This document shows positions 1 to 64,000 of a stretch of DNA of 64,000 nt, piece by piece. The notes under the pieces are model-generated. The model saw only the letters and a program-made list of their open reading frames with translations. It had not been told where the DNA came from and made no database searches. The stretch is taken from NCBI GenBank assembly GCA_038087875.1, contig JAXLNO010002359.1, positions 1 to 64,000 of the forward strand, in the 5' to 3' direction. The translations under genes and the position numbers were made by a program. Numbering within the stretch: position 1 is the stretch's first letter; every line of letters starts with the position of its first letter. This DNA is from Malacoraja senta (Eukaryota).

Positions 1-190
1 CCCTTACTCCACCAAGCTGGCTACCTCCCAACACCCTTACTCCCCCAAGATGACTACCTTCCATTCCCCTTACTCCCCAAGCTGGCCTGGCTCCATTATC
101 CTTACTGCTCGAAGCTGGCTACCTCTCCATCCACCTTACTCCCCCAAGCTGGCTACCTCTCCCATCCACCTTACTCCCCCAAGCTGGCCT
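1..190. repeat. C-rich minisatellite, about 33-bp unit (CCTTACTCCCCCAAGCTGGCTACC...), truncated by the window start
   Basis: Five to six diverged copies of ccttactccccaagctggc are directly visible. Confidence 0.8.
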
Positions 191-404
191 GGCCCCCACC
201 GCGCAGTCATGGGCTGTGGGCCGGCAGCGGACACACACACACACACGAGGCCGGGTGGAGCAGGGCCGCGGCTCCGGGCAGCGGACACACGGGACCATAA
301 ACCCAGCAACATACCCGTCACCTGCAGCAGAGTTGGGGACAGTCTGGTCCCTCCACCCACCCAGAGTCACTGACCGAGCCGCACCGGCACCACGACCACC
401 CCTA

Positions 405-1078
405 CCAGGGTGATTCACCCCCCCCCCACCCGACCCACACACTGGAGTGATTCACCCCACCCCCCGACCGCCATATGGGGTGATTCAACCCCTACCCCGA
501 CCCCCACACGTGTGATTCACCCCGGACCCCCACAACATGGTGATTCACCCCCCCCTGACCCACACACTGGAGTGATTCACCCCCCCGACCCACACAATGG
601 GATGATTCAACCCCCCCCCCCGACCCCCACAATGGGGTGATTCAACCCTCCCCCCCGACCCACACAATGGGTTATTCAACCCCCCCCCGACCCCCACATG
701 GGGTGATTCACCCCCTCCCGACCCACACACTGGAGTGATTCAACCCCCCCCCCCCGACCCACACAATGGGGTGATTCACCGCCCCTCTCCGGCCCCCACA
801 TGGGCTGATTCACCCCCCTCCCGACCCACACATTGGGGTGATTCACCCGCCGACCCACACCATGGTGATTCACCACCCCCGGACCCCCACACGGGGTGAT
901 TCACCCCCCCGGACCCCCACAATGGGGTGATTCACCCCCCACCCCCCGGACTCCCACATGGGGTGATTCACCCCCCCCCCCCGGACCCCCACAATGGGGT
1001 GATTCACCCCCCACCCCCTGGACCCCCACAATGGGGTGATTCATCCCCCCGGACCCCCACAATGGGGTGATTCACCCG
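405..1078. repeat. Minisatellite, about 21 units of about 33 bp with a palindromic core GGGTGATTCACCC
   Basis: Repeated ggggtgattcacccccc...gacccacacaatg units. The overlapping Pro/His-rich ORFs are products of the repeat. Confidence 0.9.
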
Positions 1079-1920
1079 GGTGCCGAGCTGCCTGTCGCCC
1101 TGCTGCCGCCAAACACCAAACGATATTGCCAAGTGCAGGAACTATCTTTGAAGTAGTGGGGAGGTGTCCGACTGCCCTACGGCGACAAATATGCATGGAG
1201 GCGAGAATAATCTCTTATCATTTCTGGAGATGGTTGGCATTTTCTTTCATTATTGATAGTGCAACCTTAATTCTGAAGAATTCCAAAGAGCACAGTTGTC
1301 AAAGTTCGTCTCTTAAAGAAAGCAGACAGCAACAAAATTGTTAAAGGTAAACCAAAGCAATCTTTTAATCAATTTGCCAGAGGGGAGTGGCGAGATCTAC
1401 AAAGAGCACACACGTTGCTCAGTGCTTTTCGGGCTCCCCTCAAAGAACAAAGGAAAGTGTGTGTAATTAGACATTTTCTTATCAATAAAACACACCTAAA
1501 TCTGAGTGAAAGATCCGTAGCCTAAGGGAAACAAGGGAGGCTGGACCCATATATTTGTAATGTCAGCCTTATTCTGAAATCTTGGCACAGCTTCAGTACA
1601 GCTGCCCATTCCGGAAGGACATCTAACTCCATTTTGTTTTCAAATGACTTCCATCTTGGTTCCAGAATGGGCATCCGTCTGTGAACTAAAACAAGCTTGT
1701 AAGACTTGGATGAAAGCCACTACCTTGTCCTTAGCTGGGACAGGCAGTTCAGACACATATCTAATATTGTGTTGTGCCCAGACAATACATCTCTATGTTA
1801 ATACATTGTCAATACATTGTTTCAATGGTTAGTACAAAGCAAGCTTCTAAGATTTCCATAACTTTATTCTGCTGGGAAAATTATCTTTTAAATTTGACTG
1901 CTTTCTGTTTTTCAGCAAAT

Positions 1921-3815
1921 TTAAAAGCAACGGTGTACCAGCAGGCTGGATGTGCGGGCAAAGGCCTTGCCAGAGAGCGGGTAGGTGAAGGGGTGCTGGC
2001 CGGTGTGGACTCGCCGGTGCTCCAGCAGGTGGTCAAGGCGGGTGAAGCCCTTTCCACAGGACGGGCAGGGGAAGGGACGCTCGCCGCTGTCGGTACACCG
2101 GTGCTGCCACAGGCTGGACATGCGGGTGAAACCCTTGCCGCACTCAGCGCACACAAAGGGTCTCTCTCCGGTGTGTATCCGCTGGTGCTCCCGCAGCCCC
2201 CGTGCTCTCTTGTCACAGTGGGAGCAACTGCTCGCCGGCGTGGGTCCGCCGGTGCTGCCGCAGCCCCCGCGAGCTGTCAAACTGCTCACCGCAGTACGGG
2301 CAGTCGTAGGGCTGGCCACTGGTGTGCACGTGCTGGTGAAACAGGGGGTGGGAGGCCATGGTAAAGCGCTCTCCACACACCGGGCTGGGGACGGGACAGT
2401 CGCCGGCGTGCACCCGCTGGTGGGACAGCAGATTGGTGGAGCGGGTGAAGCCCTTGCCGCACTGGGTACAGGTGTAGGGGCGCTCACCAGTGTGGGTGCG
2501 CTGGTGCTTCAGCAGGTTGCCGGAGCGGGTGAAGCACTTGCCGCACTGGGTACAGGTGTAGGGGCGCTCGCCGGTGTGCGTGCGCTGGTGCTCCTGCAGG
2601 TGGCTGGAGCGGGTGAAGCCCTTGCCGCACTGGCTACAGGTGAAGGGGCGCTCGCCAGTGTGGGTGCGCTAGTGGGACATCAGGCTGCTGGAGTGGGTGA
2701 AGCCCTTGCCGCACTGGGCGCAGGTGTAGGGGCGCTCAGCGGTGTGGGTGCGCTGGTGGTACACCAGGTGACCGGACTGGGTGAAACCCTTGCCGCATTG
2801 GGCGCAGGTGTAGGGGCGCTCGCCGGTGTGGGTGCGCTGGTGCGCCTGCAGGTGGCTGGAGCGGGTGAAGCCTTTGCCGCACTGGGTACAGGTGTATGGG
2901 CGCTCGCCAGTGTGGGTGCGCTGGTGGGACATCAGGCTGCTGGAGTGGGTGAAGCCCTTGCCGCACTGGGTACAGGTGTAGGGGCGCTCGCCGGTGTGGG
3001 TGCGCTGGTGGTACAGCAGTGTTGCGGAGCGGGTGAAGCCCTTGCCGCACTGGGTACAGGTGTAGGGGCGCTCCCCGGTGTGGGTGCGCTGGTGCTCCTG
3101 CAGGTGGCTGGAGCGGGTGAAGCCCTTGCCGCACTGGGTACAGGTGAAGGGGCGCTCGCCAGTGTGGGTGCGCTAGTGGGACATCAGGCTGCTGGAGTGG
3201 GTGAAGCCCTTGCCGCACTGGGCGCAGGTGTAGGGGCGCTCGCCGGTGTGGGTGCGCTGGTGCGCCTGCAGGTGGCTGGAGCGGGTGAAGCCTTTGCCGC
3301 ACTGGGCGCAGGTGTAGGGGCGCTCGCTGGTGTGGGTGCGTTGGTGGGACAGCAGGTTGCCGGACTGGATGAAGCCCTTGCCGCAGTCGCTGCAGGTGTA
3401 GGGGCGTTCGCCAGTGTGGGAGCGTTGGTGCACCAGCAGCTTGCTGGAGGAGGTGAAGCCCTTGCCGCAGTCGCTGCAGGTGTAGCGTGGTACAGGTGTA
3501 GGCGTGTGCAGGCGCCTGTGCACCTTCAGATCCGGGGACGACTTGAAGCTCTTGCCGCACTCCGAGCAGTCGAAGGGGCGTTCTCCCGTGTGCACCTCCA
3601 GCTCGCTCGGGCGCTGACACGCCTTGCCACACACGTCGCACTCATAACGCTTCTCCTTGTTGTGCCCCCTCATGTGGTCCTCCATCGAAGCTCAGCCCCT
3701 CGAAGCTCAGCCCACACACCGAGCAGATGGGGGAAGGGTGCTCACCGGCACCCTGGCCACCTTCAATGGCCGCTCACGTCCCCGTCTCTCCGTCCACAGC
3801 AACGGCTCCTAAACC
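1921..3815 (-). pseudogene. C2H2 zinc-finger gene, single large coding exon (about 21 finger units with TGERP linkers, no KRAB), disrupted by two TAG stops and a frameshift
   Basis: ORFs 3173-3685, 2669-2932 and 2213-2413 share one frame and encode CxxCGKGF...[11 protein letters not shown] repeats. TAG replaces CAG at 3173-3175 and 2669-2671. The last fingers (GERPFVCAECGKGF..., GERPFPCPSCGKGF...) are in another frame (ORF 1921-2487). There is a splice acceptor cccctcctgcag|G at 3816 and an AATAAA on the minus strand at 1863-1868. Confidence 0.85.
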
Positions 3816-3915
3816 CTGCAGGAGGGGAACACAGAGAGTCAACAAGCTGGCAAACAGGACATTACTAGCACATATTGGGTGCATTTATGGCGGAGGAAAC
3901 CGTTATATAATTCTA

Positions 3916-4227
3916 CGCGGCACAGGGGCGCAGCGGTACAGTTGCTGCCTCACCGCCAGAGACCCGGGCTCGATCCTGACTACGGGTGCTGTCTGTGCAT
4001 AGTTTGCACATTCTCCCCTTGACCTACGTGGGTTTTTACTCCGGGTGCTTCGGTTTCCTCCAACATTTCAAAGACGTTCAGGGTTGTAGATTAATCGGCC
4101 TCCGCAAAATTGTTAAATTGTCCCTAATGTGCTAGTATAGCGCTAGTGTACGGGGTGATCGCTGGTCGGCGCAGAGTCCGTGGGCAGAAAGACCTGTTTC
4201 CGCGCTGCATCTCTAAACTAAACTAAA
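3916..4227 (+). mobile_element. HE1-like tRNA-derived SINE of sharks and rays
   Basis: A-box-like GGCGCAGCGGTA, B-box-like GGCTCGATCC, and a CR1/HER1-type 3' tail ...ctgtttccgcgctgcatctctaaactaaactaaa. A second copy lies at 27309-27617. Confidence 0.75.
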
Positions 4228-4297
4228 GAAGGGTCTCGACCCAAAATGTCACCCATTCCTTCTCTCCACAGATGCTGCCTGACCCGGTGAGTTACTC

Positions 4298-6386
4298 CAG
4301 CTCTCTCTCTCTGTCTCTCTCTCTCTTTTTCTGTCTCTTTCTCTCTTTCTCTTTGTCTGTCTCTCCCTCTCTCTGTCCCTCTCGTCTCTCTCTCTCTGTA
4401 ACTGTCTTTCTCCCTCTCTCTATCTCACTCTCTCTCTCTCTCTCTCGCTCTCTGTCTCTCTCTCTCTGTGTTTCTCTCTCTAACAGTCTCTCTCACTGTC
4501 TCTCTGTCGNNNNNNNNNNNNNNNNNNNNNNNNNNNNNNNNNNNNNNNNNNNNNNNNNNNNNNNNNNNNNNNNNNNNNNNNNNNNNNNNNNNNNNNNNNN
4601 NNNNNNNNNNNNNNNNNNNNNNNNNNNNNNNNNNNNNNNNNNNNNGTCTCTCTCTAACTCTCTGTCTCTCTCTGTGTGTCTCTTTCCCCTCTCTNNNNNN
4701 NNNNNNNNNNNNNNNNNNNNNNNNNNNNNNNNNNNNNNNNNNNNNNNNNNNNNNNNNNNNNNNNNNNNNNNNNNNNNNNNNNNNNNNNNNNNNNNNNNNN
4801 NNNNNNNNNNNNNNNNNNNNNNNNNNNNNNNNNNNNNNNNNNNNNNNNNNNNNNNNNNNNNNNNNNNNNNNNNNNNNNNNNNNNNNNNNNNNNNNNNNNN
4901 NNNNNNNNNNNNNNNNNNNNNNNNNNNNNNNNNNNNNNNNNNNNNNNNNNNNNNNTCTCAATTTTCAATTTCAATTAAAAAACTTTATTGGCATGATAGA
5001 AAAATACAGTTATATTGCCAAAGTTTAAAACATGACACATATTTCAAATGCATAAGTATAAATTCATGTATAGTGCATGGATATATATGTCGCTGAACAT
5101 AAACTCGCAATAGGCCTATAGCCCTTTATTGATTGCTACACGTTCTTGCAGCTGTAAGCAGTACAACAGAATAGCGAGTTTAGCATTTCAATATTAATAT
5201 CTTAGTGTCAGTTAATGTCAGTTAATGTGTGCGTACATATGTGCATATTGGTCATTCACCGTCTCTCAGGTTATGGCATGCTGTTACGTATTGTGCACCA
5301 AGATGTGCCGTACTTCCTTCACCAAGGATTATTCTTAGTTTTGATGTATCATCTAGTTCTTTAAAATCAGGTGTTGCCAGACTGAGTTTGTCAAAGTATG
5401 TTTTCCTTGTTTTGTCAATTTTTTTGCATTTAAGGAGGAAGTGCACCTCTGTATGAACCTCATCTGTCAAACAGTGGCCGCATATTCTGCTTTCTCTTGG
5501 TTGCCAGAATGTCTTCTGTTTTCCTTTTTCAACTTCCAAATAGTGGTCGCTTAACCTGTATTTGGTGAGGGTCCGTCTCTGCTTTATGTCTCTAACAGTT
5601 GAGAGATAGTCTGCCAATTTATAATCTCTTTTTAGGGCACGGTAACATTCTAATCTGCTTTGGTTTTGGTTTCTTTATCACAATGTTCCAAATATGTTTC
5701 TTTATATTGTTTGATAATTTGGTTCACTCTAACTGGTGATAGGGGCTCAGTATTGATCTGAGGCTGGTCAGGATTTAACTGGATAGAGTTTAACTGAACA
5801 GGGGTAGTTAGTTTAAGCCAGATTTTAATTGGGATTTGGATGTTGTAGAAACTTATTTTTATTGCATACAGAGCTCTTCGAGCTTTCTCTTTTAGTGCAT
5901 TCACTGCCATCTTGAAGCTCCCTGATGCTGCAACAGTTAGACCAAGGTAAGTATAGCTCATAGTGTGTTCGATAATAATACCATTGAGAGTAAATTTGTA
6001 TTTATCTTCCTGACATCTGGATCTTTTCTGAAAAATCATGATGTTGGTTTTCTTTAGATTTACTGCCGGGGCCCAATTTTGGCAGTACTCATCAAGTAGG
6101 TCCAACCGTTGCCGCAGTCCCTGTTCTGTGGGGGACAGCAGAACTAAGTCATCCGCATAAAACAGGGATTTTACCTCTCCGTCCAGAAGACAGAGGCCCG
6201 GTGCTGTGCTCTGGTCCAGCTTTACTGACAAATCGTTGATATATACATTATACATATATACAAACAGTATACATTAAACGTTGATATATACATTAAACAT
6301 TAAACACTCTCTCTCTTTCTGTCTCTCTATTCTTTCTCCCTCTCTCTCTTTCTCTGTCTCGCTCTGTCATTGTATATGTCTATCTC

Positions 6387-6422
<36 letters not shown>

Positions 6423-9032
6423 ACTCTCTCTCACTGTTTCTCTGTTTCTCTCATTCCCTCTCTCTCCGTCTCTCCCTCTGTCTCCCTCTCTCTCTGTGCT
6501 TCTCTCTCTCTCTCTCTCTTTCTGTCTATTTCTGTCTCTGTCTCTCTCTCTGTCTCTCTCTGTCACTCCCTCTCTCTCTGTCTCTCTACCTCAGTCTCTC
6601 CCTCTCACTCTCGCTCCCTCTCTCTCTCTGTCTGTCTGTCTCTCTCTTTGTCTCTCCCTATCTGTCTCCCTCTCTTTCTCTCTGTCTTTCTCTCTCCTCA
6701 CCCTGCCTCTCTCTCTGCCCTCTCTCTGTCTCTCACTCTCTCTCTCTCAGTCTCTCGCTCCCCTTTTCTCTGTCTCTCACCCTCTCTCTCTCAGTGTCTC
6801 TCTCTCTGTCTANNNNNNNNNNNNNNNNNNNNNNNNNNNNNNNNNNNNNNNNNNNNNNNNNNNNNNNNNNNNNNNNNNNNNNNNNNNNNNNNNNNNNNNN
6901 NNNNNNNNNNNNNNNNNNNNNNNNNNNNNNNNNNNNNNNNNNNNNTCCATCTCTCTCTGTCTCATTCTCTCTCCGTTTCTCTCTCTCTATGCCTGTCTCT
7001 CTCTCTTTCTCCTTCTCTCTGTGTGTGTCTCTCTCTATTTTTGGCTCTGTCTGGCTCTCCCTCTCTGTCTTTCTTTCTCTCTTTCTCTGCCTCTCTGTCT
7101 ATCTCTCTCTGCCCCTCTCTGTCTCTCTCTCTTTCTCTCTGTCTCTGTCCCTCTCTCTGACTCCCTCTCATTCTCCCTCTTTCTCCCTCTTCTCTTTCTT
7201 TCTCGCTCTCTCTGTTCATCTCTCTGTCTCTGTCTCTCCTTCTGTGTGTGTGTCTCTCTCACTATGTCTCTTTCTCCCTCTCTTTCTGCCTCTGTCTCTC
7301 TCTCTCACACTCTCTCTCTCTGTGTGTCACACCCCCTATCACCCCATCTCTCCCTCTCTCTCTGTTTGTCACTCTCTGTCTCTCCGTGTCTCTCTATCTC
7401 TGTCTCTCTCTATATCTCTCTCCCCTCTCTCTGTCTCTCACTCTCTCTCTCTCTGTGTCTCTCTATGTCTATATCTGTCCAAGTTCAAGTTCAAGTGAGT
7501 TTACTGTCATGTGTCCCTGATAGGNNNNNNNNNNNNNNNNNNNNNNNNNNNNNNNNNNNNNNNNNNNNNNNNNNNNNNNNNNNNNNNNNNNNNNNNNNNN
7601 NNNNNNNNNNNNNNNNNNNNNNNNNNNNNNNNNNNNNNNNNNNNNNNNNNNNNNNNNNNNNNNNNNNNNNNNNNNNNNNNNNNNNNNNNNNNNNNNNNNN
7701 NNNNNNNNNNNNNNNNNNNNNNNTCTCTCACTGTTTCTCGCTCTGGTTCTCTGTATCTCTCTCTCTGTCTCTCTCTCTCTCACACCTCTCTCTCTCCCTC
7801 TGTCTCTCTCACTCCCTCTGTCTCTCTATCCCCCTTCTGTCTCTTTCTGCCTCTCTATCAGTCTCACTCCATCTATCACCGACTGTCTCTCTCTGTCTCT
7901 CTCTCTCTCTGTCTCCCTGTCTCCCTCTCCATCTCTGTCTCACTCTCCGTTTCTCTCTCTCTTTCTATCCGTCTCTCTCTCTCTTTCTCCCACTCTCTCT
8001 CTGTCTCTCTGTCTCTCTATCTCTCTCCGTTTCTCTCTGTCTCTCTCTGCCTCTCTCTATCTCTCTCTCTCTGATTTTCTCTCTCTCTGTCTTTGTTTCT
8101 CTCTCTCTGTGCCTCTCTCTCTNNNNNNNNNNNNNNNNNNNNNNNNNNNNNNNNNNNNNNNNNNNNNNNNNNNNNNNNNNNNNNNNNNNNNNNNNNNNNN
8201 NNNNNNNNNNNNNNNNNNNNNNNNNNNNNNNNNNNNNNNNNNNNNNNNNNNNNNNNNNTCCCTCTCTGTCCCTCTCTCTCCATCTCTCTCTCTCTATCTT
8301 TCTGTCTTTCTCTCACTTTCTCTGCCTCACTCTCTCTCTCTGTCTCTCTATCTGCCTCTCATATTTCTCCATCCCTGTCTGTCTCTCTGTCTCTGTCTCT
8401 CGCTGTCTGTCTATCTCTCTCTATTTCTCTCTCTCTCTCTCTCTATCTCTGTATCTTTCTCTCTCCGTCTCCCTCTCCATTTCTCTGTCTCTGTCTCTCT
8501 CCGTCTCTCACTCACTGTCTCTCTCTCTCTCTGTCTCTCACTCCGTCTCTTTATCTGTCTTTCTCTCTCTCTCGCTCCGTCTCTCTCTGTATCACGCTGT
8601 CTCTGTCTCTCTCTATCTGTATCTCTCTCTTTGTCTATCTCTCTGTCTATCTCTCTCTCCATCTCCCCTGTCTCTATCTCTTAATCTCTCTCTCTCTCTC
8701 TGACNNNNNNNNNNNNNNNNNNNNNNNNNNNNNNNNNNNNNNNNNNNNNNNNNNNNNNNNNNNNNNNNNNNNNNNNNNNNNNNNNNNNNNNNNNNNNNNN
8801 NNNNNNNNNNNNNNNNNNNNNNNNNNNNNNNNNNNNNNNNNNNNNNNNNNNNNNNNNNNNNNNNNNNNNNNNNNNNNNNNNNNNNNNNNNNNNNNNNNNN
8901 NNNNNNNNNNNNNNNNNNNNNNNNNNNNNNNNNNNNNNNNNNNNNNNNNNNNNNNNNNNNNNNNNNNNNNNNNNNNNNNNNNNNNNNNNNNNNNNNNNNN
9001 NNNNNNNNNNNNNNNNNNNNNNNNNNNNNNNN
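4298..9032. repeat. CT-rich low-complexity/microsatellite block with several assembly gaps (interrupted by the LINE at 4956-6240)
   Basis: (CT)n/(CTGT)n-like sequence and N runs. The Ser/Leu and Arg/Glu ORFs here are artefacts. Confidence 0.95.
4956..6240 (-). mobile_element. 5'-truncated, internally deleted LINE (RT C-terminus plus CCHC-type C-terminal domain; RTE-X/L2-like)
   Basis: YINDL...LFYADDLVLL RT motif (ORF 5650-6255); LTKYRLSDH...RICGHC...EVHFLLKC (ORF 5252-5617); AATAAA plus an (AATTG)n-like tail at about 4956-4990. Confidence 0.75.
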
Positions 9033-10380
9033 GGAGCGAGAGGAACCCAGTCTGTAACGTTCCATCACACTTCCAAGGAAGTGGTCTGGTGGAAGCGGAC
9101 TAGAGGGAGCAGCTGATTGGGAGCAACCCCAGGTTTGCATTTCTGTTTTCTGGTTAAGGGTTTAGTGAGTTAACGGTACAGTGAGTTAAGGGTACAGTGA
9201 GTTAAGGGTACAGTGATTTAAGGGTACAGTGAGTTAAGGGTACAGTGAGTTAAGGGCACAGTGAGTTAAGGGTACAGTGAGTTAGGGGTACAGTGCTTTT
9301 TAGTAAAGGTACTGTTTAAAGGATTAAGATTTTTATAGTGTGAGGGAGTTGATTTAATTTGGGGTAAGCCATGTCAGTTGAGATCGGCCCCGTGGTTTGC
9401 TCATCCTGCAACATGTGGGAGATCAGGGATATGGTCGGTGTCCCTGGTGACTACGTTTGCAGGAAGTGTGTCCAGCTGCAGCTCCTGGCAGACCGCATTG
9501 AACGATTGGAGCTGCGGTTGGATTCATACTGGAGCATCCACGATGCTGAGAAAGTCGTGAATAGCACATACAGTGAGTTGGTCACACCGCAGGTAAAAGT
9601 TAAGCGGACAGAAAGGGAATGGGTGGCCATTAGCCAGTGTAGCAGTAGGCAGGTAGTGCAGGAGTCCCCTGCGGTCATCTCCCTCCTAAACATATATACC
9701 ATTTTGGATACTGTTGGGGGAGATGGCTCATCAGGGGAAGGCAGTAGCAGCCAAGTTCATGGCACCATGTGTGGCTCTGCGGCACAGGAGGGAGGAAATA
9801 GTGTGGAAGGGCTATAGTAATATGGGATTCAATTGTAAGGGGAATAGATAGGCGTTTCTGCGGCCGCAAACGAGACTCCAGGATGGTATGTTGCCTCCCT
9901 GGTGCAAGGGTCAGGGATGTCACTGAACGGCTGCAGAACGTTCTAGAGGGGGAGGGTGAACAGCCAGCTGTCGTGGTGCACATTGGCACCAACGATATAG
10001 GTAAAAAACAGCATGAGGTCCTAAAAGGTGAATTTAGGGAGCTAGGAGATAAACTTAAAAGTAGGACCTCAAAGGTAATAATCTCTGGATTACTACCAGT
10101 ACCACGGGCTAGTCAGAGTAGAAATAGGAGGATATTGCAGATGAATACGTGGCTTGAAAAATGGTGCAAGGGGGAGGGATTCAATTTCCTATGGCATTGG
10201 AACCAGTTCTGGGGGAGGTGAGACCAGTACAAACAGGACGGTCTGCACCTGGGCTGGAATGGAACCAATGTCCTTGGGGAGTGTTTGCTAGTGCTGTCGA
10301 GGAGGATTTAAACTAATGTGGCAGGGGGATGGGAGCATGAGCAGAGAGACAGAGGGGTGTAAAATGAGGGTAGACGCGAC
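9033..10380 (+). mobile_element. CR1-clade LINE 5' portion: 5'UTR and ORF1 (zinc finger/leucine zipper plus SGNH esterase), with stops
   Basis: VVCSSCNMW...DYVCRKCVQL (9371-9817); DSIVRG, CLPGARV, VVHIGTND and DGLHL esterase blocks (about 9825-10260). Confidence 0.85.
9167..9296 (+). repeat. 16-bp tandem repeat (GTGAGTTAAGGGTACA)n, about 8 units, in the CR1 5' region
   Basis: Directly visible units. Confidence 0.85.
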
Positions 10381-10383
10381 AGG

Positions 10384-13105
10384 TACATAGATACATAGAT
10401 ACATAGAAAATAGGTGCAGGAGTAGGCCATTCGGCCCTTCCAGCCTGCACCGCCATTCAATATGATCATGGCTGATCATCCAACTCAGTATCCCGTACCT
10501 GCCTTCTCTCCGTACCCCCTGATCCCTTTAGCCACAAGGGCCACATCTAACTCCCTCTTAAATATAGCCAATGAACTGGCCTCAACTACCCGCCGTGGCA
10601 GAGAGTTCCAGAGATTCACCACTCTCTGTGTGAAAAAGTTTTTTCTCATCTCGGTCTTAAAGGATTTCCCCCTTATCCTTAAGCTGTGACCCCTTGTCCT
10701 GGACTTCCCCAACATCGGGAACAATCTTCATGCATCTAGCCTGTCCAACCCCATAAGAATTTTGTACGTTTCTATAAGATCCCCTCTCAATCTCCTAAAT
10801 TCTAGCGAGTATAAGCCAAGTCTATCCAGTCTTTCTTCATATGAAAGACCTGACATCCCAGGAATCAGTCTGGTGAACCTTCTCTGCACTCCCTCTATCG
10901 CTATAATGTCCTTCCTCAGATTTGGAGACCAAAACTGTACGCAATACTCCAGGTGTAGTCTCACCAAGACCCTGTACAACTGCAGTAGAACCTCCCTGCT
11001 CCTATACTCAAATCCTTTTGCTATGAAAGCTAACATACCATTCGATTTCTTCACTGCCTGCTGCACCTGCATGCCTACTTTCAATGACTGGTGTACCATG
11101 ACACCCAGTTCTCGCTGCATCTCCCCTTTTCCTAATCGGCCACCATTTAGATAATAGTCTACTTTCCTGTTTTTGCCACCAAAGTGGATAACCTCACATT
11201 TATCCACATTATACTGCATCTGCCAAACATTTGCCCACTCACCCAACCGATCCGAGTCACATATTAATCTCTTATGTGGGACCTTGTCAAAAGCCTTCTG
11301 AAAGTCCAGATACAACACATCCACTGGTTCTCCCCTATCCACTCCACTAGTTACATCCTCGAAAAATTCTATAAGATTCGTCAGACATGATTTACCTTTC
11401 GTAAATCCATGCTGACTTTGTCCAATGATTTCACCACTTTCCAAATGTGCTGCTATCCCATCTTTAATAACTGACTCTAGCGGCTTCCCCACTACCGATG
11501 TTAGACTAACTGGTCTGTAATTCTCCGTTTTCTCTCTCCCTCCCTTCTTAAAAAGTGGGGTTACGTTTGCTACCCTCAAATCCTCAGGAACTACTCCAGA
11601 ATCTAAAGAGTTTTGAAAAATTATCACTAATGCATCCACTATTTCTGGAGCTACTTCCTTAAGTACTCTGGGATGCAGTCTATCTGGCCCTGGTGATTTA
11701 TCGGCCTTTAATCCATTCAATTTACCCAACACCACTTCCCGACTAACCTGGATTTCACTCAGTTCCTCTATCTCCTTTGACCCACGGTCCCCTGCTATTT
11801 CCGGCAGATTATTTATGTGTTCCTTAGTGAAGACGGAACCAAAGTAGTTGTTCAATTGGTCCGCCATATCCTTGTTCCCCATGATCAATTCACCTGTTTC
11901 TGACTGCAAGGGACCTACATTTGTTTTCACTAATCTATTTCTCTTCACATATCTATATAAACTTTTGCAGTCAGTTTTTATGTTCCCTGCCAGTTTTCTT
12001 TCATAATCTATTTTCCCTTTCCTAATTAAGCCCTTTGTCCTCCTCTGCTGGTCTCTGAATTTCTCCCAGTCCTCTGGTATGCTGCTTTTTCTGGCTAATT
12101 TGTATGCATCATCTTTTGCTTTGATACCATCCCTGATTTCCCTTGTTATCCACGGATGCACTACCTTCCCTGATTTATTCTTTTGCCAAACTGGGATGAA
12201 CAATTTTTGTAGTTCATCCATGCAGTCTTTAAATGCCTTCCATTGCATATCCACCGTCAACCCTTTTAGAACTAATTGGCAGTCAATCTTGGCCAATTCA
12301 CGTCTCATACCCTCAAAGTTACATTTCTTTAAGTTCAGAACCGTTGTTTCTGAATTAACAATGTCACTCTCCATCCTAATGAAGAACTCAACCATATTAT
12401 GGTCACTCTTGCCCAAGGGGGCACGCACAACAAGACTGCTAACTAACCCTTCCTCATTACTCAATACCCAGTCAAGAATAGCCTGCTCTCTCGTTGGTTC
12501 CTCTACATGTTGGTTTAGATAACTATCCCGCATACATTCCAAGAAATCCTCTTCCTCAGCACCCCTGCCAATTTGATTCACCCAACTATATATAGATTGA
12601 AGTCACCCATTATAACTGTTTTGCCTTTGTTGCACGCATTTCTAATTTCCTGTTTGATGCCATCCCCAACTTCACTACTACTGCTAGGTGGCCTGTACAC
12701 AACACCCACCAGCGTTTTCTGCCCCTTAGTGTTTCGCAGCTCTACCCATACCGATTCCACATCCTCCAAGCTAATGTCCTTCCTTTCCACTGCGTTAATC
12801 TCCTCTCTAACCATCAACGCTACCCCACCTCCTTTTCCTTTCTCTCTATCCCTCCTGAATATTGAATATCCCTGGATGTTCAGCTCCCAGCCTTGGTCAC
12901 CCTGGAGCCATGTCTCCGTGTTCCCAACTATATCATAATCATGAATTGCTATCTGCACGTTCAACTCATCCACCTTATTACGAATGCTCCTTGCATCGAG
13001 ACACAAAGCCTTCAGGCTTGTTTTTACAACGCTCTTACCCCTTATACAATTATGTTGAAAAGTGGCCCTTTTTGATTTTTGCCCTGGATTTGTCTGCCTG
13101 CCACT
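10384..13105 (-). mobile_element. CR1 LINE ORF2 (APE endonuclease plus RT with an internal deletion) and 3' UTR with (CTATGTAT)n tail
   Basis: CLDARSIRNK...ETWL...GGGVAL...GDFN endonuclease (12578-13006); 617-aa ORF with NYRPVSLTS and YLDFQKAFDKVPH. The ORF jumps from KVPHKRLI to SDRLGEW, so the YADD/FADD region is missing. Confidence 0.92.
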
Positions 13106-13625
13106 TTTCTGGGCACCGTGTTACAGGAAAGATGTCGTCGAGCTTTGAAAGGGCGTGAGAAGATTTACGAGGATGTTGCCGGGACTCGAGGGGCGTGACA
13201 TACAGGGAGAGGTTGGGGCAGGGCTGGGACTATTCCTTGGAGCGCAGGAGGATGAGGGGCGATCTCATAGAGGTGTACAAAATCACCAGAGGAATAGATC
13301 GGGTAGACGCACAGAATCTCTTGCCCAGAGTAGGGGAATTGAGGACCAGAGGACACGGGTTTAAGGTGAGAGACGCGGGGGCGGGAAAAATTGAATAGGA
13401 ATCCGAGGGGCAACCTTTCCACACAGAGGGTGGTGGGTGTATGGAACGAGCTGCCGAGGAGGTAGTTGAGGCTGGGACTATCACAACACTTGGACAGGTA
13501 CATGGATAGGACAGGTTTGGAGGGATATGGGCCAAACGCGGGCAGCAGGTGGGACTAGTGTAGATGCGGCAAGTTGGCCGGGGAGGGCAAGTTTGGCTGA
13601 AGGGCCTGTTTCCATGCTGTATCAC
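13106..13625 (+). mobile_element. CR1/HER1-type LINE 3' fragment
   Basis: RRFTRMLPGL, YSLERRRMRGDLIEVYKI; tail gggcctgtttccatgctgtatcactct. Confidence 0.8.
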
Positions 13626-14134
13626 TCTGTCTCTCTCTCTCTCTCTCCCTGTCTCTCTCTGTCTCACTCTGTCTTTCTCTGTCTCTCTCTCTCCCTGTCT
13701 ATCTCTCTCTGTGTCTCATTCTCTCTCCNNNNNNNNNNNNNNNNNNNNNNNNNNNNNNNNNNNNNNNNNNNNNNNNNNNNNNNNNNNNNNNNNNNNNNNN
13801 NNNNNNNNNNNNNNNNNNNNNNNNNNNNNNNNNNNNNNNNNNNNNNNNNNNNNNNNNNNNNNNNNNNNNNNNNNNNNNNNNNNNNNNNNNNNNNNNNNNN
13901 NNNNNNNNNNNNNNNNNNNNNNNNNNNNNNNNNNNGGTGAACATAGACCCATTCCTGCCAACTGTGGGCCTAACTGCAGATATATACATAACGTACTCAA
14001 ACACATAGGACAGGAAAGAGAAATGATCTGGAAATAGAAACACCATTGGCCAGGACAGATACTTATAAGGACTCGTTCTTTGTGAGAACCGCAATGGAAT
14101 GGAATAAACGAGACAACATTATCGTTTAAATGTT

Positions 14135-14330
14135 AAAGAAGGAACTGCAGATGCTGGAAAATCAAAGATAGACACAAAATGCTGGAGTAACTCAGCGGGT
14201 GAGGCAGCATCTACGGAGCGAAGGATAGTTGACGATTCGGGTCGAGACCCTTCTTCAGACTCAAGAACCATTTCCTCTCTCCATAGATGCTGCCTCACGC
14301 GCTGAGTTCCTATAGCATTATTGTCTACCA
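14135..14330. mobile_element. Short palindromic Penelope-derived-type element; related copies at about 4228-4300, 22925-23085, 25565-25750, 34065-34245, 35180-35310 and 44985-45090
   Basis: Shared aaggaactgcagatgctgg...ctcagcgggtgaggcagcatct... arm, its inverted copy, and a central cttcttcagact / gaagggtctcgacccgaaac motif. Confidence 0.6.
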
Positions 14331-14361
14331 GCAATAGAGTCAAATCACCTTCACTGGACAA

Positions 14362-15090
14362 TAGACAACAGGCGCAGGAGGAGGCCATTCGGCCTTTCGA
14401 GCCAGCACCGCCATTCACTGTGATCATGGCTGATCATCCGCAATCAGTACCCCGCTCCTGCCTTCTCCCCATATCCCCTGACTCCGCTATCTTTAGGAGC
14501 CCTATCTAGCTCTCTCTTGAAAGTATCCAGAGAACTGGCCTCCACCGTCCTCTGAGGCAGAGAATCCCACAGATTCACAACTCTCTGGGTGGAAAGTTTC
14601 TCCTCATCTCAGTCCCAAATGACCACAGATTCATAACTCTCTGGGTGGAAATGTTTCTCCTCGTCTCCGTTCTAAATGGCTTACTCCTTATTCTTAAACT
14701 GTGTGTGGCCCCTGGTTCTGGAGTACCCCAACATCGGGAACATGTTTCCTGCCTCTAGCATGTCCAAACCCTTAATAATCATATATGTTTCAATAAGATA
14801 CCCTCTCATCCTTCTAAACTCCAGAGTGTACATGCCCAGCCGCTCCATTCTCTCAGCATATGACAGTCCCGCCAACCCGGGAATTAACCTGGTGAACCTA
14901 CGCTGGGCTCCCTCAATAGCAAGAATGTTCTTCCTCAAATTTTGGGACCAAACCTGCACACAATACTCCAGGTGTGGTCTCACCAGGGCCCAGTACAACT
15001 GCAGAAGGACCTCTTTGCTCCTAGACTCAACTCCTCTTGTTATGAAAGCCAACAGGCCAAAACTGCACACCATACTCCAGCTGTGGTCTC
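14362..15090 (-). mobile_element. CR1 3' fragment, followed by a GA-rich tract (15090-15395)
   Basis: LVRPHLEYCVQVWS...[10 protein letters not shown]...RRMRGYLIETY (ORF 14681-15073) and a CR1 3' UTR. Confidence 0.85.
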
Positions 15091-15861
15091 ACAAGGGATG
15101 GAGGGAGAGGGAGAGAGGGAGGGGGAGAGAGAGAGAGGGGGAGAGAGAGAGGGAGAGAGAGAGAGAGGGAGAGAGGAGAGAGGGAGAGAAGAGAGAGAGG
15201 ACGAGGGGGAGAGAGAGGCAGAAAAGGGGAGAGAGTGAGGGGGAGAGAGTCGCAGAGAGGGGAGGGAGAGGGGTGGAGAGAGGGAGGGAGGGAGAGAGGG
15301 AGGGAGAGGGTGAGAGAAACGGGGAGAAACGGGGAGAAAGAGGCAGGGGGAGAGAGGGAGAGAGAAGGAGGAGGAGGGGGGGAATGAGGGGGAGATAGGT
15401 CAGCCATGGTTGCAAGGCGGAGTGGACTCGGTAAGTTGGCGATATGCAGAGTACTGCCCTGCTGACTACAAATTCAGAAAGGTCCAATGGAGACAATGCC
15501 AAGTGGGGGCTAGCAGGAGTGAAATGGGCCAAAGGGCCTTTTCCGGACGCTCTGGGCTCCCCGCATCCACCCCGTTGTCCCGCAAGGTCGGCTAGGTGAC
15601 TTTGGGGGAGTTTTTGGGGCAAATGGTTTGGAAATGAGACAGAAATCGGCCTGCAAGGCCCAGATTAAGTGTGGATTTAGTGTGAGTTATAATTGACCCC
15701 AGTTTGACCAGTTTTATTCCCCCAGACGCGGTTTATGTGGAGATTGCCCTCAGCTCTCTCTCTCTCTCTCTCTCCCCCCACACACATGTCCACACACGTG
15801 ACTGTACCGGCCTGTACTGTACTGTACTGTATGTGGTCATTGACCTCACTCACCCACTCAC

Positions 15862-16510
15862 TTCTCCCCCACGTGACCCGATCCCGCACAATCCGCTGCA
15901 GCCGCTGATGATCAGTTATTTATTTATTTACCTCAGGTCCGTCGGCAACTGACGCTTCACCGCCATTTTCATGCGGTCGACGGGGAGCCGAGTCTCGTCG
16001 CTGCCGACGTCGCTGCCGACGGACCTGAGGTAAATAAATAAATAACTGATCTTGGTGAGGGCAGGTGAGGTCGCGGGCGGGCGCGGGGTTGGCGGTTGGA
16101 GACGTGGAGCGGGAACAAGATGAAGATGTACCACCCTTCCCGCCCGCCCTGCGTCGTGACGTCCGCCCTCCCCGCCCGCCGCCCGTGACGTGCCGTGACT
16201 CCCCCCGCCCGCCCTGCGCCGTGACGTCCGCCCTCCCTGCGCCGTGACGTCGCCGCCGATCCGAGGGCGTGGCTTCAGCTGGCAGTTGCTCGATGGCGGT
16301 TTGTTTTTAAATGTGAAGGCCGACACAAAATGGCGGCGAATGTGATGATGCTGCTTCACACTGAAGGTAAAATGCTGCAGTCACTTGGTCACTAGAGTGA
16401 TAGAGAACAATAGGGAAGCGACCCGGGAGATGAGCGGCCATCTTGGTGAGGGCAGGTGAGGTCGGCAGCCGGCGGCCATCTTGGTGAAGGCAGGTGAGGT
16501 CGGCGGTTGG
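15862..16510 (-). promoter_or_regulatory. CpG-rich promoter and candidate non-coding first exon of the zinc-finger gene
   Basis: High CpG density; at least four GTGACGT (CRE/ATF-type) motifs and GC boxes at 16140-16260; YY1-type AAAATGGCGG (about 16327) and CGGCCATCTT (about 16436, 16473); donor GAA|GTGAGT at 15862/15861. Linkage to the 3816 acceptor is inferred. Confidence 0.5.
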
Positions 16511-16519
16511 AGCTTTGGG

Positions 16520-16925
16520 CGGATGGTTTTGGGTGGGTGAGTGTGGTTTCAGGTGAGTGAGGGTGGTTTCGGGTGGGTATGGGTGGTTTCGGGTGGTTTT
16601 GGGTGGGTGTGGGTGGTTGAGGGTGGTTTCAGGTGCGTGAGGGTGGTTTCGGGTGGGTATGGGTGGGTGTGGGTGTTGAGGGTGGTTTCGGGTGTGTGTG
16701 GGTGATTGAGGGTGGGTGAGGGTGGTTTCGGGTGGGTGTGGGTGATTGAGGGTGGGTGAGGGTGGTTTCGGGTGGGTGAGGGTGGTTTTGTGTGGGTGTG
16801 GGTGGTTGAGGGTGGGTGAGGGTGGTTTTGGGTGTGTGTGGGTGGTTTCGGGTGGGTGTGGGTGGTTTTGGGTGGATGAGGGTGGGTGTGGGTGTATGAG
16901 GGTGGTTTTGTGGGTGGTTTCTGGT
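16520..16925. repeat. G-rich minisatellite (about 20-bp GAGGGTGGTTTCGGGTGGGT), resuming at 18105-18225 after nested insertions
   Basis: Directly visible units. The antisense ETTLTHP ORFs are artefacts. Confidence 0.9.
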
Positions 16926-16935
16926 GAAGGCGTTT

Positions 16936-18104
16936 TCATAGAAACATAGACAATTGGTGCAGGAGTAGGCCATTCGGCCCTTCGAGCCAGCACCGCCATT
17001 CAATGTGATCATGGCTGATCATCTGTTCGATGACGTTGAGCTTGGCGGTGGTAAGGCCTTCAACATTGAGCTGCAGTAGCGCTAAACCACGACAGTTGGC
17101 GGCATTTAACGGTGCCGCCTGGCCTGGGGAGGCATGGCTTTCAGCGGTCTGCAGACGTGGTAAAGACATTGGTTTCGCTTTGTGGACATGATCCTGTAAG
17201 CTACTCGTAGAGGAGGCCGCGTAGAGGCTGTCTTTGACCAGATGGTCAAGACGAGATGGAGAGACCAGTTGAAGTCAGCGGAAACATCTAGGCTACACCA
17301 TTACATCGATGACCCCATGGACGTCCCTGGCCAGGACCTGCCCCGAAAGCAGTGGACAACCCTCAACCACTTGAGGACAGGCGTCTTGATGACGCTATGG
17401 AGTAGTGATGAAGAGGTGTGGGCCTCGTGGACAGCGAGCGTCTCCTGCGAGTGTGGGGACACAACACAGACAGTGGAGCACACATCGGCCACGGAACGGT
17501 GAACGAGGTCTGATTGACCTGGTTGATGATACGTTGGCCTGGCTCGCCTCAACAGAGCTGCAGGTCTAAAAGACACACGACAGAAGAAGAAGATGGCTGA
17601 TCATCCAACTCAGTATCCTGTACCTGCCTTCTCTCCATACCCCCTGATCCCTTTAGCCACAAGGGCCACATCTAACTCCCTCTTAAATATAGCCAATGAA
17701 CTGGCCTCAACTACCTTCTGTGGCAGAGAATTCCACAGATTCACCACTCTCTGTGTGAAAAAAAATGTTTTTCTCATCTCGGTCCTAAAAGACTTCCCCC
17801 TTATCCTTAAACTGACCCCTTGTTCTGGACTTCCCCAACATCGGGTTCAATCTTCCTGCATCTAGCCTGTCCAACCCCTGAAGAATTTTGTAAGTTTCCA
17901 TAAGATCCCCCCCTCAATCTTCTAAATTCCAGCGAGTACAAGCCGAGTCTATCCAGTCTTTCTTCATATGAAAGTCCTGACATCCCAGGAATCAGTCTGG
18001 TGAACCTTCTCTGTACTCCCTCTATGGCAAGAATGTCTTTCCTCAGATTAGGAGACCAAAACTGTACGCAATACTCCGGGTGTGGTCTCACCAAGACCCT
18101 GTAC
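16936..18104 (-). mobile_element. CR1 3' fragment inserted in the G-rich minisatellite and itself split by an Ingi-like insertion
   Basis: Tail catagaaacatag at 16937; 3' UTR continues at 17593; [20 protein letters not shown]...RRLRG coding remnant. Confidence 0.85.
17024..17592 (+). mobile_element. Ingi/Vingi-like LINE fragment with 5' inversion, (GAA)n tail and 13-bp TSD
   Basis: ATGGCTGATCATC at 17011-17023 and 17593-17605. The forward part encodes LPRKQWTTLNHLRTG...CECG...QTVEH. The inverted part encodes LLQLNVEGLTTAKLNVIEQ, an endonuclease start. The clade assignment is from motif recollection. Confidence 0.65.
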
Positions 18105-18796
18105 GGTTGGGTGAGGGTGGTTTCGGGTGGGCGAGGGTGGGTGTGGGTGGTTTCCGGTGGGTGAGGGTGGGTGTGGTTGGTGAGGGTGGTTTCGAGTGGG
18201 TGAGGGTGGTTTTGGGTGGGTGTGGGTAAAAAAATCACAAACCATACGTAAGTAAGTAAGTAAATTTTATTTATATAGCACATTTAAATCAACTCGCGTT
18301 GAAACATAAAATAAATAATGAAGTTTCCGTACATCCATTGAAAAAATAAAGAAATAAGAAAAAATGACACAACACATTATAGAATTCAACATGAACTTCC
18401 CCCCCACAACAGAATTAAAATTTACCACTGTCCACGGCATCAAAAAGTTAAGTCCTCTTCCTCTGTGATCACCCAAATTACATTTTACTCAGATGCAAGC
18501 CAAGGAATGGCATAATTGTTAGCTGTTATTTGGACATAATCAACCTCAGCAAATTGACAATATCCTATTGAAACACAGTGGGTGTTTAAGCTGTCAGGAC
18601 ATTTTATTATTTGCCAAAATATACATCTCAATAGGATAATGATAGGAAACCTTTCTGCACATCACTCATAAGTCTGAAGATTTCTTTAATGATAAATTTA
18701 GCTTCAGAGGCGTTTTTGTTTTGCATGTACAAACCCACTTCAGAAGCATGGGCGATTTTAAAATTTAATAGCCAGATTTATCACTTCTGAAACTTT

Positions 18797-19057
18797 TTAG
18801 ATACCAAAGGAATCAAGAAAAAACACAAATAATGCCTTGCTCTTGATGAAATGCAGTGAGCAAAGGCGAGAATTCCCAATATTTTCAATCTCGATATCTG
18901 CACGGCCAATGTTCGCCAAGCACTTTAGCTGTTGTCCCTTCAGCTCTCGCTTCTCTTTACCTTCATTTCGCTTCACTTTTGGAATTCTGAAGTAGGATAG
19001 ATGTCTCTCACGGTTACCCCGACTTCCACAATTATTTACAGCGCAGAAATTCGCCAT
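18797..19057 (-). mobile_element. Degenerate THAP zinc-finger domain, probably a DNA-transposon relic
   Basis: MANFCAVNNC...YFRIP...LCSLHF matches the THAP C2CH pattern. The conserved Trp is missing and no transposase catalytic domain was found. Confidence 0.65.
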
Positions 19058-19189
19058 TTTGGCAGTTTTTAACAGGTAGGAAAGTACGCGTTTCGTGTAT
19101 TAACAACATATACCAGAAGCTGCGATGTCCTACAGAGCGGCTCCATGCGTCAAGCCCTTTGACCCGGTGACCTTGCGTGGAACCCCCAC

Positions 19190-19681
19190 TATACACACAC
19201 ACACACTCTCAGACACACACGAACTCTCAGACACGCGTGCACTCTCAGACACACACGCACTGTCACTCACGCACACTCACGCATGCGCGCACACACACAC
19301 AGACTCATTCACACACACACAGACTCACACACACACAGACTCACTCACACAGACACAGACTCACTTACACAAACATACTCACTCACACAGGCACACACAG
19401 ACACACGCACACACACAGACTCACACACACTCACTCACAGACTCACTCACACAGACTCACTCACTCACACAGACTCACTCACACACACACAGTCACACAC
19501 ACACACAGTCAAACACGCACACAGTCACTCACACACACAGTCACTCACACACTGACTCACACACACAACCAATACTAAAATGCCAAGTAACTTCAGAACG
19601 TGGTAAACATAGTGTGGAAACCGAATGATTCAAACGTTTAAAGTCTCCAAATTTGCAAACACTTTACAACCAATACATTTT

Positions 19682-19719
<38 letters not shown>

Positions 19720-19720
19720 C
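19190..19720. repeat. (CA)n/(CACAGACT)-type microsatellite tract
   Basis: Directly visible. The His/Thr-rich ORFs are artefacts. Confidence 0.9.
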
Positions 19721-19989
19721 CAATACTAAAACATTAATAACATTAATAACATCGATGGGAAAAAGCCTCCGGTCCAGCTCAGCGGAGGGGGACTCTGATC
19801 GAAGTGGCCAAAAATCACGGCCGTAAGTGGCGGCGTTCTTTCAGAAATCGCGAAACAGAAAGTCAGAAAGTGGTCAAGATCTTAGTTTTAGTAATATAGA
19901 TGAAGTAAAAAATTCAATTCCAAAAATTGCAAAGTTGCACTTGTCAAAGTCCAAGCCTTCACTTTCCACTCTCTTCAGAGTATTCATGT

Positions 19990-20049
19990 TTATGTTTTTA
20001 CTGTTTCAGCATAGATGACAGACTCATCTTCCTTTGAAGAATCAAGGTT
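19990..20049 (-). CDS. Receptor last coding exon NLDSSKEDESVIYAETVKT* (ITIM-like)
   Basis: Acceptor ttctctttcag|AAC, phase 0; TAA at 19990-19992. Confidence 0.65.
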   Translation of the reverse strand, partial: NLDSSKEDESVIYAETVKT

Positions 20050-23000
20050 CTGAAAGAGAAAGAAATACCAATTGTATTTAAGACCGTTGCTGTTGTCGCT
20101 GTTTAGATCAGTAAACAGATTACAGCTTTAATTCATACTTGTACGATCTGGGATTTCATCAACAAGAATCAATATACTTACAGTGCCTGATGCTTGATTG
20201 GAGGACAGTGTATTATCACTGCTGCCTGTAATAAATGCAAACATCACAATTAAAAATGACACTGGTGGATTATGTTGACAAAGGAAACGACAAATGGAAT
20301 ATAAAAGTCTAAAGCTTACTACATTTTGCTCTTCCTGACAGTAGATCAACAAGACATTGAATTCCGGAAAACCCATCTGTCATCTGTATGCTCATACCTC
20401 TGCATTTACAGTGAGCTGCAGGAATGGTCAGCATGAACAAGACACCCTTATATTGCTATGGAAGGAATCGACTGTGAATAAGTGAACTAGCACAGCAATT
20501 GACAGAGCAGCAGGCCAGGCAGGACATAAGCTACGAAGCTGCATCTGTGGCTGGGAAAAGATAACATCAGGGAAGGGTCTCAAGATCCACCAGGGCAGGG
20601 AAAAGTGACAAGGAGAGCTTGGTGAGGGGCCTCGCATAGACCATTACCTTCTAAGAGGTAGGCCAAATCAGTGGAGTGAAGCCCAGTGGCAGGTTAACCA
20701 CCGCAGTCCACAGGGTATCAGCACCCCAGGTGAAGCTCAACCAAGTACTGTCTCACCAACGGACACGAGTCCAGAGCCCAACCAGCCACAGTCAGCGGTA
20801 GAGAGGAAGATGGAAGGTAAAAAGCAGAATGGAGCAGTCACTGGCTGTGGCTGAAGAGATGCTGTCTGGGCTGCCACGTGACCATCTAGAGGCTAACCAT
20901 AAGACACACACCCAGGGCTGATCACCCTGCGGTGGGCCTGCCTGGACTGAGGGTGTCTTGTGATAAAAGGCCGAAACACCCAGTGATGTTGAGGTACACA
21001 ACTGAAGATGTGTCTGATTGGTAGCAAAATCACCTCGTGGTCACCCCCAAGAATATCGGGTGTGAGTTGTGAAGAACCTTGGGGATTGTAACATCCAGTC
21101 CTACTAATCAATATCAAAAATTTGTAATTCAAGGAAGATTGTGCTGATCACTTGTAGCTCAGTCAGGAGTTGTGCAGAAGAATGTTCTTCAGATGGACAT
21201 AAATGGTGTCTTGGTTTCACTTCTCATCACCAACGACAATGCACAACAGTGTTGTAACAGCAGCCTGGATGTCACTGGTTGGATCTCTGGAGTGGCTATT
21301 GTACCCACTTAGAGTAGGCTAGGGGACCAGAACCCACTTAGAGTAGGTTAGGGGACCAGAACACACTCCCTGTAGTTTAGCGGACCAGAACACACTCCCT
21401 GTAGTTTAGGGGACCAGAACACACTCGGAGAAGGCTGGGGAGGTTGAACCCACCAGAGAAGGTTGGACTCCTAACTGAGCCTCAGCTGACTGTCCCACTT
21501 CATGTCGACGGATAGAGTGAGTAACTTTATCCCAGGAATGCCTGATGCTGTTGTAAGGTGGCCAAAGACAGCAGGGTTTCAGACTACTCAGTGCCAATAA
21601 TCCTCACTGTGATAAAAGTTTAAAACATATTTAAATAAAGTCATTTTACCACCAGATGCTTTTGGCTGGAAGGAGATGGATCCATAATGAATACCTTCTT
21701 CTGTATCTGTGGAAATAAGTTGGAAACAAAGAATTTATTTGTATTTAAAAAAGGATGATTTAAGTCAATGTAGGGTCACGATACGAAACGCTGATCATCG
21801 CTTTCCCTCCATAGATGCTGCTCGACCGATAGAGTACCTCCAGCAGTTTGAAAAAACCCTCCATGTAAAGTCACATCTCCTAACCTCCTTGCTTTGACTT
21901 CTTCCTGGGATGGTGGAAATTACAAAGAGAATTTGAGTTAATTTGACTTGTTGAGTTTAGAAGAATGACAATGGTTCTCATGGAAACATAGAAAATTCCA
22001 AAAGGTAGACCAGTCTGGATGGAGGAAGATGTTCCCTGTTGGGGGAGACCATGACCAGGGGTAAAGGTTGAAGACAAGAGACAATAAGGATGAAGATGAG
22101 GAGAACAAAGAATCGGTTACATTCTCTACCACACATTTGTCTGGAGCCAAATCATTCAGTACATTTTAGGAGTTGTTGAATTTATTGACAGATACACAAC
22201 AATGGCGAGGTACAGGTACAATGAAAATGTTGCCTGCAGCAGCATCAGAGGCATTTTGACTAAGGCAACACAACACATAAATGAAGCATAAATTACAAAG
22301 ACCACTGGTTAGTGGAAAAATAGACTGCAAAACACAAACTAGAGACATCATGTGGACTAAGATCAAGGAATATGGGGAGATATGATCAGCTGAGGTTCAG
22401 TTTAGTTTATTGTCATGTGTGCCGATTTTCAGGGAAAAGCTTTTGTTGCATCAGCAGAAAGACAATATATGAATACAATCGATCCCTTTACAGTGGAATA
22501 CAGTGGAATACAATTGATCCATACTGTGGAACAAGGTAAGGAATTGATATTTTTCTCATTAAAACATGGGCAATGTCTGATTTATTGAAAGGTTCCCTCA
22601 GATTTTTCAAGAAAGATTTCTCTGTTCATCAGATTCATCATAAATGTGGTCTAAATTCTGGCAAAAACAATACTGTCCACCATTTGACCACCATGATGGC
22701 TCGAGGCCCCCGACCGAGGAAGAACACAAGTGAAGGACTTGAACTTTATTTCACCTTCCATCACAGTGAGGAATGTGTAGGAGTCACTGTGGTGGATGTT
22801 CATGTTAAAATGTGTTTTTGTGTCTGTTGCTTTTTAATTGTATGACTGACCTGGCCAGTGAAATTCCTCGTATGTTGCAAAACGTACTTGGCGAATAAAA
22901 TCTGATTCTGATTCTGTCTAAGGTGGAAACAAAGAACTGCAGATGCTGGTTAATACACAAAGGGACACAAAGTGCTGGAGTACCACTGCAGGTCAGGCAG

Positions 23001-26000
23001 CATCTCTGGAGGACATGTATAGGTGAGGTTTCGAGTCATGACCCTTCTTCAGACTCAAAAGAAGGGTCTCGATCCGAAACATCACCTATCCACCATCTAT
23101 TTTTTTTTTTTTTTTTAATTTTTTTTATTTTTTTATTAGAAGTATTTTACATTACAGCAATCTGCAATAACGTAAATTTATACAATTCTTGTACCACTTC
23201 TGTTTTTCAACTTTAATAGAAAAAAAGGATAGAAAGAGCTAGCGAAGACAGTCAGTGAGTGAATGAAAAAGTGGTCCAGGAACACAGATGTGAACCTAAA
23301 CCACATGAAATAGTTAAAGAAGAGAAGAAGAAAAAAGAGAAAAAAGAAAATAAGATAGGACAATATGAAAGGGATGAACCTACTTCTTATCTTTACTCAC
23401 CCCTCGCCAGGACTTAAAACCATTTATTATCATCATTTTGTTGCACCCTATGTTTGTAATAAGTCGATATATGGAGACCAAATCTTTTGGAATTGGTCTT
23501 GTTTACCTGCTAGGAGGAATCTCATATCTTCTAGATGTAACAATTCCGACATATTAGAAGTCCACATTTTTATTGTTGGCGTAGGAGCATTTTTCCAAAA
23601 TTTCAGTATAAATTTTGTTGCTATTAAGCCATAACTAAGAAAACTCCTTTGAAACGAAGTCAACTCCAAACTTGCTTCTATTGTTCCAAAAATAATCAGT
23701 TCTGCATTTGGTTTCAGTTTTATTTTAAATAATTTAGTGAAAATTTCAAAAATTTCATTCCAAATTTTTGAATTTTTATACAAAAAACAAAAGAATGTGG
23801 TATAGTTGATTCTTGGACTAGGCATTTATCACAGTTTGCAGAGGTATTTGGGTAAAATTTACTTAATTTAGCTTTTGAATAATAAAATCTATGTAAAATT
23901 TTAAATTGAATCAGAGTATGTCTTACGTTAATCGAACATTTCTGCACATATAATAGATGTTTATCCCAACTCTCTTTCGAGATTTTTATAGCCAATTCCT
24001 GTTCCCATCTATCCACCATCTATTAATGATGCTTAAACCATTCTGAAATGTTGCTGTTATTTTCAGTTTAGAATAAAATCTGACCTAGTGGCAAAGTGAA
24101 TTGGAGGCATTTAATGCTAGATGATATTTTGTGAAGGGATGGTGACTTTTGAAAGGGCAAGTGTTGTCCATTCTTTAGAGAGACACTAACCAAGCTGTTA
24201 ATCAGGATCAACAATAAATTAGGAGTTTGAATATGTTGTTCATGGTGATGTCTCAACATTCATGGGTTGACCATGATAGTCCAGTGAAAATTAGTCAATT
24301 GACCAATGCAGAGTAAGACCTGCAGTTGGATGGGGAAGATTGGGACTGAGGGGTGAATTGACACAAGAGAGACTGTTCAATTGATCAATTAGTTTGTGTG
24401 CTTGAGGTTCCCTTCCTCGCATTCTTGTTACAAAAGTGTGAAATGTGAAATAGTTTGCTTCATCAAATACAACAGCTCTACAACTAGAGATTCATTGACT
24501 GAGTCATCTATTTACCTTCTTGCTTTGTCTTCCTACTCACAGACATATATTCAGTAACACGGCTCATCTCAGGTACTGGGGTCATATTAATTTCTGGAAA
24601 ATAAGTATTATTTTCTGATTAAGACTTTAATCCGGCTTGATTTTAAGAAGCAGCAATCCAGTGTTTAAACTGTACCCCGTTAATAATGAGATCCACCAGA
24701 ATGACCAGGAACATGGCTTCAGATGTATGTCAGAGACATTTAATGATGGGATAAGACCATGTGTATAAAATCAGAGTCCATGGAAACACAGTGTTCCCTA
24801 AATTATGACCATATTAGGATGGTACACAAGGCAAAGTTTTCACTTTAAGTTTGAACCACCAAAGTGCAGTGGAGATACCTTGGTCTCCTGGTTTCCTGGC
24901 CAATATTCATCCCTCAGTAAATAGGAACATGTTGAGGGCAAATTGGAGATCATATTTTCTACATGACTACACTAGCTATACTTCAACTTCTGGCATGTTT
25001 ATTTGATAATGGTTTACACAGGGGATGGTGACACAATCACCATGTGGTCAGATCATTGCAGAACAGCACCTGAAATCATACAGCAGACTCCTCATGGCAA
25101 CGCAGGTAGACAGGTAGACAATCCACATTGCATAAATAATGCTTTAATTGAACACAAAAAGTCTGAAATCAATGTCTCAACAACATAAGCACAAACAGAT
25201 ACTTTTCTTATCCAAACTATATTGTTCGTTTCTCCTTGTAACAAAGATAACATTGTCATTGATAATTTGGGGAATCTGTGCTGCATTAAGGATGTCTTCA
25301 TGTACATTACCTGTAGGTTTGCGCTTTCTTTGACACCACACCACTGCCAGTATAATGACGATGAGAAGAGCCAGACTCCCGATAATTACAACAGTGGTGG
25401 ATCTAAAAGGTTCATTCTCTGTCAAAATAATAAACAGAGTTCACATTTGCAGAATAAATGGATATCATTCAAAAGCTCCCCCAAAGACCAGGCATTAACC
25501 ACACTGACTAATTTAGACCAGAAGTCTTAAGTTTAACTTGTGATCCAGATTCACTGGGACACAAGGTACTGCAGATGAGAGTTTACCAATTAAAGACACA
25601 AAGTGTTGGAGAAACTCAGCAGGTTAGGCAGGTGACATTTCGGGTCGCAGCCCTTTAGTCTGAAGTAGGGTCAAGACCCAAAACCTCACCTATCCATGTT
25701 CTCCAGAGATTCCGCCTGACCCGTTGAGTTACTCCAGCACATTGTGTCTTTTTCCCCAGATTAATTGACCTTACGCAGAAAGATCAGAGAGCCACAACTT
25801 GCCTCAGTAGGCATCAGTTAGAGACTGTAAACATTCACACAAGTTTATATTTCTTGGTTACAATCAGCTGAAATTTCTCAGGCAGGAGATGGGAGCTGAT
25901 GGTTGGCTGATAAAGTAGCCGATTCAGCTGTGAAACTTCCCACTGTACAGTGGACAAATGTCTATCATAGTCTAAGCCTGGAACAATGGTTGAATGAGCA

Positions 26001-29000
26001 CTACTGACAATAGAGTGGGTATTGCCCTCCAGCTTCAATCCTCTCTAACCAGGAGCACAACAACTGTAAACGTTAGAAATACTCAGCCGTTTGAGCAGTA
26101 TCCGTGGAAAGGGAAAGAAGTGAGTTCATGTTTTATGATGAATAAAACGTCAGATTCAAAGAAAGGATCTTTGACAATAGACAATAGGTGCAGGAGTAGG
26201 CCATTCAGCCCCTCGAGCCAGCTCCGCCATTTAATGTGATCATGGCTGGACTTGTTCCTCTTTCACAGTTCCTATATGTCCTGCTGATTATTATTATTAT
26301 TTTTCATTCGGATTTTCAACTAAAATTAATTTTGGTCTCGATGCAGCAGTTTGACTGCTTGACTGCGGGAGAAGAATAAAGAACAGAGAACAGGGAAGAG
26401 ATAAGACTTTTGCCTTCCATCACAGTGAGGAGGTGTTTGGAGATTCACTGTGATGGATGTTTGTGTGGAATTGTGTTAATTGTGTGTTGTTGTTTTTTGC
26501 TGTTATGACTGCAGGAACGAAATTTCGTTGAACCTTGGTGTTAAATGACAATAAATGCCATTCTAATTCTAATTTTAATTCTAATTCTAAAGTACTAAAA
26601 CTGTACTGTGCATGTAACCATTGCATACTGATGTCAATGAGGTTGAACACATTATTATTGCAATCCTAATGAACACATCTTCATGTGTTTTAGTGTAAAA
26701 TTGGAGATGGTTGATCCATGCATTAATTCCACACACCAACTAATCTATTCACTCACTGATTGATATCTCCTGCCCTTTAAAGACAGCTCAACACCCAAAA
26801 GCATCAGTCTGCAATGAGGCCAAAGGATGGAGAGGCTGGTGTGCGCGACCCTTGTAAAATAAAGTTCAACTTCAGTTCTGCTCCATAGTGAGACTGTGCT
26901 AGATGAGCGTACATGGGGAGGCTTCTGCTCAGCCGGGAGCACAGATTTCCAATCTGGGAGGTGGGGACACCACAGTGGGAGTGGGTGTGGGTGGGGGTGG
27001 CCTCTTCCTTGGTGCAGCGGCTGACGGAGCAGGGTTTTACTGGCCCTGAGGCACAGGCAGAGGACAACCAAAACCTTCATTCCTCAGTGGACTCTCAGCC
27101 GAATGTAGTCAGAGCCCTGTTGTCCTCTCCCAGGGGGAGACTGCTGCTCGCCAGGAGTAAGGATTAATAACACCAACCTATAGCACACAGTGACCATCAG
27201 GGAGCAGGTTGCTGTGTTCAGTCAAATAATCACATCATATGGCGCATTGAAGCAGTTGAATCAGCAAGTCAAACTGTAAACATGTCACAAAGAGATGACA
27301 CAATGAATGCGGCACGGTGGCACAGCGGTAGAGTTGCTGCCTTACAGTGAATGCAGCGCCGGAGACCCGGGCTCGATCCCGACTACGGGTGCTGTCTGTA
27401 CGGAGTTTGTACTTTCTCCCTGGGACCTGCATGGGTTTTCTCCGAGATCCTCGGTTTCCTTCCACACTCCAAAGACGTACAGGTTTGTAGGTTAATTGGC
27501 TTGGTAAATGTAAAAATTGTCCCTAGGATAGTGTTAATATGCGGGGATCGCTGGTTGGCGTGGACCCGGTGGGCCGAAGGGCCTGTTTCCGCGCTGTATC
27601 TCTAAACTAAACTAAACAGTAAACTATTTGTAAGATGATTTTCACTACTTTTGTGATCTTTAAGTGGCACAGTTTGGGTGTTATGGCAAAGATCTTCCAC
27701 CAAGCTGCCCACCTTACTATACTGACCTCTGACAAAAAGGTTCACAGTGACACGCTGGTTTTCATACTACTGGACCAGTTTTCATACCTGTGGAGACACT
27801 TATCAACAAGGACAGACATTGATGATGAAATTCCCGATCACCTTCAATGAGATGGCCAACACAGGTCTTGGTCAGTGGTCTGCCAGCAGTAGTGGTCCAT
27901 GTGCTCACATGTGCTTCAGAGACCTGGACTACTTACAATAGAAGTGACCTTATAGGCATGGACAAGAGGTTTGAAGGAAATGTCTATGATTGAGCTCTAC
28001 TTGCAGTAAGACATGGATTGTTAAACGTTATCCAAAAAGAATAGCAACGTGACAAGAACTCTGTGTCGAGATAACGAAGAGCAGAAGCTAAGAAACTTAC
28101 TGTTCACCTGCAGATTATATGGAGTGAAAACCTTGGCTGTGCTTTGATGAAACAAACCACATGTCCATTTCCTTCTTACTCCATCAGCTATTGCAATAAT
28201 CAGCTGCAAATAATTGTTCTCCTGCTTTGTTTGAATGAGATTTTTCTCCTCTACAACTTTGCCTTCATCATTGATCCAAACCAGTCTTATTGACTCAGTG
28301 ACATGAGACACAGAGCAGGTCAGTGTAATGTTTCTTCCCTCAGTCACTGCGCTAGATGGTTCAGTTGTGACTGTGGAAAGAAGAAAATCGTAAAACAATG
28401 AATTTTGTCTGGATTGTGTTGTGTTTTTCTCAGTACTTTGACACCAGTATCTGGCGTTCTAAGTGTGGAAATTTATATTACACAACAAGAGTTAGAGGCA
28501 TAGTCATACAGCATGAAACAATTCGGTCCATTCAGCCCAACTCATCCATGTCGACCAAGATGCTCCATCTAAAATATGTTCCAACATTTGGCCCATATCC
28601 CTCTGCACCATCCATGTACCTCTCCAAGTGTCTTTTCCATAATCATTCACAACAGTTTTGAACTCATTATACAAAGAGCAACCAATGCTCACATCATTGT
28701 CTCTGGCCACAGTTTTGGCCACAACACTCATCCAGGTAAATATTAATCGATAAATTCCACAAAATACACGCAGTTTTAAGCCTCCAGTGAGCCTTCAAAA
28801 ATTAGGATGGGTCGTTGGGGTCAAAGAAACTTGGGGAATGTGTTAAGAGAAGTTGAATGATTTTAAAAATATTTTCGATAGAAGCTCATTTGCACCTTTG
28901 TGAATCACATTTCATCATATTCCCTCTCTTAAGTATAAAACAATGTGTTTTCAGCAAAATAAATGAAAATAACATTTGATGTGATTCCCAATAATGTTGG

Positions 29001-32000
29001 TTTAGGGCAGATTTTGGGTTCAGCAAAATACAAATAAGTTGAAGAGGAAGCTCTGTAGGTAAAATAATTCTTCAAACTTGGGAATTTCTGCTGACAGTGC
29101 AGTCTGTACTCAGATTAGAAACTCTACACCAGTAACTTAATTCTTGAAAGTAGTGACATCCAGTCTCCTACCTGTAACTGTGATTAGGTCAATGGTTACA
29201 TATTTATTTGATCCCGTGGAACATGTGTAAACTCCGGCATCTGCAAATTGCACGGGGACAATACTCACATGGAAATTCTTGCCATTCACATTTCCCTCTG
29301 TGGTTTCCAGTCGATTCCCAAAGTAGCTCCTGTCGACATGTATCGGTTCAGACCTGTGAGAAGAAGCTATTTCCTTCTCTTGATTCTGGAAACGTGGTGA
29401 TCTCCAAGTCCATTTGGTTTCACTGAGCTCAGGTGAAGCTTCACACATCAGGTCGAGTTCATTGTGATCTGTGACTGAGCGATAAACTGTGTACATCTTG
29501 TTATGTAAACCTGTAAGAGAGGGACATGGAACAAAGAATTCGATTTCCACACACGCTGGGACCCCTGGTTCTGGACTCGCCCAACCTGGGGAACATTTTT
29601 CCTGCATCTAGCCTGCCCAATCCCTTAATAATTTTATATGTTTCTATAAGATCCCCTCTCATCCTAAATTTCAGTGAATATATACCCAGTCGATCCATTC
29701 TTTCATCATATGTCAGTCCGCCATTCCAGGAATTAACCTGGTGACCCTATGCTGCACTCCCTCGATAGCAAGAATGTCCTTTCTCAAACTAGGAGACCAA
29801 AACTGCACACAATACTCCAGGTGTGGTCTCACCAGGGCCCCATACAACTGCAGTAGGATCTCTTTGCTCCTATACTCAAATCATCTCGCTATGAAGGCCA
29901 ACATGCCGTTTGCTTTCTCCATTGCCTGCTGTACCTGCATGCTTACTTCACCACGATGTCCAAGTCACCCAAATCATAAAGCTGGTGTCCTGTTGACATC
30001 GCAACAACCTGAAGCTCAGTGCTCTTAAGACAGTGGAATTGATTGTAGACTCAATCCTCCCCTCCTGATTGTAGAGCTCTCCCTCCCCCCCCACTCATCT
30101 TCAACAACACCACAGTCACAACTGTGGAGTCATTTAATTTCTTCGGAATCATCATCTCCAGCGACCTTAAACTCCACAGTCAAAAAGTCCCAACAGAGGA
30201 TGTCCTTCCTGCGGCAGCTGAGGAAACACAACCTGCCACAGGCAATGATAGTCCAATTTTAACACTACCATCATAGAGTCTGTCCTCACATTCTCCATCA
30301 TGGTCTGGTTTGGCTCAGCCACCAAGCACGATACCTGGAGGCTGCAGCGAATCGTCCGATCAGCTGAGAAGGTTATTGGCTGCAACCTTCCCTCCATTGA
30401 TGAATTGTACACTGTAAAAGGGCTGGATGGTTTGGAGTTTGTAAAATGTGTGCAAGATAGGTTTTTTGCAGCAATACATAGAGGTACCTACTAGAGAAGG
30501 GGCAGTGCTGGACCTCCTGTTAGGAAATGAGACAGGGCAGGTGGCGGAGGTATGCGTCGGGGAGCACTTCGGGTCCAGTGATCACAATACCATTAGTTTC
30601 AATATAATTATGGAGAGGGTCAGAACTGGACCTAGGGTTGAGATTTTTGTTTGGAGAAAGGCTAACTTTGAGGAGATGCGAAAGGATTTAAAAGGAGTGA
30701 ATTGGGACATGTTGTTTTATGGGAAGGGTGTAGAAGAAAAATGGAGGACATTTAAGGGTGAAATTTAAAGAGTACAGAATCTTTATGTCCCTGTTCGGTT
30801 GAAAGGAAATAGTAAAAAATGGAAAGAGCCATGGTTTTCAAGGGAAATTGGACACTTGGTTCGGAAAAAGAGAGAGATCTACAATAATTATAGGCAGCAT
30901 GGAATAAATGAGGTGCTTGAGGGGTATAAAGAATGTAAAAAGAATATTAAGAAAGAAATTAGAAAAGCTAAAAGAAGATATGAGGTTGCTTTGGCAAGTA
31001 AGGTGAAAGTAAATCCAAAGGATTTCTACAGCTATATTAATAGCAAAAGGATAACAAGGAATAAAATCGGTCCATTAGAGAGTCAGAGTGGACAGCTATC
31101 TGCAGAGCCAAAAGAGATGGGGGAGATATTGAACAATTTCTTTTCTTCGGTATTCACGAAGGAGAAGGATATGGAATTATGTGAGGTAAGGGAAACGAGC
31201 AGAGTAGCAATGGAAACTGTGAGATTCAAAGAAGAGGAGGTGCGGACACTTTTGAAAAATATGAAACGGATAAGTCTCCAGGTCCTGACAGGATATTCCC
31301 TAGGACATTGAGGGAAGTTAGTGTAGAAATAGCAGGGGCTATGACAGAAATATTTCAAATGTCATTAGAAACGGGAATAGTGCCGGAGGATTGGCGTACT
31401 GCGCATGTTGTTCCGTTGTTTAAAAAGGGTTCGAAGAGTAAACCTAGCAATTATAGACCTGTTAGTTTGACGTCAGTGGTGGGCAAATTAATGGAAAGGA
31501 TACTTAAAGATAATATATATAAGCATCTGGATAAGCAGGGTCTGATTAGGAACAGTCAACATGGATTTGTGCCTGGAAGGTCATGTTTGACTAATCTTCT
31601 TGAATTTTTCGAAGAGGTTACTAGGGAAATTGATGAGGGTAAAGCAGTGGATGTTGTCTATATGGACTTCAGTAATGCCTTTGACAAGGTTCCTCATGGA
31701 AGGTTGGTTAAGAAGATTCAATTGTTGGGTATCAATGGTGGAGTAGCAAGATGGATTCAACAGTGGCTGAATGGGAGATGCCAGAGAGTAATGGTGGATG
31801 GCTGTTTGTCAGGTTGGAGGCCGGTGACTAGTGGGGTGCCTCAGGGGTCTGTGTTGGGTCCACTGTTGTTTGTCATGTACATCAATGATCTGGATGAAGG
31901 TGTGGAAAATTGGATTAGTAAGTATGCAGATGATACTAAGATAGGTGGTGTTGTGGATAATGAAGTAGATTTTCAAAGTCTACAGAGAGATTTAGGCCAT

Positions 32001-35000
32001 TTGGAAGAGTGGATTGAAAGATGGCAGATGGAGTTTAATGCTGACAAATGTGAGGTGCTACATCTCGGCAGGACAAATCAAAATAGGACGTACACGGTAA
32101 ATGATAGCGAATTGAGGAAAGCAGTTGAACAGAGGGATCTAGGAATAACTGTGCATAGTTCCCTGAAGGTGGAATCTCATGTAGATAGGGTGGTAAAGCA
32201 AGCTTTTGGTGTGCTGGCCTTTATAAATCAGAGCATTGAATATAGAAGTTGGGATGCAATGTTAAAATTGTACAAGGCATTGGTGAGGCAAATTCTGGAG
32301 TATGGAGTACAATTTTGGTCGCCTAATTATAGGAAGGATGACAACAAAATAGAGAGAGTACAGAGGAGATTTACTATAATGTTGCCTGGGTTTCAGCAAC
32401 TAAGTTACAGAGAAAGGTTGAACAAGTTAGGTCTTTATTCTTTGGAGCGCAGAAGGTTAAGAGGGGACTTGATAGAGGTCTTTAAAATAATGAGCGGGTT
32501 AGACAGAGTGGACGTGGATAAGCTTTTCCCATTGAGAGTAGGGAAGATTCAAACAAGGGGACATGACTTGAGAATTAAGGGACGGAAGTTTAGGGGGAAC
32601 ATTAGGGGGAACTTCTTTACTCAGAGAGTGGTAGCTGTGTGGAATGAGCTTCCAGTGGAAGTGGTGGAGGCAGGTTCGATGTTATCCTTTAAAAATAGAT
32701 TGGATGGGTATATGGACGGGAAAGGAATGGAGGGTTATGGTCTGAGTGCAGGTAGATGGGTCTAGGGGGAAGTATTTATTTTTAATTAAAAAAAAAAAAA
32801 AAAAAATCTAAAAATGTTCGGGACGGACTTGAAGGGCCGAGATGGCCTGTTTCCGTGCTGTTATGGTTATATGGTTATATGGTTATATGGTAATATCATC
32901 TCTGACCCCTCTCACCCTGGCCACAAACTCTTTGAATCACTTCCCTCTGGCAGGTGAGTCCTGACTGTCAAAGCAGCCACAGCCAGACATAAAAACACCT
33001 TCTTCCCACGAGCCGTAGCTCTACTCAACAGGCAAAAGTCGGTAGCCTCTTTTCACTCCGGTACTTTATTTTCACATGTTTAAATTATAATGTTTTATTT
33101 TTAATTGTCTGCTGTATATCGTGTTTTTACCATATGCGAGCAAAGCACTGTCAAATTCCTTGTGTATGATTACTTGGCCAATAAAATGTGATTCTGATTC
33201 TGATATTTCCTCTGCATTTATACTTGAATTAGTTCATATTTTCCTGTTCTGTTATACACTGAAAACTAGATGTTATTTCCATCACTGGATATTATTCTCT
33301 TTGATTCATGCAGGTGAACTGAAATGAATCCCTTGGTTCTCCTGTGTGGCTCCATCAATCTTAGTGCCACCATTTTATATTTCCACCATGTCCCAGGGTA
33401 AAGGCAATGTCCACATCCTGCAGTGTGGAAGCCCACGGGTGGAGTCAGTGCTCACTATACAACATGTGGAACAGTTTGATATCAAGAACTATTTAATACC
33501 TGCTGCAAGGCAGCTTTGGACTCACCCTGATCCACTTCGACATTGGTGTCTCCAGTGAGAATAATGGAGGTATTTTCCTGCACTTCCCATGTGTACAGAT
33601 TGGGATTTCCTATTCCAATGTGTTGGATCATCAGATAGACGGCGTTATTCAGACGGATCTGATCAGCGTTGTTCCTCCTGTTCTGCTGAGATGAGCCGCT
33701 TGGTTTCCAGTGAAGACTGACGGTATCTGGGAGTCTGGAGATGGTACAGCTGAGGGTGATGTCACTGCCCATCACTGGCCTCGGTGAGTCGGCCTCAACT
33801 GTGGAAACAGACACATGTGGTTCAGTTCACCAACAGCTTTCTGAACTACTGTGGGCAGAATTGTCTTTTTCCTGCAGACAGACAGTCGGCTGAATGTTGA
33901 GCTGCCGTGCTCAGTGATGTCATCAACACTTCCTGGTAGTGACCACCTGTCCCACTCGCCCCCTCGTCTCCCACATCAACACTTCCTGGAAGTGACCACC
34001 TGTCCCCCTCGCCCCCTCGTCTCCCACATCAACACTTCCAGGTAGGGATGTTTTTAGTATAGTAGAAACACAGAACTGCAGATGCTGGTTAATATGTAAA
34101 AGGACATAAAGTGCAGGAGTAATTCAGCAGGTCTGGTAATATGAATATCACTGCCCCTTAATTGGTACACGTGACAATAAAAGACCTTTGAACTCTAGAG
34201 AACATAGATAGGTAACGTTTCAGGTTGAGACCCTTCTTCAGACTGATTATATTTCTTGGATGTCTTTAACAGAGATTATATGGGAGTGAATAAAATCATG
34301 AGAGGCATATCTATAGTAAACGCAAATGGTCTTTTTTCCAGGATTGGGGAATCAAAAACTAGATAGTACATGTTTAAGGTGAGAGGGGCAGATTTGATAT
34401 ACCCCTTAATATTAGGGGCAGTTTTTTGACAAAATGTGTGGTACATGAACATACTTTATGGAAAGATCGAGCAGAGGAAGTGTTTCATATAGGTACAGTA
34501 TTTAAAGGGCATTTAAACAGGTATATGGGGAAAAAAGGTTAAAATGATATGGGCCAAATGAGGGCAAATTGGATGTTTAGATGGGTAGTTGGTCAGTATG
34601 GATGAATTGGGCCAAAGGGCCTGTTTCAGTGCTGTGTGACACTATGACTCTATTACCTTTAATCCCAAATAGTTCCCACTGTCTCATGATTTTCCCAGCG
34701 GGCTGTGTCTGATTCCAGGTGAACAGTCCTGCAAGTTTGAATATGGGCATCCTGATCCTCAGATTAAGGGTACCCCAATCCGCATGCATCCTCTGGGAGA
34801 TGCCTGGTATTTGATTGTACTCATCACTCCATTGTACGGCCCACTGCTGATCTTCTCTGCGGAAAGTGGCCAATCGCTTTGTGGTTTGTTGCCCTGAGTG
34901 TGGCCTCCATTCCAAGTCAATGGGGCCATTTCCAGGACTGTCTGGTCCTTTCAATACAAAGTTGCCTTCCTGATGGAAAAAGTACATATAATGTCCACTT

Positions 35001-38000
35001 CCTGTAGGAAAAGAGAACAAATGTGTAAATGTTGGACAATAATTTTTCACTGACCTTGTCATTAGCAATATTGCAGAGAATTAATCTTTACTAAGTTGTA
35101 CGTTATAATTCATCATCATGGAACAGCATGGAAACAGGCCCTCTGCAGCAATCTGTCCACGCTGACCAGTGGGTCTCCATGGAGACACAAGAAACTGCAG
35201 ATTGTGGAATGTTGATCAAACGCAAAGAGTTGGAGAAACTCAATGGGTCAGGCAGCATCTGTGGAGGGAATGGATTGATGACGTTTCATGTCAGGATGCA
35301 TTCTCAGACTGATGGAATGGGAGAGTGACAACTGGGGAAGGGAAGTAGGCATGAGGCAAAGCATGGTGAGTGATAGGTGGATATAGGTGGGGAATGGTGA
35401 TGAGTAGCTGGATGGAGATAATGACAAAATGGAGGGGTGAAATGGAGACAAAAGGTTGTCAGTATAAACATGTGTAATAACAGGATCCATACATAAGAAG
35501 AAGTTGTTTGTTATAGTAAACACACAGAGCTCAAATACTTAGGTGTTGTAAGCTCAAGCTCAGCAACGAATCTAACTAGATGCTGGAATAACAGACTCGA
35601 TAATATGATGGATGTTTGAGTACACAGCGGCATGCAGTAAAACATAACATAGGTCAACTGATACGGACTGATCTACAGTCACATCAGTAACAGAGGGAGG
35701 GATATGGGTGGAAGTGGTGCAAGAACATAAAAGGAAAACTCTGCAATTGGAAGGGGTGGGAAATGAGTTGAAAGAGGAAGGGAAGAGAATAGGATAACTA
35801 GGTAGTGGGATAAATGCGTGCACAATGAAGGGGGGCGGGGGGAAGTGGGGTTCGGGAAGTGTTATTTGAAATTTGAGAATCCATTGATCATAACAGAGTT
35901 AGACCACTCAAACTGGAAGAAAATATTCCACTCAAATTTCAGGATCAATAAGCGACATCAAAACTTAATCTTGACTCTAAGTATGAAGAACAAACCCTTG
36001 TCACTTACCACGGGGCTCCTGATATTACGGGACAAAAAGCCGGGGCAGGTCTTGTTGAAACAAACCACATCTCCAGTTCCCTCTCCCTCTCTCAGCTTTC
36101 TGAATTACCAGACTCAGTGATTTCTCTTCCACAGTCAGTGTCTTTTCTCCAACACTTTTGCCATCGCCATTGATCCAAACCAGTCTCATTGACCCAATGA
36201 CGTGAGACAGAGAGCAGGTCAGGGTAACGGTGTCTCCCTCAGTCACTGCATCAGACGGTTCAGCTGTGACTGTGGAAACAAGCAGGTTGTTTACATTTTA
36301 AACAATAAGTTCATCAGTAAACTCAGTGGCAACATTCTGTCTCCTACCTTTCACTGTAATTAGATCAATGGCGAAAAAAGGATTTGATTCCAGATAACAT
36401 GTGTAAACTCCGGCATCTTGAAACAAAACGGGGACAATCCTCACACTGAAATCCTTGCCATCGAAGGGTTTCCCTGAGGTCACCAGTCGATTCCCGAAGT
36501 CGGTCCCATTGACATTGATGGGCTGAGAACGTCTTGCAGATGCTATTACTTTCTGCTGTTGAAGGTGAAGAGGTGTCCAGAACCACTGAGCACTGAAATA
36601 GCCATCACCATAACTATTATCGCAAACCAGGTGAAGTTCACTGTGACCTGTGCTGGAGCGGTAAAGTGTGTATGTCCCATTATATAAATCTGTATCAGAG
36701 AGACAGAGGATAACTCCTTTCAGTATTACAGTTACCGTGCCATACAGAGATTCTCAACCGTCTTCTTATGAACATTCGTGGTGTTTTGTTCAGCTGATCA
36801 AGTTTCAAATGTGACATCTTTCATGAATGCCGCACTAAACTCATCAGATGTTTATAAAATACAATGTCCTGTACGGCAGTAAATTGCAGTGAAGTTTGGA
36901 TATTCCACTCTACATTTCAACATTAGGTTCGCCCCCACACCCGGACTGTCCGGGAATCTCCCGGGATGGAATGAAACCTCCCGGAGACTCCCGAGAGCGA
37001 TCTGGGAGGTGAATGTCTCTGTCAGTCTGTCTGCAGGAGGTGGTGCTGGTTCAGGCTGCGGACAGAAGCAGCCCAGAGGATGCCTGCGCGGGGACTGACC
37101 CGGACAGGTTGGCATTTCAAGTGGGTCGGGTCTTCCCGTCCCTTCATTCCCATTATTCCCACCATCCCTCTCCCATTCACACCCACTGATTCCCTGTCCT
37201 TCCCTGTTCCCGGGTCCTGCTCCCAGCTGAATGCTGATCCGAAGCCCGAGTCTGCAGCAGCTGGAATCACTTCAAGCAACACCAGACTCGGAGAGAAGGG
37301 TCAGTGAGGGGAGAGGGGATGGATTGTTGTTCAGTGCTGGTGTGTGAGCCGGGACCCCCAGTGTGAGTGTGAGCAGCAAGTGCTGGTGGTTGTCATGGTG
37401 ACTACACTTTCTATCTGACACTTTGAGATCAGTATCTCAGTCTCAGATACTGGAGCATTGATGGCAAGATAAACTGACAAAATACTTTACTGAAGAATGG
37501 TTACAGAAAGACGTCCCCCTCCTGTGCTGTGTATCTGTCACACAGAGACAAGCAGGCAGCTGCTCCACAGAGAGACTTTCTGTAAACTTCTCCCTGATCA
37601 TTGCAGCATTTTATACTGGAGAGCAGTTGGTCACTGCCACAGTTCTTCACAGGGCGCACACATAATATTACAAGAAGCACCGTGATACAAGTGTCTACTT
37701 GATATCCAATGGGAGGTGTTTACACTCACTGTTGTTCATAGTAAAATCTCCGTTACTTGTGTGAACAATGTTTCCGTTTTCCTGCACATCACACACATAC
37801 AGCTTCCCATCCTCCACTATAACGTGTTGAACCATCAGATAGACCGTGTTATCCAGGCGGATCTGATCATTGTTGCTCCTGTTCTGCTGGGATGAGTCCA
37901 TGAGTCTCCAGTGAAGACAGACTGTATCTGAGAGTCTGGAGATGGTGCAGCTGAGTGTGATGTCACTGCCCAGCAGAATGATCCGTGGACTTGCCTCAAC

Positions 38001-41000
38001 TGTGAAAAACTGTGAGTAGTGGTTTGTACAAGTCCAATGATTGGGCTCAATCTCACCTCAACTAGAAACCTAGATCCGCCCCTCATTCTTCTAAACTCCA
38101 GCTAGTCCAAGCCCAGAGCCACAAACACTCATCATCCCCTGGGGCATTTTCATAAACGTTAGTTTTATGTTGCATTACTTCAGACTGCAGTGCAATCTCT
38201 GCACCATTCTGCAGTTTTGCTTTTGTTGCATTTTTTAATGTACCTTTTATTATAATTTACTTTATCTGAACAATGAATGTGTTTTACCCAAATGTATATG
38301 ACAATGAACTAATATGAATCTAAATCTGAATTTGATATTGTCCAGACTACACAGACATAGTGTTATTGTTCCTCACTTTGGCAGTGTTCACACATTTTGT
38401 GTACATAACACTCTTGACACTCATGCTGCATCCTGAGATTATACCAATTCAAGTGTTTCAGAGCTTTGTACATTAGATTTAGCTCGGCGGGGACTGGTGG
38501 CAGAAGGTCCATGGACTGTAGTTCTATTCCACAATGCCTTTGCTTTGTCTGCACTGATCTTCAGTGTGTCCCTCAGCATGTACTCCTGCAGCCTAGAATA
38601 TTCTGCAATGGAGATTTCGCTGGGGAAAACATGAAGATCAAAGTAGTTGGATCCAACCTCATTCACTGTATCTCGGCAAACGTTAGAGCAATGAACAAAT
38701 CTCAATCCATTTACACCTGTGGAGAATCATCTATAGGAGGCAAAGGCCTTGTTCATCCTCTGCTAAAGCTCCCAAGCAGTTGGAATGGGTCTGATGTCAC
38801 CAACTTTTAGAAGTAAACACATTTATTAATATTGAATATTTCATTCATTTTATCATTAAAGAGTCTAATTCTACAACAACGATTAGTATTGATTCCTGAA
38901 GAGTCTCCACCCCTGCAGGCACCGGATCTGGGAGCAGTTTTCCCAGTGCCAGTGTCGGGGAATATCAGCATATTCCTGCTCCAGTCCTGGTCTCCACGTG
39001 GAGAAGTGAAGGGGAGCGCTGGCAGATTCACCACAAGAACTGTCAGCAAGTTCTGGAATTCCTCGTTGTGAAACGCATGGGTGGAAGTCCTGAAGCTGTT
39101 CATATTCACACAGGTAAATGCCGGCTGTTCACCGTGACACTGCTGGTGCAACCGGCAACACCCTGACCAGTGAATGCAAACAACGTTTAGATGTAACTGG
39201 ATTGATACGTTTGTCCATTTGTCCCTGTCATGTCTCCCCCGACCGCCCTCAAGGTGGGAACTCTCCCACCAGTGTAAGTTCCACAGATGAAGGACTTCCT
39301 CTGGGATCTCAACCAAGTGAGGCATGGACCTGGTTCACTGGGTAACATTGAGCAGCAGTGTCACTCGACAATCTCACCCCAGGCCCACAGAATCAATGAA
39401 GAAAAATCTTTCCCCCAATTGTTTCATTGGGAGATTCATCGGGTGGAAGAAGTCTCACAATTCCCGCCATATTTCATCATTACACGTGACATTATTTACA
39501 GAGAAACATACTCTTGATCCGTGTCTCGCCCACTCACCTTTGATCCCATATATTTCATATTGTTTCAGGATCTGGTTCCTCGGATGTGTTTCGGTCAAAG
39601 TGAACAATCCTGACCATTTAAATGTGGGGTTTTTTATTGCCAGATTACCAGTACGGAGATCCACAACCACCTCCTGGTTCTTGTCTCCGTTTTCCCAGCC
39701 ATGGCCCCACTGTTTGCTCCACGTGCCCCTGTCCTTGTCCGCGATGCGGAGAGTTACCACTGTCTGTTTTCCCCGCCCTGAGTGTGGTTCCCATTCCCAG
39801 ACAAGAGTGGTACTCCCAGGATTGTCCGGTCCTTTTAACACAATGTTGCCTTCATTATCCAAGAAATAAATCTGATTTCTGATTTCTGTTGGAAATAGGA
39901 AAAATGTAGGAATTAACATTTTAAGCACATTTCCTCCACTCCATGTCTGTAATTATTAATTTTGAATTTCATTTATTTCCAGAATGTTTTGATCTCCCAC
40001 AGAACCTCCAGTGAGACGGACACAGTTTGTGAATAGATGGCTGGCTGGAATAACCTGGCCTGATCCAGGGATACTTCATGACATGAGAAGAGTGAGTGGG
40101 AGAAAGACGGAGGTGGAAGGGCGTTTGTGTCGGGTCTCCAGCCGGTGTTCCCTGTGACGGGGTTTCCTGATGTGGGTGGAGATCAGGCCGATCCTATACA
40201 CACCGCATCCCCGGCCCTTGTCGGACAGACCTGGAACAGAGTAAACATGCTCCTGCCTCCCTGCCTGCTCCTCATTCCACAGTGATTTACAACATAGAAC
40301 AGTTCAGAACAGGAACAAGCCCCTCGGCCCACAAGGTCTATGTTGAGCATAATGCCACGACCAACTCTTATCTGCCTACACTCTCTATTCCCTGCATTTC
40401 CATGTGCCTATCCAAAAGTCTCTTAAATCCCATTCACACATCTCCTTCCATCATCACCAGCAGCATGTTCCAGCCACTCACCACTGTAAAATACTTGTCC
40501 TTCTCATCTCCTTCACACTTTGCCCCTCTCACCTAAAAGCCCTCCATGCCCTCTTGTATTTGATATTTCCATCCTGGGGAAAAGATTCTGACTGTCTTCA
40601 TTGACCTTGCCGCTCATAATTTGGTAGAATTCTATCAAGCCTCACTTCAATGACAAACATTCCAGAGAAAACAATCCAAGTCTATTCAACCTCTCCTTGT
40701 AGCTAATATCCAGTAACACAGGCATAATTCTTGTAAACCTTCTCAGCCCTGTCTCCAAAGCCTCTGCATCTTTTGGGGCATCCAGAACTGCATGTAATGC
40801 TTGAAATCCGGCCTAACCAGAGTCCTACAATGCTGCATCACATCCTGACTTCCTGACTCTTATACCCAATGATCCACCAAAGGCATGCCATCTGCCTTCT
40901 TTGTCACTCTATCTACCTGTATTACCATTTTCAGAGAGTTTGGGTCTTGGATCCCAAGGTCCCTCTGTACATCAATGCTGTTAAGGGCCTTGCCGTTAAT

Positions 41001-44000
41001 TGTGTATCTTCCCCTTATATTCAACCTCCCAAAGTTGATCTGTCATTTGTCCACCCATTTCTGTAGCTGGTCTATATCCCATTCATTACTTTACAACATA
41101 CTTTGATAGTTTGATAGCGTTGTTCACAGTGCAGCAATCTTGTTCACATCTGCAAATGTACTAACCAACCCATCTACATTTAAATTCATTGTATAAATCA
41201 TGACCGACAGTGGTCCTGGCAGAGATCCATATAGAACTCCACTGGTCACAGATTTCCTGCCTGAATATTGCCTTTTCCTCTGTTTTCTAGTCTGCCCATT
41301 CTGAATCCTGACAAACAATTCAATGGTAATCCCATGCTTATTAATCTTCAGCATCAGTGTATCTTGGGGGACTTTACCAAGTGCCTTACTAAAATCACTG
41401 TAGATAATGCAACGTAAAAGTCATGCCTACTGTCTTTAATCCCCTCATCTATTTTGTTCCAAATGGGAATCAATTCTATCCCAAAGAATCCTTTCCAATA
41501 GTTTCCTACCGTTGTCATGTGACTCACATTTCTTTAATGCGCTGAATTCTCTCTCTAAACAAATAAACCATTTTAACTCCCATTCCCAAACTGATCTTTC
41601 TGTCCTTGGCCTCCTCCATTGCCAGTGAGGCCACAGGCAAACTGAAGAAATCTCACTTCATATTTCTCTTGGGTATCTGACAACTTAATGGTATGAACAT
41701 TGAATTCTTGACTTTCAGGCAACAAATCCCCGAACAATCCACCCCACCTTTTTACTGACATATTTTATTTTATTTCATTTTTTTTCCTTTTCCCTTGCTC
41801 CTCTCATCCCTGGAGTTATCTGACACCTCACCTACATCCCCTAACTCCAGTTTCAGTTTCCTTCATTTATCCTTGTTTACCTTCTCCTTGTCTACCATCT
41901 TGATTGTAATGTAAGTATAAGAAGCCTTGGAACTTTCTTTACTCCAAATCGCCACAGCCATTTTGTGGCCTATTTTCTCCCTTCTAATCGCCCGCTTGAG
42001 TTCTTTCCTCCTTGCTTTATATTCCTCAATGGCCCTCTCTGCTATCATATTCTTGAACCTTGCATGTGTTTCCTTTCTATTTTTGACCAAATTTACAAAT
42101 GTATTTGGTCATCTCAGGTTCCCTTACTTTGTCAGTCTTATCTCTCCTCCTTACTGGAACTTGCCGGTCTTGAGTTTGGATCAACTGACCTTCAGACAAT
42201 TGTCAATCTCAGACTTGGAGTAACTTAATAACAACTGCTCTGAGTGTACCTTACCAAGCTCCTGCCTAATAATGGTGTCATTTGCCTTACTCAAATTAAT
42301 GTCGTGTCTCACAGAACAGACTTATCCCTATTCAAACCAATTTTAAAACTTATGGAGTTGTATTTACTGTCTCCAAAATACTCTTTCACTCAAACATCAG
42401 TCACCTGGCCAGACTCATTTCCCAACACAAGGTCCATTTTGGATTCCTTTCTCACGTTGCACTATTCACAACTATTACAAAACATCCTATTGGATATACC
42501 ATTAGTCACCCCTCAAGACATCCATTTGTGTAATCTTTCAGTAATCTGTGTCCACATCCGTTCCTCTATTTCCTGCTCACTCTTGGGGGACCTCTGATAC
42601 AATTCCGTTGAATTGCTTGCACCTTTCTTATTTTCACATTGCTCTACCCATATCACCTCAATGGACAAACCATCCAGTGTCCCCACTCTGAGTGCCAACA
42701 AGATAGTTTCCCTGATTAATAGAGCAATTCCCCCATCTTTTTCCCATAGAAACACAGAACATTGAGCTGCTAGTCATGTCCCTGTCACAACCATATTTCC
42801 ACAATGACCACAACATCATTGTCCCCAACAGCGATCTGGGCTCTAAGTTCATCTACATTGCCCACAATACTCCTTGCATTGAAATGAACATACCTCCACC
42901 CATCAGTTTCACTATATAACTTCACCTCCCTCTGTCTGTCCTTCCTTTGAGACTTACTTATCTTCATCTTCACCTTCCATTCACCCCCCTACCTTTCCAG
43001 TTTAGCCCTCTTGGTAACACTAGTGCACCTCCCTGCAAACATATTGGTCCCCTCCATTTCAGATACAAACTATCCCTCTTGTAGAGGTGACGTCTGCCCC
43101 AGAAGAGATGCCAATGGCCGAATGATCTGGATCTGAATCTCTGCCCCCTGCACCAAGTCCTGAGCCATACATTCATCTCTCCTTTCTTCCTATTCCTACC
43201 TTCACTAACACATGGCACCGGGAGGAATCTGGAGATGATGAGCCCAGCGAGCCTTGATAAAGATCTGTGTGTGTTCTCTGGCCACAGGTGAGTTTGTGGA
43301 CGGGTTGGAGAGTTGTTGATGTAGTGAGACTCATGTCAGTGGTAGAGAAACTATCAGACCTCATCCCTTTTCCTACCCATCCCATTTGTGCCAAAGTGCC
43401 CACCGCCTTCTGGCTGTTCACCTTCGTCCTTGAGAATGTCCCACAGCTGCTGGGAGACATCCTGGCCCCTGGCACCAGGGAGGCAACACACCATCCTGGA
43501 GTTTGGTTTGCTGCCACTGAATCACCAGTCTGACCCCCAAATATTCTGGGATTTGAATGGAATGGAATTGCTGGCTGGAGAAAGGGGTTGTGGTGGGACT
43601 GAAGTCAATGGCTTTGGGATTCAAAGTGTTCAGTTAGGGGGGAATTCTGCTCATGCAGTCCTGGATGTCCCACGTGTACTCTGGGAATGTGGAGACTATG
43701 GAGGGGTCGAGGGAGGTGCTAGCGAGGTCAAGCTGGTGTCCACAGTCAACTTGTGGAAGCAACGGTGAACCGTCTGCTGATGTCACCGAAGGGCAGCTTG
43801 AGGATGAGAAATAGGAGGGGTCCATGGTAGATTGTCGGAGGGTGCCCGAGGGAACTGTGCTGGAGCATGAAGTGAAGACATTGCGGGTAGTTCTTGGCCT
43901 GCGACTGGATCTATAAGTCAAGGGCAGTTCCACCCACCTGGACTGTGGTGGGGAGATGTTGGGGAGGATGGTGTGGACAACTATGTCACACTACTCACCG

Positions 44001-44302
44001 GGGGCCATTTCTGACTTTGAAAAGGACCATGTTGGTGCAGGGGAAGGGGAGGGAGGGAGCTAATGGGGGAGGCTCAGAAATGGAGCTCCAGCAAGGATGG
44101 TGTGGATTTGTGGGACGTGGAGAGGAAAGTGAGATTGACAATGGGGTGTGGGTTTACACGGACAATGATAAAGTAAAGCAAGGTGATTGTGACCGGTGAA
44201 GAGAAAGCACTTACTCTGTGTGGAAACAGTTCGAAGCAGGAAAACAAAGACACCGAACATCAAACCAGCTGGCAAACTGCTGCAGAAAAACCTGGGCCTC
44301 AT
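19990..44302 (-). CDS. Type I membrane IgSF receptor: leader, 8 Ig domains (2 x [V*-C2-V-C2]), TM, ITSM/ITIM-type tail. 14 coding exons, 960 codons if the TAA at 36025-36027 is read through; 430 aa if not.
   Basis: Hand-spliced join(44302-44215, 39885-39538, 37999-37730, 36689-36348, 36269-36009, 35001-34657, 33798-33526, 29510-29172, 28370-28101, 25418-25311, 24593-24516, 21706-21650, 20225-20182, 20049-19990) = 2883 nt. Every intron is GT-AG with matching phase. Confidence 0.85.
20182..20225 (-). CDS. Receptor cytoplasmic exon (G)SSDNTLSSNQASGT
   Basis: tttattacag|GC ... ACT|gtaagt; 44 nt, phase 1 to 0, fits both neighbours. Confidence 0.65.
21300..21430. repeat. About 29-30-bp tandem repeat (…gtttaggggaccagaacacactc…), four units
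   Basis: Directly visible. Confidence 0.7.
21650..21706 (-). CDS. Receptor cytoplasmic exon DTEEGIHYGSISFQPKASG carrying a canonical ITIM (IHYGSI)
   Basis: ttatttccacag|AT ... GGT G|gtaaaa; 57 nt, phase 1-1. Confidence 0.75.
23101..24008 (-). mobile_element. 5'-truncated L1-clade LINE (ORF2 C-terminal zf-RVT region, 3'UTR, poly(A)) with 15-bp TSD
   Basis: CTATCCACCATCTAT at 23086-23100 and 24009-24023; poly(T) from 23101; WEQEL...IQFKILHRFYYS...CDKC...HSFVFC motif. Confidence 0.88.
24516..24593 (-). CDS. Receptor cytoplasmic exon EINMTPVPEMSRVTEYMSVSRKTKQE (ITSM-type TEYMSV)
   Basis: ttattttccag|AA ... GAA G|gtaaat; 78 nt, phase 1-1. A competing internal donor TCT|gtgagt lies at 24541/24540. 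Confidence 0.7.
25311..25418 (-). CDS. Receptor transmembrane exon (K)NEPFRSTTVVIIGSLALLIVIILAVVWCQRKRKPT
   Basis: About 20-residue hydrophobic run followed by an RKRK stop-transfer; ttattttgacag| and ACA G|gtaatg; phase 1-1. Confidence 0.85.
27309..27617 (+). mobile_element. HE1-like tRNA-derived SINE
   Basis: cacggtggcacagcggtagagttgctgcc...gggctcgatcc...gggcctgtttccgcgctgtatctctaaactaaactaaa; homologous to 3916-4227. Confidence 0.8.
28101..28370 (-). CDS. Receptor Ig domain D8 (C2-type, WxC)
   Basis: VTTEPSSAVTEGRNITLTCSVS...LVWIN...RRKWTCGLF...YNLQVN; 270 nt, phase 1-1. Confidence 0.9.
29172..29510 (-). CDS. Receptor Ig domain D7 (V-type)
   Basis: ELDLMC...KWTW...FGNRL...IVPVQFADAGVYTC...IDLITVT; 339 nt, phase 1-1. 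Confidence 0.9.
29555..29948 (-). mobile_element. CR1 3' coding fragment
   Basis: DRLGIYSLKFRMRGDLIETYKIIKG remnant. Confidence 0.75.
29950..33200 (+). mobile_element. Rex1/Babar-type LINE 3' fragment split by a CR1 insertion (pieces at about 29950-30415 and 32890-33200)
   Basis: NNLKLSALKTVELIVD..., VWFGSATKHDTWRLQRIVRSAEKVIGCNLP; collinear with the intact copy at 46130-47140. Confidence 0.75.
30416..32890 (+). mobile_element. 5'-truncated CR1 LINE with a nearly intact RT (485-aa ORF 31308-32765) and (GGTTATAT)n tail
   Basis: NYRPVSLTS, YMDFSNAFDKVPH, GVPQGSVLGP and ISKYADDTK motifs; upstream frames broken by a stop and a frameshift. Confidence 0.93.
33526..33798 (-). CDS. Receptor Ig domain D6 (C2-type; F-strand Cys replaced by Trp)
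   Basis: VEADSPRPVMGSDITLSCTISRLPDTVSLHW...NLYTWEVQEN...; 273 nt, phase 1-1; paralogous to D2. Confidence 0.9.
34657..35001 (-). CDS. Receptor Ig domain D5 (cysteine-free V-like)
   Basis: GSGHYMYFFHQEGNFVLKGPDSPG...EWRPHSG...LNLRIRMP...AGLFTW...WELFGIK; 345 nt, phase 1-1; paralogous to D1. Confidence 0.88.
36009..36269 (-). CDS. Receptor Ig domain D4 (C2-type, WxC) with in-frame TAA at 36025-36027
   Basis: VTAEPSDAVTEGDTVTLTCSLS...LVWIN...GNWRCGLF...FVP*YQEPR; acceptor tgtttccacag| and donor G|gtaagt both intact; 261 nt. Confidence 0.9.
36348..36689 (-). CDS. Receptor Ig domain D3 (V-type)
   Basis: ELHLVC...QWFW...FGNRL...IVPVLFQDAGVYTC...IDLITVK; 342 nt open frame, phase 1-1. Confidence 0.9.
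37730..37999 (-). CDS. Receptor Ig domain D2 (C2-type)
   Basis: VEASPRIILLGSDITLSCTISRLSDTVCLHW...KLYVCDVQEN...; 270 nt, phase 1-1. Confidence 0.9.
39538..39885 (-). CDS. Receptor Ig domain D1 (cysteine-free V-like)
   Basis: IRNQIYFLDNEGNIVLKGPDNPG...WEWEPHSG...GNLAIKNPTFKWSGLFTL...YEIYGIK; 348 nt, phase 1-1. Confidence 0.88.
40285..43530 (-). mobile_element. Old, heavily decayed CR1-clade LINE (ORF1 esterase, endonuclease and RT remnants), with a Penelope-like fragment nested at about 41575-41830
   Basis: Fragments PGARM, HFNARSIVGNVDELRAQI, GGIALLIRE, SGVLYGSLPGP, STFAD spread across frames. Confidence 0.7.
43560..44060 (-). mobile_element. Possible decayed Penelope-like RT fragment
   Basis: Weak nucleotide resemblance to Penelope RT motifs; no clean ORF. 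Confidence 0.3.
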
Positions 44303-44314
44303 TTTGTGGATTCC
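44215..44314 (-). CDS. Receptor leader exon: MRPRFFCSSLPAGLMFGVFVFLLRTVSTQ (ATG at 44302-44300)
   Basis: Acceptor ttttgtccccacag| at 44315; basic N-region plus hydrophobic core; donor CAG A|gtaagt in phase 1, matching D1. Confidence 0.8.
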
Positions 44315-45409
44315 CTGTGGGGACAAAACATAGAATTTTAGACTGAGCCAGTTTGAGACACATATCTTCAGTGCATTTGGAGTCCACGCTGATAGCTCAC
44401 GGAAGGTGGCAGCACAAGTAGTTAGGGTAGTGAAGAAGGCGTATGGTATGCTTGCCTTCAATGCTAAGGCCATTGAATGTAAGAGTGAGGAAGTGTCTCT
44501 TTTGTTTCTAAAGATAAAACTTCAATTGCAATACTTCTGTTCTGGTGCTGCTCACTGTGGGTCAAAGGCTGGATTATAAGGACAGGAACATTGCCCCATC
44601 TCCCACACACTGTTACTGTGCTGAGGAATGAAGCAACGATATGTCAAAGTGTGGTCCATCAGGGAATGTTGCCACCTGACCCACTCCAGACTGCAGGAAC
44701 ACGTGCTGAGGGACCCACTGAAGCTTGGTGCAACCAACATACAAACTCTGTGGGGGAGGACCACAGTCTAGGGACCTTCTCCTGCTGGACATTGAGGGAT
44801 GAGTCTGGTGGGAACACCCCTCATACAAGGGAAGGGATATCACCACAGGGAGCCACATGAGTGTTAAGGGTGTTTATTGTAAAGATTAATGCTAATGCTA
44901 TTGAGTATGACACTATTGAATGTAGAGACACTGAAAGTGTCTGAAGATGTTTTTATTTTGTTTTAGATTTGTATAAAACAAGGAACTGCAGATTCTGGTT
45001 TACCGAGGAAAGACACAAAATAAGGAGTAACTCAGCAGGTCAGGCAGCATCCCAGGAGAACATGGCGAGGTGATGTTTTGGGTCAGGACCGTTTTCTTCA
45101 AAAATAGTTTTATAAATTGTTTTTATTCTGCTAAAGTTTATTTTTAAAATTTAAAGGAAATGTGGGGTTAGAAGGGCACAAGGTGTAATTATTGTGTTTT
45201 CCAAGCTCATTCAGAAGATTATATAGATCTGACAGATCCCAAGAACAATGAGGGATTCTGCGTTTCCCCATATCACATTCAGGACCTGAAGCAAAATTCA
45301 GAGCAATGGTTAAGGCTGCATTAAGAGCTTTTATGCAATTCAACCACAATGATTCGTCTATTTTGAGCTGTGGGCTGTTTTCACTTCCTGATTTTTTTCT
45401 CAACTAAGG

Positions 45410-46130
45410 GGAGTGGGAGGCAACCGTGGCTGACAAGTGAAGTTAGGGATAGAATAAAATTAAAGAAAAGATGTGTAACACAGCAAAGAGTAGCCGGAAG
45501 CCAGAGGATTGGGAAACTTTCATAGGACAACAGAAGGAAACAAAACGGGCAATACGGGCTGAAAAGATGAAGTACGAAGGGAAGCTGGCCAGGAATATAA
45601 AGAAGGACAGTAAAAGCTTCTTTAGATATGTTAAGGGAAAAAGAATAGCAAAGTCAAATGTGGGTCACTTGAAGGCAGACACGGGTGAAATTATTATGGG
45701 CAACAAGGAAATGGCAGAAGAGTTGAATAGGTACTTCGGATCTGTCTTCATTAAGGAAGACACAAACAATCTCCCAGGAGTATTGGAGGACAGAGGATCT
45801 AAGGGGGTAGAGGAACTGAAAGAAATTTTCATTAGGCGAGAAATAGTATTGGGTAGGCTTATGGGACTGAAGGATGATAAATCCCCTGGGCCTGATGGTC
45901 TGCATCCCAGGATCCTCAGGGAGGTGGCTCTAGAAATAGTGGACGCATTGGTGATGATTTTCCAATGTTCAATAGATTCAGGATCAGTTCCTGTGGATTG
46001 GAGGATAGCTAATTTTATCCCAATTTTCAAGAAAGGAGCGAGACAGTAAGCGGGGAATTACAGACCAGTTAGCCTGACTTCAGTGGTGGGAAAGATGCTG
46101 GAGTCAATTATTAAAGAGGTAATAATGGGG
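45410..46130 (+). mobile_element. CR1 ORF2 internal fragment
   Basis: KSPGPDGLHPRILRE...WRIANFIPIFKKG (ORF 45471-46049). Confidence 0.85.
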
Positions 46131-47140
46131 CACATCTCGGACCCGCAAACGCTCAGCATAGGAGCACCGCAAGGCTGCGTACTCTCTCCTCTCCACTACT
46201 CTCTCTACACCAATGACTGCACCTCCACTGACACCTCTGTCAAGCTTCTCAAGTTTGCGGACGACACAACCCTGATTGGACTGATCCAGGATGGGGAAGA
46301 ATTCTGCCTACAGACAGGAAGTGATGCAGCTGGCGTCCTGGTGCCATCGCAACAACCTGGAGCTCAATGCTCCTAAGACAGTGGAATTGATTGTAGACTT
46401 TAGGAGAGCTCCCCCTCCCCTCACCCCACTCACCATCAACAACACCACAGTCACATCTGTGGAGTCTTTTAAGTTCCTGGGAACCATCTCTCCAAGGACC
46501 TTAAGTGGGGGGCTACCATTGACTCCACAGTCAAAAAGGCACAACAGAGGATGTACTTCCTGCGGCAGCTGAGGAAGCACAATCTGCCACAGGCAATGAT
46601 GGTCCAATTTTACACGGCCATCGTAGAGTCTGTCCTCACCTTCCCCATCATGGTCTGGTTTGGCTCAGCCACCAAGCACGACACCTGGAGGCTGCAGTGA
46701 ATCGTCCGATCAACAGAGAAGGTTATTGGCTGCAACCTTCCCTCCATTGATGAACTGTACACTGCAAGGGCCAGGAAGCGAGCGGGCAAGATCATCTCTG
46801 ACCCCTCTCACCCTGGCCACAAACTCTTTGAATCACTTCCCTCTGGAAGGCGACTCCGGATTGTCAAAGCTGCCACAACCAGACATAAAAACAATTTTTA
46901 TCCACGAGTAGTTGCTCTACTCAACAGCCAAAAATCTGTAGCCTCCCTTTGATCTGGTATTTTGTTGGTTCACATGCTTGATCAATGGTGTTTTATCATT
47001 AATGTTTTATTATTAATAATGTTTAGTGTTTTCTGAGTCATCCGTAACTGTCACTGTATGTCATGTTGTTACTTGTGGGCGGAGCACCAAGGCAAATTCC
47101 TTGTATGTGAATACTTGGCCAATAAACTTACTTACTTACT
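46130..47140 (+). mobile_element. Rex1/Babar-type LINE 3' portion with (ACTT)n tail
   Basis: IGAPQGCVLSPLHYSLYTNDC...LLKFADDTTLIGLI; AATAAA followed by cttacttactt at about 47122-47140. Confidence 0.85.
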
Positions 47141-47649
47141 TATTGAAACATGGAAAAGAGGAGCAGGAATGGATTATTTGGCACATTGAGATCGTTCCGT
47201 CATTCATCACAACCTTCTCTGTCAACCCCATATTACAATTCTCTCCCTATAATCATTGATGCCATTTGTGTCAAGAAAAAACCTATCCCCTACTTAACTG
47301 GATTCATTTACTAGTCATCTACCATTTTTTCCGTTGGGTGAATTTTAAAGGCTCACTATATTCAGAATGAAGACATTTTTCCACATCTCAGCCCTTCAGG
47401 TCTTAAGTCTGTGTCCCCTTGTTCTAGATCCTCCAGTCGCCAAATAAAATCCTTTACAAATGGAGTTTGTCTCGCTCTGCCTGAATTCTGACTGATTTAG
47501 TGAGGTCCCGTTCATCTCTTCCAAACTCCAGTGACTACTGGCCCAGTGGCTCCTCCTCACCTCACACGTTAGCCCTGCTATTCAAAGAATCAGTCTGGTC
47601 AGCTTTGGCTGAATTCCTTTTGTGGCAGGAAAACCCTTTCTCGGGTATA

Positions 47650-50600
47650 TAATATAACAATTACAGCACGGAAACAGGCCATCTCGGCCCTTCTAGTCCG
47701 TGCCGAAAACTTACTCTCACCTAGTCCCATCTACCTGCACTCAGACCATAACCCTCCATTCCTTTCCCTATCCAATTTATTTTTAAATGATAAAATCGAA
47801 CTGCCTCCACCACTTCCACTGGAAGCTCAATCCGCACAGCTACCACTCTCTGAGTAAAGAAGTTCCCCCTCATGTTTCCCCTAAACTTCTGTCCCTTAAT
47901 TCTCAAGTCATGTCCTCTTGTTTGAATCTTCCCTACTCCCAATGGAAAAAGCTTATCCACGTCAACTCTGCCTATCGTTCTCATCATTTTAAAGACCTCT
48001 ATCAAGTCCCCCCTTAACCTTCTGCGCTCCAAAGAATAAAGACCTATCTTGTTCAACCTTGCTCTGTAACTTAGGTGCTGAAACCCAGGCAACATTCTAG
48101 TAAACCTCCTCTGTACTCTCTATTTTGTTGACATATTTCCTATAATTTGGCGACCAAAATTGTACACCATACTCCAGAATTGGCCTCACCAATGCCTTGT
48201 ACAATTTTAACATTACATCCCAACTTCTATACTCAATGCTCTGATTTATAAAGGCCAGCACACCAAAAGCTTTCTTTACCACCGTATCTACATGAGATTC
48301 CAACTTCAGGGAACTATGCACAGTTATTCCTAGATCCCTCTGTTCTACTGCATTCCTCAATTCGCTGCAATTTACCATGTACGTCCTATTTTGATTTGTC
48401 CTACCAAGATGTAGCACCTCACACTTATCAGCATTAAACTCCATCTGCCATATTTCAGCCCACTCTTCCAAATGGCCTAAATCTCTCTGTAGACTTTGAA
48501 AATCTACTTCATTATCGACAACCCCACCTATCTTAGTATCATCTGCATACTTACTAATCCAATTTACTACACCATCATCCAGATCATTGATGTACATGAC
48601 AAACAACAGTGGACCCAACACAGATCCCTGAGGCACGCCTCTAGTCACTGGCCTCCAACCTGACAAACAGCCATCCACCATTACTCTCTGGTATCTCCCA
48701 TTCAGCCACTGTTGAATCCATCTTGCTACTCCACCATTAATACCCAACAATTCTGAACCAACCTTCCATGTGGAAACTTGTCAAAGGCCTTACTGAAGTC
48801 CGTATAGACAACATCCACCGCTTTACACTCAACAATTTCCCTAGTAACCTCTTCAAAAAATTCAAGAAGATTAGTCAAACATGACCTTCCAGGCACAAAT
48901 CCATGTTGGCGGTTCCTAATCAGACACTGTTTATCCAGATGCTTATATATATTATCTCTAAGTATCCTTTCTATTAAATTGCCCACCACTGGCGTCAAAC
49001 TAACAGGTCTATAATTGCTAGGTTTACTCTTAGAACCCTTCTTAAACAATGGAACAACATGCGCAGTACGCCAATCCTCCGGCACTATTCCCGTTTCTAA
49101 TGACATTTGAAATATTTCTGTCATAGCCCTTGCTATTTCTACACTAACTTCCCTCAATGTCCTAGGGAATATCCTGTCAGGACCTGGAGACTTATCCATT
49201 TTTATATTTTTCAAAAGTGTCAGTACTTCCTCTTCTTTGAATCTCACAGTTTCCATTGCTATTCTACTTGTTTCCCTTACCTCACATAATTCAATATCCT
49301 TCTCCTTGGTGAATACCGAAGAAAATAAATTGTTCAATATCTCCCCCATCTCTTTTGGCTCTGCACATAGCTGTCCACTCTGACACTAATGGACCAATTT
49401 TATCCCTCGTTATCCTTTTATATTAATATAGCTGTAGAAACCCTTTGGATTTACTTTCACCTTACTTGCCAAAGCAACCTCATATCTTCTTTCAGCTTTT
49501 CTAATTTCTCTCTTAAGATTCTTTTTACATTCTTTATACTCTTCAAGCAACTCATTTACTCCATGCTGCCTATAATTATTGTAGATCTCTCTCTTTATCT
49601 GAACCGTGTCCAATTTCCCTTGAAAACCATGGCTCTTTCCAATTATTACTCTTTCCTTTCAACCGAACCGGGACATAAAGATTCTGTACTCTTAAAATTT
49701 CACTTTAAATGTCCTCCATTTCTCTTCTACATCCTTCCCATAAAACAAAATGTCCCAATTCACTCCTTTTAAATCCTTTCGCATCTCCTCAAAGTTAGCC
49801 TTTCTCCAATCAAAAATCTCAACCCTTGGTCCAGTTCTGACCTTCTCCATAATTATATTGAAACTAATGGTATTGTGATCACTGACCCGAACTGTTCCCC
49901 AACGCATACCTCCGCCACCTGACTTGTCTCATTTCCTAACAGGAGGTCCTGCACTGCCCCTTCTCTCGTAGGTACCTCTATGTATTGCTGCAAAAAACTA
50001 TCCTGCACACATTTTACAAACTCCAAACCATCCAGCCCTTTTACAGAATGTGTTTCCCAGTCTATGTGTGGAAAATAGAAATCACCCACAATCACTACCT
50101 TGTGCGTACTACTAATATCTGCTATCTCCTTACATATTTGCTCTTCCAATTCTTGCTCCCCATTAGGCGGTCTATAATACACCCCTATAAGCGTTGCTAC
50201 ACCTTTCCCATTTCTTTGTTCCACCCAAATAGCCTCCCTAGACGAGCCCTCTAATCTATCCAGCCAAAGCACTGCTGTAATATCTTCCCTGACAAGCAAC
50301 GCAACACCTCCACCTCTTGCCCATCCAATTCTATCACACCTGAAGCAATGAAATCCTGGAATATTTAGTTTCCAATCACACCATCCTGCAACCATGTTTC
50401 GCTAATCGCCACAACATCATACTTCCAGGTGTCATTCCAGGCTTTAAGCTCATCCACCTTTCTTACAATGCTCCTAGCATTAAAATATACACATTTAAGA
50501 AACCCACCACCTCTTATTCTCTGTTTATTATCTTTTTCTTCTTTCCCCCTACATGTTGGGTCTGAGTGCTTCCCTTCTCTGCCTCCTGCCTCACACACTG

Positions 50601-51110
50601 TCTACTAGCTTTCTCTATTTGAGTCCCTCCCCCCAACCGTTCTAGTTTAAAGTCTCCCCAGTTGCCTTTGCAAATCTCCCCGCCAGGATATTGGTCCCCC
50701 TCGGGTTCAAGTGCAACCCGTTCTTTTTGTACAGGTCACACCTTTCCCAAAAGTGGTCCCAATGATCCAGAAACTTGAATCCCTGCCCTCTGCACCAGTC
50801 CCTCAGCCACAAATTTATCCTCCACCTCACTCCATTCCTACTCTCACTGTTGCGTGGCACAGGCAGTAATCCTGAGATTGTTACTTTTGCGGTCCTTCTC
50901 CTTAACTTTCTTCCTAACTCCCTAAATTCTCCTTTCAGGACCTCTTCTCTTTTTCTACCTATGTCATTGGTACCTATATGTAACACGACCTCAGGCTCCT
51001 CTCCCTCCCATTTCAGGATATCTTGGACACGTTCAGACACATCCCAGACCCTGGCACCAGGGAGGCAAACTACCATCCGGGTCTCCTGACTGCGTCCACA
51101 GAATCGCCTA
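47650..51110 (-). mobile_element. CR1 LINE covering ORF1 esterase, endonuclease, RT and 3' tail (frameshifted); same subfamily as 30416-32890
   Basis: LPGARV...HIGTND...GLHLN (50642-51118); YFNARS...ETW; GGGVALL; ISKYADDTK (48097-48750). Confidence 0.92.
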
Positions 51111-51119
51111 ATCCACATT

Positions 51120-52712
51120 AGGCAGGAAATGGTGTTGGATAGACTGATGGGACTGAAGGCTGATAAATCCCCAGGGCCTGATGGTCTGCATCCCAGGGTA
51201 CTTAAGGAAGTGGCTCTAGAAATCGTGGATGCATTGGTGGTAATTTTCCAATGTTCTATAGACTCAGGATCAGTTCCTGTGGATTGGAGGGTAGCTAATG
51301 TTATCCCACTTTATAAGAAAGGCGGGAGAGAGAATACAGGCAATTATAGACCAGTTAGCCTGACATCGGTGGTGGGGAAGATGCTGGAGTCAATTATGAA
51401 AGTTGGGTACCGCAAGGCTCGGTGCTGGGACCGCAGCTATGTACAATATACATCAATGATTTGGATGAAGGGATTCAAAGTAACATTAGGAAATGTGCAG
51501 ATGACACAAAGCTGGGTGGCAGTGTGAACTGTGAGGAGGATGCTATGAGAATGCAGGGTGACTCGGACAGGTTGGGGGGGTGGGCAGATGCATGGCAGAT
51601 GAAGTTTAATGCAGATAAATGTGAGGTTATCCACTTTGGTAGCAAAAACAGCAAGGCAGATTACTATCTAAATGGCGTCAAGTAGGGAAAAGGGGAAGTA
51701 CAACAGGATCTGGGGGGTCCTTGTTCATCAGTCTATGAAAGTAAGCATGTAGGTACAACAGGCAGTGAAGAAAGCAAATTGCATGTTGGCCTTTATAACA
51801 AGAGGAGGAATATAGGAGCAAAGAGATCCTTCTGCAGTTGTACAGAGCCCTAGTGAGACCACACCTGGAGTATTGTGTGCAGTTTTGGTCCCCTAATTTG
51901 AGGAAGGACATTCTTGCTATTGAGGGAATACAGCGTAGGTTTACAAGGTTAATTTGACGCAATTTAGATAGTAATCTGCCTTCCTGTTTTTGCTACCAAA
52001 GTGGATAACCTCACATTTATCCGCATTAAACTTCATCTGCCATGCATCTGCCCACTCCCCCAACCTGTCCAAGTCACCCTGCATTCTCATGGCATCCTCA
52101 TCACAGTTCACACTGACACCCAGCTTTGTGTCATCTGCAAATTTGCTAATGTTACTTTGAATCCCTTCATCCAAATCATTGATGTATATTGTAAATAGCT
52201 GCGGTCCCAGCACCGAGCCTTGCCGTACCCCACTACTCACTGCCTGCCATTCTGAAAGGGACCCGCTAATCCCGACTCTTTGTTTCCTGTCTGCCAACCA
52301 CTTCTCTATCCATGTCAGCACTCTACCCCCAATACCATGTGCCTTAATTTTGCCCACTAATCTCCTATGTGGGACCTTATCAAATGCTTTCTGAAAGTCC
52401 AGGTACACTACATCCACTGGCTCTCCCTTGTCCATTTTCCTAGTTACATCCTCAAAAAATTCCAGAAGATTTAGTCAAGCATGATTTCCCCTTCGTAAAT
52501 CCATGCTGACTTGGACCGATCCTGTTACTGCTATCCAAATGTGCGGCTATCTCATCTTTTATAATTGACTCCAGCATCTACCCCACCACCGATGTCATGC
52601 TAACTGGTCTATAATTCCCTGTTTTCTCTCTCCCGCTTTTCTTAAAAAGTGGGATAACATTAGCTACCCTCCAATCCACAGGAACTGATCCTGAATCTAT
52701 TGAACATTGGAA
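51120..52712. mobile_element. Two CR1 RT fragments in opposite orientation (plus about 51120-51954, minus about 51955-52712)
   Basis: ORFs 51129-51527 and 51422-51685 (+), and 51941-52435 (-) with ISKFADDTK; overlapping element coordinates. Confidence 0.8.
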
Positions 52713-53005
52713 AAAATAGAATCATTTGAAAGAATAATAACCTTAGCTTTATTCATTGGAAAGAATAAAATGAATTTGAATAGTCAAGAGAAACACCGCT
52801 ATTTTAGATTTTAATCAGTCGGATGTAGCAAAAACAATGACATTTGTTCCCTTTTTAGTGAAGACACCATCATTGTAATAGGAGAACACATTTCACAATA
52901 ACATTTGAAGAAGTACATCAGTTTTGCAAACTACATTTCAATCATTTAATCCCGTTCATTTAATCCACTATTACCAATGAAGAATAATGTCTGAAGTTTA
53001 CTGAC

Positions 53006-53130
53006 CTTCTGCAGAGGAACTTGTGTGGAATTCTGGAGAAGCAGCAACGTGGCTTTGAGCCCAGCACAGGACAAGCTGAGGTTCCCTCACACTGCACAGT
53101 AACTGACACTGCCTCTTGTCAAACTAAATG
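53006..53130 (-). other. Candidate non-coding first exon of the Ig receptor
   Basis: Unique (non-repeat-like) sequence ending in AAG|gtcagt at 53006/53005. The leader exon has an acceptor, so an upstream exon is required. The 5' boundary is a guess. Confidence 0.35.
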
Positions 53131-54289
53131 ACACTCCCTCTCCAGCTCAGGTTTCCGGCACCACTGGTGTTGATACAAATGGGTTCAGATGTAGAATTAT
53201 ACCACAAATAAAGATTCCATCTGGAATCGAACTTGCACCTTTGCGATTTTGAACATTTCGAATGGATCTCAAATGGGAGAGCTCCAGGTGCTTTTCTGCA
53301 TCCTGCTGGGCCTGATGTTCCACGTGAGAGTACATGCAATCCAGGGAGGTCCTGCCATTTCATGATGAAAAAACCTCCATAGAGGGTTGTGTTCATTAAA
53401 CATGCTGGCAATTCCATTGCACCCATTAGGATAAACTGAACCATTCCCGGAGAGAGGATTGGCCCTGGTGAAAGGAGAAAGAGCATACTGTTTCCTCACT
53501 TGCCTCTTCATGGGCAGGAGCCCACAGATTTCACCATGGGAAGCTTTCACTGTCCTAATGAATGCCCACCATTATTGGTCAGCTGAACAAAATCTCAAAT
53601 GACATTAAAAGAAGCAAGAGTACAGAGTGTACACTGGATGTGGACCTCAGCATCCATCATTGGGAGTGGCTTGGTCACACGACCACTCACTGAGATGGCC
53701 AAACCCTGAAGGATGTTTCTGCCAGGCTCTTTCTACAGCAGGTAGAGAATTAACCAACACAAGGGATTGACCTACTTGACCTCCTCCTCTCCTGTCCACC
53801 TGCAACAGGTGAATCTGTTGACCATGGCTTTGGCAGAAATCAGAAGACCATTGCACAGTTCTCATTGAGGACAATGTTTTGTCATTACACCAAAGTCATC
53901 CCATATTGCTCTGACTGGCACAACAATTTTTGATGTCATCTTCCCAAAGGAACTGCAGAGGCTGAGACATTGACTATGTTCAAGGTAGAGGATGATTGAC
54001 TATAAACTCAACAGAAGTCAGGAGACGTGGGGAAAGTGGGAAGGTGGTGTTGAGACCAATATTGGATCAGCTGTATGGGCCTGAAAAATTGTGCTCCCTC
54101 AGACTTTATTCCTTGGAGTGCAGGAGGCTGTGATAGTTGAATTATTGAGGGGAATAGATAGGCTGAATGAACAGAGCCTTTTACCCAGTGTGGGGGTATC
54201 AAGAACCAGAGGACACGGGTTTGAGGTGAGATGATAAGGTTTAATATGAACACGAAGGGCATCCTTTACATTCAAAGGATAAAGGATTC

Positions 54290-54895
54290 AAACAAGAGGA
54301 GTTGAGTATAGAAGCAAAGAGGTCCTTCTGCAGTTGTACAGGGCCCTAGTGAGACCACACCTGGAGTATTGTGTGCAGTTTTAGTGCCCTAATTTGAGGA
54401 AGGACATTCTTGCTATTGAGGGAGTGCAGCGTAGGTTTACAAGGTTAATTCCCGGGATGACGGGACTGTCATATGCTGAGAGAATGGAGCGGCTGGGCTT
54501 GTATACTCTGGAATTTAGAAGGATGAGAGGTTATCTTATTGAAACCTATAAGATTATTAAGGGTTTAGACACGCTAGAGGCAGGAAACATGTTTCTGATG
54601 TTGGAAGAGTCCAGAACCTGGGACCACAGTTTAAGAATAAGGGGCAAGACATTTAGAACGGAGATGAGGAAAAACGTTTTCACACAGAGGGTTGTGAATA
54701 TGTGGAATTCTCTGCCTCAGAGGGTTGTGGAGGCCGGTTTGCTGGATGCTTTCAAGAGAGAGCTAGATAGGGCTCTTGAAGATAGTAGAGTCAGGGGATA
54801 TGGAGAGAAGGCAGGAACAGGGTACTGATTGGGGATGATCAGCCATGATCACATTGAAGGGCCAAATGGCCTACTCCTGCACCTATTGTCTATAA
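54290..54895 (+). mobile_element. CR1 3' fragment, duplicated as its mirror copy at about 59335-59940 (-)
   Basis: [20 protein letters not shown]... ORF 54394-54828 and CR1 3'UTR. Confidence 0.88.
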
Positions 54896-56196
54896 AGGGT
54901 AGTAGGTATATGTGATGAGCTGCCAGAGGAGGTAGTTGAAGCAAGTACTAACATTTCAATTAAAAGACACTTGAACAGGTTCATGGAAAGGAAAGGTTTA
55001 GAGGGATATGGGGCAAATGGAACTAAGTTTGATGAGGAAACTAGGTCAGCATGGACGTGTTGCAGCTGTTTCTGTGCTGTACGACTCTGTGGGTCCATGA
55101 CTCTGACTAAGTCCTGATAGCTGTGTGAGAGCATCTTCACCAAATGTATTGCAGAACTTCAAGAAGGCAGCTCTCTCCAAGGTAGTTAGGGATGGATAAT
55201 AAATATTGACTTTGATGCTGATATTAGTAAAAACTAATTGGAATAAATCTTCTCCTTTGCACCATACTGTAGATTATCTGCCACAATTTATCCCAATCAC
55301 TGACAAACACAGATACTTGAGCTTCTCTGTCTTTTAGTTACTATCCTTATAATAAATGCATCCTCAGCACACACAGAGATATGTTCTGTTCTCACGTATT
55401 TAAAACAAATTACGCAACTAGAATTACAAGGAATTACTTTTAAATGTAAAGGGTAAATAGAGAAGTTGTTTCTGAAGATAACATCAGCGTAAAATAGGAA
55501 GGATCTGTGTTAGGCCATGTTTACACTTGTTTAGGATGTGGGCCTCACTGCTCAAGCTTCCATTTTTAGCCCATGAGGATGTGAACATCCTTACGTAGCC
55601 AGTGAATGATGCTCCCACTGTGCTCTTGATAGGAATGAAGGAACAGCAATGGATTTCCAAGTCATGACTGGAGAGGCACCCACAGCATGTGGTGATCCCA
55701 TGGGCTTATTGCCATTGTCTTTCTTGGTTGATGGGATCACTGATATGAGAGGTGTTATTGAAGTAGCCTTGGCAATGAACATTGAGAAACCTTGCGGTGT
55801 TTGATTGAGACCGAGATCATTGTACACAAGTGGCGGAAACAAAGAAGATTACAGTAGTAGATGGGGACATGCTATGTCCTGGATGATGTTGTGCTTCTTC
55901 AGTATCACTGGAGTAACATTCATCAAGGCATTGCACCCTCCTGAATTGGGCCTTGCCGCTGATGGAGAGGTTTTTGTGGTGTCAGGAATTGCTTGCCCCA
56001 TGATAACAAGAAATGAATCTAGTATAACTGTGGGAGTACTTTCACCGGAAGGAATGGAAAGGTTTAGGAAAGCAATCTACCACTGTCTTGAGTACAATTA
56101 ACAATGGGGGGAAACCACTAACCTTGACAGTGATGCTCAAATTGTCGAGAATAACTGTCTTCTGTGACTGAAATCCTAACGGAAATCCCAAAATTC

Positions 56197-56369
56197 AAGA
56201 GAGAGTTAGATTTAGCTCTTAGGGCTAACGGAATCAAGGGTATGGGGAGAAAGCAGGAACGGGGTACTGATTCTGGATGACCAGCCATGATCATATTGAA
56301 TGGCAGTGCTGGCTCGAAGGGCCGAAGGGCCGAATGGCCTAGTCCTGCACCTATGTTCTATGTTTCTAT
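56197..56369 (+). mobile_element. Short CR1 3' tail at the centre of the inverted duplication (a second tail at about 56480-56660)
   Basis: aagagagagttagatttagctc...cctgcacctatgttctatgtttctat. Confidence 0.8.
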
Positions 56370-57940
56370 GAATTTGGGATTCAGGCAACGGAGACAGCTG
56401 CAGTGTGGAGCGGCCGGGAATTTTGTGATTCCCGTTAGGATTTCAGTCACAGAAGACAGTAGATGCCATTTTACTGGATGAATTTCAAAGAGAGTTAGAT
56501 AGAGCTCTAGGGGCTAGCGGAATCAAGGGATATGGGGAGAAGGCAGGAACAGGCTACTGATTGTGGATGATCAGCCATGATCACAATGAATGGCGGTGCT
56601 GGCTCGAAGGGCCAAATGGCCGACTCCTGCACCTATTGTCTATGTTTCTCTGTTTCTATGTCAGGTGAGATATGGGAACATGAGGTTAATCACTAGAGGG
56701 AGAGGAGAAACTTGGATAATTTTAAACTGAACAATTTCACTCTGTGGATTTTGACAAAAGTAAAGAAAAGGTTGAGATTGTTAGGAAGCTGGGTAGTGGG
56801 GATTTAAGAGAGATTGAGAAGAGGTTATATTGACACTGCTCCCTTTACAAGTGTTGTGGGACCTCCAAAATTATAAAGTATTTGTAAGTATTTGAATATC
56901 ATTAATCCAGGTGTACTTGATTTTACTTGTGAAGCATTTCTTTATCATTCAGTTATTCTCGACAATTTGAGCATCACTGTCAAGGTTAGTGGTTTCCCCA
57001 CATTGTTAATTGTACTCAAGACAGTGGTAGATTGCTTTCCTCAACCTTTCCATTCCTTCCAGTGAAAGTACTCCCACAGTTATACTAGGTAGGGAGTTGC
57101 AGCATTAAGAAGCAGTATCGATAAAGGAAAGGTGATTCATTTCTTGTTATCATGGGGCAAGCAATTCCTGACACCACAAAACCTCTCCATCAGCGGCAAG
57201 GCCCAATTCAGGAGGGTGCAATGCCTTGATGAATGTTACTCCAGTGATACTGAAGAAGCACAACATCATCCAGGACATAGCATGCCCCCATCTACGACTG
57301 TAATCTTCTTTGTTTCCACCACTTGTGTACAGTGATCTCGGTCTCAATCAACCACCGCAAGGTGTCTCAATGTTCATTGCTAAGGCTACTTCAATAACAC
57401 CTCTCATATCAGTGACCCCATCAACCAAGAAAGACAATGGCAACAGGCCCATGCGATCACCACATGCTGTGGGTGCCTCTCCAGTCATGACTTGGAAATC
57501 CATTGCTGTTCCTTCATTCCTATCAAGAGCACAGTGGGAGCATCATTCACTGGCTACGTAAGGATGTTCACATCCTCATGGACTAAAAATGGAAGCCTGA
57601 GCAGTGAGGCCCACATCCTAAACAATTGATTTCTAAGCAAACAATCTGAATGGAATCAGAAAGAGCACCTCATCATCAGCTCAGCAGTTAGTCTTGTCCG
57701 CATCGTGAGAAGAAATCTAATCAAGCTCCTTCCTTACTCCGGGTTAACAAATCATTTCCCCCCATATTGTGTGAATTCTGCAGAGAAATACAATTCACTT
57801 TTATTGCTGCTTCACCCTTTGTTTTGATATTTTTCCCCAGCTCCTGAATATTTCTCTTCTTAATTCATCTCCCCCTCCAACCCACACTGTCTGTCACTCT
57901 CACATTCTAAACACTGGGATCACCAATGATCTCAACACTG

Positions 57941-58652
57941 GTGGGTGGGCGACGCGACTCACGTCGCAGCGGCCTCTGCAGTCCGTCCGTCTTTTCTTGT
58001 TTTTCTTCTTGTTTCGTTTGAGTTTGTTTATAGTGTTTTTTTAACTGGGTATGTGTGGGGGGCGGGGGGCGGGGGGTGGGGGAAACTTTTAAAATCTTTT
58101 CCCTGCACGGGAGACCAGACCTTTCTCAGTCGGGTCTCCGTTGTCGTTGGGGCCTAGCACCGTAGAGCGGCCTCCAACCGGAACGACCTGGGGCTCCAGT
58201 CGCGGAGCCGGCGGACTTACTCACCATCGCGGAGCTGGCCGAGTTCTCCCACCCGAGTTGCGGGGTTGAAGATGACCTGGAGCGGGGTCTTACATCGCCC
58301 GGCGCGGCTTCAAATGGCTGCTGGACTTGCTAGCGCCCGCCGGGGGCTCCAACATCAAGACCTAGAGCGTGGCCTGGAATCGCCCGGTGCGACTTTAATG
58401 GCCGCGGGACTTATTTACCATCGCCCGCCGGTGGCTTTGACTTTGACATCGGGAGGAGAATGGGGAGTGCAGGGGAGAGATAAGACTTTGCCTTCCATCA
58501 CAGTGAGGAGGAGATTCACTGTGATGGATGTTTGTGTAAATTGTGTTGTGTCTTGGTTCTTTTTACTTGTTTGTATGACTGCAGAAACCAAATTTCGTTT
58601 GAACTTCATTTGAGGTTCAAATGACAATAAACGGTATTGTATTGTATTGTAT
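57941..58652 (+). mobile_element. Non-coding GC-rich interspersed element with (ATTGT)n tail; 3' part shared with about 22700-22915 and 26340-26590
   Basis: Common gacttgccttccatcacagtgagg...ttcactgtgatggatgtt...atgactg...aaatttcgt 3' block; possible ACACTG duplication at the flanks. Confidence 0.55.
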
Positions 58653-60234
58653 CACACACTGTCTTATCTGGTGCAAGCAGAAGTGTAAACAGGGCCTAAC
58701 ACAGATCCTTCCTCTTTTACGCTGATGTTATCTTCAGATACAACTTCTCTATTTACCCTTTACATTTAAAAGTAATTCCATATAATTCTATTGTGTAATT
58801 TGTTTTAAATACGTGAGAACAGAACTTATCTGTGTGTGCTGAGGATGCATTTATTATAAGGATAGTAACTAAAAGACAGAGAAGCTCAAGTATCTGTGTT
58901 TGTCAGTGATTGGGATAAATTGTGGCAGATAATCTACAGTATAGTGCAAAGGAGAAGATTTATTCCAATTAGTTTTTACTAATATCAGCATCAAAGTCAA
59001 TATTTATTATCCATCCCTAACTACCTTGGAGAAGATGGTGGTGAGCTGCCTTCTTGAAGTTCTGCAATACTTTTGGTGAAGATGCTCTCATACAGCTATC
59101 AGGACTTAGTCAGAGTCATGGAACCACAGAGTCGTGCAGCACAGAAACAGCTGCAACACGTCCATGCTGACCTAGTTTCCTCATCAAACTTAGTTCCATT
59201 TGCCCCATATCCCTCTAAACCTTTCCTTTCCATGAACCTGTTCAAGTGTCTTTTAATTGAAATGTTAGTACTTGCTTCAACTACCTCCTCTGGCAGCTCA
59301 TCACATATACCTACTACCCTTTATAGACAATAGGAGCAGGAGTAGGCCATACGGCCCTTCAAGCCAGCACCGCCATTCAATGTGATCATGGCTGATCATC
59401 CACAATCAGTACCCTGTTCCTGCCTTCTCCCCATATCCCCTGACTCTACTATCTTCAGGAGCCCTATCTAGCTCTGTCTTGAAAGCATCCAGTGAACCGG
59501 ACTCCACCGCCCTCTGAGGCAGAGAATTCTACATATTCACAACCCTCTGTGTGAAAACGTTTTTCCTCATCTCCGTTCTAAATGGCTTGCCCCTTATTCT
59601 TAAACTGTGGTCCCTGGTTCTGGATTCTCCCAACATCAGGAACATGTTTCCTGCCTCTAGCGTGTCCAAACCCTTAATAGTATTATATGTTTCAATAAAA
59701 TTCCCTCTCATCCTTCTAAACTCCAGAGTATACAAGCCCAGCCGCTCCATTCTCTCAGCATATGACAGTCACGTCATCCTGGGAATTAACCTTGTAAACC
59801 TACGCTGCACTCCCTCAATAGCAAGAATGTCCTTCCTCAAATTAGGAGACCAAAACTGCACACAATACTCCACGTGTGGTCTCACTAGGGCCCTGTACAA
59901 CTGCAGAAGGACCTCTTTGCTTCTATACTCAACTCCTCTTGTTTGAATCCTTTATCCTTTGAATGTAAAGGATGCCCTTCGTGTTCATATTAAACCTTCT
60001 CATCTCACCTCAAACCTGTGTCCTCTGGTTCTTGATACCCCCACACTGGGTAAAAGGCTCTGTTCATTCAGCCTATCTATTCCCCTCAATAATTCAACTA
60101 TCTCAGCCTCCTGCACTCCAAGGAATAAAGTCTGAGGGAGCACAATTTTTCAGGCTCACACAGCTGATCCAATATTGGTCTCAACACCACCTTCCCACTT
60201 TCCCCACGTCTCCTGACTTCTGTTGAGTTTATAG

Positions 60235-60766
60235 ATACATAGATACATAGAAAATAGGTGCAGGAGTAGGCCATTCGGCCCTTCGAGCCTTCACCGCCAT
60301 TCAATATGATCATGGCTGAACATCCAACTCCGTATCCCGTACCTGCCTTCTCTCCATACCCCCTGATCCCTTTAGCCACAAGGGCCACATCTAACTCCCT
60401 CTTAAATATAGCCAATGAACTGGCCTCAACTACCCTCTGTGGCAGAGAGTTCCAGAGATTCACCACTTTCTGTGTGAAAAAGTTTTTCCTCATCTCGATC
60501 TTAAAGGATTTCCCCCTTATCCTTAAGCTGTGACCCCTTGTCCTGGACTTCCCCAACATCGGGAACAATCTTCCTGCATCTAGCCTGTCCAACCCCATAA
60601 GAATTTTGTACGTTTCTATAAGATCCCCTCTCAATCTCCTAAATTCTAGCGAGTATAAGCCAAGTCTATCGAGTCTTTCTTCATATGAATGTCCTGACAT
60701 CCCAGGAATCAGTCTGGTGAACCTTCTCTGCACTCCCTCTATGGCTATAATGTCCTTCCATAGTCC
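60235..60766 (-). mobile_element. 5'-truncated CR1 inserted in the right arm only, with TTATAG duplication
   Basis: TTATAG at 60229-60234 and 60767-60772; single empty site (ctataa) at 54000-54005 in the left arm. Confidence 0.88.
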
Positions 60767-61377
60767 TTATAGTCAATCATCCTCTACCTTGAACATAGTC
60801 AATGTATCAGCCTCTGCAGCTCCTTTGGGGAGATGACATCAAAAACTGTTGTGCCAGTCAGAGCAATATGGGACGACTTTGGTGTAATGACAAAACATTG
60901 TCCTCAATGAGAACTGTGCAATGGTCTTCTGATTTCTGCCAAAGCCATGGTCAACAGATTCGCCTGTTGCAGGTGGACAGGAGAGGAGGAGGTCAAGTAG
61001 GTCAATCCCTTGTGTTGGCTCATTCTCTACCTGCTGTAGAAAGAGCCTGGCAGACACATCCTTCAGGGTTCAGCCATCTCAGTGAGTGGTCGTGTGACCA
61101 TGCCACTCCCAATGATGGATGCTGAGGTCCACACCCAGTGTACACTCTGTACTCTTGCTTCTTTTAATGTCATTTGAGATTTTGCTCAGCTGACCAATGA
61201 TGGTGGGCATTCATTAGGACAGTGAAAGCTTCCCATGGTGAAATCTGTGGGCTCCTTCCCATGAAGAGGCAAGTGAGGAAACAGTATGTTCTTTCTCCTT
61301 TCACCAGGGCCAATCCTCTCTCTGGGATTGGTTCAGTTTATCCTAATGGGTGTAATGGAATTGCCAGCATGTTTAAT

Positions 61378-64000
61378 AGTAAGATTAAACGAGAACTTAC
61401 CTAAGTTTGAATTTTGATCTTTATTTTATGAGGAGTTACGTAGGTGATTACGTGAAGAACCCCGCCAGTGCGCCTGCGCGTCAATCTTCAAAGCAGCGGT
61501 GTGAAATCACAAAAAACAACAACCGAAGTAATATAGTCTCATACTAAAACGAGTAAGACAAGAACTTCCATCTGACCTTTATGATAGAGGGTAGGGTCGT
61601 GGTGGGCACGTAATCGCGTACGTAACCCATCATAAAATAAAGATCAAACTTCAAACTTAGGTAAGTTCTCGTTTAATCTTACTATTTTACTTCGGAGTCA
61701 CGTGAGTGACTACGTGAAGATTTTAAAGCTTTGTGATTTCATGCCGTGGATCAATCCCGGGTTCTCACTGCATAGATTGACTCGGAACGAGAATAATCAA
61801 TCATGCATTCATAATAACATTTGTACCACAAATGCAGTAATTCATTTCAATAATGAAATGAATCAGATCCCCTTTAAACCAGAGGAATTTACACAGAACT
61901 TAAAATAGTTTCTGCAAACAACCCCGCATTAACAATAGGCCGATGGTAAAAATGTTGAAACATCAACTCATTGGACCACCCGGCGGCTGCGAGGATATGG
62001 TCGACGGGGCCGTCTTTTGCCCTGGCCGCCGACGTTTCTGCTGCCCTAGGCGAGTGAGACGTAAAAACATAAGTGTTAATACCAGCAGCTGTTAAGACTT
62101 CTTTTATCCATCTGGAAATAGTCTGTATTGAAACTCTCTTGTCTGGTTTCTTGTGTGTGATCAACAACCCAGTTTCCGTATTCTCAAATTCTTTGTAACC
62201 TCAATGTATTGTAATAAATATGTCTTAATACAGAGACATGGATCATTTGGATATGCTGCCAGCATAATTTTAAATCCTGTCACACCTGGCCTAATTTGCT
62301 TTAGTAGGTCATAGATATAGAATGTAACCTTGTCTTCAGTTACTTCCATACTGTCTATTTGTAATTTTCCAAGTGTTTGCACTCGTTGTGCTGTCACTCA
62401 TGCCATAAGCATGAATACTTTCATACTGAGCTTGACCAAAGGTAAAGACACACTTGATGAGCATTCACGAAGTAGTTTCAGTACCACACTTACATCCCAG
62501 ATTGTCACGTACCTAGGTTTCGGTGGTTTGGAATTAAAGATTCCTTTCATTAGTCTGGAAACAATTGGGTGTGACCCAATTGAGTTTCTTTCTGAATCCA
62601 GAACCAAATATGAGGACAATGCACTTCTGGCTGAATTAATTGCACTACAACTCAGACCTTCATCATAATAAAGTTTTGACAGAAATTCTAAACATTTGAA
62701 ATATCTGCAGTACTTTATTGCACATTCTTTTGTACCCAGAACTCTTCCCATTTCTTAATATAAGAAAGGTACTGTTTTTGAGTGCTCTTCCTCCAGGTTG
62801 CCGTAAGCATGTCCACAGTATGCTCAGACAGTCCTCGTCCCAGAAAAGGCATTCTCTCTTTTTTGGGACTTTCATCAACATTTGTGTTGTTAATTCTAAT
62901 ATCAACGGATACCATGGCTGTGTAGGCCAATCTGGTACTCCCAATACCCTTCAAGCAGCATCTTGCCTGATTTTAAGCAAACATTGGCTTATGAGGCAGA
63001 AAGGTGGAAATATATATGAAAACATACCACCCCAATGTAGCGAGAAAGCATCAATCGCCACTGCTCCTGGATCTGGTTTCCATGAGACATATCTCGATAG
63101 CTGATGATTCAAGTCGATGTCGGTCATTCCAAATCTGATTACTATATCATTGAATACCTCTTGATTCAACATCCATTCTTTATTATCATGGAACTTTTCG
63201 TGACCTGGTGTCTGCTATCGTTCATTCTACCTGGTAGATAGATAGCTGAAATCCAAATGGTCTTTTCAATACACCAAGCCCAAAGTTGATTAACCATTTT
63301 GTCACAAGACACCGACTTAATTCCACCCATATCATTAATATAAACAACTACTGTTGTGTTATCAATTTGAACTTGAACATGCTTATTAGTTGTGTTAGAA
63401 CAATAAGCTTGGAGCCCATAGAAACATCCTAGAAGCTCCAAATAGTTAATTCCCCATGTCTGCAGTAACAATGACTCTTCCTGATTCCATCTGCCTCCTC
63501 AGCTAGATGTTAAGTCAGTTGCACCCCATCCTGGTGCACTGGCATCAGTTTGTAATATCATGGAAGGTTGTTCAATCAGCACTTTGCTGGAACTGCTTGA
63601 GACATGTAGAATCCACCACTGCAGATCAGAAACAGCATTTGTTGTTAGTTGCATGGTTCTATCAAAATGACGAACATGCATTCTCGGTGCCTGTTCTTTA
63701 AGTCTCTGCAGCTGTTGATAATGTAATGGTCCGAATTGGACTGCTGGGAATGCTGCTACTAATTTTCCCAGTACACGAGCCACCTGTCTAATTGAAGGTT
63801 TTTGCTCGTTTAGGAGATTACTGCAATCTTTAATCAAATCCACCCTTTTTTCCCTGGGCAAAGTAATATTCATTTGGACTGAATCAATTGTGAACCCCAA
63901 ATAATTAATAGAGGTACATGGTGTTAACCTAGATTTCTTTGGATGAATTAGAAACCCCAAATTTTCAAAAGTTGATTTCACAACTTTAACAGATGCTTCT
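61378..64000 (-). mobile_element. DIRS-type tyrosine-recombinase retrotransposon, 3' part (RT end, RNase H, methyltransferase-like region, YR, ICR and right terminus); degenerate; continues past the window
   Basis: LGFLIHPKKS...YLGFTIDS (RT); LQTDAS...INYLELL...IDNTT (RNase H); DAFSLHW...IFPPF...PDWPTQPWYP (MT-like); SAINSARSALS, TAQRVQTL, HSPRAA...AAAGWS...FQHFYHRP (YR); 65-bp terminal/ICR inverted match. Confidence 0.92.

Follow-up and report, generated by a model that had tools for sequence, protein, structure and literature searches.

The minus strand of the window (the whole 64 000-nucleotide stretch of Malacoraja senta DNA analysed here) carries, between positions 44302 and 19990, a real skate gene that specifies an eight-Ig-domain membrane receptor, although the full product cannot be encoded as assembled. 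The gene contains 14 exons with canonical AG/GT borders and consistent phases, arranged as a leader, eight Ig exons (all phase 1-1), a transmembrane exon and four tail exons, and its frame is exactly 960 codons plus a stop. Exon 1 (44215–44302) holds the start codon at 44302 (MRPRFF) and the signal peptide MRPRFFCSSLPAGLMFGVFVFLLRTVSTQ and ends in a phase-1 donor, GTAAGT; this leader and its junction with D1 are also present in the thorny-skate proteins P0005 and P0006. Exons 2–5 encode D1 (39538–39885), a cysteine-free V-like domain; D2 (37730–37999), a C2-like domain whose strand F has YVC in place of WxC; D3 (36348–36689), a V-set domain with the canonical cysteine pair (Pfam V-set, E = 9e-7); and D4 (36009–36269; 261 nt), a C2-like domain with WRC on strand F. 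Exons 6–9 repeat this order with D5 (34657–35001), cysteine-free, V-like and paralogous to D1; D6 (33526–33798), C2-like, with tryptophan in place of the F-strand cysteine (YTW); D7 (29172–29510), V-set (E = 1.5e-7); and D8 (28101–28370), C2-like, with WTC on strand F. Exon 10 (25311–25418), placed in part by tblastn with the tails of relatives, encodes the stalk and a transmembrane helix, TTVVIIGSLALLIVIILAVVW, which contains no charged residue and is followed by the stop-transfer sequence CQRKRKPT. The tail exons are exon 11 (24516–24593), with TEYMSV at 24555–24538; exon 12 (21650–21706), with IHYGSI at 21692–21675; the 44-nt exon 13 (20182–20225; GSSDNTLSSNQASGT), which changes the phase from 1 to 0 and without which VIYAETV would fall out of frame, its segment being matched in thorny-skate P0028 and Rhinoraja P0098; and exon 14 (19990–20049), which encodes NLDSSKEDESVIYAETVKT and the stop, with VIYAETV at 20019–19999. 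The start and the three tail motifs thus lie where a sequence-only reading of this DNA had placed them. The flanks of the window contain only repeats, LINE fragments and one C2H2 zinc-finger ORF.

Several junctions are matched by external sequences. Contigs of X1, an exon-only, RNA-type run from another organism, join D2 to D3 (37730 to about 36677, where the first 12 letters are diverged) and D4 to D5 (donor 36009 to acceptor 35001), and another covers 34657–35000 of the D5 exon exactly. The D4–D5 contig and a thorny-skate RefSeq protein that spans D3–D4–D5 uninterrupted bear out the proposal that D1–D4 and D5–D8 belong to one gene.

D1–D4 and D5–D8 are paralogous modules. Cognate domains share 40% (D1/D5), 59% (D2/D6), 51% (D3/D7) and 52% (D4/D8) amino-acid identity, compared with 12–29% for all non-cognate pairs, and D1 finds D5 by BLASTP at E = 4e-28. 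The W.CGLF motif occurs at 36075 and 28167, IDLITV and FGNRL are each found twice, and the D3 and D7 introns both begin with GTAGGAGAC, as had been noted from the sequence. Pfam recognizes D3 and D7 as V-set and D2, D4, D6 and D8 as generic Ig, and gives no match in D1 or D5.

The four-domain module was modelled with AF2 (pLDDT 88, pTM 0.86), and in the model single strands cross the D1/D2 and D3/D4 boundaries, so that each V–C2 pair would form a rod like those in CD4 and LAG-3. The predicted module is closest in fold to CD4 and LAG-3. Among Swiss-Prot models in AFDB the best 17 matches are all CD4 or LAG-3 (E = 2e-20 to 3e-18; next near 1e-16), both also head the Foldseek list for the PDB, and VIA-align Z scores are 18.1–15.4 for four-domain CD4, 14.1 for LAG-3 and about 12.8 for Fabs. 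A profile search of the PDB gave LAG-3 D1–D2 and D3–D4 as the best contiguous match, which takes in the WxC as well as the Y-x-L-x-V stretch at the C terminus. D1 alone was modelled as a V-type fold (pLDDT 92), in agreement with the earlier suggestion of a disulfide-free N-terminal V domain; its top Foldseek matches are 2B4 (CD244; E = 5e-7, TM 0.72–0.78), nectin-1 and CD58, and a PDB search with its profile gave no significant sequence match.

By sequence, the gene is one of a large multigene family that has no name and in which a four-exon module is present in one to four copies. A profile of D1/D5 retrieved only 36 cluster representatives from 1.84 billion proteins, 22 of them at E ≤ 1e-10 and all from this family, and the window D1 is 81–82% identical to thorny-skate members. 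Domain maps of 111 relatives, together with boundary and tail alignments, give a common layout: ordered A-B-C-D modules (the types of D1–D4 and, again, of D5–D8) with VPYYxExSG at the joints, followed by a transmembrane helix and a tail with the ITIMs IHYGSI and VIYAQI. Type A is a cysteine-free V-like domain with the consensus YF..EGN.VLKGPD.PG..WEW.PHSG...AGLFT...FGIK, and type B has the strand F consensus LYxCEV. The window gene follows the type A consensus and the layout, departing from the latter in a stop for the first tyrosine of YY and in YAET for YAQI. The number of ABCD modules is one, two (the commonest), three or about four. Sharks, rays, skates and chimaera all have members, and coelacanth, sturgeon and eel also have relatives, so that the family extends beyond cartilaginous fish, contrary to the earlier supposition. 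In trees, membrane-distal and membrane-proximal modules form one clade each (support 0.92 and 0.96), and both clades include sharks as well as rays, which dates the module doubling to before the shark/ray split. Architectures and trees therefore describe the doubling as ancient and family-wide, rather than as an event of this gene. ITIM tails are present in 65 of the 175 fetched relatives and a transmembrane lysine in 15, with both in none. The impression that this was no named gene holds: database labels of members are 'uncharacterized' or the automatic 'obscurin-like', 'CD276 homolog' and 'VCAM1-like'.

The tail contains ITIM/ITSM-type tyrosines (TEYMSV, IHYGSI), and the three motifs proposed for it differ in standing. 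IHYGSI is a canonical ITIM and is conserved in nearly all ITIM-type relatives. VIYAETV has threonine at Y+3 and is hence not a canonical ITIM; where relatives read VIYAQI, the YAET of the window gene is a degenerate form of the C-terminal ITIM of the family. TEYMSV is ITSM-like only in the subgroup of this gene; the AEYMSV of most relatives does not qualify as an ITSM, so that this motif is not a trait of the family. Most members also carry LYSNxNE (YxN) in the tail; the tail of the window gene has neither the YxN exon nor an ITAM. Thorny-skate P0028 likewise has no YxN exon and a degenerate C-terminal ITIM, which suggests that these features mark a conserved subtype rather than decay.

The single internal stop in the 960-codon frame is a TAA at codon 431 (36025–36027), a TAC-to-TAA change at the D4/D5 boundary that replaces a conserved tyrosine 16 nt upstream of the D4 donor, and the 960-residue protein proposed earlier is not encoded as assembled. 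Runs X1, X2, X5 and X7 have G at plus-strand 36025 (TAC, Tyr), Tyr or Phe occupies the site in 23 of 23 aligned family members, and the collinear little-skate locus L001, with all eight Ig exons open, reads FVPYYQEPR there. Among DNA contigs, the TAA is confirmed by X3 alone (119 nt, identical to the window over 35936–36054); since X3 and the assembly possibly share one source sample, the TAA could be an error, or the animal could be heterozygous with the TAA on one allele. An intact eight-domain inhibitory receptor of 960 residues would then be made, as would fit a difference of one base (coding-strand C to A) from all other runs and paralogues, the intact remainder of the gene and the known risk of mis-polishing in paralogue-rich families. 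We regard this as unlikely, given the identity of X3 across the site and the frequency of gene death in such clusters. Apart from the TAA, each exon is open and each splice site sound, and dN/dS against the little-skate locus (0.43–0.98) does not clearly differ between the two sides of the stop, so any disablement should be recent. Nine exon junctions follow the TAA, which would make the mRNA a target of nonsense-mediated decay.

The gene might also remain functional by skipping exon 5 (D4), which would yield a seven-domain ITIM receptor, D1-D2-D3-D5-D6-D7-D8. The exon is phase-symmetric, so that its removal keeps the frame, the remaining exons and splice sites are all intact, and RefSeq isoforms of relatives miss single domains (ABD, ACD, ABDABCD, ABCDABD, ABCDACD). 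However, the common domain-skipped forms are only those that retain a C2 domain after V, D3–D4 is a rigid V–C2 rod in the model, and a V domain directly before another V is atypical for the family; moreover, the 36348-to-35001 junction was not seen, and the sole junction at the D5 acceptor (X1, from another organism) uses the D4 donor. We consider such a rescue quite improbable. Use of the truncated frame itself, giving a secreted 430-residue D1–D4 protein and so a soluble decoy for what its membrane-bound paralogues bind, is very unlikely. The stop does sit exactly at the end of a complete module, after a signal peptide and four folded domains, and zebrafish CD4-2.2 is predicted to be secreted (Takizawa et al.; PMC10768021). 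Against a decoy stand the predicted decay of the message and the occurrence of the stop in none of the relatives examined, which indicates that it is not a conserved design; in addition, the D4–D5 intron contains neither AATAAA nor ATTAAA, leaving no obvious intronic-polyadenylation route to a soluble form. For the copy with the TAA, a null allele or young pseudogene is the likeliest status, barring rescue by D4 skipping or an error in the assembled base; the locus as a whole is probably one gene of a large multigene family of unnamed type I membrane receptors.

Genuine shark CD4 and LAG-3 have already been identified as other genes (PMC10768021), and both are characterized by WxC on strand F of D2 as well as D4 (Takizawa et al. 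2023; PMC10768021). The skate module resembles them in its V-C2-V-C2 order on phase-1 exons, its rod-like V–C2 pairs with a boundary-crossing strand and the WxC of its fourth domain; its tail, by its motifs, would be inhibitory in type, as is that of LAG-3. It differs in an identity of just 13–24%, in its repetition one to four times, in a multigene cluster with activating-type counterparts and in the absence of WxC from D2/D6. The CD4/LAG-3 layout put forward in the sequence-only reading therefore stands for the domain order, the fold and the WxC of D4/D8, but not for D2/D6. Pfam models specific to CD4 do not match the skate receptor, and a regex search of the 83-residue tail found neither Cx(C/H), consistent with the reported absence of the CD4 Lck-binding motif, nor (F/Y)xxL(D/E). 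Failing both the D2 WxC and the tail-motif tests, the module is neither CD4 nor LAG-3.

A further comparison is with teleost G6f-like (G6fL) and mammalian G6F (LY6G6F). G6fL combines four Ig-like domains and a single transmembrane helix with a tail that carries a conserved Grb2-type YxN motif (PMC3528668). The YxN found in most members of the (A-B-C-D)n family recalls this motif, and in the ESM Atlas 'g6f-like' clusters head the structural rows and are among the highest feature-based ones; G6fL differs in ITAM signalling, as opposed to the ITIMs of the (A-B-C-D)n family, and the YxN exon has been lost from the window copy. Kinship with G6fL, compared by described layout and Atlas rows, is only a lead. 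The CD2/SLAM family shares a membrane-distal V domain without a disulfide and, in Ly-9, the V-C2-V-C2 order, and the window tail has one TxYxx(V/I) motif (TxYxxV), which is not conserved in the family. However, for the whole module Ly-9 lies well below CD4/LAG-3 (4.6e-16 versus 2e-20), and D3/D7 of the skate receptor are ordinary disulfide-bonded V domains. Paired Ig-type receptors (KIR/LILR, SIRP, CEACAM, fish NITR/LITR, skate MDIR) have in common with the (A-B-C-D)n family a tandem multigene cluster, ITIM-tailed members beside short-tailed members with a basic transmembrane residue, variable domain number and frequent broken copies, but are built from other domain types and another module. 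The CEA profile score is a sum of weak repeats only, and pIgR is a mid-level profile match. Skate MDIR reportedly has CD300/pIgR/TREM-like V-type domains; no MDIR-named or Raja eglanteria protein is present among 89 matches of a skate member.

Judged by its motifs, an intact ITIM-type member, with an ectodomain of one to four modules (a cysteine-free V-like, a C2, a V and a C2 domain with WxC), would bind a ligand, upon which Src-family kinases may phosphorylate the IHYGSI ITIM and neighbouring tyrosines; the phosphorylated sites would then draw in the SH2 phosphatases SHP-1 and SHP-2 to damp an activating receptor. For sister genes that combine a transmembrane lysine with a short tail, signalling would run through an ITAM adaptor, so that the two kinds together may form a paired inhibitory/activating family. 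It is conceivable, though rather improbable, that the (A-B-C-D)n genes are an undescribed sister lineage of CD4, LAG-3 and G6F that, in cartilaginous fish and basal bony fish, has stayed multi-copy and paired (inhibitory/activating), and in which the module-boundary stop of the window copy might yield a soluble four-domain decoy. If they are such a sister lineage, their ligands and linkage could reveal the role of the CD4/LAG-3 ancestor before the MHC class II co-receptor stage.

The gene occupies positions 44302–19990 on the minus strand of the window. We set exon limits by reading the flanks and detected one additional 44-nt tail exon. The 14 exons all have AG/GT borders, their phases are compatible, and together they make up 2,883 nt (960 codons plus a terminal stop), in agreement with the 960-residue model and the span proposed by the sequence-only reading. 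The set consists of a leader exon, eight immunoglobulin (Ig) exons that are all of phase 1-1, a transmembrane exon and four tail exons. The eight domains (D1–D8) are of four types, A (D1/D5), B (D2/D6), C (D3/D7) and D (D4/D8), and form two ABCD modules. Cognate domains are 40% (D1/D5), 59% (D2/D6), 51% (D3/D7) and 52% (D4/D8) identical in protein and 65–72% identical in DNA, with the weakest cognate pair at E = 4e-28, whereas non-cognate pairs share 12–29% identity; the module duplication noted from the sequence is confirmed. All the motifs quoted lie on the minus strand at the places proposed and the receptor anatomy drawn from them was right. Pfam assigns D3 and D7 to the V-set and D2, D4, D6 and D8 to generic Ig models, with no match in D1 or D5. 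The latter two domains contain no cysteines, and AlphaFold predicts a V-type sandwich for the window D1 with high confidence (pLDDT 92).

The D6–D7 intron carries LINE-type retrotransposon ORFs antisense to the gene (30448–32765, plus strand), including a 485-residue reverse-transcriptase ORF with a YADD motif (31308–32765, plus strand). LINE-like fragments are also present at 10728–12581, 45471–52435 and 60098–60733, and the ORF list places LINE fragments at 53395–61377. The D4–D5 intron contains a short interspersed repeat (35052–35419) with very high summed contig depth in all of the sequencing runs and many loose contig ends at 35231–35288. ORFs with tandem C2H2 zinc fingers and HTGERPF linkers are located at 1921–3685 on the minus strand, within GC-rich sequence (66% GC at 2–4 kb). 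Long CT/GA-rich simple repeats at 4272–9100 and 13500–14000 are broken up at seven places by stretches of N (1,400 N altogether).

Sequencing run X1 covers exons only, with zero depth in the long introns, which is a typical RNA pattern; its source is a related organism or a paralogue with about 92–95% identity. One X1 contig contains exactly D5 together with 59 nt of D4, connected by a GT..AG joint from 36009 to 35001, a second joins D2 (37730) to D3, and in a third the end of D5 runs into sequence matching the start of D6. All junctions of the exon model are present in skate RefSeq proteins. That D1–4 and D5–8 are separate genes is ruled out by the X1 contig and the RefSeq protein crossing D4–D5 and by the 1-kb D4–D5 intron, in which no leader-like ORF was found. 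The little-skate RefSeq model P0101 (MKGPDSPG...) starts at an internal methionine in D5 of LOC129701493 and is a truncated annotation, because the leader and D1–D4 are open just upstream in the little-skate locus. These exons, at 5186–9251 of the locus L001 (Leucoraja erinacea CM054017.1), are correctly spliced and lie outside the LOC129701493 model. Annotation of the little-skate gene is thus probably incomplete.

A single internal stop, TAA at codon 431 (36027–36025), interrupts the 960-codon frame, and the full 960-residue product modelled earlier is therefore not encoded by this copy as assembled. The TAA is located 16 nt before the D4 donor, at a site where D8 has a tyrosine. There is no phase-1 donor between the WRC motif and the TAA, so that normal splicing cannot avoid the stop. 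Position 36025 is G on the plus strand in each of the four other runs, X1, X2, X5 and X7, which gives TAC (Tyr); X7 supplies 18 contigs at this position, presumably paralogues. Among 23 aligned family proteins, which are about 950–1,030 residues long, represent 12 species and, with one exception, have the complete set of eight domains, the D4–D5 boundary has the consensus VPYYxExSG and the residue at the stop site is Tyr or, once, Phe. Across this boundary, thorny-skate XP_032885417 reads FVPYYQEPRGCGDSIYFFHQEGN. The little-skate locus aligns collinearly with the window over the whole gene, leader through last exon and introns as well, at 84–92% nucleotide identity; it reads FVPYYQEPR at the stop site and all eight of its Ig exons are open. 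Within the species itself, one contig from run X3, which may be the assembly's own sample, is identical to the window across the TAA. Judged from these sequences, the stop is private to this genome. Nine exon junctions lie downstream of it and the mRNA should therefore undergo nonsense-mediated decay by the usual rule; no polyadenylation hexamer is present in the D4–D5 intron. The window locus is another copy from this receptor family, probably a disabled one.

A profile of D1 and D5 matched only 36 proteins among 1.84 billion cluster representatives, and word-based searches with three relatives recovered many more members. Every relative found is 'uncharacterized' or automatically named ('obscurin-like', 'CD276 antigen homolog' or 'VCAM1-like'), consistent with the earlier view that the gene is unnamed, and no description of the family was found in the literature searched (accessions of relatives; 'obscurin-like' nurse shark; elasmobranch ITIM receptor families). 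Members are found in sharks (Scyliorhinus, Carcharodon, Cetorhinus, Heterodontus, Heptranchias, Pristiophorus, Rhincodon, Stegostoma, Hemiscyllium, Chiloscyllium and Ginglymostoma), in rays and skates (Mobula, Hypanus, Hemitrygon, Pristis, Narcine, Amblyraja, Leucoraja and Rhinoraja) and in a chimaera, the elephant shark. More distant relatives occur in coelacanth, sturgeons and eel, and the proposed limitation to cartilaginous fish does not hold. This large family has many loci in each genome and is conserved in sharks, rays, skates and chimaera. Its LOC numbers run consecutively on single chromosomes, which points to tandem clusters. Mapping HMMs of the four domain types on 111 relatives gave the architectures ABCD, ABCDABCD (the commonest, about 990 residues) and ABCDABCDABCD, a catshark model with fifteen domains and isoforms in which one domain is missing. 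A maximum-likelihood tree of 88 modules, with sturgeon and eel as the root, separates membrane-distal from membrane-proximal modules in two clades (local support of 0.92 and 0.96), each containing both sharks and rays, and D1–4 and D5–8 of the window each fall in the expected clade. The doubling therefore predates the split between sharks and rays, and is a trait of the family rather than the event of this gene that it had been taken for.

The module resembles CD4 and LAG-3 more than anything else known. A profile built from 86 family sequences of the four-domain module finds its best contiguous match among PDB sequences in LAG-3; the C–D pair aligns with LAG-3 D1–D2 and again with D3–D4, including WxC and the terminal Y-x-L-x-V. 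The AlphaFold model of little-skate D1–D4 is confident (pLDDT 88, pTM 0.86), and its D1/D2 and D3/D4 boundaries are each crossed by a single long strand. Such boundary-crossing strands are the hallmark of the CD4 rod. Foldseek comparison of this model with the PDB places LAG-3 and CD4 first. Among Swiss-Prot models, the first 17 matches are all CD4 or LAG-3 and extend over all four domains; IGSF2/3/8, pIgR and Ly-9 come next and are weaker by about two to four orders of magnitude. VIA-align Z scores are 18–15 for four-domain CD4, 14 for LAG-3 and about 12.8 for Fabs.

The CD4/LAG-3 family is defined by a V-C2-V-C2 layout, WxC and tail motifs (Takizawa et al., PMC10768021). The window has the V-C2-V-C2 layout, with no WxC in D2 or D6 and with both CD4/LAG-3 tail motifs absent. 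The CD4-specific Pfam models give no match, and shark CD4 and LAG-3 have been described as other genes (PMC10768021). Orthology to either is rejected on these four grounds. From the predicted model, the receptor folds and would work like the CD4/LAG-3 group, yet is not a member of it. The D1 profile has no significant sequence match in the PDB; in structure, D1 taken by itself comes closest to the V domains of 2B4 and CD58, which lack a disulfide, with nectin-1, MPZ and NITR only slightly behind. In the ESM Atlas, 'g6f-like' clusters are among the nearest rows; they rank first by shape and among the leading rows by language-model features, and CD4 clusters lie nearby. Teleost G6f-like, a candidate relative, combines four Ig domains with a YxN motif and an ITAM (PMC3528668). 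B7-H3/CD276 is the top single-sequence PDB match (E = 1e-12) and the automatic NCBI name of some short members; it was rejected, as the match is limited to a V-to-C junction and no CD276 or PD-L1 (B7-family) chain is among the structural matches listed. For CEACAM, the profile value of E = 7e-14 adds up from six weak repeat matches, the best with an i-E of 0.016, and this family was likewise discarded. No MDIR-named protein is among the matches of a skate member.

The typical family tail contains four motifs, LYSNxNE (YxN), AEYMSV or AEYATV, (D/E)IHYGSI and SSVIYAQI, the last two being canonical ITIMs. Of the tail motifs proposed for the window, TEYMSV is indeed ITSM-like, while VIYAETV, with Thr at Y+3, is no ITIM. 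The window gene is without the YxN exon; an intron of 717 bp separates its transmembrane exon from the first tail exon, versus 6.2 kb in the little-skate locus, where this stretch includes the YxN exon. A search of the window for the YxN exon found a degenerate remnant after the transmembrane exon and nothing else. Read-through of the intron just past the transmembrane exon donor (25249–25310) gives GNVHEDILNAAQIPQI, which looks like a decayed YxN exon (...EDxSHLYSNxNEIQQ...) that has lost its tyrosine. Thorny-skate protein P0028 has the same tail type, so that the window tail looks like a subtype and not the result of decay. ITIM-type tails were found in 65 of the 175 relatives fetched and a lysine in the membrane helix (e.g. 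GYLLVKLAVA) with a short tail in 15; none has both. Such a split is the hallmark of receptors that come in inhibitory and activating pairs, and on these motifs the family appears to be paired. The lysine-bearing members would pair with an ITAM adaptor.

The window locus itself adds little beyond one more, probably disabled copy, and shows that copies of this kind can escape gene annotation. Among living vertebrates, cartilaginous fish are the oldest group whose immune system has antibodies, T-cell receptors and MHC, and the picture of their innate Ig-type receptor families is still sketchy. The family described here could inform the origin of the CD4/LAG-3/G6F group and provides candidates for NK-like or myeloid regulatory receptors of these animals.
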